Shown here: positions 1-62,151 of the stretch, in pieces
Position numbering within the stretch: position 1 is the first letter of the stretch
Layout of the letters: each line of letters starts with the position of its first letter
Source of the DNA: a virus
Lineage: Duplodnaviria; Caudoviricetes
Strand: one strand, 5' to 3'
Length of the DNA stretch: 62,151 nucleotides
IMG/VR virus record: IMGVR_UViG_3300004369_000015
Span: 1 to 62,151 of that record
Made by a program: the position numbers and the translations under genes
The notes under the pieces: model-generated
Seen by the model: only the letters and a program-made list of their open reading frames with translations
What the model was told of the DNA's origin: nothing
Databases searched by the model: none

Positions 1-75
1 AACAAATGGGAGTTGCAGTTGCTTGTAGATGCAATCGTTCAGAAAGCGGATGCCCTTGGGTTTACCGTGAACATA
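1..75. repeat. Terminal overlap identical to 62077-62151 (circular contig)
   Basis: The first and last 75 nt are identical and an ORF reads through the join. Confidence 0.95.
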
Positions 76-99
76 ACCTTTAACACCAAAGAGAAATGA
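75..99 (+). repeat. Cassette-junction repeat AACCTTTAACACCAAAGAGAAATGA (copy 4)
   Basis: Identical to 61461-61485; encodes TFNTKEK-stop overlapping the next ATG. Confidence 0.9.
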
Positions 100-230
100 C
101 ACAATTAGAATGGGAAGCAAAGCGAATGGGAAAGTTCACGGCTTCCGAGATACACAAGTTAATGGGTACACCAAGGAAGAAAGGTGAAACCCTCTCAGAG
201 ACCGCCAAATCGTTTGTCATTGAAGTTGGA
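96..230 (+). pseudogene. 5' fragment of a YqaJ/lambda-exonuclease-like gene, truncated at the island boundary
   Basis: EWEAKRMGKFTASEIHKLMG resembles the YqaJ N-terminus; after FVIEVG the frame runs into a terminator and antisense sequence. Confidence 0.7.
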
Positions 231-259
231 AGGGAGTGTCCTCAAAGACACTCCCTTTT
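231..259. terminator. Hairpin built on the 16-bp palindrome; probable terminator between the convergent arms
   Basis: AGGGAGTGTC-CTCAAA-GACACTCCCT followed by a T-run. Confidence 0.75.
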
Positions 260-265
260 CCTTTA

Positions 266-3200
266 TTATTTTTTCTTCTTCAGAAGTTTGGGGTCGATAG
301 CCATACTCTCTACCTCTCCTTTCTTACTCTCCTTTTCAGGTTCAGGTGACATACCACTTGCGGGTCTATAAGATTTAGATATACCAAGTATGTCGTAGAT
401 TGCTGCCTCTTGAAACTCATCGTCTCCGAATCCAAGGTTGTACAACCCAATGAATGGGTCTAACTGTGCTCCCATTGCAGCCTCAAGTATTGGTCGTGTC
501 GTACCCCACAATACCCCATCTTTCTCTACCTGTTTCTTTACCTTGTATCCTACCGATGAGAATGGGTTCACTATAGAAGAGACAAACTTCTTTTTCTTTT
601 TATACTCATCCCCGCTAATACCCGCTATAACTCTACCGCCAAGGTCGTACTCTTCAGCAACTACACCAAGCATTGGCAACTGATATAGTAGGTTCATACC
701 AATCATTGCTTCAGCAATTTTACCCATAGCATCCTCCCTGTCGTCATCATCTCCTAATAGTTTTCCTATGTTAGAAGTAGCAACGAACAGTGCGTTAGCG
801 ATAGCAAGGTTTAGATAGAACTCTCTGATATCTTTTGAGCGAGGAACCTTTCCTTCTGAAATATCCCTACCCATATTGGTAGCAGATGACATCACTTTGT
901 TTATCTGTAGGAACACTGTGCTTCCAAACATTGTGAATGTTCTAACGAGGTAGTTCTTACTCATCTGAAGAGGAGTCTTCTCTGTTCCACGTCTTGACTG
1001 CTGAGTAGCATTGTAGTTATTGAATGCTTCTGCTGCCTCCTGTGGATTCATTCCGTTCTTGATGTTCCTGTTGTAGTTAATCATATACCCCATAACACCG
1101 AGCACGTCTCCGATAACCGTGGGCGCAGCACCCGCCTGTTGAAGTGCACGTCTTGCACGTGCCACTTTAGTATGGCTCTTACTCAGTGGCTTAAATGCTT
1201 TACCTCCTGATTCCAATCCATACACGTCACCCTCAATACCCTGCCTGATACGCATACGAAGTGTTGGTGACATCTCCATCGCCTTATTGATAGCACCGTC
1301 TTTGCCAATCAAATCCTTAGCCATTGACCCATACGTTGCAGCCATATCAACCATAAACATAACAGGGTCGATTGCTTTCTTCACAACGTTAGGAACTTTA
1401 GAGTCCTTAGGGAAGTAACTATAATCAGCATATGCGTTAACAAATGATGTCGCCTGTTTAGCAATCTGAATGACCTTGAATGCCAAAGCAAAACCCGTGA
1501 ACAGTTGTTGGAACTTAGACATCACCTTATTGTCCTGACCCATAGAAGTCCCGGCATTTGGATTGATATCCATATTGACCGTCTGCATCATAGACTTATG
1601 GATACCCAACTCACTAAGTAGTAGGTTCACTGCAGGGATTTTAAAGAATGCATTAATATCCTTCGTGGCCTCAGCATAAGCAACATACTTATCCATTGAC
1701 TGCAGGTGGTTTTCTAACACACCCGAGAAGTCAAAGTCAGATATACTAATATCCTTTTTGGTATCGGTTCTTTCCTTGAATGCAGGTGATACCTCAGCGT
1801 TAAAGATTCCATTGAAGTCGCCCTCCTTTAGGAGTTCGTTGTTATCCTGTGGGCTGATAGTTGATGTTGGGAAATAGTTCTGTACGTAACCAAGGTTCAC
1901 ATCATTGACGCTTGAGTATACAGAGTTTACTTGTTCGTAGTATTCGTTACTCAAGAACTCTACGACCCCATCAACAAATGATACCACCTCAGGCCCGAGG
2001 TTAGTTTTGATTTCCTCTAAGACCTCATCTGAAACCCCTTGGTTGCGCAACTTGTCACGCTGAAAATCATTCTGACTCAGAGCGTATATACGCATCTGTT
2101 GGTCTTTACTTACCTGAGCGTTAAAGGTTGCACCCGTCTTGGTGTTCTTTAATTTAAGAGACATCAATGGGTTACCATCCGAGTAGATGGTATTCATAAC
2201 CTGCTTATACCCCTTGTCAAACCCTGCAGCCCTTGCGATTGAATCTATAGCCTCAATAGTTCTGAATCTATTTTCGTTATAGATATCATTGGCACGGTTC
2301 AGTCTTCTATATACATTGTCCGTAAACGCAGTCTTGCTTCTTGATACTCTATCTACAAGGTTGGTAAGCGTACCAAGGTGTCTCAACATATTCTTAGACG
2401 TAGCGATAACCTGTGAAGCACTGCTATACTTGAAGTTCTTTAACCACTCCTTTATAGCCTGTGGATACTTCCTGTCTCTGAATAGTTTTCTTATTTCGTT
2501 CTTTCTCTCTGAGACTTGGTCGGTGTTTAACAACTCACCCATTTCATCGAACAACTCAGGATTTGTCTCTGCAATCTGAGCAGTCACCTCATCCTCAACC
2601 ATCTTATTACGAGCAGCACGTGCTGCTCTTCTTGACTTCAGGTTGTTTATGGATTCTCTCCTTGTGTCTTTGATGACACTGAACAATTCGTTGGTCTCTT
2701 CCAAAGACATATTCTGAAGGTCGGCAAACGTATCAAACGCCAACGCCAAGTTCATAAGAGCAGTCTCTTTAGATGTCAACTTCTCCCCTCTTGCTTGTTT
2801 AGCGAATGCCTCATCAACCTCAGGTCTTGCAATCTCTTCTGCGATTTTAGCAAGAGCATCTACATCATCCTTGATAATCGCATTGAGTACCTGCTTAGCA
2901 TTAGAGAAGAACGACTGACCCGCAGCGTCCAATCCTGCAGACCTACGTTTACCTGATTGAGTCATAGCAGGTTTTGCTTTCTTGTTTACGAGTTCAGCAA
3001 TCTTCTTTACGACAGACTTCTTCATCGTTGCTCTCTGCTGCTCGATAACATTCATCACATTCTCCATCTGTGCCTCAAGGTCTTCTACAGTTTTTACTTT
3101 ACTTACCGCAGAAATCAATGCATTGATTTTCCCTTGAGTATACTCATTAGATTTAGGGAGGCTTCTTCTGATGAAGTTCTTTAACTGCAACTGAGCATCT

Positions 3201-6200
3201 GCTAAGTTGTTTTCCGCAACCCTTCTCTGTCTTAGGTTATTCCTAATGGCAGCCATCTCTCTGCTGACACTTGTGTTTGCTCTGATACCCAACTGTCTAT
3301 CAAACGCATTCAGTAGTTCCATTTGAACTTGGTCTGTCTGCTCTTGGAATGTTGGGTGAGCCTTCATAAGTTCAACTGCCTTGGCACGGATATCAGAGAA
3401 TGTCTTGGTTCTTGTTGTTCCCCTTCCACCACGTGGGCCTTCGGTAGAGAACCTATCCAACTTCTCTTTTACGTCCTTATACATTTGAAGCGCAGACTGT
3501 ACTCCACCTGCTACACGTTCAAATTCTTTTGGCATTGTAGTAAGCAGGTCAACCTTAACCTCTAATACAGAATCAATATCAGCCTTCTTGTATCCACGAT
3601 TTTTTAGCACCTGTCTTATAGATGCATCTGAGAATCCCTTACTCCGTGCAGCAGATACCACTGCCCCTACAGTAGGGGATGATGATGTCATAAGTTGTAG
3701 TTGGTTATCAAGGTTTCTAACCTCAGCCCCAACAAACAACTCGTTCTCTGACATAAGGTCTACAACAACGCCATTAAGGAACTCATCAAGTGACAGGTTC
3801 TGAATCTGCTCGGCAGACATATTAGAGATACCTGTTAGTTTCTTTACGAACTCAAACAGTTCGTTCAACCAATTCTTGAAATTCTTTTTCTGTGCTGCAG
3901 TGGCGAATGATTCACCCTTATCTCCAATGGCAGTTGCCAATGCTTCCTCAAGGATGTAGTTACGGATGTCCTCTTCGGTAGCACCCGCCTTCTCCATCTC
4001 TTTAATAACCCTTTTATAGTCTGTACTGTTCTCTACATCGGTAACATAGTCAGTACCCTCCACCAAAGCCAACCCCTTCTTATATGTTTCAGGGGACATC
4101 TCTTTGGCAACGTTCATCCAAATGTGTCCGAACTCGTGAACGGGTGTATTAAAGTTTTCTAACCCGGGGTTGAGGTACAACTTACCATCAACCACTGCAC
4201 CGTAAACCTTTTGGCTTTTAGTAACCAACTGACGAGCATTAAGGTTTTCCATTAAAGCATCGAACTCCTCCTGTGTAGCCACAACGTCAACACTTGGGAA
4301 TGCTTTTGTCAGTCTATTTAAAAACTGTTGATACTGAGTAGGTGTAGGAGGAGTAACTTTCTTGGCTACAGATGCACTACGTTGAGCCGTATACATTTCG
4401 TCAGAACGAATCTCTGCTGAACTCTGTTTTCTCATCCCACCCTTGCCATCTTTCTTTTTAAGCAAACCCGCATACTTAGCATTCATTGTGTTCAGTGCTT
4501 TCTTAGATACGTTCCACATAGGAACTGTATCTTCCATCATAGCGACTGCTCTACCTCTAATGTATACAGGATAGTTCTCGTGTGTTCTAATTCCCTCTGC
4601 TTCCTGTTGGTCTCGAGTCATAATGGCCTTGTCAATATCAGCCTCTGACTTAATCAAGTTGCCGTCAGCGTCTGTGATTTCAAGAACCATAGTCATAGCA
4701 CCCATAGGTAGGTCACGTGTAAACTGCTCTGAAACAGAAGACCTTACCGACTGCTGAGTTATACCATTGTCCTGAAGGGTCATCCCTAACTGAGTAGTAG
4801 CCTTGACGTTTGCAGAAGGAAGAACGGCCTGAGTAATCTTTGCTCGTTGGGCTACGTTCAGTGATTTAAAAATATCAATGAATGATTGTAGGTCTGTTGT
4901 TTGACCAATGGCGTTATGGATAATTTTTGTATCCTTGTCTCCGAACTTTCTACCCAAGATGTAATCCTTCATCTGATTGTATACATCCTGTTGGTTGTCA
5001 AGTTTGTTTAGTTTGTCTGTAAACTCTATTGGTGTGGCAATATTAGAGTCTACTGAAGACGGAGCCATATTGTATACCACACTATAGTCTCCCTTTGTAA
5101 AGCCTCTGATAATTCGCTGCGCAGCCTCAACATCCATAGATGCCCAAGCAACCTTACCAAAGGTATCGTCCATTAGTGGGAAGAATGGGCCACCCATTCT
5201 CTTGCTATCTACCTTCAGTTGGTCAGCCATAACATAGTTAACGACCTTACCAACTAAGTCTTTTACTGACATCTTTGGAACCTTGTTTGCCAACTCAGTA
5301 TTCTCTGTTACTGTGATTGGAATGGTTTCCATAGTAGGCTCTGATACAACCTCAGTCTCCTCCACAATATCGGGCTGAACTTCCTCCATCAACTTACGTG
5401 ATGACTCAGCGAGTTTTTGCTTACGTGCTGATGTTTCAGAGTCTGTATTTAGTTGGAACATCTCAGGGTTTGGTGATTCTCTATTAGCCTCACCGAGCAT
5501 ATTCTCAAGGTCTTGTACCTCGTCATCTAAGAACTGCTGCTCATCGGGTGTCCTTGAAGACACTTCACCCAATCCCTCTATGTCAAGGACTATACCCCCT
5601 TCTTCTTCCGTCCCTTGCTCAGGCGTGACGGTAGTCGTTTCGGTAGTGATTGTGGATTCGGTGTCTCCTTGTCCCACTTCTCGCAGTTCCACCGGCTGCG
5701 GTTGTCTTGTGCTTGTGCGTAACACGCCCGTCTCTGTGCTTGGCTCTTGAATGGCATCTTCTTCTTGTTCTGTTGGTAATGTGCCAACGGGTGCTTGTCT
5801 CTTTGGTGCTTTCTTTAGGCTTTGAATTCCTACTAACTCAATGTTGACACGCTCACCCTCAGGCAATAGTTGTTTTGTTTCCGATATCTTGGCAATCTCT
5901 TCATTGATTGCAGCAATTTTACTTTTGAATACCTCTCTTCTATTCTGAGTAGAGGTCAATTCTTCTCTTGCGTTTAACAGTTCTACTAAGCGAGACTCCA
6001 CATCGGTGTTCTCATTTCTGCTAAGTAGCGATGGACTAACGCCCATAAGGTCTCTCGCCTCACGTCTAAGTCCTACGTTCTTTTGGATGCGTTGGTTTTC
6101 CTCAGGAGTAATCTTCCCAAGTCTTTCCATATTGTTTGCCCAAGAACTAATCTTCTCGTCTGATGCTATCTCGTTTACGATACCATCCGCAGTAGAGAAC

Positions 6201-8596
6201 TCTGCTGCAAGTTTCTCGTAGTTTACGTTTCTAATATCACGCATCATATTAACTGCAGCGTTTGGAGCGTTGTTACCCAATCCACCAATTGCCTCAGCAA
6301 ATATTTCTTTCGCATCAATCTCCTGACCCGCAACTACCTGCGCCATATATTCACCAAATGCTTCAGCAGCAGGGTCAAACACAACACGTTCTCCAACCGT
6401 AGCAGCAGCCTTTGCAGTTTTTGATGCAATGCTTCCTACCTTAAATACTCTACCTGCAAGTCCACCTGACACATAGTCTACGACTGCGATAGGGATACCA
6501 CGCTTCAACCCAATCTCTTTACCCTCGGCCCACACCTGCTCATCCTGCAGGGCAGCAGCCAAACTCAACGGGTCATCGGGGTTGTATCCTTGGTTGTCTA
6601 CCGCATCTAATACTGCGTTGGTGTATTCCAATGCTAAAGACGTGGCAGCAAAACCTGTTCTCATACCATAACTCAATCCTGCTAATGCTCCACCGGGAAC
6701 GGTTACCTCAGCGAAGGGGCCACCCGCTAACCCCGCCACCGCACCTGCTCCTGCTCCCGTAGCAGCCGAACCTGAGATTAACTTATATCCATATGGAAGC
6801 ATTTGGCTAAGCGACTCAGCAACAAAGGCAGTTGACAATTCGAATGGGTCATCAAGGAATACATCAAACGCCTCAGAGAATCCTCTTGCTGATGCGTATC
6901 TATATTGCGCTCTACCCTGCTCGTCTGTACGAGCCTCTTGCATATACTGTATAATCTTTAATGCAACCTCTTGAACCTCGGCATCATCACCAACATCTTT
7001 TAGACCAAGTGCCAATGCTAAGATTTGTTCAGCCCCCTTACCTCTCGCCAATCCTGAAGACCAACTCTGAGAAACTGCATCCCAATTTTCTATGAATTCA
7101 CCACGCAGGTTCTTGTCAAACTTCTCAGTGAAGAATGTATTTGCCATCTCGTAGTTGGATGCAGCGTATTGCTTCATAGCATCCAAGTCCCTTTTGTTTT
7201 GTAAGTAAAGACTAACAAGACTTTTCTGCTCAGTAGTTGTGGGGACGTATTGGCTTAGTTCTTCAAGGGTAATCCCCAACTTCTCATTAACATCTTTTGC
7301 TAAAATTTCTTCTGCTTTTTTGGCTGCTGAGTTAGCCTGTACTGCTTGTGCTGATTTCTGCTGAAACTCCTTGTCCAAAAACAAATCGAAGTCTTCACGT
7401 GCAGTAGCGATATCATCATCCGATATCTTAGAGTATAACTCGTTGTACTCCTCTTCCCTTCTTGCCAATATATCATCGGAGTCATTTCTTCTTCTTCCGT
7501 TGACATACAGGTGGGCGTATTTCTTTTGGTCTTTTTCAGATAGGTCTTTCAGATATAGCATAGACCTGTTGTTCAAGAAGTCTATCTCATCTCTTGTTTC
7601 AGCAAATGCATCTATATCCCTCTTAGCCTGTGCATAGTCTAAGCCACGGTCTTTATAGAATGCGAAACCAACTGCATCGATGTTGTTTATATTCTTCCAA
7701 CTACCCTCTGCAAATGCATTAGCCTTATCGGGGCTATCAAACTCAAATATCTCACCACGTAGAAACGCTTCGTTGTACGCATCCATACCTGACAACTCCA
7801 TCCAATCTTGAGGGTCGCTTGTGTAGTTTGCTCCTTTAGGGAACAGGGTTGGGAATACAACATTCTTCCCGTCAATGATTGCCGATGTTAGTTTAACCGT
7901 TGATACAGAACCGTCAGGGTTCATTACGGGTTTATCTCTTAGCCCTCTCACCTGAAGAGCATACTCTGCCTCGCTTACCTCTTGTGGATTAGCAGTTTTT
8001 AGTGGTGCTTGTTTCTTGCCTCGCTTCTTTTCTTCGGCTTGAACTGCTGCCAATGCAGCAGCATCCTCATTAATATTTTGGCTTGTTGTACGTGCATCAG
8101 CAAAACTTTGACGTAAGGCTTGGTCTACCATCCCCTGCTCGGGATACATACCAAGGCTATTCATAGGGTTTCTATACCCTAACTCACGTGTGTCTTGACC
8201 TATTACCTGTCTGTGGCTGCCATCAGGACTCCACAGTATCTCCCCCGGCTTTGGAGTATAGAACTCAAACTCAGGCTGCTCAGTAGTTGATTGCTCCGAA
8301 GAACCATCTGCCGATGGTAATTCCGTACCATCTTTTTTTTTTACAACAGGCTCTTGCTGAACAGGCTCTTGCTGAACAGGCTCTTGCTGAGTAGCATTAG
8401 CATCACCAAAAAATTCGGGGAACTTTGGATTTATAATACTGTAGTCATAGTTATATTGTTCGGCAGTTGTGACATAGTCTTTCAACAACTGAACGTCATA
8501 TCCTGACAACTCAGGGAACTTGCTCATTACTACTCCCCAATTATAGTTGTGGGCCTGAGCAGTTGCAATTAGGTCTTTTAAAATCTGTTCGTCCAT
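266..8596 (-). CDS. Giant (2776 aa) internal virion/ejection polyvalent protein with zincin metallopeptidase domain
   Basis: HEFGH motif (nt 4124-4138) with downstream EEALA; hydrophobic G/A-rich segments; last gene of the structural operon. Confidence 0.7.
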   Translation of the reverse strand: MDEQILKDLIATAQAHNYNWGVVMSKFPELSGYDVQLLKDYVTTAEQYNYDYSIINPKFPEFFGDANATQQEPVQQEPVQQEPVVKKKDGTELPSADGSSEQSTTEQPEFEFYTPKPGEILWSPDGSHRQVIGQDTRELGYRNPMNSLGMYPEQGMVDQALRQSFADARTTSQNINEDAAALAAVQAEEKKRGKKQAPLKTANPQEVSEAEYALQVRGLRDKPVMNPDGSVSTVKLTSAIIDGKNVVFPTLFPKGANYTSDPQDWMELSGMDAYNEAFLRGEIFEFDSPDKANAFAEGSWKNINNIDAVGFAFYKDRGLDYAQAKRDIDAFAETRDEIDFLNNRSMLYLKDLSEKDQKKYAHLYVNGRRRNDSDDILARREEEYNELYSKISDDDIATAREDFDLFLDKEFQQKSAQAVQANSAAKKAEEILAKDVNEKLGITLEELSQYVPTTTEQKSLVSLYLQNKRDLDAMKQYAASNYEMANTFFTEKFDKNLRGEFIENWDAVSQSWSSGLARGKGAEQILALALGLKDVGDDAEVQEVALKIIQYMQEARTDEQGRAQYRYASARGFSEAFDVFLDDPFELSTAFVAESLSQMLPYGYKLISGSAATGAGAGAVAGLAGGPFAEVTVPGGALAGLSYGMRTGFAATSLALEYTNAVLDAVDNQGYNPDDPLSLAAALQDEQVWAEGKEIGLKRGIPIAVVDYVSGGLAGRVFKVGSIASKTAKAAATVGERVVFDPAAEAFGEYMAQVVAGQEIDAKEIFAEAIGGLGNNAPNAAVNMMRDIRNVNYEKLAAEFSTADGIVNEIASDEKISSWANNMERLGKITPEENQRIQKNVGLRREARDLMGVSPSLLSRNENTDVESRLVELLNAREELTSTQNRREVFKSKIAAINEEIAKISETKQLLPEGERVNIELVGIQSLKKAPKRQAPVGTLPTEQEEDAIQEPSTETGVLRTSTRQPQPVELREVGQGDTESTITTETTTVTPEQGTEEEGGIVLDIEGLGEVSSRTPDEQQFLDDEVQDLENMLGEANRESPNPEMFQLNTDSETSARKQKLAESSRKLMEEVQPDIVEETEVVSEPTMETIPITVTENTELANKVPKMSVKDLVGKVVNYVMADQLKVDSKRMGGPFFPLMDDTFGKVAWASMDVEAAQRIIRGFTKGDYSVVYNMAPSSVDSNIATPIEFTDKLNKLDNQQDVYNQMKDYILGRKFGDKDTKIIHNAIGQTTDLQSFIDIFKSLNVAQRAKITQAVLPSANVKATTQLGMTLQDNGITQQSVRSSVSEQFTRDLPMGAMTMVLEITDADGNLIKSEADIDKAIMTRDQQEAEGIRTHENYPVYIRGRAVAMMEDTVPMWNVSKKALNTMNAKYAGLLKKKDGKGGMRKQSSAEIRSDEMYTAQRSASVAKKVTPPTPTQYQQFLNRLTKAFPSVDVVATQEEFDALMENLNARQLVTKSQKVYGAVVDGKLYLNPGLENFNTPVHEFGHIWMNVAKEMSPETYKKGLALVEGTDYVTDVENSTDYKRVIKEMEKAGATEEDIRNYILEEALATAIGDKGESFATAAQKKNFKNWLNELFEFVKKLTGISNMSAEQIQNLSLDEFLNGVVVDLMSENELFVGAEVRNLDNQLQLMTSSSPTVGAVVSAARSKGFSDASIRQVLKNRGYKKADIDSVLEVKVDLLTTMPKEFERVAGGVQSALQMYKDVKEKLDRFSTEGPRGGRGTTRTKTFSDIRAKAVELMKAHPTFQEQTDQVQMELLNAFDRQLGIRANTSVSREMAAIRNNLRQRRVAENNLADAQLQLKNFIRRSLPKSNEYTQGKINALISAVSKVKTVEDLEAQMENVMNVIEQQRATMKKSVVKKIAELVNKKAKPAMTQSGKRRSAGLDAAGQSFFSNAKQVLNAIIKDDVDALAKIAEEIARPEVDEAFAKQARGEKLTSKETALMNLALAFDTFADLQNMSLEETNELFSVIKDTRRESINNLKSRRAARAARNKMVEDEVTAQIAETNPELFDEMGELLNTDQVSERKNEIRKLFRDRKYPQAIKEWLKNFKYSSASQVIATSKNMLRHLGTLTNLVDRVSRSKTAFTDNVYRRLNRANDIYNENRFRTIEAIDSIARAAGFDKGYKQVMNTIYSDGNPLMSLKLKNTKTGATFNAQVSKDQQMRIYALSQNDFQRDKLRNQGVSDEVLEEIKTNLGPEVVSFVDGVVEFLSNEYYEQVNSVYSSVNDVNLGYVQNYFPTSTISPQDNNELLKEGDFNGIFNAEVSPAFKERTDTKKDISISDFDFSGVLENHLQSMDKYVAYAEATKDINAFFKIPAVNLLLSELGIHKSMMQTVNMDINPNAGTSMGQDNKVMSKFQQLFTGFALAFKVIQIAKQATSFVNAYADYSYFPKDSKVPNVVKKAIDPVMFMVDMAATYGSMAKDLIGKDGAINKAMEMSPTLRMRIRQGIEGDVYGLESGGKAFKPLSKSHTKVARARRALQQAGAAPTVIGDVLGVMGYMINYNRNIKNGMNPQEAAEAFNNYNATQQSRRGTEKTPLQMSKNYLVRTFTMFGSTVFLQINKVMSSATNMGRDISEGKVPRSKDIREFYLNLAIANALFVATSNIGKLLGDDDDREDAMGKIAEAMIGMNLLYQLPMLGVVAEEYDLGGRVIAGISGDEYKKKKKFVSSIVNPFSSVGYKVKKQVEKDGVLWGTTRPILEAAMGAQLDPFIGLYNLGFGDDEFQEAAIYDILGISKSYRPASGMSPEPEKESKKGEVESMAIDPKLLKKKK
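2664..2679. repeat. 16-bp palindrome GTGTC-TTTGAT-GACAC (intragenic)
   Basis: Read directly; one spacer base deviates from consensus. Confidence 0.8.
5548..5563. repeat. 16-bp palindrome GTGTC-CTTGAA-GACAC (intragenic)
   Basis: Read directly. Confidence 0.9.
5590..5757 (-). CDS. Overprinted small basic protein (55 aa, MPFKSQAQRRACYA...WDKETP) in an alternative frame of the giant gene
   Basis: ATG with A-rich leader; resembles the MPFKSxAQRR small phage proteins I recall; lies in an acidic linker of the host frame. Confidence 0.65.
   Translation of the reverse strand: MPFKSQAQRRACYAQAQDNRSRWNCEKWDKETPNPQSLPKRLPSRLSKGRKKKGV
8346..8390. repeat. 3 x 15-bp tandem repeat encoding QQEPV
   Basis: ACAGGCTCTTGCTGA three times. 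Confidence 0.9.
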
Positions 8597-8604
8597 ATTA
8601 TAAA

Positions 8605-10500
8605 TTATCGTGAAGTGCCACCCGGCCCTCCGGCATCACCCTTTGTAATGTTTGTTTTTGTTCTACCCGCAGTTAGTTTTGGCTTGTCTGCGTGAGTGTC
8701 AAGCAATTTTTTTAGTGTAGAAACATATGATTGGAATGGAGTATCATCATCCACATTGAATACATATTCATTACCTCCAATTACAATCTTAACTTCATCT
8801 GTACCAAAAGCACCTTGCGTATCTATCGAATCAGGCTTAATACCATAGTTGTTCAATAGGTTCTGTAGATTCTTTTCTGTTTGGTCTTCGTTGTCTTTGA
8901 CAAACAAGTTTGTAGACAACGTTCTGTCTTCTCGCAAAATTCTTGAGAACGCTTCGTTTGCAGTTTCTTCTTTCTTAACCTCTCCAACTGAACTTGCGGT
9001 AGATGCAGCGTTGAACTCTTTATCTTGAAGGCCGAGGTCGTTCCACTTCTTAGACATATCTCTTGGCAGGTCTTCGCCAACAAAGAATATACCTGCTGCT
9101 CCAACACTCCAATCTGACTGTGCCTTTATATTCCCTCCATCATCTTTAAATGGTGCATTTTCAGTCCTTCCATCTGCGTACTTGACAGTTACACCATTAG
9201 CATCACGCTTCAATGATACAATCTGATTTGCAGGTTGGTATCCCGATGTAGCCCTTCTAAGCCAATCTGATGCCTCAGCCACCTCAGAGTCGTTACCATA
9301 CCACAACTTAGCAACAAGCCCAAGTTTGTTTTTATCCTCCTTTTCCTTGTCACCTCTCGCAACCTGCCACTGTGCAGGTGGGTTAGGATTACGGTATTCA
9401 TTGAATGACTGCTTGTCTTGAGTAACGTCCATCTTGTTACGGATAGACATCTTCATAAACGCACGTACCTGCTTCTCTTGTTCAGCAGCATTCGGGTTTA
9501 CCTTAGGGTCGAATACAGGAAGGTTGTCATCGCCTAACAGAATTAAGTTTGGGTCTGATTTTGCTTTCTCTACATCATAAGTAAATGTATACTCAGCACC
9601 TTCAGCAGTTGTGTTTACAAAGTTTGTAAGAACAGAACTCATATTGTATGGATTAGACATCTGTCCTGTAATCCAATCGTCCTCTGCTCTGAAGTAGTAG
9701 TTCATTGTCTCGGCCTCTTGTTCTGAAAGGCCAAGTGCCATAAGTTCTTCCTTGGTATGCAACTTTGCAAATGGGTTCATCCAAGAATCAATCTCTGCGT
9801 TCTTTGTTCTTGTTCCGTCTACCACCTTGGCAGCCGTCTTCCAAACGCCTGTCTCTGATGCCCACTTAGCAGTCGCTCCCTCTAAGTCATAGTTGTCGTA
9901 GTATCCTGCAATCTGCCCACGAAGAGCACCAACATCCACCAAGTCATTTGGGTTTGAGGATAATACCATCTCCCCCGTCTCAGGGTCTTTAACTCTATAC
10001 GCAGCATTGACCTTCCCGTTCTCGGGATTGATGACCAACCCTGCCTTTGAGAAGTTTGCAAATCCCTCAACGTTTGACATCATCCAAGCCTCAAGGTCTT
10101 GAGCCTTACCGTCCTTTACACGCTGCATCTTTTCAGCGTATACGTCTTGGTATTCCTGCATTAAACTGAATGCTGCATCAGTACCGTCAGTTAGGTTCTG
10201 ACGCATAATTGCGTAATCCTTTGGACTAAGAGAACCACTCTTCAGTAGTCTCTCCTGCATAAGCATCTGCTCTTGGGCATCTGCGCTAAATTGAATAGCA
10301 GCCTCGTTGAGCGTTTTGTTTTCGCCACGAACCCCCTCACTTAAAACCCTCTGATAGTTTCGTGTTGCCTCATCAATGGCAGCCTTCTTCTCTTCACGAA
10401 CACGTGACTCTTCTTTGAGGACTGCATTTATATTAGACCCTACCTCGGCCCAATTGACCTGTAGCGATGGTTCTCTTTCCTGATATCCGTAACCTGCCAT
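8605..10500 (-). CDS. Putative internal virion protein (631 aa)
   Basis: Long helical ORF in the ejection-protein block. Confidence 0.55.
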   Translation of the reverse strand: MAGYGYQEREPSLQVNWAEVGSNINAVLKEESRVREEKKAAIDEATRNYQRVLSEGVRGENKTLNEAAIQFSADAQEQMLMQERLLKSGSLSPKDYAIMRQNLTDGTDAAFSLMQEYQDVYAEKMQRVKDGKAQDLEAWMMSNVEGFANFSKAGLVINPENGKVNAAYRVKDPETGEMVLSSNPNDLVDVGALRGQIAGYYDNYDLEGATAKWASETGVWKTAAKVVDGTRTKNAEIDSWMNPFAKLHTKEELMALGLSEQEAETMNYYFRAEDDWITGQMSNPYNMSSVLTNFVNTTAEGAEYTFTYDVEKAKSDPNLILLGDDNLPVFDPKVNPNAAEQEKQVRAFMKMSIRNKMDVTQDKQSFNEYRNPNPPAQWQVARGDKEKEDKNKLGLVAKLWYGNDSEVAEASDWLRRATSGYQPANQIVSLKRDANGVTVKYADGRTENAPFKDDGGNIKAQSDWSVGAAGIFFVGEDLPRDMSKKWNDLGLQDKEFNAASTASSVGEVKKEETANEAFSRILREDRTLSTNLFVKDNEDQTEKNLQNLLNNYGIKPDSIDTQGAFGTDEVKIVIGGNEYVFNVDDDTPFQSYVSTLKKLLDTHADKPKLTAGRTKTNITKGDAGGPGGTSR

Positions 10501-10510
10501 TGCTTATTAT

Positions 10511-11431
10511 TTACCTGTATAGATAGTTAAATGCATCTTCAACCGAACCATACGCTCTTTGTCCACGGGTTTGTAGACCTAAGTCATTTCTGAATCCACG
10601 TACCCAATCAGCATTTTGTTGAGCAAAGAAGTCTTGGCGTTGGACTGCAGACATATCCGAAAGTCCTGTAATATCTACACCTTTGTACATTTGTTTTCCT
10701 GCAGTACCTACCTGAGGCTGATATCCTACCATACCCTTAGTACCTACTGCTGCTTTGTAGTCTGCACTTGCTGCTACATTCTCTACCCCCTCAAGACCAC
10801 TGATGGATTTCTGAAGGTCTACACCTTCACGACCCGCAATGTTTGCAATCTTATTACCCTGTCTTGCTGCTGCACTTGTTTGATACAAGGGAACGAACGC
10901 TGCTGCTTGACCAATGGTATTGACAACACCCTGCATTCCCTGCTGCATATTCTGAGCAGCCATATTCTCCCTATTACGGGCTTCCATTTCGTACCCTGCT
11001 GCCGTCTCCAATGCTTTACCTGCTGAGATGTCACGCATCCTTGCGCTCTCCTCAGCCTTTGAAGCCTCGAGATTATACATATCAGTAGCCATATCTGCAC
11101 GTACCTGAGACTGACCCTGCTGCTGACCCACTAAGATTCTACCTGCCATTTCAGCAGCACCTCTTTCGCCTTCTCTTGCAGCCTCAGTAAGTTGAGCACC
11201 CTGTGCCAACATAGCCTCTCTCTGTAGTTCGTATGGTTCTTTTTGAATCGCCAAGGCATCCATATAGTTGACCTCCATTAGTCGGTCAAACTTGGCCTGT
11301 TCTTCTTCTGATTTTTGTTCAGCAGCACGGGCCTTCTTTTTCTCTGCTGATGCCTGAGCGAAAGACATAGCCGTAGAACCCGCAGTCGCTGCCAATCCTA
11401 CACCTGCTGCTATAGTTGTAAATGCTGCCAT
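10511..11431 (-). CDS. Putative DNA-ejection/pilot protein (306 aa)
   Basis: G/A-rich hydrophobic N-terminus and Q/A-rich coiled coil; follows the GNAT gene. Confidence 0.55.
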   Translation of the reverse strand: MAAFTTIAAGVGLAATAGSTAMSFAQASAEKKKARAAEQKSEEEQAKFDRLMEVNYMDALAIQKEPYELQREAMLAQGAQLTEAAREGERGAAEMAGRILVGQQQGQSQVRADMATDMYNLEASKAEESARMRDISAGKALETAAGYEMEARNRENMAAQNMQQGMQGVVNTIGQAAAFVPLYQTSAAARQGNKIANIAGREGVDLQKSISGLEGVENVAASADYKAAVGTKGMVGYQPQVGTAGKQMYKGVDITGLSDMSAVQRQDFFAQQNADWVRGFRNDLGLQTRGQRAYGSVEDAFNYLYR

Positions 11432-11432
11432 A

Positions 11433-11849
11433 TTATAACTTCTTTATCATCTCGTGAGCGTATGAATCACCCTTCTCATATCCTAACTCCATATATGTAT
11501 TAATAAGTAAAGGATGTTTGATTAATGCGTAACTCCATTCTGCCCCGATGTTTCTACAAACATTAGTTAATTGCTCAACCAAAAAAACAATTGCCTGTTT
11601 TCTGTGTGGCTTTTTCCTATATTCTTTATTTGATACAACCCAATCAACCCACGCAACACTTGAATTGGTTTTATATATAAACCCTGCACAAACAGGTGTG
11701 TCCCCGTCATAAACGATGTAGCCCCCTGTCCCATCCTGTGGTAGGAACTCACGCTTAGGTGGAGACCAACCCCAATCATTCCACCACTTCAACAAAATGG
11801 CTTCATAATCCTCGTGATTCAATGGTCTTATATCAAATAACATTTGCAT
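11433..11849 (-). CDS. GNAT-fold acetyltransferase-like protein
   Basis: IRPL...GYIVYDGDTPVCAG...YMELGY pattern; position matches podovirus gp13-like genes. Confidence 0.6.
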   Translation of the reverse strand: MQMLFDIRPLNHEDYEAILLKWWNDWGWSPPKREFLPQDGTGGYIVYDGDTPVCAGFIYKTNSSVAWVDWVVSNKEYRKKPHRKQAIVFLVEQLTNVCRNIGAEWSYALIKHPLLINTYMELGYEKGDSYAHEMIKKL

Positions 11850-11850
11850 A

Positions 11851-11858
11851 CAAAGATA
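11851..11858 (-). promoter_or_regulatory. Bacteroidota -7 promoter element TATCTTTG
   Basis: TAnnTTTG directly upstream of the ejection-protein block. Confidence 0.6.
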
Positions 11859-11866
11859 ATATTTTT

Positions 11867-12664
11867 TTAGGGATAACTTTTCATCACGTCAGCCTCGACT
11901 GCGAACAACTCAATCTGAGAACTATTTGAGTTATTAATCGCAAACACACAGTAGTGTCCCAATACTCCGTGAGATTCGGCAACCGCATTCTTAATATACA
12001 AAAAGTAAGCGTCTTGAATAGGGATTGGAATTGAACCCGGGATAGAAGTATCAACCTCGATTCTATTGATACCATTTCTCAGGTCAACTGTCACACTAAC
12101 AATCTGTCCCGCAAGTTGAGGAGATGTGTATGGTGGCAATGCGAAGTATACCATATCACCGACAGACATAATCCCCTTCTCGATGGTAACACTTGTCGCA
12201 AAGTTTATCTGATATCCTACAGGTATTGCAACAACAGATGCGCTACGTCCAATACCATTCAAAGAACGGAGAGGATACTCGTCAACACCTGCGGGTACAT
12301 CACCCGAGTTACGAACGAATGCAAAAAACACCTGCTCTTTCTTCTCGAACCAAGGCGCATTGATGAATCCTGAGTCCTGAATATCGGAGTACATAATAGC
12401 ATTCCAAGCGTCAGTCCCCTGTAGACTCAACGTCTTCCACAACTTGTTGTCGAGTGGCCCGTCATTGAACACACTCGTCAGTGTGGTTGAATACTGAACG
12501 CCATAGAAGTTGTTTCTAATGTTGTTCACGTTGTGCCTATATAGGTTACCTCCCTTGAATGTATAGAAATAGTTATTCATTCCTATCATCCAATCAGGAT
12601 AGAAAGAGTAAAAAGATGGCCATCCTCTTACGTCTTCGCTAAATGTTAATGTGTAATTACTCAT
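11867..12664 (-). CDS. Tail nozzle/stabilisation protein, C-terminal part encoded as a separate gene
   Basis: TLTFSE..GWPSFYSF.P...YTFKGG.LY.H...NNFYGVQ motif. Confidence 0.6.
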   Translation of the reverse strand: MSNYTLTFSEDVRGWPSFYSFYPDWMIGMNNYFYTFKGGNLYRHNVNNIRNNFYGVQYSTTLTSVFNDGPLDNKLWKTLSLQGTDAWNAIMYSDIQDSGFINAPWFEKKEQVFFAFVRNSGDVPAGVDEYPLRSLNGIGRSASVVAIPVGYQINFATSVTIEKGIMSVGDMVYFALPPYTSPQLAGQIVSVTVDLRNGINRIEVDTSIPGSIPIPIQDAYFLYIKNAVAESHGVLGHYCVFAINNSNSSQIELFAVEADVMKSYP

Positions 12665-12682
12665 ACAATATCTATAGTTTTT

Positions 12683-12698
12683 GTGTCTTTAAAGACAC
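12683..12698. repeat. Perfect 16-bp palindrome GTGTC-TTTAAA-GACAC (intergenic)
   Basis: Read directly; 1 bp past the stop codon at 12700. Confidence 0.9.
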
Positions 12699-12699
12699 T

Positions 12700-13608
12700 T
12701 TATGGTAGCGCACAAGTTCCCATCGCAATAATGACTCCATTAGCATCTACCTGATACCATCCTCCTGTGTATCTGTAGTAACCTGCACTTAGTACAAACT
12801 GTCCATTGGCATCACTAAATACCCAATCATACAATCCTATGTTCCCCGCAGTTCCATTTACAGGTGCATTATAGTATGTGGTATCCAATGGGTGACCACA
12901 AGCCTCACTCGTTGCAGGTTGAGGGTTTGCGTTTGATGTGTAGCCCGTCAACAATGCGGGGCAACTAACACCTATCGCAAATACAGTGCCTGAACAAGGC
13001 CCAACAAATTCGAACTGCACCAACGATGGAGTCGCACTAATCTTTGGTATAACCATAACACAGTTTCCGGGAGAACTACCAAGCGATACGTCACCCGCAT
13101 TCACAGTAATGCTTTGAGTATTCCCTGTTGCAACAAAAGCACCACCTGTATATTCGTACTCATTCAAGTTGTACGTACTTCCACTTATACCACAATCAGC
13201 CCCCGAGTTACCAACGTATGTAAAGTTTGAGGAATTTGTGCTGCCGTGGTATCCGTCTACAGGAGAACTAAGTTTGTTGTATACCGCCCCGTTATAAGTT
13301 GCTCTAATACCATCAGGCACAGAGGCAGGGTCAAACGTAACTATCATTGCTCCTACATCAGAAGCAGTACCTCCTGCATCAAGGTCTAACAGATATACAC
13401 CTTGAGAACCCGATGCACTTATAGTTCCACCGCAGGGTTCTGCGCAAGTAGGACAGGTTTGTTGTGGTAGTAACACACAATTCAATAACTGCCTTACAAT
13501 GGTTCCGTCCGAATAAAATCCATCAGGGGCGCAGTTGGTCATCGCGGCATCCGTAAACACTGCGTTTGAATTTGATAATGTTGTTCCGTCTATATAATAT
13601 GTAGCCAT
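12700..13608 (-). CDS. Cys-rich beta-structured virion/tail accessory protein (302 aa)
   Basis: Composition and position in the tail block. Confidence 0.55.
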   Translation of the reverse strand: MATYYIDGTTLSNSNAVFTDAAMTNCAPDGFYSDGTIVRQLLNCVLLPQQTCPTCAEPCGGTISASGSQGVYLLDLDAGGTASDVGAMIVTFDPASVPDGIRATYNGAVYNKLSSPVDGYHGSTNSSNFTYVGNSGADCGISGSTYNLNEYEYTGGAFVATGNTQSITVNAGDVSLGSSPGNCVMVIPKISATPSLVQFEFVGPCSGTVFAIGVSCPALLTGYTSNANPQPATSEACGHPLDTTYYNAPVNGTAGNIGLYDWVFSDANGQFVLSAGYYRYTGGWYQVDANGVIIAMGTCALP

Positions 13609-13619
13609 CTATTTAATTT

Positions 13620-16600
13620 TTATGGGATTCCACAACTTGATAATTGACCACCTATACTTGCATTAGCAGCACCCGTGTGTTGGAATGATGCAGTTGCAGT
13701 TCCTTCAGTACCCGTCAACTCTATCTGAGGCGTAATCTGACCGTCAGCCAATAGCGTGAACGTAACATCATAGTACACAACCTCAGACGTTGCAGTAGCA
13801 GTGAATGTTTGATTCACATCAAAATCGCTCAAACTTGCGTGGACTGTTGAGGTAGAAGGTGCAATACTCAACAATGATGTATACGAGTTACCTATAGTTA
13901 GGTTATCGAGGGTTGCTTGGAATCTTATTGTTCCACCGTTTGTGCTATCCCAAGTTCCTACTCTACAAACAGGATATGCTCCCATCAATACGCTTAGTGT
14001 CGGGGTGTCACCACCGCCACCGCCACCGCCTGTGCATCCGCAACAAGCAGTAGTCAAGTCAGCACCATAGCATAGGTCGGTAGTTGTTGCCTCTCTCAAA
14101 TCCCAAATCATATACAGGTAATCTCCTGTAGATGGCATTGTGAAGTCTGCTGAGTATTTAGTGGGGGCAGTTCCTGAATAGTAAATTGGAGTCGCCACAC
14201 TTGCGGAAGTCAACAGGGTAATTACATCAGCCTGATTGTTTTCGTACAAGGTGTTAGACCTCATATACATAAACTTGTTAGCCAAAGGATTGAACTCGAA
14301 GTCATCGAAGTTAATCTTATTGGTAGACATAGTTACAGTAGAACCGTTTGATGGGCCATTTGGTGCACCTTCGTATGTACTTGTAGTAGAGTATCGAGAT
14401 ACAATTGGAGTAACCGAACTTCCTTGGAACGATACCAACGAAGACTGAGTTGGGCTTATATAAGTTCCGTCATTATATCCGTACTCACTATGGATGTATT
14501 GACCTGCCTCATTGTTAGAGGTGACTACAAACTGAACAATTTGAATTACCCCAACTTCAGGACATCCAACTATAACCTCAATAACAGAAGAACCTGTAGC
14601 CGTAACTGTTATGTCTGCAGTAGTAACTTGACTTGAATCCTTAGAGAATGTGAATGACCCGCTTGAGGACACATTCCCTGATGAGTAGTTACCGCTATTG
14701 TAGAGAGCATTAATATTGAAAGTCCCCGATGTAGAAATAACGTTGTATGTAACCGTAACATCCCCAACCGTCTGACCAAAATCAATACAATATGTCCTTG
14801 GCTGAGAAACACTAACGTTTAAGTTTGTGATGGTATTACAACCAATACAATCTTCAGGCAATGGTATCTCTTGGTCGTTGCTTGTTAGTACGTACTCATT
14901 CATATATGGGTCGTAGCCTCCAAGTTTCTGAGTATAGAAGTCTGTGTTGAACAGGTCTCTAAACCAAGTCTTCATCCCTGTATCAGAGATTACATTTAGT
15001 TGTTCGCTTTGTCCCGAGTTACCCTTGAGTTGAATAACTACACCACGCTTCGCATCAGTAAAGAACTTGTCAGCACCCCACTGAGCAAAACTTTCAGGGT
15101 GGTGTGAGATACCAAACTCCTCAACACGAGCAACCTGCGTACCCAACACTTGAGGAACCGCCATAAGACTGCTACCTGCACCTGCGTCAGACAAGATGTT
15201 TTTTCCTGTAAGTACGTATGAGATTTTATCCTCCTGCAATACCAAGATATCACTCTCTCTTCCAACCATTTTAAATATAGGGCCGAAAGATTGCTCTAAG
15301 TTCTTATAGTTAAGAAGTCCAAGGTTGAACTCGTTTAACTTATTTACGTTCGACTCCTCATTGTAGATACCACTGTAGGTGATGTCTGCAAATCTTAATG
15401 TCTCTCTATAATCTAACTCAGACGTTGAGGTTGCTCTGTTACCCAACACCAACTCCTTACCAATCATAGAGTCCTGAACCTTGTAACTTTCTACACCATT
15501 ACCAAATGAGTAGCAGTTAAAGAAATCAGTATTGATGATTGCAGGGGTATTGGTGGCAAAGTCTTGGTTCTGAACATTACCGCTATGCTGACCTGCAGCG
15601 TCAATGGCAAATGACTCAGAAGACTCATACCATAAATCAGGCTCAGCATCTTGAGGGTCGCTTTCGAACACCACAATGTTTGCAGCACGAATGACCTCGA
15701 TATTTACCTCTGACTTGGATTTTTTCTTTTTACCTGCGTACCCAATAGTTCCTGAGAACACAAGTTTCAGTTCATTGTTTGATGGGTTTCTATAGAATCT
15801 AAAGAAACACTTAACCAAATCACACCCCGCATAATCTGTAGGTGCAAGTGTGCTATCGTATTGCGCTTCAGGGATTGTCGCACCACAATCAGCAGTTCTT
15901 ATTGCAGAACTTCCATTCAATAGAGACTGAACATTATCTCCGTCCCACCAATCCTTAAAGTTTGCGTAGTCCTGAGAAACAGTAAGCGTCTCTTCGTATT
16001 TATATCTACGTGCTTCTACACCACTTGTCGAACAAGATTTACCGATACGCTCGTTCTTGAAGTATAGTTTCACTCTTGAACCTGCAGGTAGGTCATAGTC
16101 TATAAATTGACCTGCGTTATTTGGGTCTTCTCTGTTAACCCTGTAACTAACGTTAGGACAAGACCCACCTGTTGCTTCTTTAGTTTTCTTACCATACGAA
16201 ACCACAGGCAAGTCGCCTACCTCAGTGCTGAAGTTGTTGGCACGAATCTTCATATACGTACCCGCAGGAATTGGTATCTCTGTGCCTGATGAATCAGTGG
16301 GTAGTGGGTCTAAGAAGTTCCGCATTTGGGCTTCCTTCTCTAACACAGTTGTTGTAACGCAAGTGCCTAATGGCCCATTTGGGTCTGCCTTTACGTACAA
16401 CTCATCCCCCTCTTCAATCTTTCTACTATTCTGACCCTCAAGAAGAAAGTAGTCGCAACCCGAAACAGTGTCTCTAAAGAATAGGTTACTATAGATTACA
16501 TCATAATCTTTCTTATCAGGCTTGATGGCAAACTTATATCTTGTAGCCCAACTTGGAGCACGTTGCGTAGTCGGAATGTTTACCTGAATTCTATTCTGAG

Positions 16601-18428
16601 TATCTGATAAAGAACAAGGAACGTGCTCTGTATTATCTCTACTAACCAATGCAGTAGAGGAACGATTAAACTCGTCCATATAAACAATAGCAACCTCATA
16701 GTCTCTATTACTCTTCAAACTCCTTGGGTTCCCTATCTCGGCAAATGATGCTTCTGAATAAGTAATCTCGTAGTATTCGTAAACACTCTGAGTAATGTTT
16801 ACCCCTGTTGGGTCGTCTACATATCTTATTGCGGGGATTTGAAAACCAATCTCATCAGATGCAGGGCTTGTTACAATTCGAATAGGCTCACCTACGTTAA
16901 TGATACCACTCTCATACTTCTCTAAACTATCGAGTGTCTGTTGAGCAGCACAGTTAAATATGTCCGTAAACGTAGTACCGCTACAAGAGTTTGCAACAGT
17001 TTGAATGTTTGTTACAGTACCAACCTTATCGATAAAGTCTGCACTCGTAGCAAGGTCAAACACACTATTAAATGACTGAGGCAGTATATACGTGAACTCA
17101 ATCTCTGTCTCGGCAGTTTCTTGTGTTGGGAACGGAGGAGTACCTGAGAATGTACTATGCTCGTAACGAATAATCAAACTAATAATAGCACCTGATACTA
17201 AATCAAAGTCCTGCAGGTCTACACTTACAACAGAAGATGCAATTGTTTGGTTACCATTTACTGCGTAGTTACCACTACTCAATGCAGTAGTGACATCAGA
17301 ATCCCCAATGTCAGTAGATATCAATGATGTGGTATAGTCAAACCTAACGGGGTTCCTGTTTAAGTCTACAAGGTCTCTCCCTTCAACGTAGTTCCCGTAC
17401 ATCAATCGGTTACCCATCATAGTCTGAGCCTGTGATAATAGAGGTACGTTGTCGTACATTCTAAGAATCTCAGAATCAGGCAGTATGGTAAACACCTTGT
17501 TATTCGTAAAGGTGTACGTGTAATCAGTATTGTCAGAAAGACCCAACTCATCCTTATCAAGTTTCTCAATAACCTTGATGGTAGGAGAGTTCATATCCTT
17601 GAACAACAAGTCTACTCCCGTTACAAGTGGGCCTCCTGAGTTGTATGTGATAACACAAGAGTTGGATGTGTTCAGCATCCCTTGGTTCAATGCAGTCTCA
17701 GTGCTATAATTAAAAACGCCCGGCAAGAATGCGGGTAGGCTGAACTGAGAAGTCGCAGAGTAATCGTTGTCTTGGTATCTATATCTGTACGCAAAGCAAA
17801 TGAATCTATCCTCCAAGTAGTTGTCTTGACTTGCAGTAATAAGAGACTGCACAGATGGTGAGGTTACGGGTGGCTTCTTAATTACAAGAAGAGACTCCGC
17901 ACTTGTTTGGTCTACACCTCCTGATGGGTATGGATAGTTGCGTGTTACGTTTATGAATCGTGGCTGATTGTAGTTGTCAGTCCAAAAGAGCAAATTCTCT
18001 TTTTTGTTTACCCCTGTAATAACATAATCTTGAGAGAAGTTCAGTGTAGTATTTGAACCCCCGCCATCATTAATTGTAATTACGTGGTACGTAAGTGACT
18101 GTGTTTTAGTATCATATGATACTATCAAATCTATCTTGCCTGTAGGTGAACTTGAAAACGATGGGTCGTGTACAAACCAATAGATAGTTTCTTCTGCACC
18201 ATCTTCAAATGCACCGATAGCCTTTGCATCATTAGTTAATAAACTACCTTGAAATTGTAGGGTTGTAAGTTTGGTGTTCCCCTTGGAGTTCTCAATAACT
18301 CCCATTTCATCCTTTTCCGTAGAACCCATACGGATGTTAAGCGCATCGATGTACTCCCCGTTTGGAACGAGTCGCTCATCGACCTCTTTATTCATCCGGC
18401 CTGTTACAAAGTTTCTTGATAGATTCAT
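13620..18428 (-). CDS. Tail nozzle/stabilisation protein (tail tubular B-like), N-terminal part with C-terminal extension
   Basis: GRMNKEVDERLVPNGEYIDALN, FAYRYRY, GNRLMYGNY, GGYDPYMNEY motifs. Confidence 0.7.
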   Translation of the reverse strand: MNLSRNFVTGRMNKEVDERLVPNGEYIDALNIRMGSTEKDEMGVIENSKGNTKLTTLQFQGSLLTNDAKAIGAFEDGAEETIYWFVHDPSFSSSPTGKIDLIVSYDTKTQSLTYHVITINDGGGSNTTLNFSQDYVITGVNKKENLLFWTDNYNQPRFINVTRNYPYPSGGVDQTSAESLLVIKKPPVTSPSVQSLITASQDNYLEDRFICFAYRYRYQDNDYSATSQFSLPAFLPGVFNYSTETALNQGMLNTSNSCVITYNSGGPLVTGVDLLFKDMNSPTIKVIEKLDKDELGLSDNTDYTYTFTNNKVFTILPDSEILRMYDNVPLLSQAQTMMGNRLMYGNYVEGRDLVDLNRNPVRFDYTTSLISTDIGDSDVTTALSSGNYAVNGNQTIASSVVSVDLQDFDLVSGAIISLIIRYEHSTFSGTPPFPTQETAETEIEFTYILPQSFNSVFDLATSADFIDKVGTVTNIQTVANSCSGTTFTDIFNCAAQQTLDSLEKYESGIINVGEPIRIVTSPASDEIGFQIPAIRYVDDPTGVNITQSVYEYYEITYSEASFAEIGNPRSLKSNRDYEVAIVYMDEFNRSSTALVSRDNTEHVPCSLSDTQNRIQVNIPTTQRAPSWATRYKFAIKPDKKDYDVIYSNLFFRDTVSGCDYFLLEGQNSRKIEEGDELYVKADPNGPLGTCVTTTVLEKEAQMRNFLDPLPTDSSGTEIPIPAGTYMKIRANNFSTEVGDLPVVSYGKKTKEATGGSCPNVSYRVNREDPNNAGQFIDYDLPAGSRVKLYFKNERIGKSCSTSGVEARRYKYEETLTVSQDYANFKDWWDGDNVQSLLNGSSAIRTADCGATIPEAQYDSTLAPTDYAGCDLVKCFFRFYRNPSNNELKLVFSGTIGYAGKKKKSKSEVNIEVIRAANIVVFESDPQDAEPDLWYESSESFAIDAAGQHSGNVQNQDFATNTPAIINTDFFNCYSFGNGVESYKVQDSMIGKELVLGNRATSTSELDYRETLRFADITYSGIYNEESNVNKLNEFNLGLLNYKNLEQSFGPIFKMVGRESDILVLQEDKISYVLTGKNILSDAGAGSSLMAVPQVLGTQVARVEEFGISHHPESFAQWGADKFFTDAKRGVVIQLKGNSGQSEQLNVISDTGMKTWFRDLFNTDFYTQKLGGYDPYMNEYVLTSNDQEIPLPEDCIGCNTITNLNVSVSQPRTYCIDFGQTVGDVTVTYNVISTSGTFNINALYNSGNYSSGNVSSSGSFTFSKDSSQVTTADITVTATGSSVIEVIVGCPEVGVIQIVQFVVTSNNEAGQYIHSEYGYNDGTYISPTQSSLVSFQGSSVTPIVSRYSTTSTYEGAPNGPSNGSTVTMSTNKINFDDFEFNPLANKFMYMRSNTLYENNQADVITLLTSASVATPIYYSGTAPTKYSADFTMPSTGDYLYMIWDLREATTTDLCYGADLTTACCGCTGGGGGGGDTPTLSVLMGAYPVCRVGTWDSTNGGTIRFQATLDNLTIGNSYTSLLSIAPSTSTVHASLSDFDVNQTFTATATSEVVYYDVTFTLLADGQITPQIELTGTEGTATASFQHTGAANASIGGQLSSCGIP

Positions 18429-18429
18429 A

Positions 18430-19353
18430 TTACTTTAGCCACTTATCTCCACCTCTCATATTCATTAGCAATCTTCCGGGATGAATATTACTCATCCTGA
18501 TTTTTGCATTTCTGAGAAGTGCCAATCTACGCTTTCTCGCTCTTGCAACTATATACTCTTGAACATTTAGTTTTGAGTTTAGTATTGCATACTCGATAGC
18601 AGCATAGATATAATCTTCAAATAGTTTGTTTACCGATACCTTGGAGTCGTCTCCGTTTTCCATACCATCAGATACGTACTCAAGAATACACAACTGATTC
18701 ATCATTCCTGAACTGAAGTTGATGACACCCGTCTTCTTGTCAATCACAAAAGTAGGGTTGGCATTAGCGGTCTCAGTGTTCAGGCCAAAACGTGAACCGT
18801 AGTTGAAATCAAAATACCAATCCCCATCGAGGTAGTATCCCTCCATACCGTTGTAGGCACTGTGTTGGTTTAGGTATATACTCTTCTTCTGTCCTGTAAT
18901 CCTATCGTAATCGATATCAGAAAACTGTGGCTTTAGAATATTTCCGTCAAGGTCAAACAAGATTCTACCTGTATTATCCTGCAAGTACGCCTTAGATGTA
19001 TTGGTTTGAATGTTCTCGGAAAGCGGGAACAATAGACCATCTTTGTACATTGATATACGAACCCAATTCACAAAATCAGATGGGAGGATATATCTCAGTT
19101 GGTCATCAACGCTAAGTTCCAATACCTTAATTTCCTTGAAGGCATCATAGTTTAGTTCTTGAATTGCTCTCTTTGCGTGGAACAATACCTTGAATCTCTC
19201 TTCGTTATTTACAAGGCTATGGTTTCCTGCATACATCAACATAAAGTTGTTGACGATGTCATACAGAGAAACGTACTGATAAGACCCCCAATTTGCATCT
19301 TCGGGTGTGTTACCATTATTCTCGTAGTATTGATATTGTGATATATATGCCAT
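18430..19353 (-). CDS. Head-tail adaptor/ring protein (tail tubular A-like)
   Basis: Size, position and LPSDFVNWVR motif. Confidence 0.6.
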   Translation of the reverse strand: MAYISQYQYYENNGNTPEDANWGSYQYVSLYDIVNNFMLMYAGNHSLVNNEERFKVLFHAKRAIQELNYDAFKEIKVLELSVDDQLRYILPSDFVNWVRISMYKDGLLFPLSENIQTNTSKAYLQDNTGRILFDLDGNILKPQFSDIDYDRITGQKKSIYLNQHSAYNGMEGYYLDGDWYFDFNYGSRFGLNTETANANPTFVIDKKTGVINFSSGMMNQLCILEYVSDGMENGDDSKVSVNKLFEDYIYAAIEYAILNSKLNVQEYIVARARKRRLALLRNAKIRMSNIHPGRLLMNMRGGDKWLK

Positions 19354-20309
19354 TATAATTGCTCTTGACTATTTTCGTTTTCTTCTGCGTTACCAAACTG
19401 ATACACGTCAGCCTCACGAATATTCACACCTGCGTACTGAAGAATCTTTAGAATCAAAGTAACCTCATCTTCGAGGGGCACTTCAAAGTCTTGGTAGTCA
19501 GGTTGTGATTGGTCGAAGGATGGCTCACCATTAACCAACTGAATGTAAGTCCACTTAGGGTCTTTAGGGTATCTGAAGTATTGAGTGTTTACACGGCCCA
19601 CAGAAGTAATGTCCTTAGGGAATGCAGCCAACAATAATTCTTCTTGCGTGTATGCGGGGAACGTTAAGGTTGGAGAGGTTAGGATAGAGTTATTCAGCAT
19701 AGTAATCTTGCTATGCGTAACCTTCTCTGCCTCCTCGAGTTTAGAATCCTCTTTATAGATTGCATAATCCAATCCCAATGCGTTCCAATAATTACCCGTA
19801 GTAGTTAGTTCAGTTGCACTGTTTACTACAAGTACCTCAACATACTGTACACCACCATTCTCTACGGCTACAATGTCACCAACTTGTACTAAATCTGTGA
19901 TAAAGTCTGCAGTGCTATCAATCAAACGGTTGGCACCACCAACCGTTCCGTCTGTACTTCCTTCTGTGATGAGGTCTTGGTATACCAATACCTTGTTCAA
20001 CAGGTAGTAATCATCTCCTGTTGTGGTTTGCGATGGTAAGTAATACTTGTTCTTAGTACCACGAACTAATCCGTTGGTAACAGAAAACACTTCAATCGCC
20101 TCTTCAATTCCTTTGCGTATATCTGCAATCCCCGTGCCTGAGGCCCGTTGGTTCTCTTTATTTATCTGATAGTTGTACTGATAAAAATAACTTTGGAATA
20201 CATCTAATTGTGCTTGTTTAGCAAATAGATTAAAGTCCGATGGAGATAAGTATCCGTAGTTGTTTTTATTTAGCACAGACAGAACTGTATTTCTTACTGT
20301 GTTTATCAT
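19353..20309 (-). CDS. Head-tail adaptor/ring protein
   Basis: LNKNNYGYLSPSDFNLFAKQAQ and YFRYPKDPKW motifs; position. Confidence 0.6.
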   Translation of the reverse strand: MINTVRNTVLSVLNKNNYGYLSPSDFNLFAKQAQLDVFQSYFYQYNYQINKENQRASGTGIADIRKGIEEAIEVFSVTNGLVRGTKNKYYLPSQTTTGDDYYLLNKVLVYQDLITEGSTDGTVGGANRLIDSTADFITDLVQVGDIVAVENGGVQYVEVLVVNSATELTTTGNYWNALGLDYAIYKEDSKLEEAEKVTHSKITMLNNSILTSPTLTFPAYTQEELLLAAFPKDITSVGRVNTQYFRYPKDPKWTYIQLVNGEPSFDQSQPDYQDFEVPLEDEVTLILKILQYAGVNIREADVYQFGNAEENENSQEQL

Positions 20310-20323
20310 CGTAAACTTTTTTA

Positions 20324-20331
20324 CAAAGATA
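20324..20331 (-). promoter_or_regulatory. -7 promoter element TATCTTTG
   Basis: TAnnTTTG upstream of 20309. Confidence 0.6.
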
Positions 20332-20334
20332 AAG

Positions 20335-20368
20335 AAAAAAAAAGAGGGTCTCCGAAAAGACCCCTTTT
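20335..20368 (-). terminator. Rho-independent terminator
   Basis: GGGTCT/AGACCC stem followed by a long T-run on the minus strand. Confidence 0.75.
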
Positions 20369-20390
20369 GGTAAGTAGTAGAATAATAGCG

Positions 20391-21140
20391 TTATTCTTCG
20401 AGTAATGTCTCAAGCATCTTCAAAGACTCGATGCCCTCATCCGACTGTAGGTATGAAGAAACAATGTACATTGGCTCTTCCCCATATGGTACAGTAAGCA
20501 TTCTTGTCTTGTTGCTTGGTGTATTAAACCACACCTCTTTTTTATTCTTTCTAAACGATAGCAATCCATTATCAAAGAATTTCTGTACAGTTCCCTGCAA
20601 CTTTAATGATGGGTCACTCAAAACATTTAGGAAGTGACGTGGGTCTTTTTTAGCAAAAATCAAAACGTCTCTCTTCAACTCTGCAGTAGTGGCCTTGGAC
20701 ATATCACGTCCAAACAACACACGGCATACAGTCTCCAATTGGTCAACGCTAAGTTGACGTGCTTCAATCATTGCGTCCAACTCATAGTTGATGTTTTCAA
20801 CTTCCGCACTTGCATCTCTCTCGTTATCTACCTCTTCAAATTTTTTACCATTTAATGGATGGTAGTACAGGAATTGTTGCAATACGGGATTGTTCTTGGG
20901 TACGTGTAAGAATCCGTCTTCAAAAATGACAGGCTCTAAAATAGCGTTGCCATCCTGCTCATCCACAAAGGGGGAGCGTTGGTTTCTTGCGTAACGAAGT
21001 TCTCTGTTTACTCCTTGGTCTTCATCGAAATACATCAATGGGAATCTACGGGAGTTCTTAACGGGCAGCATAAAAGAAAGTGGTGCTGCATCTCTTGTGA
21101 GTTTGTAGACCTTGTCTACGGGTGTTATTGTCTTTTTCAT
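20391..21140 (-). CDS. Conserved hypothetical protein downstream of the capsid gene
   Basis: 249-aa ORF with good start context. Confidence 0.7.
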   Translation of the reverse strand: MKKTITPVDKVYKLTRDAAPLSFMLPVKNSRRFPLMYFDEDQGVNRELRYARNQRSPFVDEQDGNAILEPVIFEDGFLHVPKNNPVLQQFLYYHPLNGKKFEEVDNERDASAEVENINYELDAMIEARQLSVDQLETVCRVLFGRDMSKATTAELKRDVLIFAKKDPRHFLNVLSDPSLKLQGTVQKFFDNGLLSFRKNKKEVWFNTPSNKTRMLTVPYGEEPMYIVSSYLQSDEGIESLKMLETLLEE

Positions 21141-21160
21141 TTTGATATGATTTGAATTTT

Positions 21161-21194
21161 AAAAAAGGGAGAGTGTCTTCAAAGACACTCCCCC
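21161..21194 (-). terminator. Capsid-gene terminator containing the 16-bp palindrome (21173-21188)
   Basis: GGGAGAGTGTC-TTCAAA-GACACTCCCC with a T-run on the minus strand. Confidence 0.75.
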
Positions 21195-21208
21195 AATTAA
21201 GATACCTC

Positions 21209-22657
21209 TTATTCAGCGAACAAGAAGAAGTTGTTAGCACCTAAAGTACATACGGCTCTCTCTGACAAGAAGTGTACTTCCATAGCGTCAAGGTCGCTAT
21301 TCATAGCACCACCTGCAGAACCTGTAATCCAAGTCTTGTAACGTCTGTCTTCTGCTTCAGAAGCACGGTAACGAACGTGCAAGAAAGGACGCTTAGCGTT
21401 CTTACCAAGGATTTGGTCATAAACGGTAGTAGAACCCGCAGGAACCAACAAACCATTTACACGACCTGAACCTGCACCTGCAGGAAGACCACCACGCATA
21501 GTTGGGTCATTCAAGTATTTCCAATCAGACTTGTAGAAGTCATAACCTCTGCGGAAACCTGAGAATCCAAGGTTCAAAGCCATATCCTTATCGTTGTCGA
21601 ACAAACCGAAAGAAGCGAAGTTTGCAGCACCCGTAGAAGAGTAACCATTCAAACCTGCCAACATATCGTCAATGTCGAAAGAGAAGTCACGGTCAACGAA
21701 CAACACGTTCTCTTCGATAGCACCTTGCTTGTCAAGACGAGCGACAACAGTGTCGAACTCAGTCAAGGAAGCAGGGTTACCACCACCCCAAACGTTACCA
21801 CGGTTAGCAACAACGTAGAAGATACCTTCAGAACCTTTGTTACCACCATCAGCAAAAGCAGTTTGAGTAGCAGCACCTGAACCATTTTCAGCAGGAACTG
21901 CTTCAATCATTGCAGTCTCCAAGTAGTCATCGAAACGCAAACGAGTCTCGTGCTCACTCTTCAAATACCACAAGTAACCTGCAGCACCGTTCTCAGTAGT
22001 AACTTCAACCCATCCGATTTGAGCCATATCAGAACCGCTTACTGCGTACTTGTCCTTAATGATGATAGGGCTATTCTCGAAGATAAGGTCATCAGCCTCC
22101 AAAGAGCCATCCATACCAACAGTTCCTTTTTTGAATTCAGAACCATAGATGAAAATGGTACATACTGCAGAAGAAGCAAATGCTTGACCTGCTGCCTCGT
22201 AGTAAGCGATGTCGATAGTACCTGCTGCAACGTCTACATCAGTAACGATTGCTTTGTTAGAACCCGAACCTGCGTTATCAGAAATCATAACCGTCTGTCC
22301 TTTACGGATAGCGATACCTGACCCTGAAGAAGGAGTAGGTACAAGAACGTCATTGATAGTCACAGTTGCGGTGATGTCACCTGCAGCACCTGCGCTACCA
22401 CAATTTACGTATTTGGTGTGCAAACGACCTTGCTCTGCCCATTTGATAAGGTCAGAGTTAGAGGGCATTTCTGCACCTACCATACGTAAGAAAGAAGAAA
22501 TAGTGCGATTACCATAACGCTCAAACTCTTTCTCGTAAGTATCAGGAAGATACTGATTCAAGAAGTCGAAGTTAGAGATATAGTTAGTCGCCATTGGGAC
22601 TTGCTGAGCACTTGGCTGCAATGCAAATCCGGGAGTTGGTTTAACTGAACCTGCCAT
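21209..22657 (-). CDS. Major capsid protein
   Basis: 482 aa, follows portal and scaffold, strong codon bias, own terminator. Confidence 0.8.
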   Translation of the reverse strand: MAGSVKPTPGFALQPSAQQVPMATNYISNFDFLNQYLPDTYEKEFERYGNRTISSFLRMVGAEMPSNSDLIKWAEQGRLHTKYVNCGSAGAAGDITATVTINDVLVPTPSSGSGIAIRKGQTVMISDNAGSGSNKAIVTDVDVAAGTIDIAYYEAAGQAFASSAVCTIFIYGSEFKKGTVGMDGSLEADDLIFENSPIIIKDKYAVSGSDMAQIGWVEVTTENGAAGYLWYLKSEHETRLRFDDYLETAMIEAVPAENGSGAATQTAFADGGNKGSEGIFYVVANRGNVWGGGNPASLTEFDTVVARLDKQGAIEENVLFVDRDFSFDIDDMLAGLNGYSSTGAANFASFGLFDNDKDMALNLGFSGFRRGYDFYKSDWKYLNDPTMRGGLPAGAGSGRVNGLLVPAGSTTVYDQILGKNAKRPFLHVRYRASEAEDRRYKTWITGSAGGAMNSDLDAMEVHFLSERAVCTLGANNFFLFAE

Positions 22658-22688
22658 TTTTTTGTCTTTTTAAACTTTTGAACTTTTT

Positions 22689-23798
22689 TTATTTTCTACT
22701 TTTTATTCTGAGACCACGACCTGAGTCGTCATTTACAGAACGAATCTTCATTCCTCCCGTAGAAGTAACCTCGGGTGCTTTGCGTACATCCATATCAATG
22801 TTCTTGGTTTTACGCATTACATCATCAGTCGCCTCTGCTTTGCCCTGCTCGTAGAAAAACTTGGCAAACTTTTCGGGATTCATTGCGATGGCTAAAGACC
22901 TGTGGTAACCTACTGCATCCTTCATAAGACCATCATCATCCAAGAACTTTTTAATAAAGTTCTGAGGTGTTGACTGAATCTTCTTCAGTTCAGTAGAATC
23001 GCCCGGAGAAAAAGTAACCTTCTTGTCTTCGCCTAACGTGAACTCAAAACCTTTGAACTCACTACTAAAGACCTCGTCAGTTTTTTGCATAAACCAATCA
23101 GTTTTACGCTTTGCTTCTTCTTCGTAGGTTGTAGCCTGTTGCATATATTCTCTATAGTCATCGAGTGCTTTCTGTTCATCGGCAGAGATAGAACTCCCTC
23201 TCGACTCGAGGGGAACTCTGTACTTCTCTTTCTCTGATTCGAAATACTCTTTGGCTTTAGCGATAGCCTTTTTATAGCGCAACTTTGCTTTCTTGACATC
23301 TGACTCATCGTCCAACTCCTCGTCCCACGAGTAGTCTTCCATCATCATATTGATGTCGTCATCATCAAGACCTTTCTCAGTTGCTCTCAAATACTCACGC
23401 AACAATGCTTCGGGCTTCTCTTCGTCAAAGTTTTTATTCAACTTAACAAAGTCATCAAACCCACGGCCTGTTTCTTTTTTGTATTTGAGGTAAGCAGACA
23501 CATCTTCGGGAAGTGGTTCTGACTCTTGACGAGCCTGAAACAAATCATCCACGGATGTAATCTCCTTGTTATACTTGTTTTTAATAAATGAAAGAACGTC
23601 TTCCTCGCTCATCGGTTGAGGTTGTGAATCCTCTTCGACTTGCTCGTCAACCTTTGGGTTTACTTCTTGTTTAGTTTCGTCAACCTTTGGGTTTACTTCT
23701 TCGTTGTTGTGTTGTGCTTCGTGCTTGTCAAGAAGTTCCTGCTCAACTTGTTGAACACTCTTCTCCTCAACTCCTACTTCTCTAACTTTGATTTCCAT
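22689..23798 (-). CDS. Capsid scaffolding protein
   Basis: Very acidic and helical; between portal and capsid. Confidence 0.7.
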   Translation of the reverse strand: MEIKVREVGVEEKSVQQVEQELLDKHEAQHNNEEVNPKVDETKQEVNPKVDEQVEEDSQPQPMSEEDVLSFIKNKYNKEITSVDDLFQARQESEPLPEDVSAYLKYKKETGRGFDDFVKLNKNFDEEKPEALLREYLRATEKGLDDDDINMMMEDYSWDEELDDESDVKKAKLRYKKAIAKAKEYFESEKEKYRVPLESRGSSISADEQKALDDYREYMQQATTYEEEAKRKTDWFMQKTDEVFSSEFKGFEFTLGEDKKVTFSPGDSTELKKIQSTPQNFIKKFLDDDGLMKDAVGYHRSLAIAMNPEKFAKFFYEQGKAEATDDVMRKTKNIDMDVRKAPEVTSTGGMKIRSVNDDSGRGLRIKSRK

Positions 23799-23814
23799 AA
23801 GATTATAGTTTTTG

Positions 23815-23822
23815 CAAATTTA
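23815..23822 (-). promoter_or_regulatory. -7 promoter element TAAATTTG
   Basis: TAnnTTTG upstream of scaffold/capsid. Confidence 0.6.
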
Positions 23823-23854
23823 ATATAAATAATTTATTGGTTTTTTAGACGTGA

Positions 23855-26290
23855 TTAACGTGGGGAGAACTCGGCCAAGTCGAACCCATCCAAACTATCT
23901 TCGTTAGATTCGAAGGTCATTGGTGGCAAGTTGTTCTTGCGTTGGTTAATCAACTTAGATTGCTCGGTGTTTTGTTGGCTTATCCTTTTCTCCTTTGCAA
24001 CTTCACGTGCGCTTTCTCTTTTTGATAGGGCCTGACCATTCATCCTTGCAATCTCCATAGTGTAGTTGAACTCTTCAGCCATCAACTGCGATTTCAATTG
24101 CGCTTCACCCTTCATCTTCTCTAACTCTAACTGAATCTCAGCCTGTTTGATTTGCATCTTAGCCTGAGTTTCTGCCTGAAGTTTCTGCATAGCAGCCTGA
24201 GCAGCCATCTGCTGAGATTGCATCTGAGCCTGTTGTTGCTGCATCTGCATCTCCATCTGAACCTTCTGCTCTCTTTCCTGCTTGGCTTTACGCTTGACCT
24301 TTAGTAACTGATTAGCAAGTTTGATATTCTTAATCTCTCTGATATCAATCGCATCCTCAAGGTTAATGTCTTGCTTAGACAATGCCATCTGAATGTTGGC
24401 TTCGAGTTGAGCCTTCTGCTCTTCATCAGGTGATACCTCAATGAAGATACCGAAGTCATAGATATATAAGTCAGATATCTCGTGAAGAATGCTGACGTTA
24501 TACTTTCCAATCTTGTTTGCGAAGTCATCTTTAAAGTCTGCGTACTCGAGAATGTCAGCAACTCTATAAGACAATCCTTCTGATATGGTCTTGAACATAT
24601 GCAAACTTCCGTCAAGGATATGTCTCGTTGCGGTGTTTGAATTAAGGGCAGCCAACTTCTGAATACCAACTAATGAGTTAGGGTCAGGGGTACTACCATC
24701 ACGTGCCTCATTAAGCCCCGTTACTGAACGAATCATATCAAGGTAGTGGTTGTAGTTACCAATAAGCATCTGCGTCTTCGCTGCACCTGAGTTAGAGTTT
24801 AACTGAGTAATAGGAACTCGTGCGTTGTTGAACTCACCATCCTGAGTATAAGACCTACCAATAACAGAACCTGTTTGGAAGTATAAACGCAATGCGTCCT
24901 CAGGATTATATGCGGAACCCGTACCAAGGTCAACCTCGTTTAATCCATCTGCATCGATGAATACACCATCAGGCACAACACGTGAAATAACCTGCTGCAA
25001 CTTTAGGTGTGTAATTTGAATGAGGTCAGCGAAAGGAATCATACGTCTAACCAAAGACTCGATTACTCCCTTGTACATTCTTGGTGCTACCGCTACGTAG
25101 TTAGGGATAGCGTGTTGAGATGCCGACTTTGGTCTAACCATATTCTTAGCCATCTCCCACTTGAGTACATAGTTTGTACCCATTACCATAATACCATCGT
25201 ACCATACATCAATGGTCTTCTCGACTTTTTCGAAGTGGCCCTCCTCCATCATTTCTGTTGGTGGGTTGAACTCGTCATCCTTCTCAATCATCTTCATACC
25301 ACCACCTTCTGCCATCTTCTTCTTGTATACAAACTTCTTTGTACTCTTGTAGTTGTAGTATAGCAGGGTTACAGTATCACGATAGAATATATCGTTATCA
25401 TAGAACTGAGCAACGTTGAAGTAGTCATACCAACTCTGAGACATCTTGGAGATTTCTTCCATCTGCTCGTTAGTAATAGTTGGGTCAATCTTCTTTAACT
25501 CAGTAATGGGCACGGTCTTAACCTCACCCCAATAAAAACAATCCTTGAAGTAGGGGTCTTCTGTATAACTATATACAACGTTCGCAGGGTCTACATAAGA
25601 AACTTTGACACCCGCACCTTTTAAGAATTCGTGCTTCCCTACTGCTATCCCCAATACAGTAAGGTCATAATCATACCGCTTACGCAGTTCAACATACTTG
25701 TTCTCTTCAAGGATTGTATTAATTGCTTCCTCCTCTGCAATCTCAATTGCAGGTTTATAGTTGAGTTGCATATACAACGTCAACTCCTCATCGTTCTGAG
25801 GGAGGTCGTTAGGCTCCATAATAAATGGATTAGCCCCTGTCTTTTGCTGAACTTTTTGTAGAATTGGCTTAGCGACCATTTGGCCCTCAACCATATCTTG
25901 ATACTTGCTTCTCTTTGCTTGAGACATTGCGTCTTGCGCATATGCCTTTACCTTGAAAAGTCTGTCAGACATTCCGTTAACAACGATATCCACAAACTTT
26001 GGAAGGATGGGTACAGGAGTCCAATCTAAGTTAAGATATGACAAGTCCCCATCAATGGCTAATTCGTTTTTGTATTTGCCAATAGGCTGCTCACCTCGAG
26101 CATATAGTCTCAGTCTATGGAAGTTTCTCCATTGGTCGTAGAACCGACACTGATTTCCGTCTTTTTTAAACCACTCATACTGAATGGCTTGGCCAACCTG
26201 AAGACCAAATTCTTCAGACGCTTTCTCTTTATCTGAAACAAATTGACTTGGGAAACCTGTCGATGTTATGCTTACCTTAACATCTTTCAT
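23855..26290 (-). CDS. Portal protein
   Basis: 811 aa directly after terminase; Q/M-rich C-terminal coiled coil. Confidence 0.8.
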   Translation of the reverse strand: MKDVKVSITSTGFPSQFVSDKEKASEEFGLQVGQAIQYEWFKKDGNQCRFYDQWRNFHRLRLYARGEQPIGKYKNELAIDGDLSYLNLDWTPVPILPKFVDIVVNGMSDRLFKVKAYAQDAMSQAKRSKYQDMVEGQMVAKPILQKVQQKTGANPFIMEPNDLPQNDEELTLYMQLNYKPAIEIAEEEAINTILEENKYVELRKRYDYDLTVLGIAVGKHEFLKGAGVKVSYVDPANVVYSYTEDPYFKDCFYWGEVKTVPITELKKIDPTITNEQMEEISKMSQSWYDYFNVAQFYDNDIFYRDTVTLLYYNYKSTKKFVYKKKMAEGGGMKMIEKDDEFNPPTEMMEEGHFEKVEKTIDVWYDGIMVMGTNYVLKWEMAKNMVRPKSASQHAIPNYVAVAPRMYKGVIESLVRRMIPFADLIQITHLKLQQVISRVVPDGVFIDADGLNEVDLGTGSAYNPEDALRLYFQTGSVIGRSYTQDGEFNNARVPITQLNSNSGAAKTQMLIGNYNHYLDMIRSVTGLNEARDGSTPDPNSLVGIQKLAALNSNTATRHILDGSLHMFKTISEGLSYRVADILEYADFKDDFANKIGKYNVSILHEISDLYIYDFGIFIEVSPDEEQKAQLEANIQMALSKQDINLEDAIDIREIKNIKLANQLLKVKRKAKQEREQKVQMEMQMQQQQAQMQSQQMAAQAAMQKLQAETQAKMQIKQAEIQLELEKMKGEAQLKSQLMAEEFNYTMEIARMNGQALSKRESAREVAKEKRISQQNTEQSKLINQRKNNLPPMTFESNEDSLDGFDLAEFSPR

Positions 26291-28539
26291 CTAATAATTT
26301 CGCTAATTGTTCCTCTGTTATTATACCTTGCAAAGTTAATGTTTATTTTTGACTGTTTTTTTTCAGGCTGATAGAGGTGCTTCTGACAAGCCATAATCGC
26401 CAAGCCCGAACTAATCGATGCGTCAAACTTAGTTCTGTTGGTAATATCAAACTTTGCCCAATCCTCTAATGTTCTCGTAAAAGGCATTGACCCCATCTCA
26501 TCTGCGTCTCGATAGGTGGCATCTAAATCCATACCAACGTACTTCTCAATATAAGATTCAATTGCTGAGGCGTGTGCTTGTTTCACATCCTCACTTGAGT
26601 TCGGAATACCTCCGAGTTCACGCTCAGTTTTTGACAACTTAGTGTAATGTTTGTCAGGTCTATTCATACAGAATCCCCTGTAACCTCTATTCTTAAAATG
26701 GTATAACAATCTCGGCTTGTTGTTCTCAATCAAGATTGGCATACCGTAGAATACACAGGCCATAAGAACCTCTTCGTAGAATATCTCAGCAGTCTGTGGT
26801 CTCGCAATATACTCTAAGAAAAACTCGTTACTTGGAGCGTCATCCATATTGAACATAGTCAGTCCGTGAAGTGCTCCATTAGAACCACCACCCCCGACTA
26901 CACCCGAGATGTCATAGGAGTCACAACCGAACGCACCAATGTGGTCATTGGCGGGGTACTTGAATCCACTCTTCAGTAACACCCTGTTCTGCAGTGCGGG
27001 GCCGGGAGTCCACGATACTAAGAACCTCCCTCTCTTGTCGGGACTAAAGATTACTTTAGTATCCTTGATGCCATCTTTCCAATAGAATGAACCACGAGTT
27101 AAGTGATGCTCTTGTATAAGTGTGTCGTTGTAATCTATCTGCTGATATATCTTAGTTAGGTTGAAAATAGATGCCTTGCTCTCATCACGGAATGCGTGTG
27201 ACTCAGTTCGTGGGAACTGACGATAGTATTCGTTCAGTGCATCTGCATCGCTCTTTAGTGACGCAACTTCAGCCTCCCAATAATCAATAGCCCCCTGATG
27301 GATATATCCACCATCAACACCCAATATGGGCTTATCGGTGGTTTTTCGCATCACGGGGTGACCATATCTATCAATGAATCCCTCCATATTCCATTCCATC
27401 GGAACGAATAGCGCATACATACCACTCTTAGTCTGACCGTTCGCATTGCGCTTAGTGACATCTGAATCATAGTATAGACCCTTGAAGTTATCTCCACCTT
27501 TATCAAGTGCGTTCGATGTAGAACCCATCATACACTTGCCAATAATCTTGCTACCCAAACGTAGACAAGTCTTTGTTACACGCCAATTGTTTAGGATGTT
27601 GTTAGGCTTAATCCATTTTCCGCTTTCATCGTGTACGAGTAGTAGTAATTTTTCACCATCATAAGAGTTATCGTCAGTATTCTTCCAATCGATTGTGGTA
27701 TCCAAGCCTTCAATCTGCTCTTCATCCACATCGAACATATTCTTTTTTGTAATCTTGGATGCAGGTACACGATAGGCCAACTCTGTCTTTGGCCTATCCA
27801 TACCATCCATAATGGGCCTGAAGAAGAACGGGAGTCTACTATTGATTGGCACAACCTTATCAGTAAACATCTTCTTAGCGTCACTACCTGTCTTAGACAG
27901 GATACCAACCCTCGCATCCTTTGCAAGAGTTGCGGTATGCACACACTCCGAAGAAGACATAAAAGAAAATCCTGAACGTCTAATCTTCAGGTACACCATT
28001 CCAAACGAACGGGTGTCTGCTTTACAGGCTTCCCAAAAAAGAAACAGGATTCTATTTGCCTCACGGTAGTCAGGGTATCCAACGTCAATACTTGTCCACT
28101 GAAGGTACATATAATGCGACCCCGTGATGTACGTGGGCACTCCATTATTCATAAACCAACAACCATCTTCACGGTAGTCAAACTCCTTCTCAATGTAATC
28201 TACCCACCTGTTCTTAAACTCGGTAGGCTTCTCGTTCCATTGGAAGATTGACTGAATGCGTGACAACTCAGTAGGGAGTTCACGTCTTTCCCAATATTGT
28301 TCTTCTGCTTTTTTGTGTCTTTGAAGACACTCTTTAGGTGCGATTGGTAATCCAATCTTTAGATTTTGAATCTCAATAACATCACCTAATGTTCCATCCT
28401 TAGATATTACTACAAGGTCATAGTCAGGGTTATACCCATACTTCCAACTCTTTGCTTTGTTCTTGTTGGTAAGTACAGATTTCTGTACGTAATCAGGTAC
28501 AACTCTGTGTAGTTCTTTATTTTGACCTTCTTTCAGCAA
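26287..28539 (-). CDS. terL: Terminase large subunit
   Basis: KIRRSGFS Walker A, LLVHDESGK Walker B, GSTSN motif III, GCDSYD and IENN nuclease motifs; start codon uncertain. Confidence 0.9.
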   Translation of the reverse strand: MLKEGQNKELHRVVPDYVQKSVLTNKNKAKSWKYGYNPDYDLVVISKDGTLGDVIEIQNLKIGLPIAPKECLQRHKKAEEQYWERRELPTELSRIQSIFQWNEKPTEFKNRWVDYIEKEFDYREDGCWFMNNGVPTYITGSHYMYLQWTSIDVGYPDYREANRILFLFWEACKADTRSFGMVYLKIRRSGFSFMSSSECVHTATLAKDARVGILSKTGSDAKKMFTDKVVPINSRLPFFFRPIMDGMDRPKTELAYRVPASKITKKNMFDVDEEQIEGLDTTIDWKNTDDNSYDGEKLLLLVHDESGKWIKPNNILNNWRVTKTCLRLGSKIIGKCMMGSTSNALDKGGDNFKGLYYDSDVTKRNANGQTKSGMYALFVPMEWNMEGFIDRYGHPVMRKTTDKPILGVDGGYIHQGAIDYWEAEVASLKSDADALNEYYRQFPRTESHAFRDESKASIFNLTKIYQQIDYNDTLIQEHHLTRGSFYWKDGIKDTKVIFSPDKRGRFLVSWTPGPALQNRVLLKSGFKYPANDHIGAFGCDSYDISGVVGGGGSNGALHGLTMFNMDDAPSNEFFLEYIARPQTAEIFYEEVLMACVFYGMPILIENNKPRLLYHFKNRGYRGFCMNRPDKHYTKLSKTERELGGIPNSSEDVKQAHASAIESYIEKYVGMDLDATYRDADEMGSMPFTRTLEDWAKFDITNRTKFDASISSGLAIMACQKHLYQPEKKQSKININFARYNNRGTISEIIR
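28315..28330. repeat. 16-bp palindrome GTGTC-TTTGAA-GACAC (inside terL)
   Basis: Read directly. Confidence 0.9.
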
Positions 28540-28804
28540 AACCTTGTTTCGTATCTACTTTAGTATTAGACCCACGTTCCATCATTTCTATTGCCTCACG
28601 CTCTGCTTCAATGCGATTTAATATTTCAAACGCATCAAAGATTGCCAACTTCTTTGTGGCTGCTGCGTTCTTTAATCTATCTGCAGACAAATCATCCCCG
28701 GGGTCGTGCTTGATGATTTGCTCCTTAGCAACCTTTATAAGTTGTTCAACTGCTCGGTGTCCCGCTTCGATTATTTTTAATTTTACTTCTTTAGTTGAAC
28801 TCAT
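28517..28804 (-). CDS. Putative terminase small subunit
   Basis: Helical 95-aa ORF overlapping the terL start. Confidence 0.5.
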   Translation of the reverse strand: MSSTKEVKLKIIEAGHRAVEQLIKVAKEQIIKHDPGDDLSADRLKNAAATKKLAIFDAFEILNRIEAEREAIEMMERGSNTKVDTKQGFAERRSK

Positions 28805-29277
28805 CCTTTAAATTTTAAAAACATAACTTGAACTAATCTTGAACCTTCTCCATACCCAAAGTTCTCCTTTATGTTCCTTGAGTGCCTTACGTCAGAATCA
28901 AACATAAACACGCTATTGTAACGTGCCTTGTGAATTAATATAGGCTCATCGTTATCGTCATACAACGTTGTTCCATAACCCTCAGGGTATTCTTTATTCA
29001 AATACAATATAAGGGTTTTATGCCCGTGCATCTCATCACTATGGATGAAGTTTGGTTCTTCCTGATTCAGTGGAGACTTCCTCACGAAGTTCATCTCAAC
29101 AGAATACTGAGGGAACGTGGAGGTTACTATTGAACTAAGCCTATCTGTAGACCTTGGTTGTATACCCTTAAATACCGTGTCATCTCCATCAGGTACGTCC
29201 ATAAAAAATCCATCGAGAATCTCTTTCACGTATTCATCAGGGTCACTTAAAACATCGTGCCAAAGAAAGTTCATCAT
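28801..29277 (-). CDS. 2OG-Fe(II) oxygenase
   Basis: HxD (IHSD), LYLN, GT.LY, distal H (RHSR) and R (RLVQV). Confidence 0.75.
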   Translation of the reverse strand: MMNFLWHDVLSDPDEYVKEILDGFFMDVPDGDDTVFKGIQPRSTDRLSSIVTSTFPQYSVEMNFVRKSPLNQEEPNFIHSDEMHGHKTLILYLNKEYPEGYGTTLYDDNDEPILIHKARYNSVFMFDSDVRHSRNIKENFGYGEGSRLVQVMFLKFKG

Positions 29278-29837
29278 AGCGTCATTGTTATTTGGTGGTC
29301 AAATACCCTGTACAACCTATCTCCGTCCACGTTAAACTCATATTCACTGTCAGGGGTAAAGGCAACCTTGTCACCTGATTTAACGCCCTTAGAAAGCAAG
29401 TATCCGTTTGGATACACCATCTGCCCCATAAGAGGCTCGTTGCTAAATGGCTTGTATATATATGAGTCTTCTACGGGAATTGGTCTCACGAAGCAATACC
29501 TATCGTGTGCGTTCCACTGTGTACCATTATGGTACATATAAAATTGGTCAGCCTCTATAAAGAACAGGTCATCACGGAAGAAACTTTTACCGCTTCTTCT
29601 GCGACCCTTCATATCGTTATAGAACTTGAATACGTTGTGGTGTACAAGTAGTGTGTCGCCCTTTTTTATTGGGCCATCATAACCTAACGGGAGTTCGTGC
29701 ACTATCGCTTTTCGATTCGCGAATCGAAAATCTTCCTCTGATGTACTTACGATTACCTCTTGCCCGTCCCAATCAACGGTGTTGTCGTATCGCTTCCCGC
29801 CTTTATGACTCACTATGAAGTAGAATGGAGACCTCAT
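29274..29837 (-). CDS. GroES-like co-chaperonin, apparently two-domain
   Basis: Two IKKGD/VKSGD GroES-type motifs. Confidence 0.55.
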   Translation of the reverse strand: MRSPFYFIVSHKGGKRYDNTVDWDGQEVIVSTSEEDFRFANRKAIVHELPLGYDGPIKKGDTLLVHHNVFKFYNDMKGRRRSGKSFFRDDLFFIEADQFYMYHNGTQWNAHDRYCFVRPIPVEDSYIYKPFSNEPLMGQMVYPNGYLLSKGVKSGDKVAFTPDSEYEFNVDGDRLYRVFDHQITMTL

Positions 29838-29877
29838 TTATTGTTTTTTGAACGATAACCAATGTGGTTTTGAACGA

Positions 29878-30060
29878 TTATGAGCCACAACCCTCGCACT
29901 CAAAGTACGAGTCCATTGGTTTCACTCCGTTTAATTTCATTTGAATATTATGGATTCTGTCGGCAAGTGCCATCTGCTCTCCGAAATCACTTGTCTCGGA
30001 TTTTTGCTGCATAAGTTCTTCGACCTCTTTTTTGAGGTTAATCATATCTTGTTCAGTCAT
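29878..30060 (-). CDS. Small protein with C-terminal CxxCGS
   Basis: ORF track, with the start moved to MTEQD. Confidence 0.6.
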   Translation of the reverse strand: MTEQDMINLKKEVEELMQQKSETSDFGEQMALADRIHNIQMKLNGVKPMDSYFECEGCGS

Positions 30061-30061
30061 A

Positions 30062-30286
30062 TTAAAAGTTGATATTATATTCAATTGATACGGGCATTGT
30101 GTGAGTAAATTCCTTCCACAATACTACCTCATCATTTGACTCAATCCAAATCTTAATAGATTCCTTTTCAGAATCATACCTAATCAAGTGAATCTTATGT
30201 GTTCCATTAAGAATCTCTTGCCCTACTATATAATGCATTGCGCCCGACTTGTAGTCAGGCCCAATGGAGATTTTTCTTATGTCCAT
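30062..30286 (-). CDS. Conserved hypothetical protein
   Basis: MDIRKISIGPDYK...MHYIVGQ; tightly packed in the operon. Confidence 0.7.
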   Translation of the reverse strand: MDIRKISIGPDYKSGAMHYIVGQEILNGTHKIHLIRYDSEKESIKIWIESNDEVVLWKEFTHTMPVSIEYNINF

Positions 30287-30298
30287 TTTATTATATTA

Positions 30299-31456
30299 TT
30301 ACGCCAACTTCCAAACCTGAACGTGTGCGGTTGGGACTGTTGACCAAGTTCCTCCTCCTACAACGTGGCTATACAAACCTCCATCATTGATTCCATTTGA
30401 GTCTCTCATAATCTCAAATGTCAATTCAAATGGCAGACTACCAACGTTAACAGGAATGCTTAAGTCATATGGCTGCACCTCATTGGGCTTATCTAACTCT
30501 ACCACTCTTGTGATACCCGCTTGTGTGCCATTAACTAATGCTCTATATAAGATTATAGCAACTCCACCCGAAGCACCTTGTCTCTCCATATTACCAAACC
30601 CATTTACAATGTAAGAGCCTGTTTGGTTAAATTCGATAACACCCGAACCGTCAATCATAACGGGGTCTGTTCCTGTGCCCTGTGCTGCACCAAACTCAAC
30701 CTGCATAGGAATAAGTTGACCTGATGGCAGTTGGCTTGTTGCAGTAGATGTTGCATCAAGAACCATCGTCAAAGAAGGAACGGTTACAACAGGAGCGTCA
30801 ATCCATTTTACGTCAGCCCCCGTAGAGGAAAGGATTTGACCTGCAGTTCCTACTGATGAGTAGTGGTCTTCTAATGGGCCATCAAGTCTCGTAACTCCAA
30901 CAACAGTCAAATCGTGTGATACTAATGCATCATTGTTTACTGTAAGGTTGTTGGTCTGCGCTACAGTTGAAACAACTGCTCCATTAAGGGTAATATCCTG
31001 CGTTGCGCTATTGCCCGTGTCAAGAACTGACTGAAGGTCTGCAGGGAAGGGGGGTGGGGTCTGCCACTGAACACCTGCAGTAGTGGTGTATAGGATTTGA
31101 CCTGTAGTTCCGGGCGACCCCGAGTTATCATAGACTGCGCCTTGGGCGACAATACCTTCTTCGAATACGCAGTCGCTCTTTGCAGTTACGTCTCCTGTAA
31201 AAAGGGTTGCACCATCAACAAGCAAATCGCTACCGACTGTCATATAGTCGGTAACGATAGTGCCTGTTAGTGCAATGTTTTGGGTTGCGACATTTCCACT
31301 ATCCAATACTTCCTGCAACGTAGGCGTAGGAACGAGACCTATAATATCGCCAAGCAAATAGTTCTTGGTGATTTGTTGATTCTCTGCATCCGTTCCGATT
31401 ACCTTATCATCTAACGTTGGCAGTGCGTCTATTGCATATGTACTTATCTTCCCCAT
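30299..31456 (-). CDS. Tail fibre/spike-related structural protein
   Basis: Repeated LQxVLDxGN and GTxGQIL motifs; C1q-like C-terminus. Confidence 0.6.
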   Translation of the reverse strand: MGKISTYAIDALPTLDDKVIGTDAENQQITKNYLLGDIIGLVPTPTLQEVLDSGNVATQNIALTGTIVTDYMTVGSDLLVDGATLFTGDVTAKSDCVFEEGIVAQGAVYDNSGSPGTTGQILYTTTAGVQWQTPPPFPADLQSVLDTGNSATQDITLNGAVVSTVAQTNNLTVNNDALVSHDLTVVGVTRLDGPLEDHYSSVGTAGQILSSTGADVKWIDAPVVTVPSLTMVLDATSTATSQLPSGQLIPMQVEFGAAQGTGTDPVMIDGSGVIEFNQTGSYIVNGFGNMERQGASGGVAIILYRALVNGTQAGITRVVELDKPNEVQPYDLSIPVNVGSLPFELTFEIMRDSNGINDGGLYSHVVGGGTWSTVPTAHVQVWKLA

Positions 31457-31464
31457 TGTTTTTT

Positions 31465-31707
31465 TTACTCTTTGTCGACATCCTCAATGTCCCCTGTTTG
31501 GACATTGATACGGACATCTGTTCCGTATTTTTCTACGAGCATCTTCTCGTGCTCGGTGTAAGCGTCCCTTAGTTCATCAACTTTAGCCATCAAACTCTTC
31601 TGAGTAATCACGGTGTCACCAAGTTGAATCTTGAGTGAATTGAATTCGTTAACCATTGATTGGATTACTTCCAACTCTTCTTTGGTTAGTTTTTTGGATT
31701 TTGCCAT
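31465..31707 (-). CDS. Small coiled-coil protein (fibre chaperone-like)
   Basis: LxEKYG..INxxTG ending; position in the fibre block. Confidence 0.6.
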   Translation of the reverse strand: MAKSKKLTKEELEVIQSMVNEFNSLKIQLGDTVITQKSLMAKVDELRDAYTEHEKMLVEKYGTDVRINVQTGDIEDVDKE

Positions 31708-31734
31708 TGTAATTTATTTTAGATTATACTATTG

Positions 31735-31742
31735 CAAATATA
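31735..31742 (-). promoter_or_regulatory. -7 promoter element TATATTTG
   Basis: TAnnTTTG upstream of 31707. Confidence 0.55.
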
Positions 31743-31757
31743 CGATTTTTTAAAATA

Positions 31758-32237
31758 TTATTTACCACACGGGCCTTCTCCTGCCCAACCACCATCTTGC
31801 CAAATGTAGTAAAAAGCCATCCCCGGTTCTCTATAAACTCCATTGTCAGCAGGTTGAGTCCCTGCAGGGTCTGACCAAATAGGAACATTAAACCAATTAC
31901 CCTGAGATTGGTCATAAAAAATATCCATAGGTATACCACCAAAACAAATATCCTCTTCATTGGGCGAGAACTCAACAGTGAAGACAACAAGTCCACCACC
32001 GCCTCCTCCTGAAGAGAAGTCCTCGTCATATCCATAAAACTCAGACATTGCGTGAGGTGTTGCTCCATCAGGGAATAGTGGCCCCTGTGTGTTGATAGGC
32101 GGGTATGCCCCAACCCCTGCAGATAAATCGTTCAGGCTTATAGGAGTACCAACAAGGCCGGGAGAGTTGTAGTCATTATTAACCCTCTCATTGGCTATAG
32201 CCCAAAGTGATAATGTTCCTGAACCCGGTACTGCCAT
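31758..32237 (-). CDS. Tail fibre tip/adhesin-like protein
   Basis: MAVPGSGTLSL...MSEFYGY N-terminus, typical of genes following S74 fibres. Confidence 0.6.
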   Translation of the reverse strand: MAVPGSGTLSLWAIANERVNNDYNSPGLVGTPISLNDLSAGVGAYPPINTQGPLFPDGATPHAMSEFYGYDEDFSSGGGGGGLVVFTVEFSPNEEDICFGGIPMDIFYDQSQGNWFNVPIWSDPAGTQPADNGVYREPGMAFYYIWQDGGWAGEGPCGK

Positions 32238-35200
32238 TACTCTCCTAACTTAGCCTTCAGTTCCTTAACCTCGGCTGACAACTCCTTAACTGCCTCAATA
32301 AGAACACCTACGAGGTTGCCATAAGCAACACCCAAGTATTCTCCTTCTTCTGATACAACCTCAGGAATTACCTCGAGAACTTCTTGAGCAATCACACCTA
32401 CGCTCTTCTTACCATCCTTATCGTATGACACACCTCTCAATGCCTCTACCTTCTCGAGCGCATTATCAATGGTCTCAACGTTAGACTTCAATCGCATATC
32501 GGAATACGCAACAATGTCACCCGTTGCAGTGAACGTACCCGTCAATGAATTACCACTGCTCGAAAGGTTACCCAATCCTACTTGAGATGGGGTATGGCTA
32601 TGAGACAACGCTGCTGCTCCAATATCAGTAGCGGTCAGAGTTCTTGTGCCCATACTTGTAATCACACCATCGGTAACGTAGATATTATCGATGATAGTAG
32701 ACCCTGAAGTATCGATATCGGTATCCGTTCCGATAATAGTATTATACGTACCTGCGGGTTGATAGTTACCTGCGGGTTGATATAGCACATCTGCCTCGGG
32801 TTGAGTTAGATACTCAGCAGGGATAGATGTAAGATACTCAGAGTGAGTATGAGATGCGTAAGCATATCGTCCATCGATGTCGATAGAGTTGCCACCACTA
32901 ATAGCAATGACACCTGTACTACCGTTCCAAGAAAGTGTTTGACTATCTGTCTGTGAAGTAAGGTATCCCTGTTGCTGAACCCAAGTGCGAGTTGCAGCGA
33001 TGTCGCCACCGATATATACCAATCCTGTAATCTCAGACGCAAATTGGAAACTACCACTTGAGTTTACACCAAAGTATCCCTGTCTGTCTCCTTCAGAATC
33101 CAAGAACTGAATGTAGTTCCATCCTGCGTTCTTAACTCCTGCAGTACCACCAAGCCCTGTTTGCTTCAGGTTTAAGATTCCATCACTGCTGCTCTCAATA
33201 GTTACCGCATTGGTAAATGTAGTAAGAGTTCCTGTAGAAGAGGGGAGACCCGTGATGTACCCTGCGCCATTAGTGAGTTGGTTGTTGTTTGTGATATAGT
33301 TTGCATTGGTTGCTCCCGTATATCCCAAATCCGCAAGAGTGAGGGTTCTTGTCCCCATACTTGTAATAACACCATCTGTGACATATATGTTATCAATTAT
33401 GGTGGCTCCACTTGTATCAATATCAGTATCAGTACCAATAATAGTATTGTATGTACCTGCAGGTTGATAGTTGCCAATTGGCTGATACAGTGTATCTGCC
33501 TCGGGTTGTGTTAAATATTCTGCAGGAATAGATGTGAGATATCCCGCACTTGCGTGATTCCCCCATCCATATGCAGTATTCCAATTGCTTGAGTTGCCTC
33601 CTGATGCCCAAATAGTATTACTTACACGTAGGCCATCTGACTTTAGGGTCATCTCTTCGGTACTTGAAATCAACCATCTGTGGTATTCATTACCATTGTC
33701 AGAGGTTGCATACTCAAGTCTTGAGTTGGTATCACCATCGCTCGTGTTGTAGAACTTAATGTAAGCACCGTCTGTGTTTCTACTCCAAACAAGTCCCTCG
33801 GCATCATCACCCCAAGTGATATTGCCCGTCATAGTTCCACCTGAAAGTGGCAAATATGAGTGGGTGTGGTTGCTTGGTGCTTTACCATCAAGGGCCGTTT
33901 GCAGACCATCAACGTTGGCAATCGTATGATTGTGCGAATCATCTGCTACAGTTACGCTCAATGTAGCGTTGCCCATATTGGTGAAGGTAGCAGTACCTGA
34001 CGCATCTCCACTTAGAGTTAACGTCATATCGTGAGTGCTATCCAACTTGCCACCAATCTGACCTGCGATAGTCGTTGCAAAGTTGGGGTCATCTCCCAAC
34101 GCTGCAGCCAACTCGTTCAATGTGTTAAGCGTTGCAGGGGCAGTATCTACAACCGCAGCAACTGCTGAGGTTACGTAAGCCTCTGTAGCATATCCACTAA
34201 GTGCAGAACTTGTAATGTATCCCGCACCGTTGGTCAACTGATTGTTATTGGTGATATAGTTAGCATTCGTAGCACCTGTGTAACCAAGGTTAGCGAGGGT
34301 CAATGACCTTGTAGTATGCGCAGTGATTACACCATCAGTCATCGTAAGGCTGCTCACAATTGTAGCACCCGATGTACTGATATCTGTGTCAGTACCAATA
34401 ATGGTATTATAAGTACCCGCAGGTTGGTAATTGCCAATAGGTTGGTATAGAGTGTCAGCCTCGGGCTGAGTCAAATATTCTGCAGGTATAGAAGTCAAAT
34501 AACCACTCAACGCTGCTGATGTAATATACCCCGCACCATTTGTTAGTTGGTTATTGTTCGTAATGTAGTTTGCGTTAGTCGCACCCGTATAGCCTAAGTT
34601 AGCAAGAGTTAGAGTACGTGTACCCATACTCGTGATAACACCATCAGTTACATAGATATTGTCAATGATTTGAGCACCTGTTGTATCTATATCAGTGTCC
34701 GTACCAATTATTGTGTTATAGGTTCCTGCGGGTTGATAGTTGCCAACAGGTTGGTAACGAGCATCTCCTTCTGTTTCTGTAAGATATTCGGCAGGGATAG
34801 AGGTAAGATATCCTGAGTTGTTGGTAAACATAGAGATATTACCCGAAACGTTCTGAAGGACTCCCGTGTTAGAAAGCCTTAGTGTTCCGTTTGTATATAA
34901 AGCAGAATCCTCTAAGTCAAATTGAGTACCACCCCTAATAACCAACGGGTACTTGTCATATGCAGTACCCTGCCATTCCTTTACGTGGAATACGAATCTA
35001 TCGTTGTTTGTGGCATTGTCTCTTAATTGAAATACTAAGTCAATGCTATCTGATGCAGGTTGATATGCATACAAACGTGCACCATCATTGTTTAATGTCC
35101 AATCGAAACCTTTACCTGTGGTAGGGAATGTACCTGACAGGTCTTGGAAAATTAAGTCGGCATTGTTGCCAAGGGTTACATTACCATTGAATGTAACAGG

Positions 35201-35803
35201 AGTGCTCGTACTTGCTCCACGTCCCGTAACACTTGCGAGTGTATCTGTCTCTGTGTAGCCTGTAATATAACCTGCTCCGTTAGTGAGTTGGTTATTGTTT
35301 GTTATGTAGTTAGCGTTAGTTGCGCCTGTGTATCCTAAATCAGCGAGTGTTAGGGTTCGAGTACCCATAGATTGAATGACACCATCTGTTACGTTGATAT
35401 AATCAAAGATGGTAGCACCACTCGTGTTAATGTCCGTATCGGTACCAATGATGGTATTGTACGTCCCGGCTGCCTGTTTGGTAGCCAATAAGTTGTTGAC
35501 CTCGGTTTCGGTATAGTACCTACCATCCAAGTTCACGTTGTTACCATTACTAATGGTAAGAGTTCCCCCACTGAGACTCAAGGTCTGAGAGTCAGTCTGA
35601 GAAGTTAAAAAACTCTGTGCGTTTACCCACGCCTGTGTAGCGTAACCACTTAAAGCAGAAGACGTAATGTATCCTGCTCCGTTTGTTAGTTGATTAGTGT
35701 TTGTAGGAATGGTAGTGGAACTGAAGGCGTTAGCCCCCAATTCCACTCCATTTACCGCTACAACACCGTCAACACTGATATCATCTTTAAATCGTATTGA
35801 CAT
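32237..35803 (-). CDS. Long tail fibre with internal repeats and C-terminal peptidase S74 chaperone
   Basis: SDMRLKSNV...GVIAQEV; TLNELAAALGDDPNFATT; HxH motifs; five large repeats. Confidence 0.85.
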   Translation of the reverse strand: MSIRFKDDISVDGVVAVNGVELGANAFSSTTIPTNTNQLTNGAGYITSSALSGYATQAWVNAQSFLTSQTDSQTLSLSGGTLTISNGNNVNLDGRYYTETEVNNLLATKQAAGTYNTIIGTDTDINTSGATIFDYINVTDGVIQSMGTRTLTLADLGYTGATNANYITNNNQLTNGAGYITGYTETDTLASVTGRGASTSTPVTFNGNVTLGNNADLIFQDLSGTFPTTGKGFDWTLNNDGARLYAYQPASDSIDLVFQLRDNATNNDRFVFHVKEWQGTAYDKYPLVIRGGTQFDLEDSALYTNGTLRLSNTGVLQNVSGNISMFTNNSGYLTSIPAEYLTETEGDARYQPVGNYQPAGTYNTIIGTDTDIDTTGAQIIDNIYVTDGVITSMGTRTLTLANLGYTGATNANYITNNNQLTNGAGYITSAALSGYLTSIPAEYLTQPEADTLYQPIGNYQPAGTYNTIIGTDTDISTSGATIVSSLTMTDGVITAHTTRSLTLANLGYTGATNANYITNNNQLTNGAGYITSSALSGYATEAYVTSAVAAVVDTAPATLNTLNELAAALGDDPNFATTIAGQIGGKLDSTHDMTLTLSGDASGTATFTNMGNATLSVTVADDSHNHTIANVDGLQTALDGKAPSNHTHSYLPLSGGTMTGNITWGDDAEGLVWSRNTDGAYIKFYNTSDGDTNSRLEYATSDNGNEYHRWLISSTEEMTLKSDGLRVSNTIWASGGNSSNWNTAYGWGNHASAGYLTSIPAEYLTQPEADTLYQPIGNYQPAGTYNTIIGTDTDIDTSGATIIDNIYVTDGVITSMGTRTLTLADLGYTGATNANYITNNNQLTNGAGYITGLPSSTGTLTTFTNAVTIESSSDGILNLKQTGLGGTAGVKNAGWNYIQFLDSEGDRQGYFGVNSSGSFQFASEITGLVYIGGDIAATRTWVQQQGYLTSQTDSQTLSWNGSTGVIAISGGNSIDIDGRYAYASHTHSEYLTSIPAEYLTQPEADVLYQPAGNYQPAGTYNTIIGTDTDIDTSGSTIIDNIYVTDGVITSMGTRTLTATDIGAAALSHSHTPSQVGLGNLSSSGNSLTGTFTATGDIVAYSDMRLKSNVETIDNALEKVEALRGVSYDKDGKKSVGVIAQEVLEVIPEVVSEEGEYLGVAYGNLVGVLIEAVKELSAEVKELKAKLGE

Positions 35804-35816
35804 ATTATTTTATTTA

Positions 35817-38030
35817 TTATACCCCAATTGCCTTCACAAGGATTCTTGCTGCAGCAGGTGCGAGGGGAACTTTCGTTGTAACTGAAACGTCATTTGATGA
35901 AGTACGCTCAACAGTCAGCATCAACGTATCGAATGGAGCAATGTTAGAGTAAATCTGAACCATTACATCCTGAGTATTCAAGTTGTGGCTAATGACTAAC
36001 GTTGTGTTCACACCGTCACCAATGTTATCTACGAATTCAGTTGCACTTCTTTCAGCAGCACGAACCTCAGCAGCGAAGTTAGTTACCTGAGATGCAGCAA
36101 TCTGAATAGAAGTATTCGATGCAGCAGTAACCAAACCTTTGCCGTTCACAGTGAACGTTCCTACTGAAGAAGCAGTACCAAACGTACCAACGTTTGAGTT
36201 GACCGTATCAAGGGTCAAGTTCAATGCTACGTTACCTGTTCCATTGAAAGAAACGTTAGGAGCAGAACCATCACCTGTGATGCTGAAGTTACGAGAGGTT
36301 GCAAGAGCAGTTGCAGTATCTGCATTACCCGTTAAGGCACCCGTTACATCACCAATCAAGTCAGCATTAAGTACACCTGTAGTTAATCCTGTTACAGTTC
36401 CCGTAGGCTCAGTAGTTGTAGAACCAAGATACCAAACAGTCTTAACACCACTTGCAGAAGCATCGTAGAAGAAAGCAGGGTATGAGGTTGTTGCTGATAC
36501 TACACGCTTACCATAGAAACCGATGTCAAGTGTATTGCCCGTGTTGTCCTTGGCATACATAAACATACTGTCGGTAACCGCAACAATAGTAGAATCAAAC
36601 GTGGTAGTAGTCCCCGTTACGTTCAAGTTACCTGCGATAGTTACAGTGGTTCCATCGTCAGTAACCAAAGAGTTGGTCAACTGATTGTTGGTGTTGTCCC
36701 ACTTCATCATCGTGTTGGCACTCAACGCTGCATAGTTCTTCAATCTCAAAGAACCTGAAGACGTAATAGTACCACCTGTCAAACCACCATCAACAGGAGT
36801 AGCGATAGAAGTTACCGTACCTGTAGTAGATGTAAATGGCAAGTCAGCAACTGAGTAGTATTCAGCATTCTGAGCACTGTCTGAAACAAGGATGTTCCAA
36901 TCAGGCATAATCGGAGTACCTACCTTATTGGTGGCATCCAAGATTACGTTGTTAGCACCTGCGTAGTCTACGTCAAGAGTTACAGAATCACCAAGAGCAA
37001 CAGACACTGCGCTCACGTTCAGACCCAAACCACCTACAATGCTGATGCTGCTATTAGCAAGAGAAGAGTTAGGTACGTTTAAAAGACCGATAGCCAAAGA
37101 ACCTGAGGTAGTGATAGGGCCACCTGTTACGGTAACTCCACCTGCACCCGTAGCGTTTACGCTCGTTACAGTACCCGTGTTGCTTGTCCAACCTAAGTCG
37201 TTATTCATTCCTGACAAGGCGATGTTAGCCTTAGTCAATTTCTTCTGAGCACCTACAGTGTCAACTACAACGAAGTAGTCACCATCACCGTTAGTGGTTG
37301 ACGTAGTCAACTCGTTCAAGTCAACATCGATAGTGATGTTACCTGAGGTAGTGATAGGGTTAGTACCACTCAAGTCAATCAACGCACCTGCAGTAAGTTG
37401 AACGCTTGTTACAGTACCGCCTGAGTTTACAGGAGTAGCCCAAGTGTTGTCACCGCGCAAGAACTTAGTAGCATCAGGAGTACCCGTAGCAGAAAGTTCT
37501 GCGCTAATAGTACCTGAAGATGTGATAGTACCACCGGATACGTTTACATATGTACCGTTAGAAGTACCAACACTTGTTACTGTACCTTGATTGTTGCTGA
37601 AAGGCAAGTCAGATACAAGACCCTTCTTAACGTTGTTGTCACTCGCATCGTGGTATACGATGGTATCCAAAAGATTGATGTCAACACCCTCAAGGTTTGT
37701 AGCAGAATCAATGAAGTTGTTTGTACCTGTGTAGTCAAGAGCAACGTTGGTAGAGTTTACTTGGATACCTGTACCTGCGCCAACAGTCAGAGTAACAGTA
37801 CCTGAACTACCTCCACCTGTAAGACCGTTACCTGCGTTTACACCGGAGATATCTCCTGAACCGTCCAAGTTAATCCACGCTGACCCGTTGTAATACTTTA
37901 ACGAGTTCGTTGTCGTGTTGTAAATAATCTGCCCCGTAAATCCTGTGGGGTCTGTTGCAAGTTGCTGCAACGATGCATTGAGGAGTTGTCCTTCCTCAAG
38001 CGAGATGTTGTCTAAAAATTTAATAGCCAT
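35817..38030 (-). CDS. Tail fibre protein
   Basis: GTVTSV / GGxITxSG repeats; HNLNT C-terminal domain. Confidence 0.75.
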   Translation of the reverse strand: MAIKFLDNISLEEGQLLNASLQQLATDPTGFTGQIIYNTTTNSLKYYNGSAWINLDGSGDISGVNAGNGLTGGGSSGTVTLTVGAGTGIQVNSTNVALDYTGTNNFIDSATNLEGVDINLLDTIVYHDASDNNVKKGLVSDLPFSNNQGTVTSVGTSNGTYVNVSGGTITSSGTISAELSATGTPDATKFLRGDNTWATPVNSGGTVTSVQLTAGALIDLSGTNPITTSGNITIDVDLNELTTSTTNGDGDYFVVVDTVGAQKKLTKANIALSGMNNDLGWTSNTGTVTSVNATGAGGVTVTGGPITTSGSLAIGLLNVPNSSLANSSISIVGGLGLNVSAVSVALGDSVTLDVDYAGANNVILDATNKVGTPIMPDWNILVSDSAQNAEYYSVADLPFTSTTGTVTSIATPVDGGLTGGTITSSGSLRLKNYAALSANTMMKWDNTNNQLTNSLVTDDGTTVTIAGNLNVTGTTTTFDSTIVAVTDSMFMYAKDNTGNTLDIGFYGKRVVSATTSYPAFFYDASASGVKTVWYLGSTTTEPTGTVTGLTTGVLNADLIGDVTGALTGNADTATALATSRNFSITGDGSAPNVSFNGTGNVALNLTLDTVNSNVGTFGTASSVGTFTVNGKGLVTAASNTSIQIAASQVTNFAAEVRAAERSATEFVDNIGDGVNTTLVISHNLNTQDVMVQIYSNIAPFDTLMLTVERTSSNDVSVTTKVPLAPAAARILVKAIGV

Positions 38031-38053
38031 AACCTGTTTTTGTTTTTGTTTAC

Positions 38054-38788
38054 TTAGTTAAAAAATGCCTCACCTGAGAATGGGGCTTTGAATCTTAAAG
38101 TGCATTGGTTGAGTGAATTGTATTCGACTTCCCCATAAACGGTTGTACCTGCAGAATCAACCACAGTTACAGAGGCGTATTTATTTAAGTTATGGCTCAC
38201 TACCCATACGCTTGAGGGTACTGCCTGAGAGTAAACAAAGTTCTTGTCACTAACGGGCGTTGGGCCGATTGAAGTTAGTTGCAACAAGGAGATAAAATAA
38301 TCCTTGCCGTTGTTTAAGTTTCCATTGCTCGATACCCAAGTCAATCCAATATCATAGAAAGTTGGTTCGAGTGTATTTGCAACTGAGGAGTCCCAAAGGA
38401 ATATCCCCCAATTGTTTTTATTGTCTGTCTGTGTAATCAGTACGTATGCTCCCGTAAGTGGGTTGCTATAGTAATCCTTAATAGGAAGTGCTGAACCGTA
38501 TTCGTATTCGCTTAGTAAGAACCCTGAGATGGAAGCAAAAGAAGTATAAGGAAACGGCTGAGGTGAAGTGAACGAGATAGTACCGTTCTCTCTCAGGTCT
38601 CCTGTTTGCCAATCCTGATATCTGAATCGAAGACTGTCGCTCTGAATCTTGTTGGCAGAATTTAGAAACTCAGCAACCTTGTTAACCGTAAAGTTCTTGG
38701 TTGCGTTACCAAACTGAGCATCAGAACCAATCCACTTATCTCCTCCTGATATGGCCGTATCTATTGGATATGTGCTTATTCTTGCCAT
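38054..38788 (-). CDS. Tail fibre-associated structural protein
   Basis: N-terminus like that of 31456 (ISTY.ID...TKN); WVVSHNLNKY domain. Confidence 0.6.
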   Translation of the reverse strand: MARISTYPIDTAISGGDKWIGSDAQFGNATKNFTVNKVAEFLNSANKIQSDSLRFRYQDWQTGDLRENGTISFTSPQPFPYTSFASISGFLLSEYEYGSALPIKDYYSNPLTGAYVLITQTDNKNNWGIFLWDSSVANTLEPTFYDIGLTWVSSNGNLNNGKDYFISLLQLTSIGPTPVSDKNFVYSQAVPSSVWVVSHNLNKYASVTVVDSAGTTVYGEVEYNSLNQCTLRFKAPFSGEAFFN

Positions 38789-38814
38789 CTATTTATATAT
38801 ACCTTTTCAAAATA

Positions 38815-38822
38815 CAAAGGTA
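38815..38822 (-). promoter_or_regulatory. -7 promoter element TACCTTTG
   Basis: TAnnTTTG upstream of the fibre block. Confidence 0.55.
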
Positions 38823-38833
38823 CACATTTAAAT

Positions 38834-39301
38834 CTATAGGTTTTCCTTGACGGCACTCCCGTAGAAGTAGCCGAAGATTGATAACACCACGCCTTCACAT
38901 ATACCGATAAGGTGAATCCACACCTCTTTATTCTCCTCGGGAATGTCCAAATAAACGATAGCGTACACAATAAACACGAAAGCCCCAAGGCCAATAATGC
39001 CTGTGAGGTTAAACATAAAGTCGAACCGTCCTGTCTTGGCAATCTCTGTTTCCCTCTTACGTGCAGAGTCTCTATCTGCTACCTCAAGAGCATACAGTTC
39101 CTTTAGTTGTGAATGTGCTTGGTCTTTTTCCTCGGGGGTTAGGTTAGGGTTATCGTCAATCAGTCTTGCAACTGCCTTTAATAATCCCGCATCGGGAATG
39201 ATTTCTCCCGCAACAGTTAGAATCTCGGGGGCTTTGCCCACGAGAAATTTTCCAACCTTAGTTTCTTTAAACGTTTTCCTTGGTTTCTTCTCCTGTTCCA
39301 T
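38834..39301 (-). CDS. Holin-like membrane protein
   Basis: DRDSARKRE followed by two TM helices ending YFYGS; next to the endolysin. Confidence 0.6.
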   Translation of the reverse strand: MEQEKKPRKTFKETKVGKFLVGKAPEILTVAGEIIPDAGLLKAVARLIDDNPNLTPEEKDQAHSQLKELYALEVADRDSARKRETEIAKTGRFDFMFNLTGIIGLGAFVFIVYAIVYLDIPEENKEVWIHLIGICEGVVLSIFGYFYGSAVKENL

Positions 39302-39725
39302 TATAGTAATCGCTTATCCATTTGTATTCAGTGGTAGCATCAAAACTTGGACAGGCTTTATTTGCAAAGTCACGGTGACCGTAAACTACTGCATCGGAAT
39401 ACGTAGACTTGAGGTCTAACAATAGTTGCTCAAGCGCAACCTTCTGCTCGGGTGTTCTTGTGTCCTTGGCTTTGGTATACTCTTTATTCATACCGCCAAC
39501 GTAACATATTCCAATTGAGTTTTGATTCTGACCGATAGTGTGTGCTCCCGTTTTTTCAATTGGCCTACCCTCGTGTACACTTCCGTCCAAGTATACTACA
39601 TAGTGGTATCCAACATCACTCCACCCTCTGCCTTTAACGTGCCAATTTCTAATCTGCTCGACAGTGATATGCTGCCCCTCTCGGGTGGCTGCACAGTGTA
39701 CGATAAGTTTATTTATCTTTCTCAT
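39267..39725 (-). CDS. Endolysin, N-acetylmuramoyl-L-alanine amidase (T7 lysozyme-like)
   Basis: IVHCAAT, GWSDVGYHY, SIGICYVGG, GHRD..KACPSFD. Confidence 0.92.
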   Translation of the reverse strand: MRKINKLIVHCAATREGQHITVEQIRNWHVKGRGWSDVGYHYVVYLDGSVHEGRPIEKTGAHTIGQNQNSIGICYVGGMNKEYTKAKDTRTPEQKVALEQLLLDLKSTYSDAVVYGHRDFANKACPSFDATTEYKWISDYYNGTGEETKENV

Positions 39726-40033
39726 TTGTTTTTAAGCCTCTCATTCTCTTTCTCAAGGAACTCAACCTTGATGCGAAGTGCCGAAACCTCTTCAGTCAAT
39801 CTTAGAACCTGCATTCTCAGTTCGTCCTTCTCGTTAGAACTCTGAGCGAGTAACGATTCTAAGTTACGCACTCTGTTTTTTAAATCATCCCTGTATTGCA
39901 CACCGTCTGAATTTTCGTAATCTGACCTTCTGTTTTCTTGACGGGCTTTGACTCTCGTTTCCAAGAACTTCCAAATCCCCGCAGACCCCGCAACGGTGAC
40001 TATTGTTATGATTATCTGCGTTATATTATCCAT
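39722..40033 (-). CDS. N-terminal TM plus coiled-coil lysis accessory protein
   Basis: Hydrophobic N-terminus and heptad pattern. Confidence 0.55.
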   Translation of the reverse strand: MDNITQIIITIVTVAGSAGIWKFLETRVKARQENRRSDYENSDGVQYRDDLKNRVRNLESLLAQSSNEKDELRMQVLRLTEEVSALRIKVEFLEKENERLKNK

Positions 40034-40394
40034 TGCTTCTATGTACCTTTTCGTGTATCAATCTTCGCATACATCCAAATGCAGCAAACACTAATACAAA
40101 CCAACCATAATGTGTAGGTGTCGGCATACCGATACGTGTTAAATACATTACGGCACACAGTACATAAACGGCAAACGTGATAACTGACGCTTTCAGTCTA
40201 CAGTTTATATCATCCTTGCTTACACAATATAACTGATATATTCCACTTGCAAAGATAATTAATCTCTCTATATGTAATCCCCCCAACTCCGCACCTATAG
40301 CCACGTGTGTAACGAGTACATTAGTCAATGCCAATGTAATCTCAGTAGGCTGAGAATCGCTTCGTGACCATATGTTCAGGAGCCTTCGTAACAT
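40026..40394 (-). CDS. Multi-pass membrane protein
   Basis: 3-4 hydrophobic segments. Confidence 0.6.
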   Translation of the reverse strand: MLRRLLNIWSRSDSQPTEITLALTNVLVTHVAIGAELGGLHIERLIIFASGIYQLYCVSKDDINCRLKASVITFAVYVLCAVMYLTRIGMPTPTHYGWFVLVFAAFGCMRRLIHEKVHRSNG

Positions 40395-40549
40395 TACTTG
40401 TTATATGGGAAGGCCCTATTTAATGTGTCTTGCCTTTTCTTGCAGCCACACTCTTTACCTGTAGCCTTTGATACTGTTTCGACTACCTTTTTAATTCCTG
40501 TTGCTTTGGTGATTTTTTCAATCGTATCACCCAACCCTTTTGATTTCAT
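40394..40549 (-). CDS. Small basic protein (51 aa, MKSKGLGDTIEKITKATGIKK...CGCKKRQ)
   Basis: Translated by hand; stop/start overlaps on both sides. Confidence 0.75.
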   Translation of the reverse strand: MKSKGLGDTIEKITKATGIKKVVETVSKATGKECGCKKRQDTLNRAFPYNK

Positions 40550-40653
40550 TATATCTTGAATAATAGTTTACTGACAATAGAGTTCCACCACAATTGGAAT
40601 GCTTTCCACATTGCTTGAATCTTCAATCCTAATTTTTCTAAAAACTTACCCAT
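40549..40653 (-). CDS. 34-aa amphipathic peptide MGKFLEKLGLKIQAMWKAFQLWWNSIVSKLLFKI
   Basis: Translated by hand; fills the gap exactly. Confidence 0.6.
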   Translation of the reverse strand: MGKFLEKLGLKIQAMWKAFQLWWNSIVSKLLFKI

Positions 40654-40665
40654 TTGTTTTTTACT

Positions 40666-40956
40666 TTAATATTTTCCCTTACGAGACTTTGGGGAAGACT
40701 GAGTATCCTTGCCCGGCCCTCCCCAAAGATTTTTACAAGCCCAATAACGTGCGGTTAGTTTGCTTGTGGCTGACGAACAATTGTGCCTTGCCTTAAAAGA
40801 CTTACGTGCTGCGGGTGAATAGTTATGGCCATACCCCTTTGCGCCAAAGTGAATCAACTTCTCTTGGCCGTTAGCACACGCTTTTACCATCTTTTTCTTC
40901 CCCGGCCTATCTGATTTCATAGGACGGTTGCAAGACATATTTGCTTTGTTCGCCAT
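40666..40956 (-). CDS. Small basic protein (IHFG...RKSFKARHNC...ARYWA type)
   Basis: ORF track; familiar phage motif. Confidence 0.75.
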   Translation of the reverse strand: MANKANMSCNRPMKSDRPGKKKMVKACANGQEKLIHFGAKGYGHNYSPAARKSFKARHNCSSATSKLTARYWACKNLWGGPGKDTQSSPKSRKGKY

Positions 40957-41097
40957 TTATTTTTTCTTCTTAGTATGAGAAAGGTAAACACTTTTTTTAG
41001 TGTGCGTCTTACCCGTCATCAACCTACCCTTGGCATCCTTGTGCGTCTTGCCCTTGTACAGAGTGCCGTCTTTTTTAAAGTGTGGTACGCCTTTCAT
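40957..41097 (-). CDS. Small basic His/Lys-rich protein (46 aa, MKGVPHFKKDG...)
   Basis: Translated by hand; abuts both neighbours. Confidence 0.7.
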   Translation of the reverse strand: MKGVPHFKKDGTLYKGKTHKDAKGRLMTGKTHTKKSVYLSHTKKKK

Positions 41098-41438
41098 CTT
41101 TTTACTGAACTAACTCTTTTACCCATTCCTACTCTTGACTTCTCCGCTTTCTTCTTAGCCAACTGAGAAGAACTCATTTCGGATTTGGTTACGGGTGTCT
41201 TTGAAGACACTCTCTTTGATGGACGACAATATTCATTCTTACCACCTGAGCCACACGGTTTACCCGTGCGAGTGTCAACCCACTTCTCGTCACCCCATCT
41301 TTTCAGTGCGGTTCCCTTAGCGGATTTAGTAACCATCCCCTTAGACTTACGACACTTTGCTATAGCCTGTGACGCTCGAGCAGAAGGGAATACCTTATAC
41401 TGAGACTTGACTTTTGTATAACAAGCATCCTTAGCCAT
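41094..41438 (-). CDS. Basic protein (DACYTKVK...PSA.AS...KCRK...LKRW.EKW)
   Basis: ORF track; contains the palindrome at 41195-41210. Confidence 0.75.
   Translation of the reverse strand: MAKDACYTKVKSQYKVFPSARASQAIAKCRKSKGMVTKSAKGTALKRWGDEKWVDTRTGKPCGSGGKNEYCRPSKRVSSKTPVTKSEMSSSQLAKKKAEKSRVGMGKRVSSVKR
41195..41210. repeat. 16-bp palindrome GTGTC-TTTGAA-GACAC
   Basis: Read directly. Confidence 0.9.
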
Positions 41439-41450
41439 TTGTTTTTTACT

Positions 41451-41603
41451 TTAATATTTCCCCTTACCTCCAACAATAACTTTATTGCTACCGCCCACAT
41501 AGGCTTCCTTGGTTTTCTTTCTACCAACTTGAAGGTTCTTGTTCTTAGAATCAGACATTCTGTCAATGACTGAGTTCTTTAAGTTTGATGAATTCTTATC
41601 CAT
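41451..41603 (-). CDS. Small basic protein (50 aa, ends KGKY)
   Basis: Translated by hand. Confidence 0.6.
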   Translation of the reverse strand: MDKNSSNLKNSVIDRMSDSKNKNLQVGRKKTKEAYVGGSNKVIVGGKGKY

Positions 41604-41615
41604 AGTGTTTATAGT

Positions 41616-41756
41616 TTATCTTCCTTGACCTCTGTATTTCTTACAGTAGTTCTTTGATGCTTTATTCTGTGACATCTTGGTCTTAGCGTGGATGCCCTTG
41701 TTATTTACCTTGGGCTTTACAATACGCTGAACAACGCCTTGCTTTATCTTCGCCAT
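41616..41756 (-). CDS. Small basic protein (46 aa, ends YRGQGR)
   Basis: Translated by hand. Confidence 0.7.
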   Translation of the reverse strand: MAKIKQGVVQRIVKPKVNNKGIHAKTKMSQNKASKNYCKKYRGQGR

Positions 41757-42013
41757 TACATTTTCTTATATTTCATTCGGCTCACCTTGGTTGGGCTACC
41801 CAATGATTGTAATCCTGATGGTCTTCCGTATTGAGCACGTGCAGTTGTGCGAGTTGGAGCAGTCCATCTCTGAACGTCCTTAACTCTAAAGTTAGCAGAC
41901 AAAAAGTCTACATTGGTATTCTCAGTAGCCTTGCCCTTTTTGTAGGTGGTTTTGGTTTCGTCTCTCGAACCTTCAGCCCCACCTGCATTCATATCTTTTT
42001 TACCTCCTGCCAT
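41756..42013 (-). CDS. Small basic protein (85 aa)
   Basis: ORF track; first gene after the promoter. Confidence 0.65.
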   Translation of the reverse strand: MAGGKKDMNAGGAEGSRDETKTTYKKGKATENTNVDFLSANFRVKDVQRWTAPTRTTARAQYGRPSGLQSLGSPTKVSRMKYKKM

Positions 42014-42021
42014 TTTTATTG

Positions 42022-42043
42022 TATCTTTGTGAATACAAATTTA
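42022..42043. promoter_or_regulatory. Overlapping face-to-face -7 elements: TATCTTTG (+, 42022-42029) and TAAATTTG (-, 42036-42043)
   Basis: Two TAnnTTTG motifs in a short divergent intergenic gap. Confidence 0.6.
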
Positions 42044-42057
42044 ATGAATTTTATTTA

Positions 42058-42510
42058 ATGGTTTCGAAGTCGAGCATACCTGTCGACTATCTGAAATATT
42101 GGAGAGTCGTACGATACTACATCAAGGCCAAGTATAATATTGGTACTGCTGACCTTGATATGCTCCTGTTCCTCTACTCTGAAAAATACTTTAGCAAAGA
42201 CAAGTTCGATGAGTTCGATGAGTTAATCTCGTGGGATGTAAATCGATTTGACCGCCTACTTCGTGATGGATGGATTTCCGTTTTCAGAAAACGAAGTGGT
42301 CACAAAAAGGCTTTGTACGAAATGTCGTACAAAGGAAAACGGATGATACTGACTATGTATAAAAAACTAAACGGGGAAGAAATCCCCGTTAGCCCATCAG
42401 TCAATCCGATGTTTCAAAAGAATGTATCGTATAGCGATAAGGTATATCGAAATATGATATTAGAAATGAATGCCTTTATAAGACAACAACGACATCAGTC
42501 TCCCGAATAA
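42058..42510 (+). CDS. Winged-helix (MarR-like) DNA-binding protein
   Basis: DLDMLLFLY...FDRLLRDGWI...LYEMSYKGKRMI; oriented against its neighbours. Confidence 0.65.
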   Translation: MVSKSSIPVDYLKYWRVVRYYIKAKYNIGTADLDMLLFLYSEKYFSKDKFDEFDELISWDVNRFDRLLRDGWISVFRKRSGHKKALYEMSYKGKRMILTMYKKLNGEEIPVSPSVNPMFQKNVSYSDKVYRNMILEMNAFIRQQRHQSPE

Positions 42511-42733
42511 TCGTGTAAGCCTCTGAGCCGATTAGCATAGTGTATTCGGCTCGTGAGTCGTAATAGATGTCATCCTCTTTATTGATGACGGTCACATCAG
42601 TACCGACCTCAACGACCTTCCCTTTCTTGTAGCGTAGTTGGTTTGCATCCTCTGCGGATAGCAACAACCCTGACGAGGTTTCAATCTCTTCCTCGACCTT
42701 TTTTATTAGAATGTATTTCCCTATTGGTTTCAT
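42476..42733 (-). CDS. groES: Co-chaperonin GroES
   Basis: MKPIGKYILIK...TSSGLLL...GKVVEVG...IIRETDV. Confidence 0.9.
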   Translation of the reverse strand: MKPIGKYILIKKVEEEIETSSGLLLSAEDANQLRYKKGKVVEVGTDVTVINKEDDIYYDSRAEYTMLIGSEAYTIIRETDVVVVL

Positions 42734-42749
42734 ATCTTGGTTTTAAAGA

Positions 42750-42929
42750 TTAATCCTCGGTATGCCCATCATCGAATGGCTCGAGGTATTGGTGTACAAT
42801 CACCAAATCAACGAAACACTTATCATCGTTGCAGGAGTAGTTTGATACTATGCCTATGGCTTCACCGAATTCATCATAGTCTTGGTCTCCTCCCCATACC
42901 AAGTTTTTATTACAGTTAGGACACTTCAT
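42750..42929 (-). CDS. Small Zn-ribbon protein (59 aa, MKCPNCNKNLVWGGDQD...SCNDDKC)
   Basis: Translated by hand; lies between groEL and groES. Confidence 0.7.
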   Translation of the reverse strand: MKCPNCNKNLVWGGDQDYDEFGEAIGIVSNYSCNDDKCFVDLVIVHQYLEPFDDGHTED

Positions 42930-44511
42930 AACTACGGGCCATTGTAATGATTGCGTTGGTCGACAAGATGGTAACCGCTACAGACATCGCATTCTGTAGT
43001 GCACTGCGTGTAACCTTGAGTGGGTCGATGACACCCATATCGAACATATTATTGTACTCACCTGTCTTGGCGTTGTACCCATAGTTGTAGTCACTGTACT
43101 TCAACTTCTCGAAATGGGCGTTGTCAAGGTTAGCACCTGCATTGACTTGAATCTGTACCATAGCAGCACGAAGTGCTTGGTACATAATCTTGCCAACTAC
43201 ACTATGGTCATCCTCATAATTAAGTGACTCCTTAAACAATGCGAGGCCTCCCCCGGGAAGTATACCCTCTTCGAGTGCCGAGCGAACTGCGCACACCGCA
43301 TCATCGACACGGTCATAGAGTTCCTTCTGCTCGAGGTCTGTGTTACCACCAACGTAGATAACACCGATACCGCCTGTGAGGGAGGCAATTCTTGATAGAA
43401 TAAAATCTTTGTCTGCTTTCTTTATTGCGTTAGCGTGGGCCTTCTTGAGTTGAGCAACTCTCTCATCAACCCCCTCGTCTACTACGTCTGAGTCTTTGAT
43501 GATGACGGTGTTGTCTCTACCTACCACTACACGCTTGGCGAAGCCGAGGTCGTGGAATGAAATAAGGCTGAGGTCATCGCCTGTCTTTTCTGAGTAGTAT
43601 ACCGCACCTACTGAAAGTGCAATATCCTGCATTAATTCGTGCTGCTTGTAGCCGAACGAAGGTGGTGAGATTACACAGACCTTTAGGTCTCGTTTCAATT
43701 TGTTCGCTGCCAAGGTATTGATGACGTTGTTGGAACACGGTGCAATGATTAGGAGTTTGCAGTTCGTATTGATAATTGGTTTCAATACGTTCTCGATTTG
43801 CAGCAGGTTGGATATCTCTGCATCCGATACCAATATATGAGTGTCCTCAAAGACACACTCATCCTTCTCGTGGTTGTTGATGAACAGATGTGATTGGTAT
43901 CCTCGCTCCACCTTAATACCATTAGTGGTCTCGTAGTAGGTCTCTGCCGTTTGCGATTTGTCCACGGTAACAATACCATTAATACCAATAGACTTGTATA
44001 CACTCGCAATGATATTGCCGATGGTTGGGTCGTTGTTTGCGGAGATGGTAGCCACGTCCTTGAGCCTACCCTTTGTCACCTTGCGTGACTTGCGCTTGAG
44101 GCTCTCAATAACCTTCTCGGTCTCCTTGACTAACTCTCGCAAAACTTCCGTCTTATTCTCGTCTTTTTCTATAAGGGTCATCCCTGCTTTGACGATAGCC
44201 TCTGTAAGTACAATGGCCGTAGTAGTACCGTCACCTGCTGACGCAGCCGTTCTGTCTGCTGCCTCCTTCATCATCCGAACCGCAAGGTTCTCGACAGGGT
44301 CGATGAGGTCGACTGCTTTTGCAACCGTCACTCCATCCTTGGTTACCGTGATGCCGTGCGTGTGATGCTCCGACTCTATCAGTACCGTGTTTCCCATAGG
44401 GCCAAGCGTAGACTTAACTGCACTCGAAATCTGCTCAATGCCGTTGATTAACTTCTCTCTACCCTCTTGACCGAAATTTAAATTCTTTGGATTGTATCCG
44501 ATTTCACTCAT
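42916..44511 (-). CDS. groEL: Chaperonin GroEL
   Basis: STLGPMG, VTKDGVTVAK, AGDGTTTA, EEGILPGGG, GVIDP; start moved to MSEIG. Confidence 0.95.
   Translation of the reverse strand: MSEIGYNPKNLNFGQEGREKLINGIEQISSAVKSTLGPMGNTVLIESEHHTHGITVTKDGVTVAKAVDLIDPVENLAVRMMKEAADRTAASAGDGTTTAIVLTEAIVKAGMTLIEKDENKTEVLRELVKETEKVIESLKRKSRKVTKGRLKDVATISANNDPTIGNIIASVYKSIGINGIVTVDKSQTAETYYETTNGIKVERGYQSHLFINNHEKDECVFEDTHILVSDAEISNLLQIENVLKPIINTNCKLLIIAPCSNNVINTLAANKLKRDLKVCVISPPSFGYKQHELMQDIALSVGAVYYSEKTGDDLSLISFHDLGFAKRVVVGRDNTVIIKDSDVVDEGVDERVAQLKKAHANAIKKADKDFILSRIASLTGGIGVIYVGGNTDLEQKELYDRVDDAVCAVRSALEEGILPGGGLALFKESLNYEDDHSVVGKIMYQALRAAMVQIQVNAGANLDNAHFEKLKYSDYNYGYNAKTGEYNNMFDMGVIDPLKVTRSALQNAMSVAVTILSTNAIITMARSYEVS
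43841..43856. repeat. 16-bp palindrome GTGTC-CTCAAA-GACAC (inside groEL)
   Basis: Read directly. Confidence 0.9.
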
Positions 44512-44528
44512 AACTATTAGATTTTGTA

Positions 44529-44536
44529 CAAAGATA
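44529..44536 (-). promoter_or_regulatory. -7 promoter element TATCTTTG for groEL
   Basis: TAnnTTTG 17 nt upstream of the ATG. Confidence 0.6.
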
Positions 44537-44607
44537 CACAACTTTTTATATGTCTATGGGTATATTTCCGTATATTTGGTATGCATTTATATGCGAACGA
44601 GTATAAT

Positions 44608-44988
44608 ATGGAAGAGAAGGACTTGTTCTTATTTATGGTCTCCCTTATCCCTGACCTTGAAATGTCAGACTATCAGTTCTCAAAATACGACTGCTACTCA
44701 CGTATGTATAAGATGGATATCGAACTCAAGTGCAGACGCTCACACTATGATGACCTGATGATAGAGAAGATTAAATACGATGCACTAATGAAACGTGCAA
44801 AGAAGTTTGGCACTCGACCCGTATACGTCAACTCAACTCCGAAAGGTATATGGGCATTCTACTTGGATGAGTGCTTCATAGATTGGTGGAGTAAAGACTT
44901 ACCTAAGACTACCGACTTCGACATTAACGATAAGGTGCACAAGATAGTGGGCTACCTCAGTATTCACAAGGGCCGACAACTACAATGA
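44608..44988 (+). CDS. PD-(D/E)XK nuclease-like protein
   Basis: YD...IELKCR motif; start moved to MEEKD. Confidence 0.6.
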   Translation: MEEKDLFLFMVSLIPDLEMSDYQFSKYDCYSRMYKMDIELKCRRSHYDDLMIEKIKYDALMKRAKKFGTRPVYVNSTPKGIWAFYLDECFIDWWSKDLPKTTDFDINDKVHKIVGYLSIHKGRQLQ

Positions 44989-45073
44989 CGATTTACCGAA
45001 ATTTCATCCTCTATATAGTAGTAGTAGAAAAACGTTATATCCTATATTTGTCCTAAGAACTTTTGACTTTCAA

Positions 45074-45140
45074 ATCGACATTATCGACAGGGTCTTGATT
45101 ATCAATAAGTTAGAAATTATATATCGACATAAACCGACAT
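45074..45140. promoter_or_regulatory. Origin-like element 1: four YCGACA repeats around an IHF-consensus site (45100-45112)
   Basis: TATCAATAAGTTA matches WATCAANNNNTTR; similar to 55194-55262. Confidence 0.45.
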
Positions 45141-45161
45141 ATTATCAGCATAATAATAGCA

Positions 45162-45233
45162 GCCCCCATAGTTTAACGGATAAAACAGTTGCCTTCTAAG
45201 CAATCAATACAGGTTCGATTCCTGTTGGGGGTA
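45162..45233 (+). tRNA. tRNA-Arg(UCU)
   Basis: GCCCCCA/TGGGGGT acceptor, GTTGC-CTTCTAA-GCAAT anticodon arm, ACAGG-TTCGATT-CCTGT T arm; CCA not encoded. Confidence 0.92.
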
Positions 45234-45234
45234 C

Positions 45235-45265
45235 AAAAAAAAGGGGAGACAAAGTCCCCCCTCTT
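45235..45265. terminator. Terminator hairpin between convergent units
   Basis: A-run followed by GGGGAGAC-AAA-GTCCCCC. Confidence 0.65.
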
Positions 45266-45293
45266 CCAATCAACAAGTAAATCAGTGTGGGTA

Positions 45294-45443
45294 TTACATC
45301 CGATTTATTTTCTTAATAGCGTCAGCAGCAACCATAGCACTCGCATAGGCTGATACCTTGTTTGCCTTCTTCATAGCAGCCCTCATCTGACAGGCTTTCT
45401 GAATCCCGGTCATCCCCGGTTCTATTTGTTTTTTCATTTCCAT
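45294..45443 (-). CDS. Small hypothetical protein
   Basis: ORF track, using an internal ATG. Confidence 0.5.
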   Translation of the reverse strand: MEMKKQIEPGMTGIQKACQMRAAMKKANKVSAYASAMVAADAIKKINRM

Positions 45444-45592
45444 ATTTTTCCGTATTGAAAAGTAAATCCTATAAATCCTACATAAAGTTGCAACTCCCAA
45501 TAATCGTATTCTTCTTCACGTCCGTAGTATGACCATCCTAATGCGAAGCCTACCTTGAACCGATTGATTATCTGAAGAGAGAAACTTTTCAT
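45434..45592 (-). CDS. Small hydrophobic protein (52 aa)
   Basis: ATG directly after TATATTTG (45596-45603). Confidence 0.55.
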   Translation of the reverse strand: MKSFSLQIINRFKVGFALGWSYYGREEEYDYWELQLYVGFIGFTFQYGKIWK

Positions 45593-45649
45593 AAGCAAAT
45601 ATACGGAATTTTTTTGTGAGATATCCGTAGGTTTCAGGTTCCCACCGCA

Positions 45650-45870
45650 CCCACGTTCGGCCCCCCGCCACGGAAAGCGATTTTTTTTTCGAGGGGGGGT
45701 CATCGATTCTCGAGCGCACTGCGGATTTTTTGGCGATTTGCCACAGGCCCTATGACCCCTGCCTCATATCACTGCCACTATCACTGCCACTGCCCCCGTC
45801 CTGCCCCCGTCCTGCCCCACGTGGGGCACATATATAGCCCCCTGCCCCCTGCCCCGCCCCCCGCAGGGGA
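45650..45870. other. GC-rich, C-skewed non-coding region at the strand switch; candidate genome end, pac site or origin
   Basis: CCTGCCCC repeats, four long G-runs on the minus strand (45838-45862), perfect palindrome at 45813-45828. Confidence 0.5.
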
Positions 45871-45886
45871 GTGTCCCCAAGGACAC
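45871..45886. repeat. 16-bp palindrome GTGTC-CCCAAG-GACAC
   Basis: Read directly. Confidence 0.85.
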
Positions 45887-46003
45887 GCACAGAATTTTCA
45901 ACGGAAGACGTGCAGACATCTTCCTTAGCCCCTGCCCGACCTTTGACCGACCTAAACGAATTGCAGGGAACAGAATTTTTTTTATTTTTTTTTGCCACTA
46001 TGC

Positions 46004-46094
46004 TTGGATATTTAAGAATTAGACGTATATTGCACATACAAACGACAAGAAATACACAAAAAACAAACGTAACTAACTGAAAATCAATCACTTA
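46004..46094 (+). promoter_or_regulatory. First early promoter (TTG-N19-TATATTGC) with IHF-consensus site at 46082-46094
   Basis: Near-consensus Bacteroidota -33/-7; AATCAATCACTTA. Confidence 0.55.
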
Positions 46095-46113
46095 ACAATT
46101 AAATTTCTAAATT

Positions 46114-46773
46114 ATGAGCAATTTACTTCAAATCGAGCAGGACTTCTTAAACAACCCTGCAGTGCGTCAAGCCATCAACTTGACCGAAATCAATCGTGCG
46201 CAACGCAACGTACAGAATGCGCAAAAGCGCAAGTTCGAACACACTATGACCTTAGCAAGTTTGGTGACTAAGGCAGTGGAATGGTTTGACTCTGAAGAGG
46301 GCAAACGCATTTTTGCTGATGAGGGCATCGAATGGAGCAAGGCCGACTTTGGTCTCAAGGTCTTCGGATGGCAAAAGTCATTCTTCTACAAGGTCGTAAA
46401 GGCAGGAAACCTTGACCAACGTATCGTTGAGGCTTTCAATCGCAAATGCGATGAGGCAGGAGATGACGCACAACGTTCATTGGCAGGTCTGTTGAAATTC
46501 GCACAGAGCATCGACCTTGACTCACTCGAAATCGCTGAGGGCGCAACAGATGAGGAAATCGCACAGGCCGAGGCTGATGCTATCGAGAGCGCAGATGTTG
46601 AGACACGTGAAGAGCGTGTTCAAACAATCTTCACTATGACTTGGAAAAATCCTGCAGGACGTAGCGTGTCTGTCCGTATCGATGAGAATGGTCAAATCAT
46701 CACTCAAAACGTGGGCGCAGAAATCGCACAGGCAATGCAGTTCTTTATGTCTAAAATCGGAATGAGCAACTAA
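46114..46773 (+). CDS. First early protein (219 aa), possible HTH plus acidic segment
   Basis: Strong codon bias; WSKADFGLKVFGWQKSFFYKVVK looks HTH-like. Confidence 0.7.
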   Translation: MSNLLQIEQDFLNNPAVRQAINLTEINRAQRNVQNAQKRKFEHTMTLASLVTKAVEWFDSEEGKRIFADEGIEWSKADFGLKVFGWQKSFFYKVVKAGNLDQRIVEAFNRKCDEAGDDAQRSLAGLLKFAQSIDLDSLEIAEGATDEEIAQAEADAIESADVETREERVQTIFTMTWKNPAGRSVSVRIDENGQIITQNVGAEIAQAMQFFMSKIGMSN

Positions 46774-46800
46774 AAAGAAGACAAATTCTTTTAATCCACA

Positions 46801-46824
46801 GGGAGTGTCCTCAAAGACACTCCC
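46801..46824. repeat. Extended palindrome GGGAGTGTC-CTCAAA-GACACTCCC
   Basis: Identical to 232-255. Confidence 0.92.
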
Positions 46825-46839
46825 ACAAAAAACCAAAAA

Positions 46840-47781
46840 ATGACTACAGGAATCGAATACAAAAAAACAGGGCAGTACGGACGCAACATCGTGTTGGGAT
46901 ATCACCAAAGCCCTTCTCCCGAAATGCTTAACAAGGGAGCGAAAAACTCAGACGTGGCTAACTTCAAAAACGCTGAGCGCAAAAATCTTGTGCAGGATAT
47001 CACAGGAGACCACGAGTGCAAATTCACCATCGGAATGGAAGTCGAGAAAAGTCGTTTCAATCGTGGCGCAGTTACCGAATATCCTTTGTTCAAGGGCTTC
47101 GAGCGTGATTCATCTTGCGGATACGAGGCAATCACAAACGTGCTCCCATTGTTACCAAAGTCAACTTGGCGCAACAAGGTCTTCAATATGATGCACGAAG
47201 CAAAGCGCATCATCGAGGACTCTTATAGCCCATCAAGCCAACAATGCGGGGGGCACGTGACCTTGGCCGTTAAGGGGATGACAGGAGAAGAATTGCGTGA
47301 CGCAATGAAACCTTTCGCAGGAATCATTTACGCCCTGTTCCGCAAACGTTTGGACAACGGATACTGCAGAGAAAATATGTTCTTGAGTGCAGACCGAGAC
47401 CATCGCTCACGCTACCAAGTTTGCTTGGTAAAAGATGACCGCATCGAATGGCGTGTAGTGTCTCGCTTTCAATCTGTAAAACAGATGATGCGCAGATATG
47501 AATTGTTCTACGAATTGGTTGACCTTGCAGTGAACAATCCAAACGCAAAGTTCAGCACTGCCCTTTCTCGCGTACGTCCTGTGGTGATGTCAATGTACGG
47601 CCACGATGAGACCAAGGTGAACGTAATCTTTGAAATCGCTAAGGCAATGCAGAAGATGATTAACGAAGGCAGAATCAATCGTGATACCCTGCCTTTCGCT
47701 GACCCTCAAGGCAGGTACGCAAGATATGCAGACGAATATTACGATAGAGACCTGCAGACAAACGGACATCGCCAATGGTGA
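46840..47781 (+). CDS. Putative amidoligase (COOH-NH2 ligase, Amidoligase_2-like)
   Basis: FTIGMEVE, DSS...E, CGGHV, RY, IEWR motifs. Confidence 0.75.
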   Translation: MTTGIEYKKTGQYGRNIVLGYHQSPSPEMLNKGAKNSDVANFKNAERKNLVQDITGDHECKFTIGMEVEKSRFNRGAVTEYPLFKGFERDSSCGYEAITNVLPLLPKSTWRNKVFNMMHEAKRIIEDSYSPSSQQCGGHVTLAVKGMTGEELRDAMKPFAGIIYALFRKRLDNGYCRENMFLSADRDHRSRYQVCLVKDDRIEWRVVSRFQSVKQMMRRYELFYELVDLAVNNPNAKFSTALSRVRPVVMSMYGHDETKVNVIFEIAKAMQKMINEGRINRDTLPFADPQGRYARYADEYYDRDLQTNGHRQW

Positions 47782-47786
47782 TGTCT

Positions 47787-47802
47787 GTGTCCTCAAAGAC
47801 AC
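47787..47802. repeat. 16-bp palindrome GTGTC-CTCAAA-GACAC
   Basis: Read directly; 5 bp after the stop codon. Confidence 0.92.
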
Positions 47803-47866
47803 TACCAACCTCCTGTCAGAAACGGCAGGGGGATTTGGTGGTAGAAACCTTTTAATATTTTAAAAA

Positions 47867-48103
47867 ATGAAAAATCAAATCAACAAAACTCAAAACGTGA
47901 TTGCAGGAATTGCAATCGCAGGAATCGGAATCTGTGTAGTTCGCTTCTTGTATGCGCTAATCAACGACAGACATCTACACACCCTATCGGGAGTCATCAC
48001 CACAATCTTTGTGACCGCATTCGTTTGCTTTCTATTCGGATTAGTGGTGAAGATGTTTGCAGAGCACATCAAGGAACAGAAAAACAAACCAACCTTATTT
48101 TAA
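47867..48103 (+). CDS. Two-TM membrane protein
   Basis: Hydropathy pattern. Confidence 0.65.
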   Translation: MKNQINKTQNVIAGIAIAGIGICVVRFLYALINDRHLHTLSGVITTIFVTAFVCFLFGLVVKMFAEHIKEQKNKPTLF

Positions 48104-48104
48104 G

Positions 48105-48452
48105 ATGATGACTGCACACATTCAATTCGACACGCCTAATGGCCATCAATGGAAACTAACCAAAACGTTTCAAGATATGCGCCATTTAGACAACTTCATC
48201 AAGTACATATGCCGTACCAAGGGCTATATGCTTGACGAAGTATGGCACTTGTACGGATATCCTTTCAACGAGGGAGATACGTACTTCACTCTCGAGAAAG
48301 TCAACGATAAAATGCAGGTCGTTGAGTCCGTATGGGATGACGTGAGTGAGGAACTGCACAACCAAAACCCAAGCAGATTCTATGCATCTTCAAGACAGGA
48401 TGCGCAGAACTTCGCTAACGGAATAGAGAAAGGGCAGGTAGTCCTGCTATAA
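48105..48452 (+). CDS. Hypothetical protein
   Basis: ORF track, with the start at MMTAH. Confidence 0.6.
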   Translation: MMTAHIQFDTPNGHQWKLTKTFQDMRHLDNFIKYICRTKGYMLDEVWHLYGYPFNEGDTYFTLEKVNDKMQVVESVWDDVSEELHNQNPSRFYASSRQDAQNFANGIEKGQVVLL

Positions 48453-48465
48453 GTAAAACTCGGGG

Positions 48466-48481
48466 GTGTCCTCAAGGACAC
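48466..48481. repeat. 16-bp palindrome GTGTC-CTCAAG-GACAC
   Basis: Read directly; stem extended by flanking G/C. Confidence 0.92.
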
Positions 48482-48501
48482 TCCCATAATCAAATCAACA
48501 A

Positions 48502-48642
48502 ATGAAAAAAGTAATCTTAATCGTATTGGCATTGGCCACATTGCTTACGTCCTGCGGGAGCAGTAAGTACACAGGGAAATTCAAACACGCTTGTAGTCCT
48601 GCAAGAAAAAAGTATGTACACGGAGCGTTTCTACAATTCTAA
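48502..48642 (+). CDS. Small lipoprotein (46 aa)
   Basis: MKKVILIVLALATLLTS-C lipobox; translated by hand. Confidence 0.75.
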   Translation: MKKVILIVLALATLLTSCGSSKYTGKFKHACSPARKKYVHGAFLQF

Positions 48643-48654
48643 ATCAAATCAACA

Positions 48655-49224
48655 ATGGAAAATTTAATTGAACTAATGCGTGAAGACGCAAACAGAAATA
48701 AAGGCCATCGTTATTGGAATGGCGAGGGATTGCTTCAACGGAAATACGACCTGTATTGGAACGTGTTTGTTCCTGCATCAGGCGAGGCAAGTACACCATT
48801 CGGCAAGGCTCTTCGTGGCCTTGGCCGTTTGGCTCACGACTTTTGGAACAACGGATACGGCAACGCCTACGATATAATCCACACAACCTGCGAAGAGTGT
48901 GATGGATTCGGGCACTACACAAACGGAGACCTTAAGCAGGAAGAGTGCGAGTGGTGTGGTGGTGGTGGCGAACAAGAGGGAGAGGCAGAGTACAATAGAT
49001 TCTATTGGGAGATGGTATGCAACATCGGCGACTACCTTGGAGACCTTGGAGCGAGGTGGATGGACACTGAATCGGTACTGCAGGACTTCTTGAAATTCCT
49101 ACACGAGGGCGGGGCAAACAGAGCATATTGCCACGAGTGGAGTGGAGTGTTTGACGTGCTCATCACCAAGACAATCTTAAAGTTTGAAACAAGTTTAGAC
49201 CAACGTAAAATAAATGAACAATGA
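48655..49224 (+). CDS. Hypothetical protein with DnaJ-type CxxCxGxG zinc finger
   Basis: CEECDGFG and CEWCGGGG. Confidence 0.7.
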   Translation: MENLIELMREDANRNKGHRYWNGEGLLQRKYDLYWNVFVPASGEASTPFGKALRGLGRLAHDFWNNGYGNAYDIIHTTCEECDGFGHYTNGDLKQEECEWCGGGGEQEGEAEYNRFYWEMVCNIGDYLGDLGARWMDTESVLQDFLKFLHEGGANRAYCHEWSGVFDVLITKTILKFETSLDQRKINEQ

Positions 49225-49742
49225 AAAATCTAAATCGAATCATCATCGCAACCATCGGCACAATATGTTTTGCCCTTGGATTTACATCGTCACTGCTGAT
49301 GCAGGAGACAGAGAAACCAAAAGAAAAAGTGCAACCTATCTGCATTGACTCAGTGTCCTCAAAGACACACATCGATACGACTCCAAAGTTTGACGACTTG
49401 GTTCGTGCTATGATATGGGTGGAGAGTAGAGGCAACGACTCAGCCTACAACCACAGAGAAAATGCCGCAGGATGTTTGCAAATCAGACCCATCTGTGTAC
49501 GTGAAGTCAACCGAGTGTTGAGCAACAACGATGTCGACCTTGAGTACACACTCAGCGACAGGTGGGACAGAGAGAAGTCCATCGAGATGTTGGAAATCTT
49601 GGCCGAGCAAATCGACTACGATGAAGACGCAACCTTTATGGAATTTGCAGAACTCGTTGCACGTAAATGGAATGGTGGCCCCAATGGACACAAGATGCGA
49701 GGCACTCTTGGATATTGGAAGAAAGTCAAATCACATATGTAA
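49221..49742 (+). CDS. Membrane-anchored lysozyme-like/lytic transglycosylase
   Basis: N-terminal TM; VESRG, GCLQI, WNGGP; contains the palindrome at 49353-49368. Confidence 0.8.
   Translation: MKNLNRIIIATIGTICFALGFTSSLLMQETEKPKEKVQPICIDSVSSKTHIDTTPKFDDLVRAMIWVESRGNDSAYNHRENAAGCLQIRPICVREVNRVLSNNDVDLEYTLSDRWDREKSIEMLEILAEQIDYDEDATFMEFAELVARKWNGGPNGHKMRGTLGYWKKVKSHM
49353..49368. repeat. 16-bp palindrome GTGTC-CTCAAA-GACAC (intragenic)
   Basis: Read directly. Confidence 0.9.
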
Positions 49743-49749
49743 AATAAAC

Positions 49750-49780
49750 TTGCGTATGTCTAATTTATGTTTTATCTTTG
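49750..49780 (+). promoter_or_regulatory. Early promoter TTG-N20-TATCTTTG
   Basis: Bacteroidota consensus; near copy at 51319-51349. Confidence 0.75.
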
Positions 49781-49814
49781 TACAAATAATCAACAATTAA
49801 ATAACCCGAGGTCG

Positions 49815-49830
49815 GTGTCTTCAAAGACAC
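49815..49830. repeat. 16-bp palindrome GTGTC-TTCAAA-GACAC in a 5' leader
   Basis: Read directly; lies between promoter and ATG. Confidence 0.92.
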
Positions 49831-49851
49831 TCCTCACAAATCAAATCAACT

Positions 49852-50925
49852 ATGTGTGTTATCATCATCAAACAAAAAGACAATGTAATCTCACGTGAGG
49901 TTGCGAAGACATCATCACAAATCAATCCTCACGGATTGGGAATCGTGTGGCTCGATACATTCGAGGTCGAGTATCACAAATCATCAGAGTACAAGCGACT
50001 CTTAACTGAGCGTCCATTCATTGCTCACTTCCGATATGCAACTGTCGGTAAGATTGGCAGAGAGAACACTCATCCATTCGTATGCGGTAGCAACAAGAAT
50101 GAACTGCTAATGATGAACGGAACTATCAAGGGCCTTGGCAACGACAAGGTGTGCGATAGCAAAGCATTGGCAATTAAGATTGGCAACACTCCACGTCACA
50201 CTTGGAAGTCACAACTCGAGAAGTATGAGTGTCGTTTCGTTACTATCAACAAGCGTAATCGCACATTCCAAATCTACAATCGAGACCTGTACACCTATCG
50301 TGATGGCGTGTGGTATTCAAAAGCAAACGTACTGCAAGACAACGTGGTAGCAGTGTATGGTACGTTGAAGAAAGGGTTCACAAACTATTACCACTACCTA
50401 ACCGACTCAAAGTTTGTCGGCTCGGGTACTACAAAAGATAAGTATCCCCTCTTGGTTGAGGGGTTACCTTATCTCGTAGACAAGAAAGGTATCGGACACA
50501 ACGTGAACGTTGACGTGTTCAAGGTTGATGACGCAACACTGCGTGACTTGGATTTACTCGAGGGTCATCCAAAATGGTACGTGCGCAGACAGATACCAAT
50601 CAAGATGAAGAACGGAGTGACTATTCCTTGTTGGATTTACTTTAATCCTATGCAGATAACCTCAGCGTCAGTATTCCACAAGTCATACGAGCGTACATTT
50701 AAATTGACAGACAAGGACTACGATGACAACTTGTGGTCAAACGATTGGGCTGAAGATTGTGGATGTGCGCAGTACGAACTCTTCGATACGGACTTTGAAT
50801 ACACGACAGATAAATACTGCATCGATTGTTTCCACGACTTGGCGCACGATGGATTCCACAACTACAACTGCAGTGGGTGTGGTAAATGGTATAGCGAAAC
50901 TGAAGTAGAACAATTAAACGACTAA
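49852..50925 (+). CDS. Class II glutamine amidotransferase fused to gamma-glutamylcyclotransferase, with C-terminal Zn ribbon
   Basis: Cys2, NPHGLG, HFRYAT, NTHPF, NG, DS; then VYGTLKKG and LDLLEG; CxxC..CxxC. Confidence 0.85.
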   Translation: MCVIIIKQKDNVISREVAKTSSQINPHGLGIVWLDTFEVEYHKSSEYKRLLTERPFIAHFRYATVGKIGRENTHPFVCGSNKNELLMMNGTIKGLGNDKVCDSKALAIKIGNTPRHTWKSQLEKYECRFVTINKRNRTFQIYNRDLYTYRDGVWYSKANVLQDNVVAVYGTLKKGFTNYYHYLTDSKFVGSGTTKDKYPLLVEGLPYLVDKKGIGHNVNVDVFKVDDATLRDLDLLEGHPKWYVRRQIPIKMKNGVTIPCWIYFNPMQITSASVFHKSYERTFKLTDKDYDDNLWSNDWAEDCGCAQYELFDTDFEYTTDKYCIDCFHDLAHDGFHNYNCSGCGKWYSETEVEQLND

Positions 50926-50943
50926 TCCTGTGGTCGGGGGGTG

Positions 50944-50959
50944 GTGTCCTCAAGGACAC
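50944..50959. repeat. 16-bp palindrome GTGTC-CTCAAG-GACAC
   Basis: Read directly. Confidence 0.92.
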
Positions 50960-50998
50960 TGCTCCCTTTTTAAAAACAAAAAATTAAATCTAAAAACT

Positions 50999-51313
50999 AT
51001 GGCTATTATTTTAAACAAAGACAACTTCGTTTGGTTAGATGTAACCGAATCAATGAAGTACGGAAACAAGAAACGTGAGGAACTTTGGTTGGCTCACGAA
51101 CTCTATGTACTACACGATGACGATAGTGATTCGTTATTGGAAAGTCACGATGAGATTGACGAGGCACTCAGCCTTGGACTACGTATCGTAATCGAGGGAG
51201 GCTACCTTCCCACAACGTACACAACCAAACCAAAATGGTGGTGGGCATCACACAAGATTCTCAAGGATGGGTATTGGTACGTGCGGTGGGCAGATGTAAA
51301 ATTAAAATGCTAA
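50999..51313 (+). CDS. Hypothetical protein
   Basis: ORF track, with the start moved to MAIIL. Confidence 0.65.
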   Translation: MAIILNKDNFVWLDVTESMKYGNKKREELWLAHELYVLHDDDSDSLLESHDEIDEALSLGLRIVIEGGYLPTTYTTKPKWWWASHKILKDGYWYVRWADVKLKC

Positions 51314-51318
51314 TACAC

Positions 51319-51349
51319 TTGCATATGTCTAAATTATGTATTAAGTTTG
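51319..51349 (+). promoter_or_regulatory. Early promoter TTG-N20-TAAGTTTG
   Basis: Bacteroidota consensus. Confidence 0.7.
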
Positions 51350-51370
51350 TTTATAATTAATTCAAATCCT

Positions 51371-51613
51371 ATGGCAACATTAATCAAAGTCGATGGCTCT
51401 CGTGAAGAGGATGTCGACATCAGCACACTGAAGAAGCAGCAAAAACTTGTCGGTGGGTACATCGAGTACGTTAACCTACACAATGGTCAGATGCTGATTG
51501 TAAACGAAGAAGGTCTCTTGATGCACCTTGAGTACAACTATGAAGCATCTGAATTGTATGGACATCCCATTGTAGGCGATGTCGTTTTGTGTAACCTTAA
51601 TGAAGTAAACTAA
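51371..51613 (+). CDS. DUF3846-like protein
   Basis: QKLVGGYIE...IVNEEGL...N..AS...IVGDV. Confidence 0.75.
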   Translation: MATLIKVDGSREEDVDISTLKKQQKLVGGYIEYVNLHNGQMLIVNEEGLLMHLEYNYEASELYGHPIVGDVVLCNLNEVN

Positions 51614-51614
51614 A

Positions 51615-51983
51615 ATGAGAACGATGAAAGCACTCTTGCGTGATGAGATTATCAAGGAGAAATTGGCATCACCACACAATGTAAAGTACATCCAACGTCT
51701 GCAACAGATGATGGACTACGACCACTACACTATCAAAGATTTTGTAGACACAGGTTTGATTATGACACGTGAAGAATTTGAAAAACTCTACGCACAATCT
51801 CCAAACCTACACAAGAAATGCACCGAGGTATCTCGGTATGTTGGTGGCCACTACATCCAACTCCTAAACGATGGCAACTTTCTCCTGAACTATTCAGGCG
51901 TGGGCCGTGGCAAACGCTCAAAAAATTTGGAGGTCGTTGAAGGATATCTATGGAACTCAATCAATCCAAGCGATGACAAGTAA
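51615..51983 (+). CDS. Hypothetical protein
   Basis: ORF track. Confidence 0.6.
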   Translation: MRTMKALLRDEIIKEKLASPHNVKYIQRLQQMMDYDHYTIKDFVDTGLIMTREEFEKLYAQSPNLHKKCTEVSRYVGGHYIQLLNDGNFLLNYSGVGRGKRSKNLEVVEGYLWNSINPSDDK

Positions 51984-52281
51984 AGAAAAAATAAAACAAG
52001 TAACCGACAAGGTATGCGCAATGCTTCAAGAGAAGAACGATGCGTATGGAAACTCAGCACTCAAACCAATCAACATCTTTAGTAAGGGTGATGCATCTGA
52101 TTCTCTACGTGCACGTATCGATGACAAGTTATCTCGCATCAAGAACCGAGGCATCAACGATGAGACAGAGGACACCTTGTTTGATTTATGCGGGTACTTA
52201 GTCCTGCTAATCTTGGCCGAGGAGGATAAAAAAAAGAGTGACCCCAACTTTGAATGGGTTACAAGTGTAACACAATATTGA
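51973..52281 (+). CDS. DUF1599 / nucleotide-modification-associated all-alpha NTP pyrophosphatase-like protein
   Basis: KNDAYGNS...RIDDKLSRI...DTLFDLCGY. Confidence 0.75.
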   Translation: MTSKEKIKQVTDKVCAMLQEKNDAYGNSALKPINIFSKGDASDSLRARIDDKLSRIKNRGINDETEDTLFDLCGYLVLLILAEEDKKKSDPNFEWVTSVTQY

Positions 52282-52289
52282 AATTTATT

Positions 52290-52517
52290 ATGGGAAAATC
52301 AAAAGAACTATTCAATCAACAAAGGGAATCTGAGATTCAGAACGACCCTTTCCTTGATGACGACTACCAATACAATCAGTGGAAGAAATCAAGAGAGCGT
52401 GACGTTGTGTCCTCAAGGACACTCGATGCGACAGAAGTATTAACAGACCTATTCAAATCATTCGGTGAGATATTCACTCACCCACAATTTAGAGAAGACA
52501 ATGCAAGTAAAGAATAA
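52290..52517 (+). CDS. Hypothetical protein (MGKSKELF)
   Basis: ORF track; contains the palindrome at 52407-52422. Confidence 0.6.
   Translation: MGKSKELFNQQRESEIQNDPFLDDDYQYNQWKKSRERDVVSSRTLDATEVLTDLFKSFGEIFTHPQFREDNASKE
52407..52422. repeat. 16-bp palindrome GTGTC-CTCAAG-GACAC (intragenic)
   Basis: Read directly. Confidence 0.9.
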
Positions 52518-52809
52518 TGCCTTCAATCAATACGTAGAACAGGTGACTGAACTATTTAACATAGACAAGGACACCCTGTTTACCAAGAGCAAACGAAGAG
52601 ATATCGTTGACGCACGTCATATGTTATACTACCTGTGTGCTATCAGACCTATGCGTGTGGTTTACATCCAAGAGTATATGGCAGACAATGGATACCATAT
52701 CAACCACTCATCTATTATCCACGGGATATCACAGGTGAGAGGGAAGATAACCACAGACAAGGACTACGATAGAGCACTTAAACAAATTCAGAAATGCGTT
52801 TTAGTTTGA
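52501..52809 (+). CDS. DnaA C-terminal (domain IV)-like DNA-binding protein
   Basis: KSKRRDIVDARHMLYYL...NHSSIIHG. Confidence 0.75.
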   Translation: MQVKNNAFNQYVEQVTELFNIDKDTLFTKSKRRDIVDARHMLYYLCAIRPMRVVYIQEYMADNGYHINHSSIIHGISQVRGKITTDKDYDRALKQIQKCVLV

Positions 52810-53198
52810 TGGACGTATACCAACAAGCGGTTGATGATTCATTCGCAGTGAACTTAAAGGGTAGGGGTTACAACTCTTTCTCTTTATACGGAGTGAAGAT
52901 TGTAATGGACTACGAAACAAAAGAGGTAGCACTATACAATATGAATAGTGGCGGTCTATACTACGACAAACTATCCGAAGACGAGACGAATAATTTTTTA
53001 GAGAATGGTTGGAGATACGGAGTGTATGTTATATCTTTGTCTAACTATCGTACAAAACTCGACAGATTAGAATTAAAAATCAGGGACGAGGTTAACAATA
53101 GGAACAGAGTCAAAGAGGTACAAGCAATGCGTGACCTTCGAGACATCATACTTAGAAAGTATTCTGAAATCACAAACAAGTTAAATCAATTAAATTAA
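52794..53198 (+). CDS. Hypothetical protein
   Basis: ORF track. Confidence 0.6.
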   Translation: MRFSLMDVYQQAVDDSFAVNLKGRGYNSFSLYGVKIVMDYETKEVALYNMNSGGLYYDKLSEDETNNFLENGWRYGVYVISLSNYRTKLDRLELKIRDEVNNRNRVKEVQAMRDLRDIILRKYSEITNKLNQLN

Positions 53199-53203
53199 AT
53201 CAA

Positions 53204-53860
53204 ATGGCAAATCAAAAATCCGTATTTGAAACGTTGAGCGCAATCAACGTGAACGACAAAGTCGAAAAGAAAAACAACCTTACGTACCTGTCTTGGGCTT
53301 GGGCGTGGGGTGAAGTTAAGAAGAACTATCCTGATGCAACCTACGAGGTAATCAACGACCCTGCGTCAGGCACTCCTTACTTCTTTGACCAAGCACTTGG
53401 CTACTTGGTAATGACATCAGTAACTATCCAAGGTCAGACACTACCAATGTGGTTGCCTGTTATGGATGGTGCGAACAATGCAATGAAGCACGTTCCTTCT
53501 GAGATTGTAACTCGCTATGGCTCTAAGCCTGTGGCTGCTGCTACAATGTTCGATATCAACAAGACGTTGATGCGTTGTCTCACTAAGAACCTTGCGATGT
53601 TTGGTCTTGGTCACTACATCTATGCAGGTGATGACCTACCCGAGGTAGGCGAGGCAGTTCAGGTAACTCCCGCAAAGAAAACTCAACAAGAGGAAGCGTC
53701 ACTCAAGCCACTAAAGGTAGGCGATGAGAATTGGGGGCCGATTGAGAAGTGGGTTATCGAGAACAAAGAGATTGGCATCAAGCGTATCGTTGATACAATC
53801 GAGCGTAAGTACAAGGTGACTACTACGGTTAAGAACAAGATTCAAACTCTAATCAAGTAA
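53204..53860 (+). CDS. Sak3/DUF1071 Rad52-like single-strand annealing protein
   Basis: LTYLSWAWAW, MWLPVMD, INKTLMRCLTKNLAMFGLG. Confidence 0.85.
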   Translation: MANQKSVFETLSAINVNDKVEKKNNLTYLSWAWAWGEVKKNYPDATYEVINDPASGTPYFFDQALGYLVMTSVTIQGQTLPMWLPVMDGANNAMKHVPSEIVTRYGSKPVAAATMFDINKTLMRCLTKNLAMFGLGHYIYAGDDLPEVGEAVQVTPAKKTQQEEASLKPLKVGDENWGPIEKWVIENKEIGIKRIVDTIERKYKVTTTVKNKIQTLIK

Positions 53861-53863
53861 GTT

Positions 53864-54598
53864 ATGGAAGACGTAATCAAAATGCTCCAAGATGATGAGC
53901 ACTACTATGGTACGTTTGGTAATCAGTACCTAAGCAACTCAGACATCTCTGCACTCTTGAACAATCCAAAGATGTTCCGTGTGCCCGAGTCGGGTGACAA
54001 CCTTGCGTATGCAAAGGGACGTTACTTCCACCAACTAATCCTCGAGCCTGAGAAGGCAGAGCAAACTCAGTTCGTTGATGTATCAACTCGCACAACTAAA
54101 GCGTACAAGCAGTACATCGATGACAACGGGATTGACTTCTGCCTGTTGGAGAAAGAGGGAGAAGAGATTCGCCAACTCGTTACGGGTATGCTGAATAACT
54201 TTGACTTCCACGATAACATCAGAGCGACAGGTGTTCAGTACGAAGTACCATCTATCAAAGAGATTGAAGGTGTAATGTGGAAGGGTAAGGCCGACATCAT
54301 TCATCCTGAAATGATTATCGACCTGAAGACAACGGGTAACATCAATGACTTCAAGTGGTCTGCACGTAAGTACAACTACGATAGTCAGTGCTATATCTAC
54401 CAACAACTATTCGGTAAGCCATTAGTATTCTATGTGGTTGACAAGTCGACAGGTATGTTGGGTATGTTTAAACCCACTGAAGAATTTGTTCAGCGTGGAC
54501 ACGAGAAAGTAAAACGTGCCGTTGAGGTATACCATACTTTCTTTGGAGAAGCACCGACTAAAGATGTCAGGTCATACTACATAGATGAATCTCTTTAA
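53864..54598 (+). CDS. RecE/exonuclease VIII-like PD-(D/E)XK exonuclease
   Basis: LSNS, G..FH..ILEP, KGKAD, IDLKTT, Y..Q..IY. Confidence 0.85.
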   Translation: MEDVIKMLQDDEHYYGTFGNQYLSNSDISALLNNPKMFRVPESGDNLAYAKGRYFHQLILEPEKAEQTQFVDVSTRTTKAYKQYIDDNGIDFCLLEKEGEEIRQLVTGMLNNFDFHDNIRATGVQYEVPSIKEIEGVMWKGKADIIHPEMIIDLKTTGNINDFKWSARKYNYDSQCYIYQQLFGKPLVFYVVDKSTGMLGMFKPTEEFVQRGHEKVKRAVEVYHTFFGEAPTKDVRSYYIDESL

Positions 54599-54752
54599 GA
54601 AGTTTAAAAGGTCAGTGTCTTTGAGGACACAAAGTGAAAAGAATCGTGTGATGTGGTTGCCTGTTCCAATGAACTGCAAATCACGAGAGGATAAGATGAA
54701 TATAATCCTAAATACAATGGAAATATTGGAACACAAAATCAAAGTAAAATAA
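54585..54752 (+). CDS. Small hypothetical protein (55 aa)
   Basis: Translated by hand; fills the gap; contains the palindrome at 54615-54630. Confidence 0.55.
   Translation: MNLFKKFKRSVSLRTQSEKNRVMWLPVPMNCKSREDKMNIILNTMEILEHKIKVK
54615..54630. repeat. 16-bp palindrome GTGTC-TTTGAG-GACAC
   Basis: Read directly. Confidence 0.9.
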
Positions 54753-54753
54753 T

Positions 54754-55050
54754 ATGCAACAAGAAAAAATCTTCGCAGACGGCTTCTCTTTCAAGAGAAA
54801 TGAGAAAGCCCCACAGTTCGTAATCGGACGTATGAGTGTTAAGGTAGATGATGCCATCACCTTTTTAAAATCCAACGCAAGTAATGGTTGGGTTAACATC
54901 GATGTGAAACAAGCACAGGGTGGTAACTTCTATTGTGAATTGGATACTTGGAAACCAAATTCAAATGGTGGCCAACAGGCACAAGCACAATCTAAACCTG
55001 CACCTGCACCTGTGGCATCACAGGAAGAAGAAGATGAACTACCATTCTAA
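54754..55050 (+). CDS. Single-stranded DNA-binding protein-like
   Basis: Acidic EEEDELPF tail; next to Sak and the exonuclease. Confidence 0.7.
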   Translation: MQQEKIFADGFSFKRNEKAPQFVIGRMSVKVDDAITFLKSNASNGWVNIDVKQAQGGNFYCELDTWKPNSNGGQQAQAQSKPAPAPVASQEEEDELPF

Positions 55051-55070
55051 GTTCATCCTATTTAAGTACC

Positions 55071-55098
55071 AAGAGGGGGGATTTGTTCCCCCCTTTTT
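55071..55098 (+). terminator. Rho-independent terminator
   Basis: GGGGGA-TTTGT-TCCCCC followed by T6. Confidence 0.8.
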
Positions 55099-55134
55099 TG
55101 GCACTCAACTATGTTTATTGTCAACAAAATGTGT

Positions 55135-55262
55135 GTATATATACTTATTTATATTATATTTATATCCTTTTTCTCTATAATACATATAATAAAATTGACA
55201 TTATCGACACTACTACTGAAAATCAATGAGTTACAAAAATCAAATCAACATTAAATCAACAC
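55135..55262. promoter_or_regulatory. Origin-like element 2: AT-rich tract, GACA/TCAACA repeats, IHF-consensus site at 55221-55233
   Basis: Directly upstream of the primase-helicase; shares GACATTATCGACA with element 1. Confidence 0.5.
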
Positions 55263-55266
55263 AAGA

Positions 55267-57684
55267 ATGACATTCGATGTAACAATCTTCAAGAATATCA
55301 AGGAAACAGAGACACCATTCTACCGAGATGTAGATGTAATCCTTGAGAGAATAAAAAACGGAGCGTCAAAGGATACAATCAAGCGCATACGTACAGAGAA
55401 TAATAAAACCGAGCGCAACGAATTGAAGAAGCGGTTACCTGCCATCTGCTTTAGTGGTAGGTTCACAAAACGCACAGACCAATCGTTGATGGAGCATAGC
55501 GGTCTTATCTGTTTGGACTTCGATGGGTATACAAAGAAGAAGGAACTACTATCAGACAAGGACACGCTGACCAAGAACAAGTTTGTTTATTCAGTATTCA
55601 TCTCGCCATCAGGCAATGGCCTGAAGGTATTGGTTAAGATACCTGCTGACGCAGACAACCACGTCAACTACTTCAACTCTCTTGAGAAGCACTTTGATTC
55701 TCCGTACTTCGACAAGATGTGTAAGAACGTATCACGTGTGTGCTATGAATCATACGACCCACTCATCTACGTAAATAAGAACTCATCTGTATGGGATAAG
55801 ATTGATGAGCCTGAGTATGTGGAGGTGGATGCACATCGTGACCCGCCAACTATTCCTATCACAGATGAGAACAAGATTGTAGATATCCTTGTGAAGTGGT
55901 GGGTGAAGAAGTACCCAATGGTTGAGGGCCAACGCAACCACAATGTGTACGTACTTGCGATGGCATTCAATGAGTATGGTGTAAACAAATCCTTGGCAGG
56001 GTATGTGCTAAACCAATACGCCACACAGGACTTCACACTGCGTGAGATTCAAACCACAATAAATTCAGCCTACGCCCAACCACAGAAGTTTGGTACAAAG
56101 TATTACGAGGACGAAGACAAACTGAATCAAATCAAAACCAAACTAAAAAGAGGCGTATCAAAAAAAGAAGTACGTCACCAATTAGAAGAGTCGAACTTGG
56201 ATGGCGATACAATCGAAGCGGTACTTACTCGTATCGAGAAGGAGAACTCGACTCAAACATTTTGGGAGAAGAGCGAGAAGGGAGTAATCAAAATCGTTCA
56301 CATCTTATTCAAGCAGTTCCTTGAGGACAATGGATTCTATAAGTATTGTCCTGAGGGTAGTAAGAACTACGTGTTTGTTAAGGTCACTAACAATCTAATC
56401 GACCACACATCAGAGAAAGAAATCAAGGACTTCATCCTTAACCACCTGATTGAATTGGATGACCTCAGCATCTACAACTACTTTGCTGACAACGTGCGCT
56501 ACTTCCGTGAGGAATTTCTTACGCTACTATCTACCATAGATATCTACTTCATTGAAGATAACAAGGACACATCATACCTGTACTACCGTAACTGTGCAGT
56601 TAAGATATCTAACGATGAGATAGAACCAATCGACTACCTTGACCTTGGCGGTTACGTTTGGAAAGACCACGTCATCGATAGGAAGTTTACCATCTGTGAT
56701 GTGGATGATTGTATGTATCAGAAGTTTATCTCACGCATCTGCGGTGATGATGAGAACCGAGTGATGACTATGGAATCTACGATTGGCTTTATGATGCACG
56801 GATACAAGAACCTATCGTACTGCCCTGCAGTAATCCTAAACGATGAGGTAATCAGCGACAACCCTGAGGGTGGAACAGGTAAGGGATTGTTTATGAACGC
56901 CCTATCTCAGATGAAGAAACTCGTAGTGATTGATGGTAAGGCGTTTGCTTTTGAGAAGTCATTCCCATACCAACTTGTATCAGCAGACACGCAGATACTT
57001 TGCTTTGATGACGTGAAGAAACACTTTGACTTCGAGCGTCTATTCTCTGTAGTAACAGAGGGCCTGACGTTGGAGAAGAAGAACAAGGACGCTATCAAGA
57101 TACCATTCAGCAAGTCACCGAAGATTGCCATCACTACCAACTACGCTATCAAGGGAAGCGGTAACTCTTTCGCAAGACGTAAGTGGGAGATTGAATTGCA
57201 TCAGCACTACAATAAGAACTACACTCCTCTTGATGAATTTGGTAAGCACTTCTTTGCAGATTGGAACGATGAGGATTGGTGTCAGTTCGATAACTATATG
57301 GTGCAGTGTCTTCAAGGATACTTGAATACAGGATTGGTTAAGAGTAAGTTCGTCAACCTGAAGATTCGTCAACTCTCAGCCGAGACATCTCACGACTTCA
57401 TCGAATGGTGTGGTCTAACAGATGGCAACCAACGCAATGACAACTTAGACATTGGGCCTAAACTTATGAAGCAGGACTTGTACTACTCATTCATTGAGGA
57501 GTATCCTGACTACGGGCCAAAGGCTAAGATGACTATCAGTCGCACACGTTTCTATAAGTGGCTTGTATCATACGCACTATATGTAACAGGAGTACAACCC
57601 GAGGAGGGACGTGACCCTGCAGGAAGATGGATGCGTATCCGACATAAGCACGAACTCGAGACACAAAGCCAAATTAATCTATGA
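55267..57684 (+). CDS. Primase-helicase (BT4734/VirE-N-like, PriCT, P-loop helicase)
   Basis: LICLDFD, SPSGNGLK, GQRN, GGTGKG Walker A, CFDD Walker B, ITTN. Confidence 0.85.
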   Translation: MTFDVTIFKNIKETETPFYRDVDVILERIKNGASKDTIKRIRTENNKTERNELKKRLPAICFSGRFTKRTDQSLMEHSGLICLDFDGYTKKKELLSDKDTLTKNKFVYSVFISPSGNGLKVLVKIPADADNHVNYFNSLEKHFDSPYFDKMCKNVSRVCYESYDPLIYVNKNSSVWDKIDEPEYVEVDAHRDPPTIPITDENKIVDILVKWWVKKYPMVEGQRNHNVYVLAMAFNEYGVNKSLAGYVLNQYATQDFTLREIQTTINSAYAQPQKFGTKYYEDEDKLNQIKTKLKRGVSKKEVRHQLEESNLDGDTIEAVLTRIEKENSTQTFWEKSEKGVIKIVHILFKQFLEDNGFYKYCPEGSKNYVFVKVTNNLIDHTSEKEIKDFILNHLIELDDLSIYNYFADNVRYFREEFLTLLSTIDIYFIEDNKDTSYLYYRNCAVKISNDEIEPIDYLDLGGYVWKDHVIDRKFTICDVDDCMYQKFISRICGDDENRVMTMESTIGFMMHGYKNLSYCPAVILNDEVISDNPEGGTGKGLFMNALSQMKKLVVIDGKAFAFEKSFPYQLVSADTQILCFDDVKKHFDFERLFSVVTEGLTLEKKNKDAIKIPFSKSPKIAITTNYAIKGSGNSFARRKWEIELHQHYNKNYTPLDEFGKHFFADWNDEDWCQFDNYMVQCLQGYLNTGLVKSKFVNLKIRQLSAETSHDFIEWCGLTDGNQRNDNLDIGPKLMKQDLYYSFIEEYPDYGPKAKMTISRTRFYKWLVSYALYVTGVQPEEGRDPAGRWMRIRHKHELETQSQINL
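57306..57321. repeat. One-mismatch palindrome GTGTC-TTCAAG-GATAC
   Basis: Read directly. Confidence 0.7.
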
Positions 57685-57926
57685 TGTATAGCGAGAGAGA
57701 AGTGTTAGACATAGCAATGAGAAACTCATACGAGGTGCTTGTCAACGGAATCGATGAGGGTGACTTTGACCTTTCAGAGTTCATCTTCTTTGCACACAAC
57801 CCCGGCAGTCGGTTCAAGAAAAAAGAAATAGAGGGTATGTTAATTTACTTTACTGAAATAGAGGAGTACGAAAAATGTATCAAATTAAAAGAGAAGTTAG
57901 ACCTGAGGGAATATTCCCGAGGTTAG
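57681..57926 (+). CDS. Hypothetical protein with UVR-like EEYEKC motif
   Basis: ORF track. Confidence 0.6.
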   Translation: MMYSEREVLDIAMRNSYEVLVNGIDEGDFDLSEFIFFAHNPGSRFKKKEIEGMLIYFTEIEEYEKCIKLKEKLDLREYSRG

Positions 57927-59371
57927 CAGGACACTCCGATGAGGATATGTACAAGAAGGCCGTACTCCTCCACGGTGTGATGACCAAGAAGAAAGAAGTG
58001 TTCAGTGGTCGTGGCAAGAACAGAAAGAAATCATACGAGAACACGTATGATACAGACAAGGAGTCTATTCAGAAGGCAGAGAGAAGTGTAGAATATTACA
58101 AGTACAGAATGGAAAACAAACAGAGCAAAGTAAAACTAAGAGACTATCAAAAGGAGATAGTCGTGAAAGGTTCTGAGATTATTCTCAAGCACAACTTCGT
58201 TTACCTTGCGATGGAAGTTCGTACAGGTAAGACACTTACGAGTATGAGTATCGCACAACTCTGTAACAAAAAGAATGTACTATTTGTTACCAAGAAGAAG
58301 GCGATGTCAAGCATCAAGGATGACTACGAATTGCTTAACCCCGACTATGACATTACCATAATTAACTATGAGTCATTGCACAAGGTAGAGGATGTCGGGT
58401 CATTCGATATGCTGATACTTGATGAGGCCCACAGTATGGGTGCGTTCCCCAAACCAAGTGAACGAGCCAAGTCCGTGAGCCATATCATTAAGACTTATAG
58501 CCCATCGGTCATCCTGTTATCGGGAACCCCAACTCCTGAGTCGTACTCTCAGATGTACCATCAGGTGTATGGTGTACGTACAAATCCATTCAATCAGTAC
58601 GTAAACTTTTACAAGTTTGCTAAAGACTACGTGAATGTCAAGCAAAGGAAAATCAATTCGCTTTACGTGAACGACTACCACGATGGACATAAGCGTATAC
58701 TTGACGAGATGAAACCATATACCATTGCTTACTCGCAGAAGGAGGCAGGGTTCAAGGTGGAGACACGTGAGCACATACTTACTGTACCACTCGAGCCGTT
58801 GACACTTCAGATAATCAAGCAACTCAAGAGGCACTTGGTTGTCGAGGGTAAGGAGGAGGTAATCTTAGCAGACACTCCTGTTAAACTGATGATGAAACTA
58901 CACCAACTCTGCTCAGGCACAATCAAGTTTGAGTCAGGCAACTCTAAGGTATTGGACTTGAGCAAGGCTAAGTACATCAAGTATAAGTTTAAAGGGAAGA
59001 AGATTGGAATCTTCTACAAGTTTGTTGAGGAACTCAATGCACTGAAGGAGGTATTTGGTAAGGACAATATGACCACTGAACTGAGTGTCTTCAAGGACAC
59101 TGACTGTAAGGTTATAGCCTTACAAATCGTAAGTGGACGTGAGGGTATATCCTTACGAGAAGCGGAGGCGTTGGTGTACTATAACATAGACTTCTCTGCC
59201 ACAAGTTATTGGCAGTCAAGGGATAGGATGACAACCAAGGATAGGTTAGAGTCAGACATCTATTGGATATTCTCTGAAGGTGGTATTGAGCACGAGATTT
59301 ACAAGGCGGTCAGTAAGAAGAAGGACTACACTGTAAACCATTTCAAAAAGGATTTATTAAATTTGTTATAA
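57875..59371 (+). CDS. Superfamily 2 helicase
   Basis: LRDYQ, RTGKT, DEAH, LSGTP, GISL, QSRDR; start codon uncertain. Confidence 0.85.
   Translation: MYQIKREVRPEGIFPRLAGHSDEDMYKKAVLLHGVMTKKKEVFSGRGKNRKKSYENTYDTDKESIQKAERSVEYYKYRMENKQSKVKLRDYQKEIVVKGSEIILKHNFVYLAMEVRTGKTLTSMSIAQLCNKKNVLFVTKKKAMSSIKDDYELLNPDYDITIINYESLHKVEDVGSFDMLILDEAHSMGAFPKPSERAKSVSHIIKTYSPSVILLSGTPTPESYSQMYHQVYGVRTNPFNQYVNFYKFAKDYVNVKQRKINSLYVNDYHDGHKRILDEMKPYTIAYSQKEAGFKVETREHILTVPLEPLTLQIIKQLKRHLVVEGKEEVILADTPVKLMMKLHQLCSGTIKFESGNSKVLDLSKAKYIKYKFKGKKIGIFYKFVEELNALKEVFGKDNMTTELSVFKDTDCKVIALQIVSGREGISLREAEALVYYNIDFSATSYWQSRDRMTTKDRLESDIYWIFSEGGIEHEIYKAVSKKKDYTVNHFKKDLLNLL
59085..59100. repeat. 16-bp palindrome GTGTC-TTCAAG-GACAC (intragenic)
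   Basis: Read directly. Confidence 0.9.
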
Positions 59372-59673
59372 TGAAGAAGCATTTAAAACAGGCACAAAAA
59401 GATTACAAGGAAACGCCACCTTATGAGTTTTGGGTGGAAGGAGTTATATATAATTTTATCTACGGATTCCTTGGTGCTACTATGATTGTTGCGATAAAGA
59501 TTGGATTAGATATTGCAGTTCTCATTTCTTATTTACTCTACTACTTCTTTGTTGGGAAGGTAATTAACAGGCCGAAATATGTTACGTCATTAGGGAAGTT
59601 TATCGTGTTCCCTGTGCCCACATCTGTCGGTGCTTTTATCGGGTACAAGATTTCGTTATTGCTAATAGGGTGA
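59371..59673 (+). CDS. Three-TM membrane protein
   Basis: Hydropathy pattern. Confidence 0.6.
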   Translation: MKKHLKQAQKDYKETPPYEFWVEGVIYNFIYGFLGATMIVAIKIGLDIAVLISYLLYYFFVGKVINRPKYVTSLGKFIVFPVPTSVGAFIGYKISLLLIG

Positions 59674-59912
59674 CAGAGCAACAGATACAATCCAAGAGAA
59701 TCAAGCAACTTGAAAAGGAAGGATACTATGTAATCAAACTTGTCAAGACCAACAAGAATGGAATCCCTGATTTGATTGCTATTCCAAAAGACTCTAATGT
59801 ACTTTTTTGCGAGGTGAAAACACCAAGTGGTACGGTCTCAAAACTACAAGAGTTTAGATTAAAAGAATTAGAGGACTATGGATTTAGAACAGAAGTTTAT
59901 CGAGGAGAATAG
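59670..59912 (+). CDS. VRR-NUC nuclease / Holliday junction resolvase
   Basis: EQQIQ, GIPDL, EVKT, S.LQ. Confidence 0.85.
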   Translation: MTEQQIQSKRIKQLEKEGYYVIKLVKTNKNGIPDLIAIPKDSNVLFCEVKTPSGTVSKLQEFRLKELEDYGFRTEVYRGE

Positions 59913-60201
59913 ATTCGAGATTGGGGAGGAGTTCCTCTTAGATATCGAACACGTTCCCGTAAGAGACAGGCGAAAGATACTTAGGGCATTTGTATCTGTA
60001 CTGCAAGAACTCCCAATGATACAGGGATGGACGCAGTCTGTTGCGGGAGTAATCAAAAGAAACAACCCACTCTTTTACGAAATAGAATTTGTAAAAGATG
60101 AATCAAGTCCACCACTACTTCTTGGGTTTAAAGAGATAGGGAGTGATGAATACTTGGATATGGTTTTAGAAGACAATACAATTGAATATTATGAAATCTA
60201 A
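59878..60201 (+). CDS. Hypothetical protein
   Basis: ORF track. Confidence 0.6.
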   Translation: MDLEQKFIEENRFEIGEEFLLDIEHVPVRDRRKILRAFVSVLQELPMIQGWTQSVAGVIKRNNPLFYEIEFVKDESSPPLLLGFKEIGSDEYLDMVLEDNTIEYYEI

Positions 60202-60733
60202 TTTTTTACTTAAAACACCAACCGATGTGCGAGTTCTCATCAGGTTGATTAATGAAGTCTTGAACGTAGACATATTGGACAAGACACGTGAGCGTGAGCA
60301 CGTTAATGCACGTATTATCTTTTCATCTATATGCCGTGAGCGTGGGTATAGTCTGACAAAGATTGGTTCCTTTCTTGGTAAAGACCACTCATCAATCGTT
60401 CACTACTTGAAGAATGTTGATTGGTATTTAAAGACCGACAAGACATTCGCAAGTAACTATGGGTTAATCACTTCGAACTACTACGAGGGTTACGACCCCG
60501 TGTATGAGATGTCGTGCGATGAGATTAAAAAAGAATATATTGTTTTGAAAAATAAATTTAATTCGTTAAGTTTGGAATTAGAAGGTCTAAAAACTGACCA
60601 ACAAAAGTTCAAAGCACAGGAAGAAAGACTCTCACCGTTGTATAGAATGATAACAGAACGCACACTAAAAGGTTCAGAGAACTTTATAGAAAGGAGACTC
60701 AATCATTTCTTTAATGGTGTTTATGATGAATAA
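60191..60733 (+). CDS. Second DnaA domain IV-like DNA-binding protein, with coiled coil
   Basis: TREREHVNAR...SLTKIGSFLGKDHSSIVH. Confidence 0.75.
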   Translation: MKSNFLLKTPTDVRVLIRLINEVLNVDILDKTREREHVNARIIFSSICRERGYSLTKIGSFLGKDHSSIVHYLKNVDWYLKTDKTFASNYGLITSNYYEGYDPVYEMSCDEIKKEYIVLKNKFNSLSLELEGLKTDQQKFKAQEERLSPLYRMITERTLKGSENFIERRLNHFFNGVYDE

Positions 60734-60738
60734 ATAAA

Positions 60739-60930
60739 ATGACTAAGCCATCAGCGTTCGAGAATGAAAGATTGAATCACATCAACAACCTGATGGACAA
60801 TATCAACGACTCTACGTCTGATATATATGAGCACTTAGTTGATAGAGAGTTCGATAAACTTCTTGTCTGCTTGAATGATTTAATATCACAACTCGAGGAT
60901 ATAAAAAATTCACTACAAGATGAGCCATAA
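60739..60930 (+). CDS. Small hypothetical protein
   Basis: ORF track. Confidence 0.6.
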   Translation: MTKPSAFENERLNHINNLMDNINDSTSDIYEHLVDREFDKLLVCLNDLISQLEDIKNSLQDEP

Positions 60931-61327
60931 GAAGTGCACGAATTGTGGTGTAGAAAAACCTGAATCAGAATACTATCTTACAGGTAAATACACACAGGCA
61001 GTTAGGAATATACGAAGAGCAAAGTGCAAGAAATGTGTAAACGATGTCAAGGACAAAAGACGTTGGGATATACGTGATAAGGTTAGGGAACACAAGCGGG
61101 GGCTTAGTTGCGAAACCTGTGGCTATTCCAAGAAGACTCACCCTGAAACGTTTTCAGATAGGGCCTTGGAGTTCCACCACCCCAACGATGATAAGGACTT
61201 CAGTGTAGGTGACGCAATAACAAATGGAGTTTCATACGAGAAGATAATGTCTGAGATGAAGAAGTGTGTAGTCCTATGCTCTCGATGCCACGCAGAAGAA
61301 CACGACAAAAAAAATGGAAGAAAATAA
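60920..61327 (+). CDS. HNH endonuclease
   Basis: CxxC pairs, LEFHH, KCVVLCSRCH..H. Confidence 0.85.
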   Translation: MSHKKCTNCGVEKPESEYYLTGKYTQAVRNIRRAKCKKCVNDVKDKRRWDIRDKVREHKRGLSCETCGYSKKTHPETFSDRALEFHHPNDDKDFSVGDAITNGVSYEKIMSEMKKCVVLCSRCHAEEHDKKNGRK

Positions 61328-61409
61328 CAAACAAACCCTATTAGAGTTTATATTTGCTTTTCTGCTCAATGCAGGAATCTTATATATGTTGATTAAGATT
61401 TTCGGTTAA
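61314..61409 (+). CDS. 31-aa single-TM peptide
   Basis: Translated by hand; the stop codon lies in the island flanking repeat. Confidence 0.5.
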   Translation: MEENNKQTLLEFIFAFLLNAGILYMLIKIFG

Positions 61410-61410
61410 G

Positions 61411-61485
61411 TTGGATGGTTGGCACAATCAATGGGCTGACGCAAATGACTACTACAACGAAACCTTTAACACCAAAGAGAAATGA
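61411..61485 (+). pseudogene. 3' gene remnant LDGWHNQWADANDYYNETFNTKEK
   Basis: No ATG in frame (stop at 61390); YYNETF is an ending I recall from small flavobacterial phage proteins. Confidence 0.55.
61461..61485 (+). repeat. Cassette-junction repeat (copy 1)
   Basis: AACCTTTAACACCAAAGAGAAATGA. Confidence 0.9.
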
Positions 61486-61700
61486 AAAAGAAACTAAAAT
61501 CATTAGATGAACACAATTCAAATTCTTGGAGCAATTATTCTTCAATGTTTGAAAACTCACCAAAACCAAACGGAATTGCTTGCCCAAAGTGTGGTGAGGA
61601 ATTGATGGATAGTCAACCTATGGCGACATTAACATCCCATCCACCAAAGAAAGACATACATTGTCCTTCTTGTAATTATCGTGGATATAGAATTGCTTAA
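61482..61700 (+). CDS. Zn-ribbon protein (72 aa)
   Basis: CPKC...CPSC; ATG supplied by the repeat. Confidence 0.7.
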   Translation: MKKKLKSLDEHNSNSWSNYSSMFENSPKPNGIACPKCGEELMDSQPMATLTSHPPKKDIHCPSCNYRGYRIA

Positions 61701-61716
61701 CACCAAAGAGAAATGA
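61697..61716 (+). repeat. Cassette-junction repeat (copy 2)
   Basis: TTAACACCAAAGAGAAATGA. Confidence 0.9.
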
Positions 61717-61850
61717 AAAAGTTCAAATGGGGCAGAATTATGACATCAAACCAGATTGGATTGATGGTTGCTTGGGGAACAAGTGTTATACCAAACAGAA
61801 AGTGCATCTGTATTGAGGTTCCTTTTCTTATTATACAGATTTACCTTTAA
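61713..61850 (+). CDS. 45-aa hypothetical protein
   Basis: Translated by hand; start and stop both lie in repeats. Confidence 0.6.
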   Translation: MKKFKWGRIMTSNQIGLMVAWGTSVIPNRKCICIEVPFLIIQIYL

Positions 61851-61866
61851 TACCAAAGAGAAGTAA
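61843..61866 (+). repeat. Cassette-junction repeat (copy 3, variant)
   Basis: ACCTTTAATACCAAAGAGAAGTAA. Confidence 0.85.
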
Positions 61867-61872
61867 TAATAT

Positions 61873-62000
61873 AGTCAGGTGGCGGAATTGGATAGACGCT
61901 AAGAGTTGGATTTAGGTCGCTAACATTCCCGTTCGAGTCGGGCAAAGTGGGCCAACTAGGAGAAACTAAGACCATACAGGTTCGAATCCTGTCCTGACTA
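61873..62000 (+). ncRNA. 128-nt tRNA-like RNA with Leu-type D arm and an expanded region replacing the anticodon arm
   Basis: AGTCAGG/CCTGACT acceptor; TGGCGGAATTGGATAGACGC; ACAGG-TTCGAAT-CCTGT. Confidence 0.75.
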
Positions 62001-62016
62001 CTAAAACAAAATAGAA

Positions 62017-62151
62017 ATGAAAGTCTTTTTCCATAAAACAAAAAGCCTACCGACAGCAACAACTATTCAAGAAAAGAACAAATGGGAGTTGCAGTTGCTT
62101 GTAGATGCAATCGTTCAGAAAGCGGATGCCCTTGGGTTTACCGTGAACATA
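62017..62151 (+). CDS. 52-aa protein spanning the circular join (stop at 97-99), ending TFNTKEK
   Basis: Open frame MKVFFHK...GFTVNITFNTKEK across the overlap. Confidence 0.65.
   Translation, partial: MKVFFHKTKSLPTATTIQEKNKWELQLLVDAIVQKADALGFTVNI

Follow-up and report, generated by a model that had tools for sequence, protein, structure and literature searches.

The window, by which we mean the whole 62,151-nt stretch of DNA that was analyzed, is the complete 62-kb genome of a podophage, an uncultured aquatic phage. A first-pass annotation had listed 18 starts of a dispersed palindrome, GTGTC-YTYRAR-GACAC, and a one-mismatch copy at 57306. All 18 sites carry exact GTGTC-N6-GACAC, compared with a mean of 0.12 copies in 100 dinucleotide-preserving shuffles (maximum, 1; 18 reached in 0 of 100), and the one-mismatch copy is real. 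The copies and neighboring features are as follows (fold energies in kcal/mol).

236 to 251: center CTCAAA, at the convergent junction of the plus-strand block and a giant minus-strand gene; on the plus strand, tip of a 12-pair hairpin with a T-run after it (-20.1; z, -5.26)
2664 to 2679: bare, intragenic, within the giant gene 266-8596 (minus strand, 2,776 aa)
5548 to 5563: bare, intragenic, within the same giant gene (minus strand)
12683 to 12698: intergenic, center TTTAAA (fully palindromic), 18 nt 5′ of the start codon (ATG) of gene 11867-12664 (minus strand) (-7.1)
21173 to 21188: intergenic, after the virion structural gene 21209-22657 (minus strand, 482 aa); on the minus strand caps a 12-pair hairpin followed by TTTTTT, terminator-like (-21.5; z, -5.06)
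28315 to 28330: bare, intragenic, large terminase gene 26287-28539 (minus strand)
41195 to 41210: intragenic, DUF5872 gene 41094-41438 (minus strand)
43841 to 43856: intragenic, GroEL gene 42916-44541 (minus strand)
45871 to 45886: center CCCAAG, in the divergent region; the first early gene begins 243 nt downstream
46805 to 46820: intergenic, separating the 219-aa gene from the 313-aa gene, whose ATG (46840) follows after 19 nt; tip of a 9-pair hairpin (GGGA...TCCC) (-17.1; z, -5.62)
47787 to 47802: bare, intergenic, 6 nt past the end of the 313-aa gene (-5.7)
48466 to 48481: intergenic; caps a 10-pair hairpin, with the ATG at 48502 20 nt on (-19.3)
49353 to 49368: bare, intragenic, gene 49221-49742
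49750 to 49780, plus strand: promoter-like sequence of Bacteroidota type (TTG...TAnnTTTG) from a pattern scan, with a near-duplicate at 51319
49815 to 49830: intergenic, between this promoter-like sequence and the ATG at 49852 of the 357-aa gene (-13.7)
50944 to 50959: intergenic, 3′ of the 357-aa gene; caps a 14-pair hairpin (four G-U pairs) followed by TTTTT, terminator-like (-24.3)
52407 to 52422: in ORF 52254-52517, ~45 to 80 nt upstream of the possible starts (52465 or 52501) of a DnaA_C-HTH gene
54615 to 54630: center TTTGAG, directly 3′ of the exonuclease gene 53864-54598
57306 to 57321: one-mismatch copy GTGTCTTCAAGGATAC, with a GATAC arm, in a primase-like gene
59085 to 59100: intragenic, helicase gene 57875-59371; orthologous in 29 distinct helicase genes
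59670 to 59912: VRR-NUC/Hjc-like nuclease gene

The sequence at 49750 to 49780 is called host-type promoter-like from what we take to be the Bacteroidota promoter consensus. By crude gene calls with ATG starts, 10 copies are intergenic and 8 intragenic. The earlier count of nine in coding sequence was close; the copies at 45871 and 54615 overlap doubtful short ORFs only. Synonymous codons were permuted gene by gene across 63 confident genes, and the 1,000 resulting genomes held a mean of 0.374 intragenic copies (maximum, 3); none reached the eight observed (2664, 5548, 28315, 41195, 43841, 49353, 52407, and 59085). We found no published motif matching GTGTC-N6-GACAC in the literature, and an Rfam search with the motif hairpin returned no family.

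Conservation of the motif in related phages

The motif recurs in relatives, which make up a large family of uncultured podophages, with at least two copies in 29 of 80 related loci, often at matching positions. Its arms are all-or-none: 2.14 Mb of relatives contained 248 perfect and 13 one-mismatch copies. At the helicase copy, the Val codon is GTC in 29 of 29 distinct genes (12% elsewhere in the same genes) and the Asp codon is GAC in 28 of 29 (42% elsewhere), while motif-less relatives encode a different peptide at this position; the copy arose via substitutions, not insertion, and shows purifying selection across the 29 genes. Both arms have switched together, to GTCTC/GAGAC, at orthologous slots in loci L028 and L069, as at the slot equivalent to copy 49815, and copies with hybrid arms are present in L011 and L018. 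The all-or-none arms, the frozen synonymous sites of the helicase copy, and the coordinated arm switches support the earlier proposal that selection acts at the nucleic-acid level and is sequence specific rather than directed at a generic hairpin. Two arguments offered for that proposal needed adjustment. Across the family, intragenic copies do occur in all three reading frames, but in unequal numbers (77, 62, and 9 of 148). The arms do not covary within the genome, but relatives switch them jointly, and the bases flanking the arms covary in intergenic copies.

Between core blocks of 77% identity, the motif was present as a clean indel at three of four matching places, so we infer that the bare 16-mer is the unit. 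One of these indels adjoins a separate conserved hairpin. At the place matching copy 54615, the motif distinguishes L023 and L036 from the motif-less L009 and L012 as a clean indel of 15 nt that follows the stop codon. The one-mismatch copy at 57306 occupies the same primase position in L026, L048, and L049 and may be a remnant or merely a conserved peptide.

Placement at gene borders and associated hairpins

Copies lie mainly at the gene borders of the plus-strand early/replication block. Of 241 copies in all, 115 fall between genes, and coding sequence makes up 92% of the DNA. In MW202828.1, the closest named relative, all 14 copies fall within an 11.4-kb early block and the late region has none. 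Seven of the 14 are intergenic; six of these lie 14 to 39 nt before an annotated ATG (four within 14 to 18 nt), and the seventh precedes, by 19 nt, an in-frame ATG located upstream of the annotated start. The late genes of the window also hold the motif (2664, 5548, 28315, and 43841). The usual layout is stop codon, motif, ~20 nt, and ATG. Ten relatives (L003, L004, L023, L025, L033, L035, L037, L048, L050, and L072) have a copy 227 to 291 nt upstream of the homologue of the first early gene.

The lower stem is extended by at least 4 pairs in 50 of 140 intergenic copies versus 7 of 148 intragenic copies. G-U pairs in the extended stems favor the sense strand (66 versus 38; p = 0.008), and T-runs follow 15 of 133 intergenic copies. 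The center is balanced in orientation within plus-strand genes (47 versus 39), where both orientations occur, and biased in intergenic copies (63 TCAA to 24 TTGA). Stem extension with its sense-strand bias, the T-runs, and the orientation bias of the centers argue for a role at the RNA level. The extended hairpins of the window fold at -13.7 to -24.3 kcal/mol, while bare intragenic copies are weak (-5.7 to -8.6 kcal/mol). Copies 236, 21173, and 50944 look like true terminators. Ordinary terminators free of the motif also exist in this phage, for example, at 55075.

A candidate reader and competing explanations

Three early genes form a block that accompanies the motif:

46114 to 46773, plus strand: first early gene, 219 aa, no family recognized; best candidate for a motif-reading factor
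46840 to 47781, plus strand: Amidoligase_2-like gene, 313 aa (family is an Atlas lead only)
49852 to 50925, plus strand: 357-aa gene with an N-terminal class-II amidotransferase-like part and a GGACT/AIG2 cyclotransferase domain

The 313-aa protein had no sequence match in Pfam or PDB, and the 357-aa protein carries C-terminal CxxC...CxxC motifs. Amidoligase, GATase, and GGCT genes make up a known podovirus cassette for which cell-wall modification has been proposed (PMC5498523, PMC10580990). All 20 motif-bearing genomes have the block, as does 1 of the 18 without the motif (20 with both, 17 with neither, 1 with the block only, and 0 with the motif only), and the same frequencies hold for the 46114-46773 gene itself. 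On the primase tree, motif and block were concordant in seven of eight independent pairs, with one tied. L106 shares ~90% identity with L112 and L107 up to the region between the divergent gene blocks, beyond which they differ, and only L106 has the motif. These sequence comparisons speak for a motif-reading factor that would travel with the early block; the co-occurrence could also reflect hitch-hiking or shared host adaptation.

The 219-aa protein was modeled by AlphaFold with a pLDDT of 85.8. Its homodimer model scored an ipSAE of 0.69 (best of three controls, 0.00), with at least 92% of contacts in common between runs and a partner pLDDT of at least 83; when the tool was calibrated, 20 of 30 proteins solved as homo-pairs came up to this mark, compared with 1 of 23 solved as single chains. 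Searches of PHROGs, Pfam, PDB sequences, and, with Foldseek, PDB and BFVD gave no family, fold, or DNA-binding domain. Residues 76 to 98 appear helix-turn-helix-like by eye, and this segment differs among the window, MW202828.1, and L072, all of which have GTGTC arms. Four products had been suggested earlier as binders. That of 46114 survives because it co-occurs with the motif and is modeled as a homodimer, which makes it the best candidate for reading the motif. The others were rejected: the 42058 protein is near-identical in genomes with and without the motif, the helix-turn-helix segment of 52501 is identical in motif-bearing and motif-less genomes, and 60191 has no motif association.

The best explanation of the 16-mer is a cis-acting recognition site that belongs to the early-gene block of the phage; it resembles an address label for a phage gene-control system that has not been described before and has a candidate reader protein. 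The account we favor, at somewhat less than an even chance, is that the copies are operator or "stoperator"-like sites for a phage factor, with the 46114-46773 product as the candidate. A phage-encoded symmetric dimer, most plausibly this product, would bind both 5-bp arms on double-stranded DNA, with a flexible YTYRAR spacer setting the bound arms apart by one helical turn, and would thereby control how the early block is transcribed. Bound in the divergent promoter region, or on the downstream side of the 49750 promoter, the dimer would be an operator-bound regulator; bound within a cistron or between two, it would be a roadblock, much as stoperators work in mycobacteriophages. In many intergenic copies, the motif would also form the tip of an RNA hairpin (attenuator or terminator), so that one short spacer would serve control at both the DNA and RNA levels. 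Counting against operators, transcription factor sites are usually more degenerate than a ratio of 248:13.

Stoperators are 13 to 14 bp, asymmetric, and orientation dependent and are read by the monomeric immunity repressor of temperate phages. Like the present motif, they are many near-identical short sites across a phage genome, largely in short intergenic gaps; their sequence changes from one phage to its relatives, as would be expected of sites that co-evolve with a reader encoded by the phage; and their proposed action is a transcription block at many places. Unlike them, our motif is a 16-bp palindrome that is about half intragenic, many of its copies cap RNA-type hairpins, and no integrase or recognizable repressor was found among the window proteins scanned. 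Two reports describe the stoperators of cluster A mycobacteriophages as repressor sites dispersed through the genome (PMC9283540, PMC6550527).

Among the alternatives, a transcribed motif forming an RNA hairpin (5- to 6-bp stem, UYRA loop) is possible, if on balance doubtful. A phage or host protein would read it and set termination/antitermination, processing, stability, or translation for each early cistron, as do lambda N/boxB and Cas6-type hairpin readers. The frequent, strongly folding lower stems of intergenic copies, which vary in sequence and show the sense-strand G-U bias, agree with this, as do the T-runs, the stop-motif-ATG layout, and the other hairpins found in the same slots in L045, L071 (with covarying flanks), and L067. 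An invariant stem with a variable loop in both orientations is, however, the opposite of what most RNA hairpin readers use; the intragenic copies are bare, weak, and orientation balanced, yet strongly selected; the copy recurring in the divergent promoter region is perhaps untranscribed; a bare 16-mer was inserted beside a pre-existing non-motif hairpin; and Rfam has no matching family. Repeated intergenic hairpins or pre-start motifs are familiar as intrinsic terminators and intercistronic hairpins, REP, T4-type PeSL, and the "start-associated sequences" of cluster K. The three terminator-like copies resemble these elements, but the upper stem of the motif is invariant and also occurs bare within genes under selection, ordinary terminators coexist with it (55075), and genomes of the family of G001 hold no excess of copies. 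The first-pass annotation preferred a dimeric protein that organizes, coats, partitions, or packages the genome. The sites of parS/ParB, matS/MatP, SBS/SlmA, and NBS/Noc are likewise dispersed palindromes (13 to 16 bp, read by dimers), and the strict arms, the copies within late genes, and the modeled homodimer would suit such a role. We consider it very unlikely: the 41 window proteins scanned against Pfam include no ParB, MatP, SlmA, or Noc-like domain, no homologue of these readers was found, copies follow the gene borders of one transcription block and are confined to it in MW202828.1, whose late region has no sites, and the RNA-type stem extensions would go unexplained.

It is unlikely that the copies are targets of a phage enzyme that nicks, cuts, or modifies DNA. 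The tf, LUZ24-like, phiKMV-like, and T5-like phages have localized nick sites (single-chain interruptions). Those reported for tf and its LUZ24-like relatives share four traits with the motif: a strict consensus (9 to 14 copies) from which very few sites deviate slightly, comparable positions from phage to phage, a consensus that differs between relatives, and crowding in one genome half; LUZ24-like phages also have amidoligase and glutamine amidotransferase genes (PMC3517423). The window adds the nuclease gene at 59670-59912. Nick sites are, however, described there as asymmetric 9-mers or longer on one strand, whereas an enzyme reading a palindrome would act on both; the motif has no co-varying nickase candidate, and gene-border placement and hairpin extensions are left unexplained. 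Reading by a host factor (a local regulator, nuclease, or RNA-binding protein), with motif and cell-wall cassette as adaptations to the same host, is quite unlikely. In the interval from -10 to +12 kb around the primase gene, no phage genes besides the three of the block track the motif, and the proposed target of the cassette is the host envelope. Against this, and against a host regulator site or REP element, 201 genomes of the family of G001 held 0 to 4 copies each with unrelated centers (reversed control, 0 to 8), a weak test in that this may not be the phages' host family; in two metagenome bins, all copies (10 and 8) lay on one phage-like contig. Most improbable is a palindromic repeat with no dedicated reader, spread and homogenized by recombination and serving as a hotspot for early-gene shuffling (compare T4-type PeSL, integron attC, and REP). 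The early blocks are mosaic, many early genes are bracketed by copies, the motif appears as clean indels, and the phage encodes a Sak annealing protein and an exonuclease. Yet the helicase copy came from substitutions maintained by selection, 16 bp is very short for homology-driven conversion, and the single mosaic junction examined lies ~130 nt from the nearest copy.

The palindrome in the window and in related phages

The window, which is the whole virus record (62,151 bases), has minus-strand genes from 266 to ~45,700 (terminase, portal, virion proteins, tail fibre, amidase, GroES/GroEL, and a giant protein) and plus-strand genes from 46,114 (Sak annealing protein, exonuclease, primase-like 805-aa protein, helicase, and VRR-NUC nuclease, along with two small DnaA_C helix-turn-helix proteins). 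From its gene content and layout, we infer that the plus-strand block is the "early" one. Three features of the window are referred to by position:

266-8596, minus strand, giant protein of 2776 aa without a family match; its neighbors in the Atlas are LPD-domain "polyvalent" proteins of phages
45162-45234, plus strand, tRNA-Arg (anticodon TCT; Rfam match and ARAGORN), past the end of the minus-strand block and before the divergent region
59670-59912, plus strand, VRR-NUC/Hjc-like nuclease of 80 aa (Pfam, 38.6 bits)

Among named records, the uncultured podovirus MW202828.1 is closest, with a large terminase that is 77% identical and a giant-protein counterpart of 3859 aa (~31% identical); Flavobacterium elemo phages and Cellulophaga phages are further relatives. 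The phage family is large: a single IMG/VR scan using the primase-like protein returned 353 relatives, from which 80 loci were kept for analysis. The DNA is listed for metagenomes from freshwater, lagoon, marine, and sediment samples; none of the listed sequencing runs is of RNA.

All 18 copies of GTGTC-N6-GACAC that the first-pass annotation had placed in the window are present, compared with a mean of 0.12 in dinucleotide-preserving shuffles, none of which (0/100) reached 18. The motif is a 16-bp palindrome and so reads identically on either strand. Ten copies are intergenic. The other 8 lie in the 63 confident genes, and their number also exceeds expectation when codons are preserved: in 1,000 genomes with synonymous codons permuted gene by gene, the mean was 0.374 and the maximum 3 (0/1,000 reached 8). 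MW202828.1 carries 14 copies of a single perfect palindrome, GTGTCGTTAACGACAC, all within 43,745-55,154, its plus-strand early block. By our reading of its annotation, 7 of the 14 are intergenic; six of these stand 14 to 39 nt 5′ of an annotated ATG (four of them 14 to 18 nt), and the seventh is 19 nt 5′ of an in-frame ATG that is itself upstream of the annotated start.

The motif was also found in related phages, with at least two copies in 29 of the 80 loci, one in 4, and none in 47; the loci are partial and mutually related, and such counts are of non-independent events, except in the eight-pair test described below. Copies recur at about −9.9, −9, −8, −7, −6, −5, −4.4, −2.9, −1.5, and −0.2/−0.6 kb relative to the primase gene and at +3.6/3.8 kb (in the helicase gene) and +12.1 kb.

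The related loci (2.14 Mb) hold 248 perfect copies with a YTYRAR center versus only 13 with one arm mismatch, and several of those 13 represent one and the same orthologous place. The synonymous-site conservation expected of intragenic copies was seen in the helicase gene, where 29 distinct genes carry the motif at a single codon position, encoding SVF(E/K)DT. Val is GTC in 29/29 (12% elsewhere in these genes), Asp is GAC in 28/29 (42% elsewhere), Glu is GAA in 23/25 (48%), and Phe is TTT in 27/29 (60%). At the same position, motif-less relatives encode E(E/D)F(D/N)TT, and L028, a genome with a GTCTC-type palindrome, encodes SLFEET via GTCTCTTTGAAGAGAC. GTCTC-N6-GAGAC occurs in 5 copies in L028 and 8 in L069, in the same kind of slot; 5′ of the 357-aa gene, for example, the window has the GTGTC type and both of these loci have the GTCTC type. 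In L011 and L018, some copies are hybrids that combine a GTGTC-type arm with a GTCTC-type arm. Comparison of L023/L036, with the motif, and L009/L012, without it (core blocks 77% identical), showed four matching places, at three of which the motif is a clean indel. One of the three directly follows the exonuclease stop codon and adjoins a separate hairpin kept in all four loci; at the remaining place, in the helicase gene, the loci differ by substitutions. On these sequence comparisons, selection is acting on the nucleic acid of the motif. A letter-perfect 16-base signal that is kept inside coding genes at amino-acid cost and that switches specificity genome-wide would mark a tight reader-and-site pair.

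Placement and hairpin structure

Across 82 sequences, where crude gene calls (ATG starts, minimum of 40 aa) make 92% of the DNA coding, 115 of 241 copies (48%) are intergenic; with such calls, some "intragenic" copies in short open reading frames may be intergenic. This placement, together with the confinement of all 14 copies of MW202828.1 to the early block, speaks against distribution by replicon domain in the manner of ParB/parS, as had been suggested. In the sense direction, intergenic centers are biased (TCAA, 63; TTGA, 24; other, 28), and intragenic centers are balanced (47 versus 39 in plus-strand genes).

Many intergenic copies form the tip of a longer hairpin. At least four further Watson-Crick or G-U pairs extend 50 of 140 distinct intergenic copies in the sense strand and 17 in the antisense strand, compared with 7 of 148 intragenic copies. 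The sequence of these lower stems varies from copy to copy. Among 59 extended hairpins there are 66 G-U pairs versus 38 A-C pairs, the latter being G-U on the opposite strand (P = 0.008). G/C-rich lower stems (e.g., GGGA...TCCC) occur at five intergenic copies of the window (236, 21173, 46805, 48466, and 50944), and copy 49815 has lower pairing via a two-base bulge. Folding energies of the six extended copies range from −13.7 to −24.3 kcal/mol; bare copies, consisting of the 16-mer alone, range from −5.7 to −8.6 kcal/mol. A stable, G+C-rich hairpin with a T-run directly behind it, as in an intrinsic terminator, was found at copies 236 (plus strand), 21173 (minus strand), and 50944 and at none of the other window copies. 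Family-wide, runs of at least four T's follow 15 of 133 intergenic copies, ~13 of which have a TAnnTTTG box 30 to 70 nt upstream. These stem extensions, their G-U bias toward the sense strand, and the T-runs together indicate that a subset of intergenic copies are transcribed hairpin tips, some of them probably real terminators. Ordinary motif-free terminators are also present in the phage, e.g., at 55075. An Rfam search at the gathering score gave the tRNA as its single match and no family for the motif.

Promoter-like sequences were noted at two places in the early block:

49750-49780 and 51319-51349, plus strand, Bacteroidota-type promoter-like sequences, near-duplicates of each other (TTGCrTATGTCTAA.TTATGT.TTA..TTTG)

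The first, which we take to resemble a host promoter on the basis of the Bacteroidota-type consensus, is followed by copy 49815 and then by the ATG at 49852; the second has no motif copy after it. An enzyme of the VRR-NUC/Hjc-like kind could cleave cruciforms formed by the palindromes.

Genes that track the motif

In the interval from −10 to +12 kb relative to the primase gene, three gene families and no others track the motif, namely, those of the 219-aa (46114-46773), 313-aa (46840-47781), and 357-aa (49852-50925) genes. With whole records inspected for apparent exceptions, all three genes are present in 20/20 motif-bearing genomes and in 1/18 motif-less genomes. The single motif-less genome with the block, L063, carries three GTCGT-N2-ACGAC palindromes. 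Motif-bearing and motif-less lineages are interleaved in the primase tree, and in 8 independent pairs differing in motif state, the block differs in the same way in 7 and is tied in 1. The same pattern holds for copies in the shared core, from −2.9 to +3.8 kb, and therefore simple physical linkage is no explanation. Comparison of L106 (GTCTC type) with L112/L107 (no shared early palindrome), which are ~90% identical in DNA as far as the early block, shows the motif type changing exactly at the start of that block, which argues that the determinant of the motif travels with it.

The model of the 219-aa protein has a pLDDT of 85.8, and a symmetric homodimer via a long helix is predicted, with a score of 0.69, the best of 3 controls scoring 0.00; in calibration, the mark for this score was reached by 20/30 solved homo-pairs and 1/23 solved single chains. 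Contact agreement between dimer runs was at least 92%, with partner pLDDT values of at least 83. The Atlas places the 313-aa protein beside Amidoligase_2 clusters, which we treat as a lead only. The 357-aa protein combines an N terminus like that of class-II amidotransferases with a GGACT domain (4e-23) and has cysteine pairs at its C terminus. No DNA-binding fold was recognized in any of the three proteins, fold searches of PDB and BFVD gave no informative match for the 219-aa protein, and profiles of the 219-aa and 313-aa proteins matched nothing among PDB sequences. The 219-aa gene is in no cultured phage of the "phages" collection.

Four binders had been put forward in the first-pass annotation, and only the product of 46114, the 219-aa protein, is retained, as it tracks the motif and has a dimer model. 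The product of 42058-42510, whose counterpart in MW202828.1 is annotated "repressor," differs, by our reading, at one residue between L106 and L112/L107. The DnaA_C helix-turn-helix protein at 52501 has an identical helix sequence in motif-bearing L023/L036 and motif-less L007-L010, and 60191 is not associated with the motif. Another candidate reader, the HNH gene of MW202828.1, was set aside as exclusive to that record:

MW202828.1 (locus L001), 39730-40182, free-standing HNH endonuclease gene beside the "repressor"-annotated gene; absent from the window and 62 related loci

The motif does not behave as a host REP element or regulon, since 201 genomes of the family of G001, a metagenome bin whose family may not be the host's, hold 0 to 4 copies each, no more than the reversed control. 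Exact 16-mers in bacterial genomes were scattered single matches, save on two phage-like contigs in metagenome bins titled Flavobacteriaceae (G001:C22) and Cytophagales (G002:C198), where one contig per bin has all the copies (10 and 8, respectively). In each case, a phage contig was probably binned together with a possible host.

Possible functions and comparable repeats

We tentatively favor, at a little below even confidence, the reading that the copies are operator or roadblock sites for a candidate phage-encoded dimer, with many doubling as hairpin tips. A dimer on duplex DNA fits best because the arms are strict and a helical turn apart, with a loose, self-complementary spacer; because the selected intragenic copies are orientation-free and the specificity switch is symmetric; and because a copy recurs 5′ of the first early gene. 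For many of the intergenic copies, RNA structure is important too, as seen from the lower stems, sense-strand G-U bias, and T-runs, and these traits combined with those of a duplex-bound dimer lead us to prefer operator or roadblock sites that include hairpin-tip copies. The same RNA traits support the main rival, in which the motif is a protein-bound RNA hairpin; the orientation-free intragenic copies fit duplex DNA better, and we regard this rival as rather unlikely. A third possibility, that the copies may be target sites of a nick-type enzyme, is worth a direct test. According to PMC3517423, nick sites of phage tf and LUZ24-like phages have an all-or-none consensus, conserved positions, and a co-evolving consensus, and LUZ24-like phages carry amidoligase/amidotransferase genes. 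The motif and the phages that carry it share all of these features. The nick sites of T5, phiKMV, and LUZ24/tf have their consensus on one strand only, and the window palindrome has it on both.

It is also conceivable, as a very long shot, that the palindromes are addresses in an undescribed phage system, to which the dimeric 219-aa candidate brings the amidoligase and amidotransferase/GGACT enzymes, which would covalently modify phage DNA or bound proteins (host RNA polymerase or nucleoid proteins). Many podoviruses have the amidoligase/amidotransferase cassette, for which an effect on the cell wall has been proposed (PMC5498523 and PMC10580990), so that its association with the motif may be an indirect one. 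Were the address reading true, this phage family would use the podovirus "cell-wall cassette" in a nucleic-acid-directed role, and the nick sites of LUZ24-like phages, which encode these enzymes too, might be related to it. Through its unexpected co-occurrence with the motif, this long-unexplained cassette gains a testable partner.

Hairpin promoters for a virion RNA polymerase (N4 or crAss type) were considered and rejected, as the giant protein lacks a DFDxD motif or RNA polymerase similarity; it had no Pfam, PHROG, or PDB match. According to a preprint on phi14:2, the early transcripts of that phage are without a common upstream motif.

The first-pass annotation had likened the motif to the sites of nucleoprotein-organizing systems. 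A palindromic site of ~16 bp is indeed a likeness to ParB/parS-type systems, but Pfam scans of 41 window proteins revealed no ParB-, MatP-, SlmA-, or Noc-like protein. Stoperators of cluster A mycobacteriophages are, like the window motif, many near-identical dispersed sites, mostly at gene borders. A stoperator is asymmetric, 13 to 14 bp long, and oriented with transcription, whereas the window site is palindromic and its center orientation merely biased (63:24 among intergenic copies). To our knowledge, stoperator-type control is known only from mycobacteriophages so far. If the sites are stoperator-like, in a lytic phage of Bacteroidota-type hosts, this mode of control would extend beyond mycobacteriophages, and engineering would gain an orthogonal protein-site pair of compact size. 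A reader-and-site pair of this kind can be sought and tested by simple binding assays. A literature search found no paper with the motif, a phrase search for similar phage palindromes found nothing relevant among the entries listed, and no described system with its combination of traits was found. The motif is best filed under dispersed phage cis-regulatory sites with a co-evolving candidate reader.

Other relatives carry different repeats in comparable slots. L071 (856-17910) has 20 copies of CGTTTAAACG, some inside genes, the intergenic ones with covarying complementary flanks; L045 has 5 copies of GGGGAGC-GCAAT-GCTCCCC; and L091 has 4 AGTGT-N8-ACACT palindromes, 2 of them exact copies of AGTGTGCATATGCACACT. 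Each of ten early genes in L067 (784-4848; also L064) is preceded by a different covarying hairpin and then a conserved GTCAGTTACAAAC...ATG, a layout that matches the window's except that the conserved part lies outside the hairpin. CAAGA-N7-TCTTG and AGTAGT...ACTACT were rejected as comparable dispersed motifs, being tandem repeats (~75 nt) within a late gene (L112:326-2156, L104, and L107). A repeat search of one cultured Flavobacterium phage genome, elemoE_10-3D, found no repeated palindrome in its early region (18.1 kb).

Two further repeat stretches were noted. At 45750-45870, in the divergent region immediately left of copy 45871, short C-rich direct repeats (CACTGCCACT..., CCCCGTCCTGCC twice, and CCCCCTGCCCC...) might serve as an origin, in packaging, or in promoter control. 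The early region of L045 includes, at 6059-6539, a pentapeptide-repeat-like gene built of 15-nt tandem units (GCTGATTTAA...).

What the first reader, a model, noticed from the sequence alone, without database searches (positions are those of the whole stretch)
5590..5757. Small basic MPFKS-type gene overprinted inside the 2776-aa giant protein
Seen: a shifted frame on the same strand reads MPFKSQAQRRACYAQAQDNRSRWNCEKWDKETPNPQSLPKRLPSRLSKGRKKKGV, with a purine-rich leader. The main frame here is an acidic low-complexity linker (EEDAIQEPSTETGV). The ORF ends 26 bp before a palindrome copy. From recall, not a search: MPFKSxAQRR...W..ETP...LP matches free-standing small phage proteins. Inference: a true dual-coding region that annotation pipelines would miss, perhaps a DNA-binding core protein like those at 40.4-42 kb.
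Basis: partly seen in the sequence, partly recalled or inferred. Interest (0 to 1): 0.8.

Follow-up and report, generated by a model that had tools for sequence, protein, structure and literature searches.

The report
Small basic gene nested in giant gene
A 55-residue, strongly basic protein gene sits in a shifted reading frame inside a phage's giant virion-protein gene, and comparison with many related phages shows it is a real, conserved and unannotated gene, not a chance open frame.

Summary
Window 5590-5757 (minus strand) reads MPFKSQAQRR...KKKGV, one base out of frame (+1) with the 2776-aa giant ORF (266-8596).

ORF length alone is not beyond chance. The comparative evidence is strong:
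- The same ORF is intact in the +1 frame in relatives found only through the host protein. Of 12 new contigs, 11 carry it embedded. In the twelfth it stands free, 4 nt after the giant gene's stop.
- The host's third codon position, normally the most variable (0.62), is the least variable inside the overlap (0.27).
- Changes silent in the peptide but not in the host outnumber the reverse, 474 to 182.
- A profile of the peptide finds 4283 protein clusters. Most listed hits are free-standing small proteins or N-terminal domains.
- Close relatives carry the same cassette inside the scaffold-like gene next to the portal gene instead.
- Each of 10 near-complete genomes checked, and the window, has exactly one full-length copy.
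- The start codon has the A-rich leader without a Shine-Dalgarno (ribosome-binding) motif that is typical of this genome.

Function is not shown. I infer a small virion-associated basic protein. No Pfam family, solved structure or paper matches. I rate it a new variant of nested (overprinted) genes.

The parts
5590..5757 (-). Nested gene for the 55-aa MPFKS protein (ATG 5757-5755, TAG stop 5592-5590). By my count it has 15 K+R against 4 D+E, a net charge of about +11. Two short helices are predicted, followed by a disordered basic tail.
   Evidence: Translation. Homologues intact in the same frame. Profile match E = 1.2e-22, the only copy in the genome. AF2 model with pLDDT 72.6, helices 6-17 and 25-31.
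5758..5782 (-). A-rich leader without a Shine-Dalgarno motif; the probable translation initiation region of the nested gene.
   Evidence: There are 12 A in positions -20..-1. Only 0.7% of 953 internal ATGs in the window's genes reach that count. The 39 long ORFs taken as genes average 10.3 A, and 5 of 39 have an SD-like 4-mer. Across 72 embedded relatives, A is at 70-91% at -14..-11, -6 and -5, and 3 of 72 have an SD-like 4-mer. The stretch is unpaired in the minimum-energy fold.
266..8596 (-). Host gene: a 2776-aa giant virion protein at the end of the structural module. By my arithmetic, residues about 947-1003 are read from the same bases as the nested gene.
   Evidence: ORF and translation. 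It is the last ORF of the run that includes the terminase, portal and MCP-like genes. Homologous giant proteins.
5548..5563 (.). A copy of the genome-wide near-palindrome GTGTC-N6-GACAC, 26 nt downstream of the nested gene's stop. It forms part of a hairpin.
   Evidence: about 20 sites, many just after ORF ends. Hairpin of -22.1 kcal/mol, z = -1.86, with no T run after it.

Best explanation
Window 5590-5757 (minus strand) is a genuine gene for a small basic protein. It is translated from its own ATG and lies in the +1 frame inside the linker of the giant virion-protein gene.

The small gene is the constrained frame and probably the older one. The giant protein simply reads through it in another frame, producing an acidic stretch (DAIQEPST...VGQGD). 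That stretch shows no detectable purifying selection on its residues, apart from staying free of stops.

The host is very likely a member of the Flavobacteriia, so ribosomes would start at the A-rich, unstructured leader without a Shine-Dalgarno motif.

The same cassette occurs once per genome in this phage lineage. It lies inside the giant gene, inside the scaffold-like gene next to the portal gene, or free-standing beside the giant gene.

Shown here: the ORF exists, it is conserved, the selection pattern follows its frame, free-standing and N-terminally fused relatives exist, there is one copy per genome, and the start context fits.

Inferred (about 35%): the product is a small protein inside or attached to the virion. 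Its two-helix head would dock on a head, portal or internal-protein component, and its lysine/arginine tail would bind nucleic acid. It would be packaged and perhaps ejected with the DNA.
For: 1. Unbiased sampling. Loci fetched only through the host protein keep the ORF.
- L083 and L084, found via the N-terminal domain, both have it.
- 19 loci were found via the C-terminal domain. The 17 that hold the upstream host sequence all have an intact MPF[KRV]S ORF in the +1 frame.
- Twelve of those contigs were new. Eleven carry it embedded. The twelfth, L100, has a 61-aa free-standing copy 4 nt after the giant ORF's stop, and its giant protein lacks the DA[IV]Q shadow motif.
- Of 5 records chosen through the terminase, 4 have one copy, and each is embedded in the +1 frame.

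2. Codon-position test on 16 host-selected loci. In the host-only region, pairwise differences at host positions 1/2/3 are 0.45/0.34/0.62. In the overlap they are 0.42/0.31/0.27. Amino-acid identity over the overlap is 0.62 for the peptide and 0.48 for the host frame.

3. Substitution classes (53 nearest-neighbour pairs).
- 474 changes are silent in the peptide and non-silent in the host, against 182 of the reverse kind. The expected share is 0.447; binomial p = 5e-46.
- The host-selected subset gives 125 against 53, p = 7e-12.
- Among peptide-changing substitutions, the host-silent share is 182/615 = 0.30 against 0.345 expected (my arithmetic). So there is no sign of selection on host residues.

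4. Family. A profile of 76 peptides finds 4283 clusters at E <= 1e-3 and 427 at E <= 1e-10. Of the 150 listed, 137 match from residue 1 and 82 are 100 aa or shorter (my counts).

5. Free-standing copies have stops in the host-equivalent frame.

6. Relocation. Hosts of about 400 aa are orthologues of window p369, which lies between the portal and MCP-like genes (34-39% identity), in phages whose terminase is 64-67% identical to the window's.

7. Copy number. There is one full copy in each of 10 near-complete genomes and in the window.

8. Start context. Baez et al. 2019 (PMC6847099; passages read) report A at -3, -6, -12 and -13 as positive determinants in Flavobacterium johnsoniae.

9. Close natural variants. 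Of 15 variable places in 5300-6100, none falls in 5590-5757.
Against: - There is no direct evidence of translation. No RNA run holds the stretch, and no proteomic or ribosome-profiling data were available.
- ORF length alone is unremarkable.
- Most loci in the large set were fetched by similarity to the peptide and seeded on MPFKSQAQ. That set is therefore biased towards peptide conservation. The host-selected subsets are smaller (16 loci, 12 pairs).
- Pairs in the substitution counts share ancestry, so the p-values overstate independence.
- The window peptide itself matches no Pfam or PHROG model.
- The gene is absent from more distant Flavobacteriia phages: Cellulophaga phi40:1 and phi18:3 and Tenacibaculum Gundel_1 give 0 of 3. 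It is also absent from one terminase-selected record of about 90% completeness. So it is not universal.
- The functional reading rests only on gene neighbourhood, charge and domain fusions.
Confidence: 0.85

Rival explanations
1. The +1 ORF is a non-coding shadow. What is conserved is the giant protein's own motif (DAIQEPST...GLQEVGQGD), and the alternative frame is open by accident of composition.
For: The host-frame motif is recognisably conserved between distant giant and scaffold-like proteins. Purine-rich acidic linkers tend to leave the +1 frame open. The window's +1 frame has other ATG ORFs of 58-68 aa.
Against: In the overlap the host's third codon position is the least variable, 0.27 against 0.62 elsewhere. 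Peptide-silent changes dominate, 474 against 182. Host-silent changes are not enriched among peptide-changing ones. Free-standing copies exist with the host-equivalent frame closed. L100 has the small gene outside the giant ORF and no host motif inside it. The ATG and the first residues are invariant in all 76 aligned peptides.
Confidence: 0.04
2. The gene is real, but the 45-residue head is mainly a targeting or docking module that loads proteins into the capsid or onto the portal, or else a small regulator that binds late mRNA. It would not be a DNA-condensing core protein.
For: In the profile search the module sits at residue 1 of longer proteins of 100-575 aa with unrelated C-terminal parts: DUF5661 in P0116 and P0118, weak sub-threshold matches to AAA-type P-loop domains in P0011, and glycine-zipper regions. 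L064 matches the first 47 positions of phrog_25121, a 'virion structural protein' model of 263 positions. L062 (299 aa) and L074 (217 aa) carry it N-terminally. The strict invariance of M1-P2-F3-S5-Q8 suggests the N-terminus itself is recognised.
Against: Most listed relatives, and all embedded copies, are stand-alone, with nothing fused that could be delivered. Nothing links the protein to RNA.
Confidence: 0.25
3. The alternative frame is reached by programmed frameshifting. Either the giant protein is truncated with a basic tail, or ribosomes start at the internal ATG and slip -1 back into the host frame to fuse the module to the C-terminal two thirds of the giant protein.
For: Natural in-frame fusions of the module to long C-terminal regions exist elsewhere. 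The tails are lysine-rich, so A runs occur.
Against: Only 10 of 72 embedded ORFs hold an in-phase X XXY YYZ heptamer. The three phases are equally frequent (11, 10, 9), and the window has none. The ORF always begins with ATG at the family's own N-terminus.
Confidence: 0.03
4. The cassette is a selfish, mobile small gene that persists because it can sit inside linkers without breaking them, and it gives the phage little benefit.
For: The same cassette is found in two different host genes within one lineage, and also free-standing. It is always in the +1 frame, with the host frame kept open.
Against: There is exactly one copy in each of 10 near-complete genomes and strong purifying selection on the protein. 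No repeats, integrase or endonuclease were looked for or seen with it.
Confidence: 0.1

Closest known systems
Rz/Rz1 spanin genes of phage lambda (Rz1 nested in the +1 frame of Rz); recalled, not searched here
   Same: A small gene lies wholly inside a larger gene of a dsDNA phage, on the same strand and in the +1 frame, with its own start. In other phages the two genes can be separate or overlapping.
   Different: The MPFKS protein has no signal peptide, lipobox or hydrophobic stretch (read). It sits in the virion module, not the lysis cassette. The same cassette occupies different host genes.
PHROG phrog_1375 (unknown function), phrog_16759 and the N-terminus of phrog_25121 ('virion structural protein')
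   Same: Free-standing relatives L057, L060 and L074 match phrog_1375 (E = 1.5e-5 to 1.5e-4). L064 matches phrog_16759 and positions 1-47 of phrog_25121.
   Different: The window peptide itself matches no PHROG at E <= 1. The link runs only through the profile of 76 peptides. None of these families has a known function.
Pfam DUF3008 (PF11450)
   Same: The ESM Atlas lists a viral 'putative DUF3008' cluster of 53 aa as the nearest cluster with a Pfam family, score 0.88. The tool itself calls a score under 0.9 a lead only.
   Different: None of the 76 family members, and none of 10 further relatives, matches PF11450 by hmmscan, even at E <= 10.
Small internal or ejected head proteins (T7 gp6.7 and gp7.3; SPP1 gp7 and MuF-type portal- and DNA-binding head proteins with variable C-terminal cargo); recalled, functional analogy only
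   Same: A small protein encoded among head, portal and internal-protein genes. The family also occurs as an N-terminal module fused to varied C-terminal domains.
   Different: No similarity to any of them was tested here. The profile found no relative among solved structures at E < 0.2. No experimental link to virions exists.

Membership tests
Nested (overprinted) protein-coding gene pair | One ORF lies wholly inside another gene in a different frame | tested here: met
   5590-5757 lies inside 266-8596, on the same strand, in the +1 frame.
Nested (overprinted) protein-coding gene pair | The alternative frame is kept open and under purifying selection in homologues | tested here: met
   Intact in all 17 host-selected loci that hold the site. 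Codon-position and silent/non-silent tests follow the peptide frame.
Nested (overprinted) protein-coding gene pair | The product of the nested frame is made (translation or protein detected) | not testable with these tools
   No RNA holder was listed. No proteomic or ribosome-profiling data were at hand. Only the start context is favourable.
MPFKS small-protein / N-terminal module family (unnamed; overlaps phrog_1375) | N-terminal MPFKSxAQ, a central W-x-x-E-T/Y-P motif, an LP(K/E)R motif and a basic tail | tested here: met
   Alignment A2: M1, P2, F3, S5 and Q8 are invariant; K4, Q6, A7, R9, L38 and P39 are at 90% or more. The window copy scores E = 1.2e-22 against the profile, which includes it.
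MPFKS small-protein / N-terminal module family (unnamed; overlaps phrog_1375) | Direct match of the window peptide to the curated PHROG model | tested here: not met
   No PHROG at E <= 1. Only the relatives L057, L060 and L074 match phrog_1375.
Pfam DUF3008 (PF11450) | Match to the Pfam model at or near its gathering score | tested here: not met
   No match for the window peptide, for 10 relatives or for any of 76 aligned members at E <= 10.
Rz1-type outer-membrane spanin | Signal peptide with a lipobox cysteine | tested here: not met
   The sequence has no hydrophobic N-terminal stretch. Its cysteines (C12, C25) sit in a polar, basic context.
Programmed -1 frameshift product | A conserved in-phase slippery heptamer X XXY YYZ | tested here: not met
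   10 of 72 embedded ORFs have one; there is no phase preference (11/10/9); the window has none.

The most novel reading that the evidence does not exclude
The MPFKS cassette is a gene adapted to live inside other genes. It is a single-copy, possibly essential small virion protein, and its coding sequence is kept stop-free in the host's reading frame, which lies -1 from its own. It can therefore move between the linkers of different virion genes (giant internal protein, scaffold-like protein) or stand alone without breaking its host gene. The host proteins' acidic 'DAIQEPST...GQGD' segments would then be nothing but its translated shadow. The recurrence of that motif in large proteins of uncultured marine phages would mark hidden copies of the gene across a large lineage of Flavobacteriia phages.
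Probability: 0.3. Interest if true: 0.85.

Novelty: new variant of a known kind. Interest (0 to 1): 0.72.

Why it matters
Nested genes in dsDNA phages are known from only a few cases, and gene callers do not report them. Here one small gene is hidden in the +1 frame of virion genes across a large, environmentally common lineage of Flavobacteriia phages. The family has thousands of uncharacterised free-standing relatives.

Three consequences follow:
- It corrects the annotation of these genomes.
- It explains a recurring 'motif' in their giant proteins as a by-product of the other frame.
- It offers a natural system for asking how a gene comes to be engulfed by, or to move between, other genes.

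A cultured carrier exists: the Flavobacterium elemo phages (copy confirmed in MT497067). The start codon can be removed without changing the host protein: in GAT GCC, T to C keeps Asp, which I read. So the question can be tested directly.

Tried and rejected
- Pfam and PHROG scans of the window peptide found nothing. A Pfam scan of 76 members found nothing meaningful. Choline_sulf_C matched 16 members with best E = 3.7e-4, over a short stretch, and I took it as chance.
- A word-based homologue search found only one protein, P0003. The exhaustive profile search was needed.
- blastn of 4500-7000 against cultured phages gave no match. tblastn with P0004 against cultured phages gave nothing at E <= 1e-3 and only weak 'hypothetical protein' hits at E <= 10.
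- Solved structures: no sequence relative (best E = 0.22, a kringle domain, taken as chance) and no Foldseek match for the model.
- The frameshift-fusion idea was rejected.
- Complex prediction of the peptide with the window's portal protein returned 'no answer' (score 0.00, controls not run). This is neither for nor against binding.
- Sequencing runs: no RNA holder was listed, so nothing can be said on expression.
- Five literature searches and one for the elemo phages found no description of this gene or family. I saw search listings and abstract starts only, except for PMC12919940 (one passage, irrelevant) and PMC6847099 (passages). Supplements were not consulted. Virion proteomics of the elemo phages, if published, was not seen.
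- The idea that free-standing copies always follow the portal gene holds only in part. L057 and L072 follow portal-like ORFs. The ORF upstream of L051 looks ligase- or acetyltransferase-like, and five of the other seven flanking ORFs scanned (L064, L055, L041, L060, L062) match nothing.
Full report
**What is there.**
The window is a complete phage genome: 62,151 bp, direct terminal repeats, estimated 100% complete. On the minus strand an ORF runs from the ATG at 5757 to the TAG at 5592-5590. It reads MPFKSQAQRRACYAQAQDNRSRWNCEKWDKETPNPQSLPKRLPSRLSKGRKKKGV. It lies wholly inside the 2776-aa ORF 266-8596 on the same strand and is shifted by +1. In the main frame the same bases read an acidic stretch...EEDAIQEPSTETGVLRTSTRQPQPVELREVGQGDTES.... 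ORF length by itself proves nothing. The +1 frame of the giant gene has other ATG ORFs of 68 and 58 aa, and the chance of 55 stop-free codons at the mean stop rate is 0.03.

**Genome context.**
The giant gene closes a structural module on the minus strand. The module holds:
- large terminase, 26287-28539;
- portal, 23855-26290;
- a 369-aa acidic protein, 22689-23798, which I call scaffold-like only from its position;
- an MCP-like 482-aa protein;
- further virion structural proteins, including one of 1602 aa.

The portal's cultured relatives all infect Flavobacteriia. They are 68 Flavobacterium, 15 Cellulophaga, 2 Tenacibaculum and 1 Maribacter phage records, plus the uncultured MW202828 at 77% identity.

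**The same ORF in other phages.**
tblastn of the peptide against cultured phages hit 70 records. Of these, 68 are Flavobacterium elemo phages and one is MW202828. All 40 rows that were listed lie under an annotated giant 'structural protein' CDS. In both records that I opened, the match is a complete ORF starting MPFKSK, in the +1 frame of the giant CDS, and it is not annotated.

A scan of IMG/VR found 156 relatives, of which 80 were kept. With the two GenBank loci and the window that makes 83 places, which divide as follows:
- 66 have the ORF wholly inside an ORF of more than 300 aa, and the host frame always lies 2 bases further on, so the peptide is always +1 of its host;
- 5 are cut by contig ends;
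- 12 are free-standing or form the N-terminus of a 217- or 299-aa protein.

This set was fetched by similarity to the peptide and seeded on MPFKSQAQ, so it is biased.

**Unbiased samples.**
I therefore fetched loci through the host protein alone.
- Two loci found with the giant protein's N-terminal domain both carry a 42-aa MPFKS ORF in the +1 frame.
- An alignment of the conserved C-terminal domain (A1) brought 19 loci. All 17 that include the upstream part of the host gene carry an intact ORF in the +1 frame. Their N-termini vary: MPFKSQKQ, MPFRSQAQ, MPFVSEAQ.
- Twelve of those contigs were new. Eleven have the gene embedded.
- In the twelfth, L100, the giant ORF has no such ORF and no DA[IV]Q motif. 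A 61-aa MPFKSKAQRRWMY... gene stands free 4 nt after its stop, and the other frames are closed there.
- Of 5 long records chosen through the terminase, 4 have exactly one copy, each embedded in the +1 frame of a long ORF. One record of about 90% completeness has none.

**Which frame is selected.**
In 16 host-selected loci, the host-only C-terminal domain shows the usual pattern of pairwise differences at codon positions 1/2/3: 0.45/0.34/0.62. In the overlap, the host positions 1/2/3 show 0.42/0.31/0.27. The host's wobble position becomes the least variable because it is the peptide's second position. Amino-acid identity over the overlap is 0.62 in the peptide frame and 0.48 in the host frame. 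The best host domain reaches 0.42.

Single-base differences between nearest neighbours (53 pairs from 72 distinct embedded ORFs) fall into these classes:
- 474 silent in the peptide but not in the host;
- 182 the reverse;
- 433 changing both;
- 13 silent in both.

Mutational opportunity predicts a share of 0.447 for the first class against the second. The observed share is 0.72. The host-selected subset gives 125 against 53. Among changes that alter the peptide, the host-silent share (0.30) is not above expectation (0.345; my arithmetic). The host residues therefore look unconstrained, apart from the need to stay open. Free-standing copies do have stops in that frame. Pairs share ancestry, so the p-values (5e-46 and 7e-12) overstate independence, but the effect is large.

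Close natural variants in metagenomes show 15 variable places in 5300-6100, and none falls within the ORF. One contig covers the whole stretch with 12 differences. By my arithmetic, about 2.5 of those 12 would be expected inside the ORF, which is a weak result. Many unrelated contigs match only 5731-5775, the start codon with the first eight codons and about 18 nt of leader.

**The family.**
A profile of 76 peptides (A2) searched against 1.84 billion representatives found 4283 proteins at E <= 1e-3 and 427 at E <= 1e-10. Of the 150 listed, 137 match from residue 1, 82 are 100 aa or shorter, and lengths range from 45 to 575 aa (my counts). Longer members carry unrelated C-terminal parts: DUF5661 twice above Pfam's cut-off, weak sub-threshold AAA-type matches in one, weak glycine-zipper matches in one, and six of the ten scanned with no Pfam match.

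No Pfam family matches any member. A few free-standing members match PHROGs of unknown function, or the first 47 positions of a 'virion structural protein' PHROG. The ESM Atlas places the peptide next to viral hypothetical proteins of 48-58 aa (scores 0.93-0.94) and gives DUF3008 only as a lead, at 0.88. AlphaFold2 predicts two short helices (6-17 and 25-31) and a disordered basic tail, at moderate confidence (pLDDT 72.6). Nothing similar has been solved.

There are two subfamilies. One has a cysteine pair, as in the window. The other has W/M and A at those two positions.

**The cassette changes host gene.**
In 14 loci the host ORF is only about 400 aa, and the cassette starts about 180 nt after that frame opens. 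These hosts are orthologues of the window's 369-aa protein (34-39% identity from residue about 95). They lie between a portal and an MCP-like gene in phages whose terminase is 64-67% identical to the window's and whose portal is about 50% identical. The window's own 369-aa protein has no cassette.

Each of 10 near-complete genomes that I checked, and the window, has exactly one full-length copy. One of them has the copy in the scaffold-like gene. Those genomes were mostly chosen because they carry the gene, so only the copy number is informative. More distant Flavobacteriia phages lack the gene: Cellulophaga phi40:1 and phi18:3 and Tenacibaculum Gundel_1 have no copy.

**How it would be expressed.**
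The window's genes have A-rich leaders and rarely an SD-like motif (5 of 39). The nested ATG has 12 A in positions -20..-1, a count reached by 0.7% of 953 internal ATGs and by 26% of the 39 gene starts. Across 72 embedded copies, A is at 70-91% at -14..-11, -6 and -5, and 63% at -3. An SD-like 4-mer occurs in 3 of 72. This matches the determinants reported for Flavobacterium johnsoniae: A at -3, -6, -12 and -13 (PMC6847099, passages read). The leader is unpaired in the predicted fold.

A frameshift route is unlikely. In-phase slippery heptamers occur in 10 of 72 ORFs, with no phase preference, and the window has none.

**What it does.**
This part is inferred. The grounds are:
- the gene sits among head, portal and internal-protein genes;
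- the family also occurs as an N-terminal module on varied proteins;
- the protein has a net charge of about +11 and a lysine/arginine tail.

I think a small virion-associated protein that binds nucleic acid, or an internal or portal component, is the most likely role (about 35%). A pure targeting module or a regulator is the next most likely. A complex prediction with the portal gave no verdict.

**Comparison and novelty.**
The closest known arrangement is Rz1 nested in the +1 frame of Rz (recalled). The product here has no lipoprotein features, the host genes are virion genes, and the same cassette occupies different hosts. Five literature searches found no description of it. I rate it a new variant of a known kind.

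Noticed in passing
window 236-251, 2664-2679, 5548-5563, 12683-12698, 21173-21188, 28315-28330, 41195-41210, 43841-43856, 45871-45886, 46805-46820, 47787-47802, 48466-48481, 49353-49368, 49815-49830, 50944-50959, 52407-52422, 54615-54630, 57306-57321, 59085-59100: A 16-nt near-palindrome, GTGTCYTYRARGACAC, occurs at about 20 sites: 34 strand matches at up to 3 mismatches against 0.61 expected, reached by 0 of 100 shuffles. Many copies lie just after ORF ends in intergenic gaps, on both coding strands. It may be a regulatory or transcript-boundary element.
   Followed up: partly
window 40394-42013, minus strand: A run of seven small, very basic ORFs rich in K, R and G (51, 96, 46, 114, 50, 46 and 85 aa), back to back. 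The MPFKS profile does not match them.
   Followed up: no
window 5731-5775: In metagenome contigs of four studies, many otherwise unrelated contigs match only this stretch of about 35-45 nt, which holds the start codon and first eight codons of the nested gene plus about 18 nt of leader. Depth in one run rises from about 2 to 87 there. So the first codons are conserved at the nucleotide level across different phages.
   Followed up: partly
genome behind L025 (handle G002), 8206-8247, about 630 nt upstream of its full copy at 8881-9066: A second, 14-residue match to the N-terminal part of the MPFKS profile (E = 7e-5) with a stop inside. Similarly, the elemo phage giant protein shows a second 'QEDAVQKQ' stretch upstream of its cassette. 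These may be remnants of a duplicated or relocated cassette.
   Followed up: no
window 266-8596 (giant protein); also L001: The giant protein holds a zincin-like HEFGH motif (PVHEFGHIWMN). The MW202828 homologue has LVHEFGHVWQD. Neither Pfam nor PHROGs recognises any domain in the 2776-aa protein.
   Followed up: no
L100 12761-12943: In one giant-protein homologue the small gene is not nested. It follows the giant ORF's stop by 4 nt, and its peptide (…AKEFEKET…) resembles the embedded copies in the related giant genes of L085-L088.
   Followed up: yes

Follow-up and report, generated by a model that had tools for sequence, protein, structure and literature searches.

A fragment of a mini-gene cassette array, probably captured through microhomology beside a terminator-like hairpin of a tailed phage

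Introduction

The mosaic genomes of tailed phages are reportedly assembled by illegitimate recombination, giving rise to novel joints and to the additional genes called morons, a concept of Hendrix and colleagues. Templated insertions are also the product of MMBIR/FoSTeS, in which microhomology mediates the switching of templates. Integron cassettes, in turn, are small and promoterless; they stand in tandem, all point the same way and depend on an upstream promoter for their expression. Illegitimate joints in tailed-phage mosaics are discussed in a study that also places recombination by RecET-type systems at 5-13 bp (PMC2327257), and insertions have been described at the human Xq27.1 palindrome (PMC9233990). 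The PeSLs of T4-type phages have been termed 'mobile regulatory cassettes' (Arbiol et al., 2010, PMC2839356; Comeau et al., 2014, PMC4122927). They are short conserved intergenic repeats that precede small ORFans where the genomes are hyperplastic, end at the ribosome site and start codon of the following gene and mark the points at which modules are swapped between phages; they are built as composite sigma-70 promoters and stem-loop terminators and vary in sequence.

Here we describe a locus in a Caudoviricetes genome record of 62,151 nt, the whole of which we refer to as the window. It probably holds part of a mini-gene cassette array that was acquired recently, a fragment extending from position 61408 through the ends of the record to 222-224. 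Arrays of this type presumably belong to unrelated, uncultured phages, the hosts of which are probably Bacteroidota. Each cassette is headed by a motif, (ACC)TTTAACACCAAAGAGAAATG(A), which in the manner of the PeSLs lies directly upstream of ORFans, the blocks of similarity between contigs beginning and ending at its copies. It differs from the PeSLs in being near-invariant over 20-23 nt, with no inverted repeat or stem-loop evident on reading the 23 nt and, in a sigma-70 consensus scan, no terminator-like site and a promoter-like one at the degenerate copy C only; in often coding for the end of the preceding gene, its last seven codons and stop (53 of the 117 copies that could be evaluated); and in being common to at least 29 nucleotide-level backbone groups.

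Like a moron, the insert is extra DNA between elements that are adjacent in relatives (a 31-aa gene and a palindrome in L003, L015 and L016), its joints have minimal or no homology, and it involves no site-specific recombinase. A promoter or terminator of its own was not evident in the scan, which addresses promoters of the sigma-70 consensus type. Unlike a moron, it is an operon-like array fragment with genes cut at both ends, and its two joints are resolved to the base with the donor context at hand. With MMBIR/FoSTeS and the Xq27.1 insertions it would share foreign sequence copied in at a palindrome, microhomology of a few bases at the breakpoints and the duplication of a few recipient bases; the difference is that those events concern cellular chromosomes, while the anatomy of the present junctions suggests a co-infecting phage genome as template. 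The likeness to integron cassettes extends to all the traits named above, with a presumed expression from upstream. However, the insert has neither an integrase nor attC-like imperfect inverted repeats, no integrase-sized ORF lies in it or adjoins it, and the element common to its cassettes is a 5' start site rather than a 3' recombination site. Membership among the integron cassettes was rejected on the missing attC and the shared 5' motif in place of a 3' inverted repeat.

Results

The preliminary description of this DNA had proposed, from the letters alone, an 891-bp island captured from another phage and flanked by an 8-bp direct repeat. Both copies of AAGTTGGA were confirmed (Table 1). 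Bases 1-75 of the window are identical to 62077-62151, and collapsing this terminal repeat gives a genome of 62,076 bp, on which the spacing of the two copies is 891 bp. By itself, the repeat is at chance level. The + strand of the window holds these two copies and the - strand two more, a total of four against 3.0 expected, and 2,436 pairs of identical 8-mers lie 500-1500 bp apart in the genome. It is the comparison with other contigs that gives the repeat its meaning.

Table 1. Features of the insert and its surroundings, in genome order across the ends of the record
Feature	Position	Strand	Remarks
Sak single-strand annealing protein gene	53204-53860		E 9e-52
PDDEXK/DUF3799 nuclease gene	53864-54598		
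HNH endonuclease gene, 135 aa	60920-61327	+	phrog_2255, E 1.5e-25; context, outside the insert
31-aa hydrophobic peptide gene	61314-61409	+	ends the ancestral rightward early operon
3' gene fragment, family ending ...YYNETFNTKEK	61393-61485	+	about 25 codons homologous, 5' part lost
AAGTTGGA, left copy	61408-61415	+	first 8 bases of the insert; apparent microhomology (8 bp) at the left junction
Motif copy A (ACC + TTTAACACCAAAGAGAAATG)	61462-61484	+	exact 20-mer; its last bases are the start codon of cassette 1
Cassette 1, 72-aa zinc-ribbon protein	61482-61700	+	phrog_30869, E 2.5e-7
Motif copy B	61696-61715	+	1 mismatch
Cassette 2, 45-aa ORF	61713-61850	+	same product in L210-L214; 91% aa identity to L170
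Motif copy C, degenerate	61846-61865	+	3 mismatches, no ATG; precedes the tRNA-like gene
Cassette 3, 128-nt tRNA-like gene	61873-62000	+	Rfam tRNA match
Cassette 4, 52-aa ORF	62017-62151, across the record's ends to 98	+	includes the 75-bp terminal repeat
Motif copy D	76-98	+	begins exactly at the end of the 75-bp terminal repeat
YqaJ-type exonuclease, 5' fragment, 43 codons	96-224	+	full gene 204 aa in 8 of 8 contigs
AAGTTGGA, right copy	223-230	+	the recipient's own; donor shares the first two bases (AA) only
Terminator-like hairpin, 13 pairs, T-rich tail	228-259	+	built on the 16-bp palindrome of the lineage

Similarity to motif-bearing viral contigs begins at base 61408 in all three left-end donors (L126, L091, L113) and ends at base 224 in all eight right-end donors, and no extension of it was found into the flanks of the insert. 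In the three left-end donors, AAGTTGGA is followed by the same letters as in the window and stands inside a longer, complete open gene. The eight right-end donors have a complete YqaJ gene, the letters of which differ from the window after 224, and AAGTTGGA is absent from this end in every one of them. As the donors have AAGTTGGA as native sequence at their left end and lack it at the right, the junctions are best read as microhomologies of 8 bp (left) and 2 bp (right) rather than as a target-site duplication, which settles in favour of microhomology the point, raised in the preliminary description, of whether the repeat would be found at both donor ends. These alignments fix each of the breakpoints with single-base precision.

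If a small non-autonomous element had transposed and left AAGTTGGA as an 8-bp target-site duplication, this would account for the perfect direct repeats on both sides of the segment, but such a transposition is extremely improbable: in three of three contigs the left copy lies within donor coding sequence, there are no terminal inverted repeats (best end-to-end local alignment 6, against a shuffle mean of 6.4), and genes are cut at both ends. This candidate was rejected, as what surrounds the repeat in the left-end donors contradicts it. The island's ORFs, 24-72 aa in size, include no integrase or transposase, as the preliminary description had held and as Pfam searches of the 72-aa ORF and the YqaJ fragment bear out; the capture would have involved no such enzyme.

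That the genes at both ends are truncated, likewise claimed in the preliminary description, is evident from their complete counterparts in other contigs. On the left, the YYNETFNTKEK family has about 70-80 aa where complete and is the largest cassette family, with 43 members (the window fragment included) at 38 loci; the fragment matches L126 over 87-88 nt at 98.9-100% identity, L091 at 98.8% and L113 at 93.8%. On the right, the YqaJ fragment has 97.7% amino-acid identity to L203 and 93.3% nucleotide identity to L203, L208 and L211, and beyond 224 its frame stays open across the hairpin and enters unrelated sequence. The complete protein of the donors has a match to Pfam PF09588 with an E-value of 3.5e-12, and the complete domain of about 150 residues is not present in the window. 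Since homology is limited to residues 1-43 and the fragment itself has no Pfam match, it is to be regarded as a gene remnant.

Between these remnants, the order of zinc-ribbon gene, 45-aa ORF, tRNA-like gene and 52-aa ORF recurs at 94-98.5% identity in four spanning metagenome contigs, and a fifth, cut at its end, carries the interior from 61656 on. Similarity to these contigs starts around motif A (61450-61478) in the four that reach that far and stops at motif D (97-99) in all five. The zinc-ribbon protein has 93% amino-acid identity to L170 and is found in L210, L211 and L214, with DNA similarity over most of the gene in L213; its Pfam zinc-ribbon matches are weak, all under the curated cut-offs. 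DNA homologous to the 52-aa ORF is present in the metagenome contigs L210-L214, and a 23-mer from this ORF has no exact match in the IMG/VR viral contigs. The backbone of the donor-type contig L091, with DnaB helicase, C5 methylase, Mom and terminase, differs from that of the window. No single contig was found to carry the whole 891 bp in donor context, and 60900-62151 had no DNA match among the records of cultured phages.

The 128-nt tRNA-like gene is identical at 128 of 128 positions across the five metagenome contigs (L210-L214). It scores 31.2 bits against the Rfam tRNA model (RF00005; gathering score 29), and its acceptor, D and T arms are canonical, with about 63 extra nucleotides in the position of the anticodon arm. 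ARAGORN made no tRNA call on it, and the z-score of its fold is -0.45. Members of the family are found in relatives and in donor-like contigs, and L191 has the same layout as the window, with the motif followed by the tRNA-like gene.

All four copies of the motif in the window lie inside the insert and on the + strand (0.01 expected). The exact 20-mer of copy A occurs in at least 119 viral contig stretches, and a survey of the motif yielded 240 sites at 126 loci, with a median spacing of 225 bp, a median ORF of 64 aa and 92 protein families. Searched against cultured-phage records, the 41-nt region of the motif gave no significant match, the two hits (E 0.2-0.6) being at chance level. The insert, judged by this survey, appears as a member of a widespread, undescribed architecture of tandem cassettes, mini-genes of about 225 bp that are each headed by the 20-23-nt motif. 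A sigma-70 consensus scan, which does not extend to promoters of the Bacteroidota type, found no terminator-like site in the insert and one promoter-like site (61847-61875), which overlaps the degenerate motif copy C only. The insert lies in sense orientation relative to the early operon, so that its cassettes would be read from this operon.

On the recipient side, the stop codon of the 31-aa gene (61407-61409) overlaps the left AAGTTGGA, and the hairpin stands between the convergent early operon and a gene of 2776 aa on the - strand, the end of which is at 266. We consider it likely that the insert sits between this stop codon and the hairpin. The preliminary description had rightly noted a palindrome beside the insert, part of the 13-pair hairpin, which was classed as terminator-like for the + strand. 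With 1.2 matches expected, the window contains about 19 sites of the palindrome family, which is confined to loci of the recipient lineage. An HNH endonuclease gene 81 bp upstream of the island had been overlooked.

The empty site proposed in the preliminary description, a stop codon followed by the palindrome, finds support in gene order. A 30-31-aa ORF is the last of the early operon in four of the 17 relatives with an alignable right end (L003, L014, L015, L016), with 29-41% identity to the 31-aa gene by alignment (pairwise BLASTP E 3e-6). The palindrome follows directly in L003, L015 and L016, and in L014 the gene is the last before the big gene. The site is thus supported by a gene that comes last in four distant relatives and a palindrome that comes next in three. 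No genome with the empty-site sequence and no second copy of a junction was found: the left flank had 0 matches in metagenome contigs, and the right junction and right flank 0 and 0 in the viral contigs searched, sets which may not include the window's own and near-identical records, so that these counts do not imply absence. Helicase identity to the nearest relatives is only 59-72%, for which reason the empty site is read from gene order, not from sequence.

Could the array instead be ancestral to the lineage and lost from every sampled relative? The region between a 63-aa gene and the 2776-aa gene is variable among relatives (524-1326 bp), L075 has a tRNA-like gene of the same family in it, and L025 carries a related array at another genome position, all of which would fit such a history. 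Against it stand the truncated genes at both ends, near-perfect identity to unrelated backbones in a genome whose helicase protein differs by 28-41% from its relatives, purged words found in the insert only, and the lack of any motif copy at this place in the 79 remaining relative loci. We regard ancestry as very improbable. Relatives carrying the segment as ancestral sequence, which according to the preliminary description would speak against capture, did not turn up: tblastn of the island ORFs matched none of 80 relative loci.

The genome is purged of seven four-base words, two of which are present, in the insert alone. CCAG occurs once in the whole genome (61751, in cassette 2; about 177-181 expected) and CTAG once (61956, in the tRNA-like gene; about 135-231 expected under two models), and the 61,185 bp outside the insert have zero GATC, CTAG, CCAG and CTGG. 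The observation of a sole CCAG and a sole CTAG, made in the preliminary description, is exactly right. The donor segments homologous to the insert hold no purged words, so that site loss after transfer cannot be shown by an amelioration test. Capture from another phage is supported by four independent lines of evidence: the limits of similarity, the cut genes, the purged words and the gene order in relatives.

In two public sequencing runs, contigs of the backbone have depths of 19.2 and 17.6, and those of the insert interior 33.5-36.1 and 41, or about 1.8-2.3 times the backbone. A coverage step, named beforehand as a sign of an assembly chimera, is thus present at about twofold; co-occurring carriers explain it, without removing the reading altogether. 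In such a chimera, the insert or its interior would come from a co-occurring phage, threaded in via shared sequence, and the circular closure would be artefactual. Besides the depth, this would agree with unitigs that break at the motif and at the 3' end of the tRNA-like gene, with record ends that fall inside the insert right beside motif copy D, and with the occurrence of the same cassettes, at 0-2 differences, in runs X4 and X19, where the backbone (59800-61379) was not seen; these were the two runs compared among 21 that hold 0.25-0.34 of the sampled words. However, a 2,229-nt contig at backbone depth in both public runs continues beyond 61407 for 30 bases of the insert with no differences, one under the threshold of 31 letters. 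As the record may derive from these two runs, their evidence is not independent. In X1, one of the two, another contig shows what precedes 61408 natively in the donor, so that recipient and donor types co-occur there. For the right junction the basis is the record alone, in which the YqaJ fragment continues without a break into the hairpin and the 2776-aa gene. This fragment is just 84-93% identical to any other contig, the interior order is repeated in independent metagenome contigs, and overlaps of 8 and 2 bp would be too short for mis-joining in a de Bruijn graph. On balance, a chimera has a small probability, and capture remains the preferred reading.

Discussion

What can be said about how the segment was joined? 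The anatomy of the junctions would fit illegitimate recombination in which the donor's native AAGTTGGA paired with that of the recipient at the left junction. The most economical mechanism, on this anatomy alone, would be a single copy-choice event during co-infection: the growing strand would come off its recipient template at the hairpin's foot, copy about 0.9 kb of donor DNA and return to the recipient 6-8 bases upstream of its point of departure, so that the 8-mer would be copied again. The two switches would use the matches of 8 and 2 bp, in an order set by which strand grew. Sak, a fork that stalled at the hairpin or a break made by a nuclease may have set the event off. One-step annealing of a single donor strand, as in recombineering, was rejected, since the two matches map to overlapping recipient bases.

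The same event could have proceeded by another chemistry, with a double-strand break near the hairpin, resection of the broken DNA and its annealing to a donor fragment over the 8 bp. The HNH endonuclease, the gene for which lies 81 bp upstream of the insert and is sporadic in the lineage (tblastn matches in two of 80 relative loci, L052 and L064), is a possible cause of a nearby break, as would be a hairpin-cutting nuclease. The phage's own recombination genes, whose presence agrees with the preliminary description, encode Sak and a PDDEXK nuclease that could serve the annealing, and joins at 5-13 bp mediated by RecET are on record (PMC2327257). Yet a single two-ended break does not alone duplicate the recipient's GTTGGA, and 'arms' of 8 and 2 bp on overlapping recipient bases would be a misfit with annealing in one step. 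We thus hold break-and-join to be unlikely, if less so than a chimera, and prefer template switching.

A further reading, which we put forward tentatively and with somewhat more doubt than confidence, is that the motif string defines an undescribed, recombinase-free cassette system that circulates among unrelated uncultured phages, the string having three simultaneous roles. It may be a portable start site without a Shine-Dalgarno sequence; its stop/start overlap may couple the translation of neighbouring genes; and it may be a homology 'linker' of sufficient length for annealing proteins, at which mini-genes of about 225 bp and the perfectly conserved 128-nt tRNA-like RNA may be shuffled. Bacteroidota do not use Shine-Dalgarno sites (PMC6847099), and the motif could be an expression signal suited to them. 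If this system exists, the window would show a rarer founding step, in which an array enters a naive, linker-free lineage as templates are switched at a hairpin.

The joints from which phage mosaicism is inferred are usually old and blurred; here, both joints of one event appear resolved to the base. The window combines donor context, ancestral gene order and a compositional marker, the availability of which made for a clean test of microhomology capture against transposition, with microhomology as the outcome. The case also exposes a seemingly widespread cassette architecture in uncultured aquatic phages, with its invariant motif, genes of about 64 aa and conserved tRNA-like RNA, which might supply genes for host takeover or counter-defence.

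The preliminary description had also considered a palindrome-directed insertion process; a general role of the palindromes as hotspots of insertion finds no support in our comparison. Among 18 indels between relatives at least 85% identical, one lies within 30 bp of a palindrome, against a random rate of 3.4%, and palindromes were rejected as general indel hotspots. Three other indels, 57-87 bp from a palindrome, are presence/absence differences of the tRNA-like gene.

Origin of the insert

Where does the insert come from, and how did it arrive? The window, 62,151 bases long, is a complete virus record whose first 75 bases recur at its end (1-75 = 62077-62151), with a unique genome of 62,076 bp. 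This 75-bp terminal repeat, which sits within the insert in its 52-aa ORF and ends at the exact start of motif copy D (76..98), probably marks an assembly break beside shared sequence, not true genome ends. Since the early and structural blocks converge on the hairpin, the insert, running from 61408 through the record ends to 222-224, is the early operon's tail, here read across arbitrary record ends. The early and replication block encodes a BT4734-type primase, an SNF2 helicase, a VRR-NUC nuclease, a DnaA-C-like protein, a Sak annealing protein and a PDDEXK nuclease.

Coordinates of the main features in the window and in viral contigs (L038-L075, relatives of the backbone; L191, donor type)
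Feature	Position	Strand	Remarks
8-bp repeat AAGTTGGA	61408-61415 and 223-230	+	two copies, 891 bp apart on the collapsed genome
Structural genes	266 to about 44,500	-	last is a 2,776-aa gene
Early and replication genes	about 46,100 onward	+	
Hairpin	228-259	+	scored as a terminator; structural and early blocks converge on it
16-bp palindrome GTGTCYTYRARGACAC (first part)	236-251, 2664, 5548, 12683, 21173, 28315, 41195, 43841, 45871, 46805		about 19 sites in the window
16-bp palindrome GTGTCYTYRARGACAC (second part)	47787, 48466, 49353, 49815, 50944, 52407, 54615, 57306, 59085		
tRNA-like genes, one family	window 61873-62000; L075:12459-12566; L071:4343-4450; L044:3866-3974; L041:3691-3763; L038:4525-4617; L042:1677-1751; L191:8914-9010		

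The insert carries four copies of the motif TTTAACACCAAAGAGAAATG (0, 1, 3 and 0 mismatches), all on the + strand, against 0.01 expected; none was found elsewhere in the window. An exact 20-mer search returned at least 119 viral contig stretches, with 135 copies among those listed. By BLAST against these motif-bearing loci, the contigs L126 and L091 are 98.9% and 98.8% identical to the insert over 61408-61494 and 61408-61488, and L113 93.8% at the same end; L170 follows with 95.0% over 61457-61718 and 88.6% over 61697-61862, L191 with about 80% on the tRNA-like gene, and L091 again with 84% over 75-224. Among the loci listed, no similarity passes 61408 or 224 into the flanks. A second exact search added 7 contigs with the right-end gene, and a metagenome search five that match the interior, four of which span all of it from motif A to motif D (94.0-98.5% over 699-727 nt), while the fifth, cut at its end, covers it from 61656 on. 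Donor-type contigs are at hand for both ends and the interior, and they support the proposal of the preliminary description that a piece of another phage was captured. Its further observations, that both ends of the insert cut genes and that no integrase or transposase is present, hold as well: the end genes are longer or complete in the donor contigs, and no recombinase-sized ORF lies inside. It had overlooked an HNH endonuclease gene at 60920-61327, just upstream of the insert.

The two joints

The 8-bp direct repeat is present as described, 891 bp apart once the terminal repeat is collapsed. Taken alone, it carries no meaning; AAGTTGGA occurs four times on both strands of the window against 3.0 expected, and the genome holds 2,436 identical 8-mer pairs at 500-1500 bp spacing. 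The donors are more informative. At the left joint, L126, L091 and L113 share the 8-mer and the letters after it with the window, inside a longer open gene, and show no likeness to the window upstream of it. At the right joint, 8/8 contigs continue past the shared ...ATTGAA to encode a complete 204-aa protein, a YqaJ domain; the window switches after position 224 to GTTGGA and the hairpin. As the 8-mer is native to the donor at the left and the donor letters differ after 224, the left copy is donor sequence, identical to the recipient's, and the right copy is the recipient's own, with only AA in common with the donor there. Judged from this comparison, the joints are to be read as microhomologies, of 8 bp at the left and 2 bp at the right. 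The alternative, a target-site duplication, was to be told apart by the 8-mer at the donor ends; left donors have it and right donors do not, which rules the duplication out. No terminal inverted repeats of the insert were found. The first 8 donor bases match, base for base, the 8 of the recipient beside the other joint; the chance of this is about 4^-8, and the match therefore belongs to the mechanism.

What did the site look like before? A helicase query returned 481 related IMG/VR stretches, of which the best 80 (59-72% protein identity) entered the comparison. In these, the genes follow in the order helicase, VRR-NUC, a 107-aa gene, the DnaA-C-like gene, a 63-aa gene, a variable stretch and the end of the opposite-strand big gene. 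None of these 80 loci matches any island ORF (tblastn, E <= 1e-3), and two, L052 and L064, match the HNH gene. In the 17 loci alignable as far as the big gene's end, the variable stretch measures 524-1326 bp, against 1,412 bp in the window, and contains the palindrome in seven. The operon's last ORF is a hydrophobic one of 30-31 aa in 4/17 (L003, L014 and the near-identical L015 and L016), with 29-41% identity to the window's 31-aa gene (61314..61409; pairwise E 3e-6). As this ORF extends into the palindrome in L003, L015 and L016, 'small gene, then palindrome' is the ancestral order, in agreement with the empty site reconstructed earlier; the basis is the gene order of distant relatives, not an empty-site sequence. 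In the window, the free-standing HNH gene occupies the place of a conserved ORF of ~130-141 aa seen in 9/17 relatives.

Could the insert be an assembly artefact? Parts of the stretch occur in 24 public runs: three from one study, possibly the source, contain at least 0.98 of sampled words, and the other 21, from 17 other studies, 0.25-0.34. Contigs of four runs (X1, X3, X4 and X19) were compared with the stretch. In X1 and X3, a 2,229-nt contig (depth 19.2 and 17.6) spans 59800-61437 without a difference and reaches 30 nt beyond the left joint, one short of our bridging rule; reads of backbone depth contain the left joint. The right joint is seen in the record and was found in no other contig. 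The coverage step that the preliminary description would have taken as the sign of a chimera does exist, interior contigs having depths of 33.5-36.1 (X1) and 41 (X3). X1 also has a contig with the donor's native context before 61408, and X4 (freshwater) and X19 (seawater), which are without the backbone, contain 61466-62005 at 0-2 differences; co-occurring carriers of these cassettes therefore account for the step. The finding is real and the earlier interpretation right in substance; as a case of illegitimate capture, the insert is new and unusually well resolved.

Proposed mechanism of capture

The recipient's GTTGGA stands on both sides of the insert, and on the recipient the positions of the 8-bp match and the 2-bp match overlap. 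This arrangement is not what one-step annealing of a donor strand yields. A growing strand that, at the hairpin's foot, switched from the recipient template to the donor, copied it and returned to the recipient a few bases upstream would yield exactly the joints seen, and the mirror order on the other strand would give the same product. Break-and-join with ends from different genome copies is possible, for which the phage has the tools in its Sak protein, its PDDEXK nuclease and the HNH endonuclease encoded at a distance of 81 bp; PMC2327257 reports RecET-type joins at 5-13 bp. Palindrome-associated templated insertions are reported at human Xq27.1 (PMC9233990). Palindromes as a general hotspot of the lineage found no support, as 1/18 indels lies within 30 bp of one.

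The palindrome GTGTCYTYRARGACAC has 37 strand matches in the window against 1.2 expected and, among the fetched loci, is confined to the recipient lineage. One site lies inside the helicase gene, and many listed relatives match at the corresponding position. The palindrome could be a terminator, operator or promoter hairpin.

Recipient and donor also differ in composition. The genome has 0 AGCT, 0 CATG, 0 GATC, 0 CTGG, 1 CCAG, 1 CTAG and 4 CGCG, with 61-252 expected of each, and this near-total purge of seven four-base words reflects extreme restriction-site avoidance or another constraint. Relatives have a median of 0 per kb for GATC, CCAG and CTGG; motif-bearing loci, whose median for four of the words is 6.6 per kb, are not purged, and L091 carries genes for a C5 methylase and a Mom-like protein instead. 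The genome's single CCAG (61751) and single CTAG (61956) both fall within the segment, as first noticed, and are donor-native: the former occurs in the 30-mer query of the metagenome search, and the latter in the tRNA-like gene, which five contigs share unchanged. As the homologous donor segments themselves contain no purged word, post-transfer loss cannot be shown.

Cassette architecture

The insert leads to a cassette system of which we found no prior description in the literature searched; nor was the motif found in cultured-phage records. In 126 loci, 240 motif sites (at most 3 mismatches) lie all on one strand within each locus, at a median spacing of 225 bp (99% < 1 kb), and the median length of the ORF after a site is 64 aa. 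The 207 cassette proteins form 92 families, of which 62 are singletons and the largest, with 43 members, includes the window's left-end fragment. No known function was found for eight scanned proteins (seven from other loci and the window's zinc-ribbon ORF). An A follows 129/135 motif copies, creating an ATGA stop/start overlap, and ACC precedes 107/135. The motif doubles as the upstream gene's end in 53 of 117 evaluable copies; as it does not in the other 64, its conservation is at the nucleotide level.

Five large records (76-212 kb) have their copies grouped within 0.1-1.4 kb. By nucleotide similarity, the loci that are 8 kb or longer form 29 groups. In GTDB genomes, the 23-mer occurs in 6 stretches, 4 from Bacteroidota MAGs. 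Bacteroidota are described as making no use of Shine-Dalgarno sites and favouring A at -3 (PMC6847099); in the motif, positions -1 to -3 are A, and there is no Shine-Dalgarno sequence. Among described elements, the PeSL of T4-type phages comes closest; unlike the cassette motif, it is presented as a promoter plus stem-loop (PMC2839356, PMC4122927). A tandem CAAAGTGTAAA(A/G)T repeat stands before about a dozen motif copies (L094, L120, L129, L138, L140, L149, L152, L155, L165, L196, L197) and may be the promoter or operator of the array's first cassette. An array of the same small-protein family is present in a backbone relative (L025:900-2100, ~6 kb upstream of its own helicase), with a different repeat at its junctions that has a canonical GGAGG ribosome site (...YGGNK stop overlapping ATG); a single copy of the motif found in the window is present in L025 as well.

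The tRNA-like genes have acceptor stem and T arm in common and a hypervariable middle, giving lengths of 73-128 nt; their shared D arm resembles that of tRNA-Leu. Those of L071 and L075 show compensatory changes in the long central stem, as read off the alignment, and those of L044/L046, L038 and L042 lie at most 5 nt from a palindrome. Five metagenome contigs carry the window's gene without a change (128/128), between flanks that differ by 1.5-6%. In L089, L157, L190, L219 and L220, ordinary tRNA genes (Arg-Leu-Met sets) or a tRNA-like gene end right at the motif's ACC, which makes these RNA genes cassettes of the same arrays.
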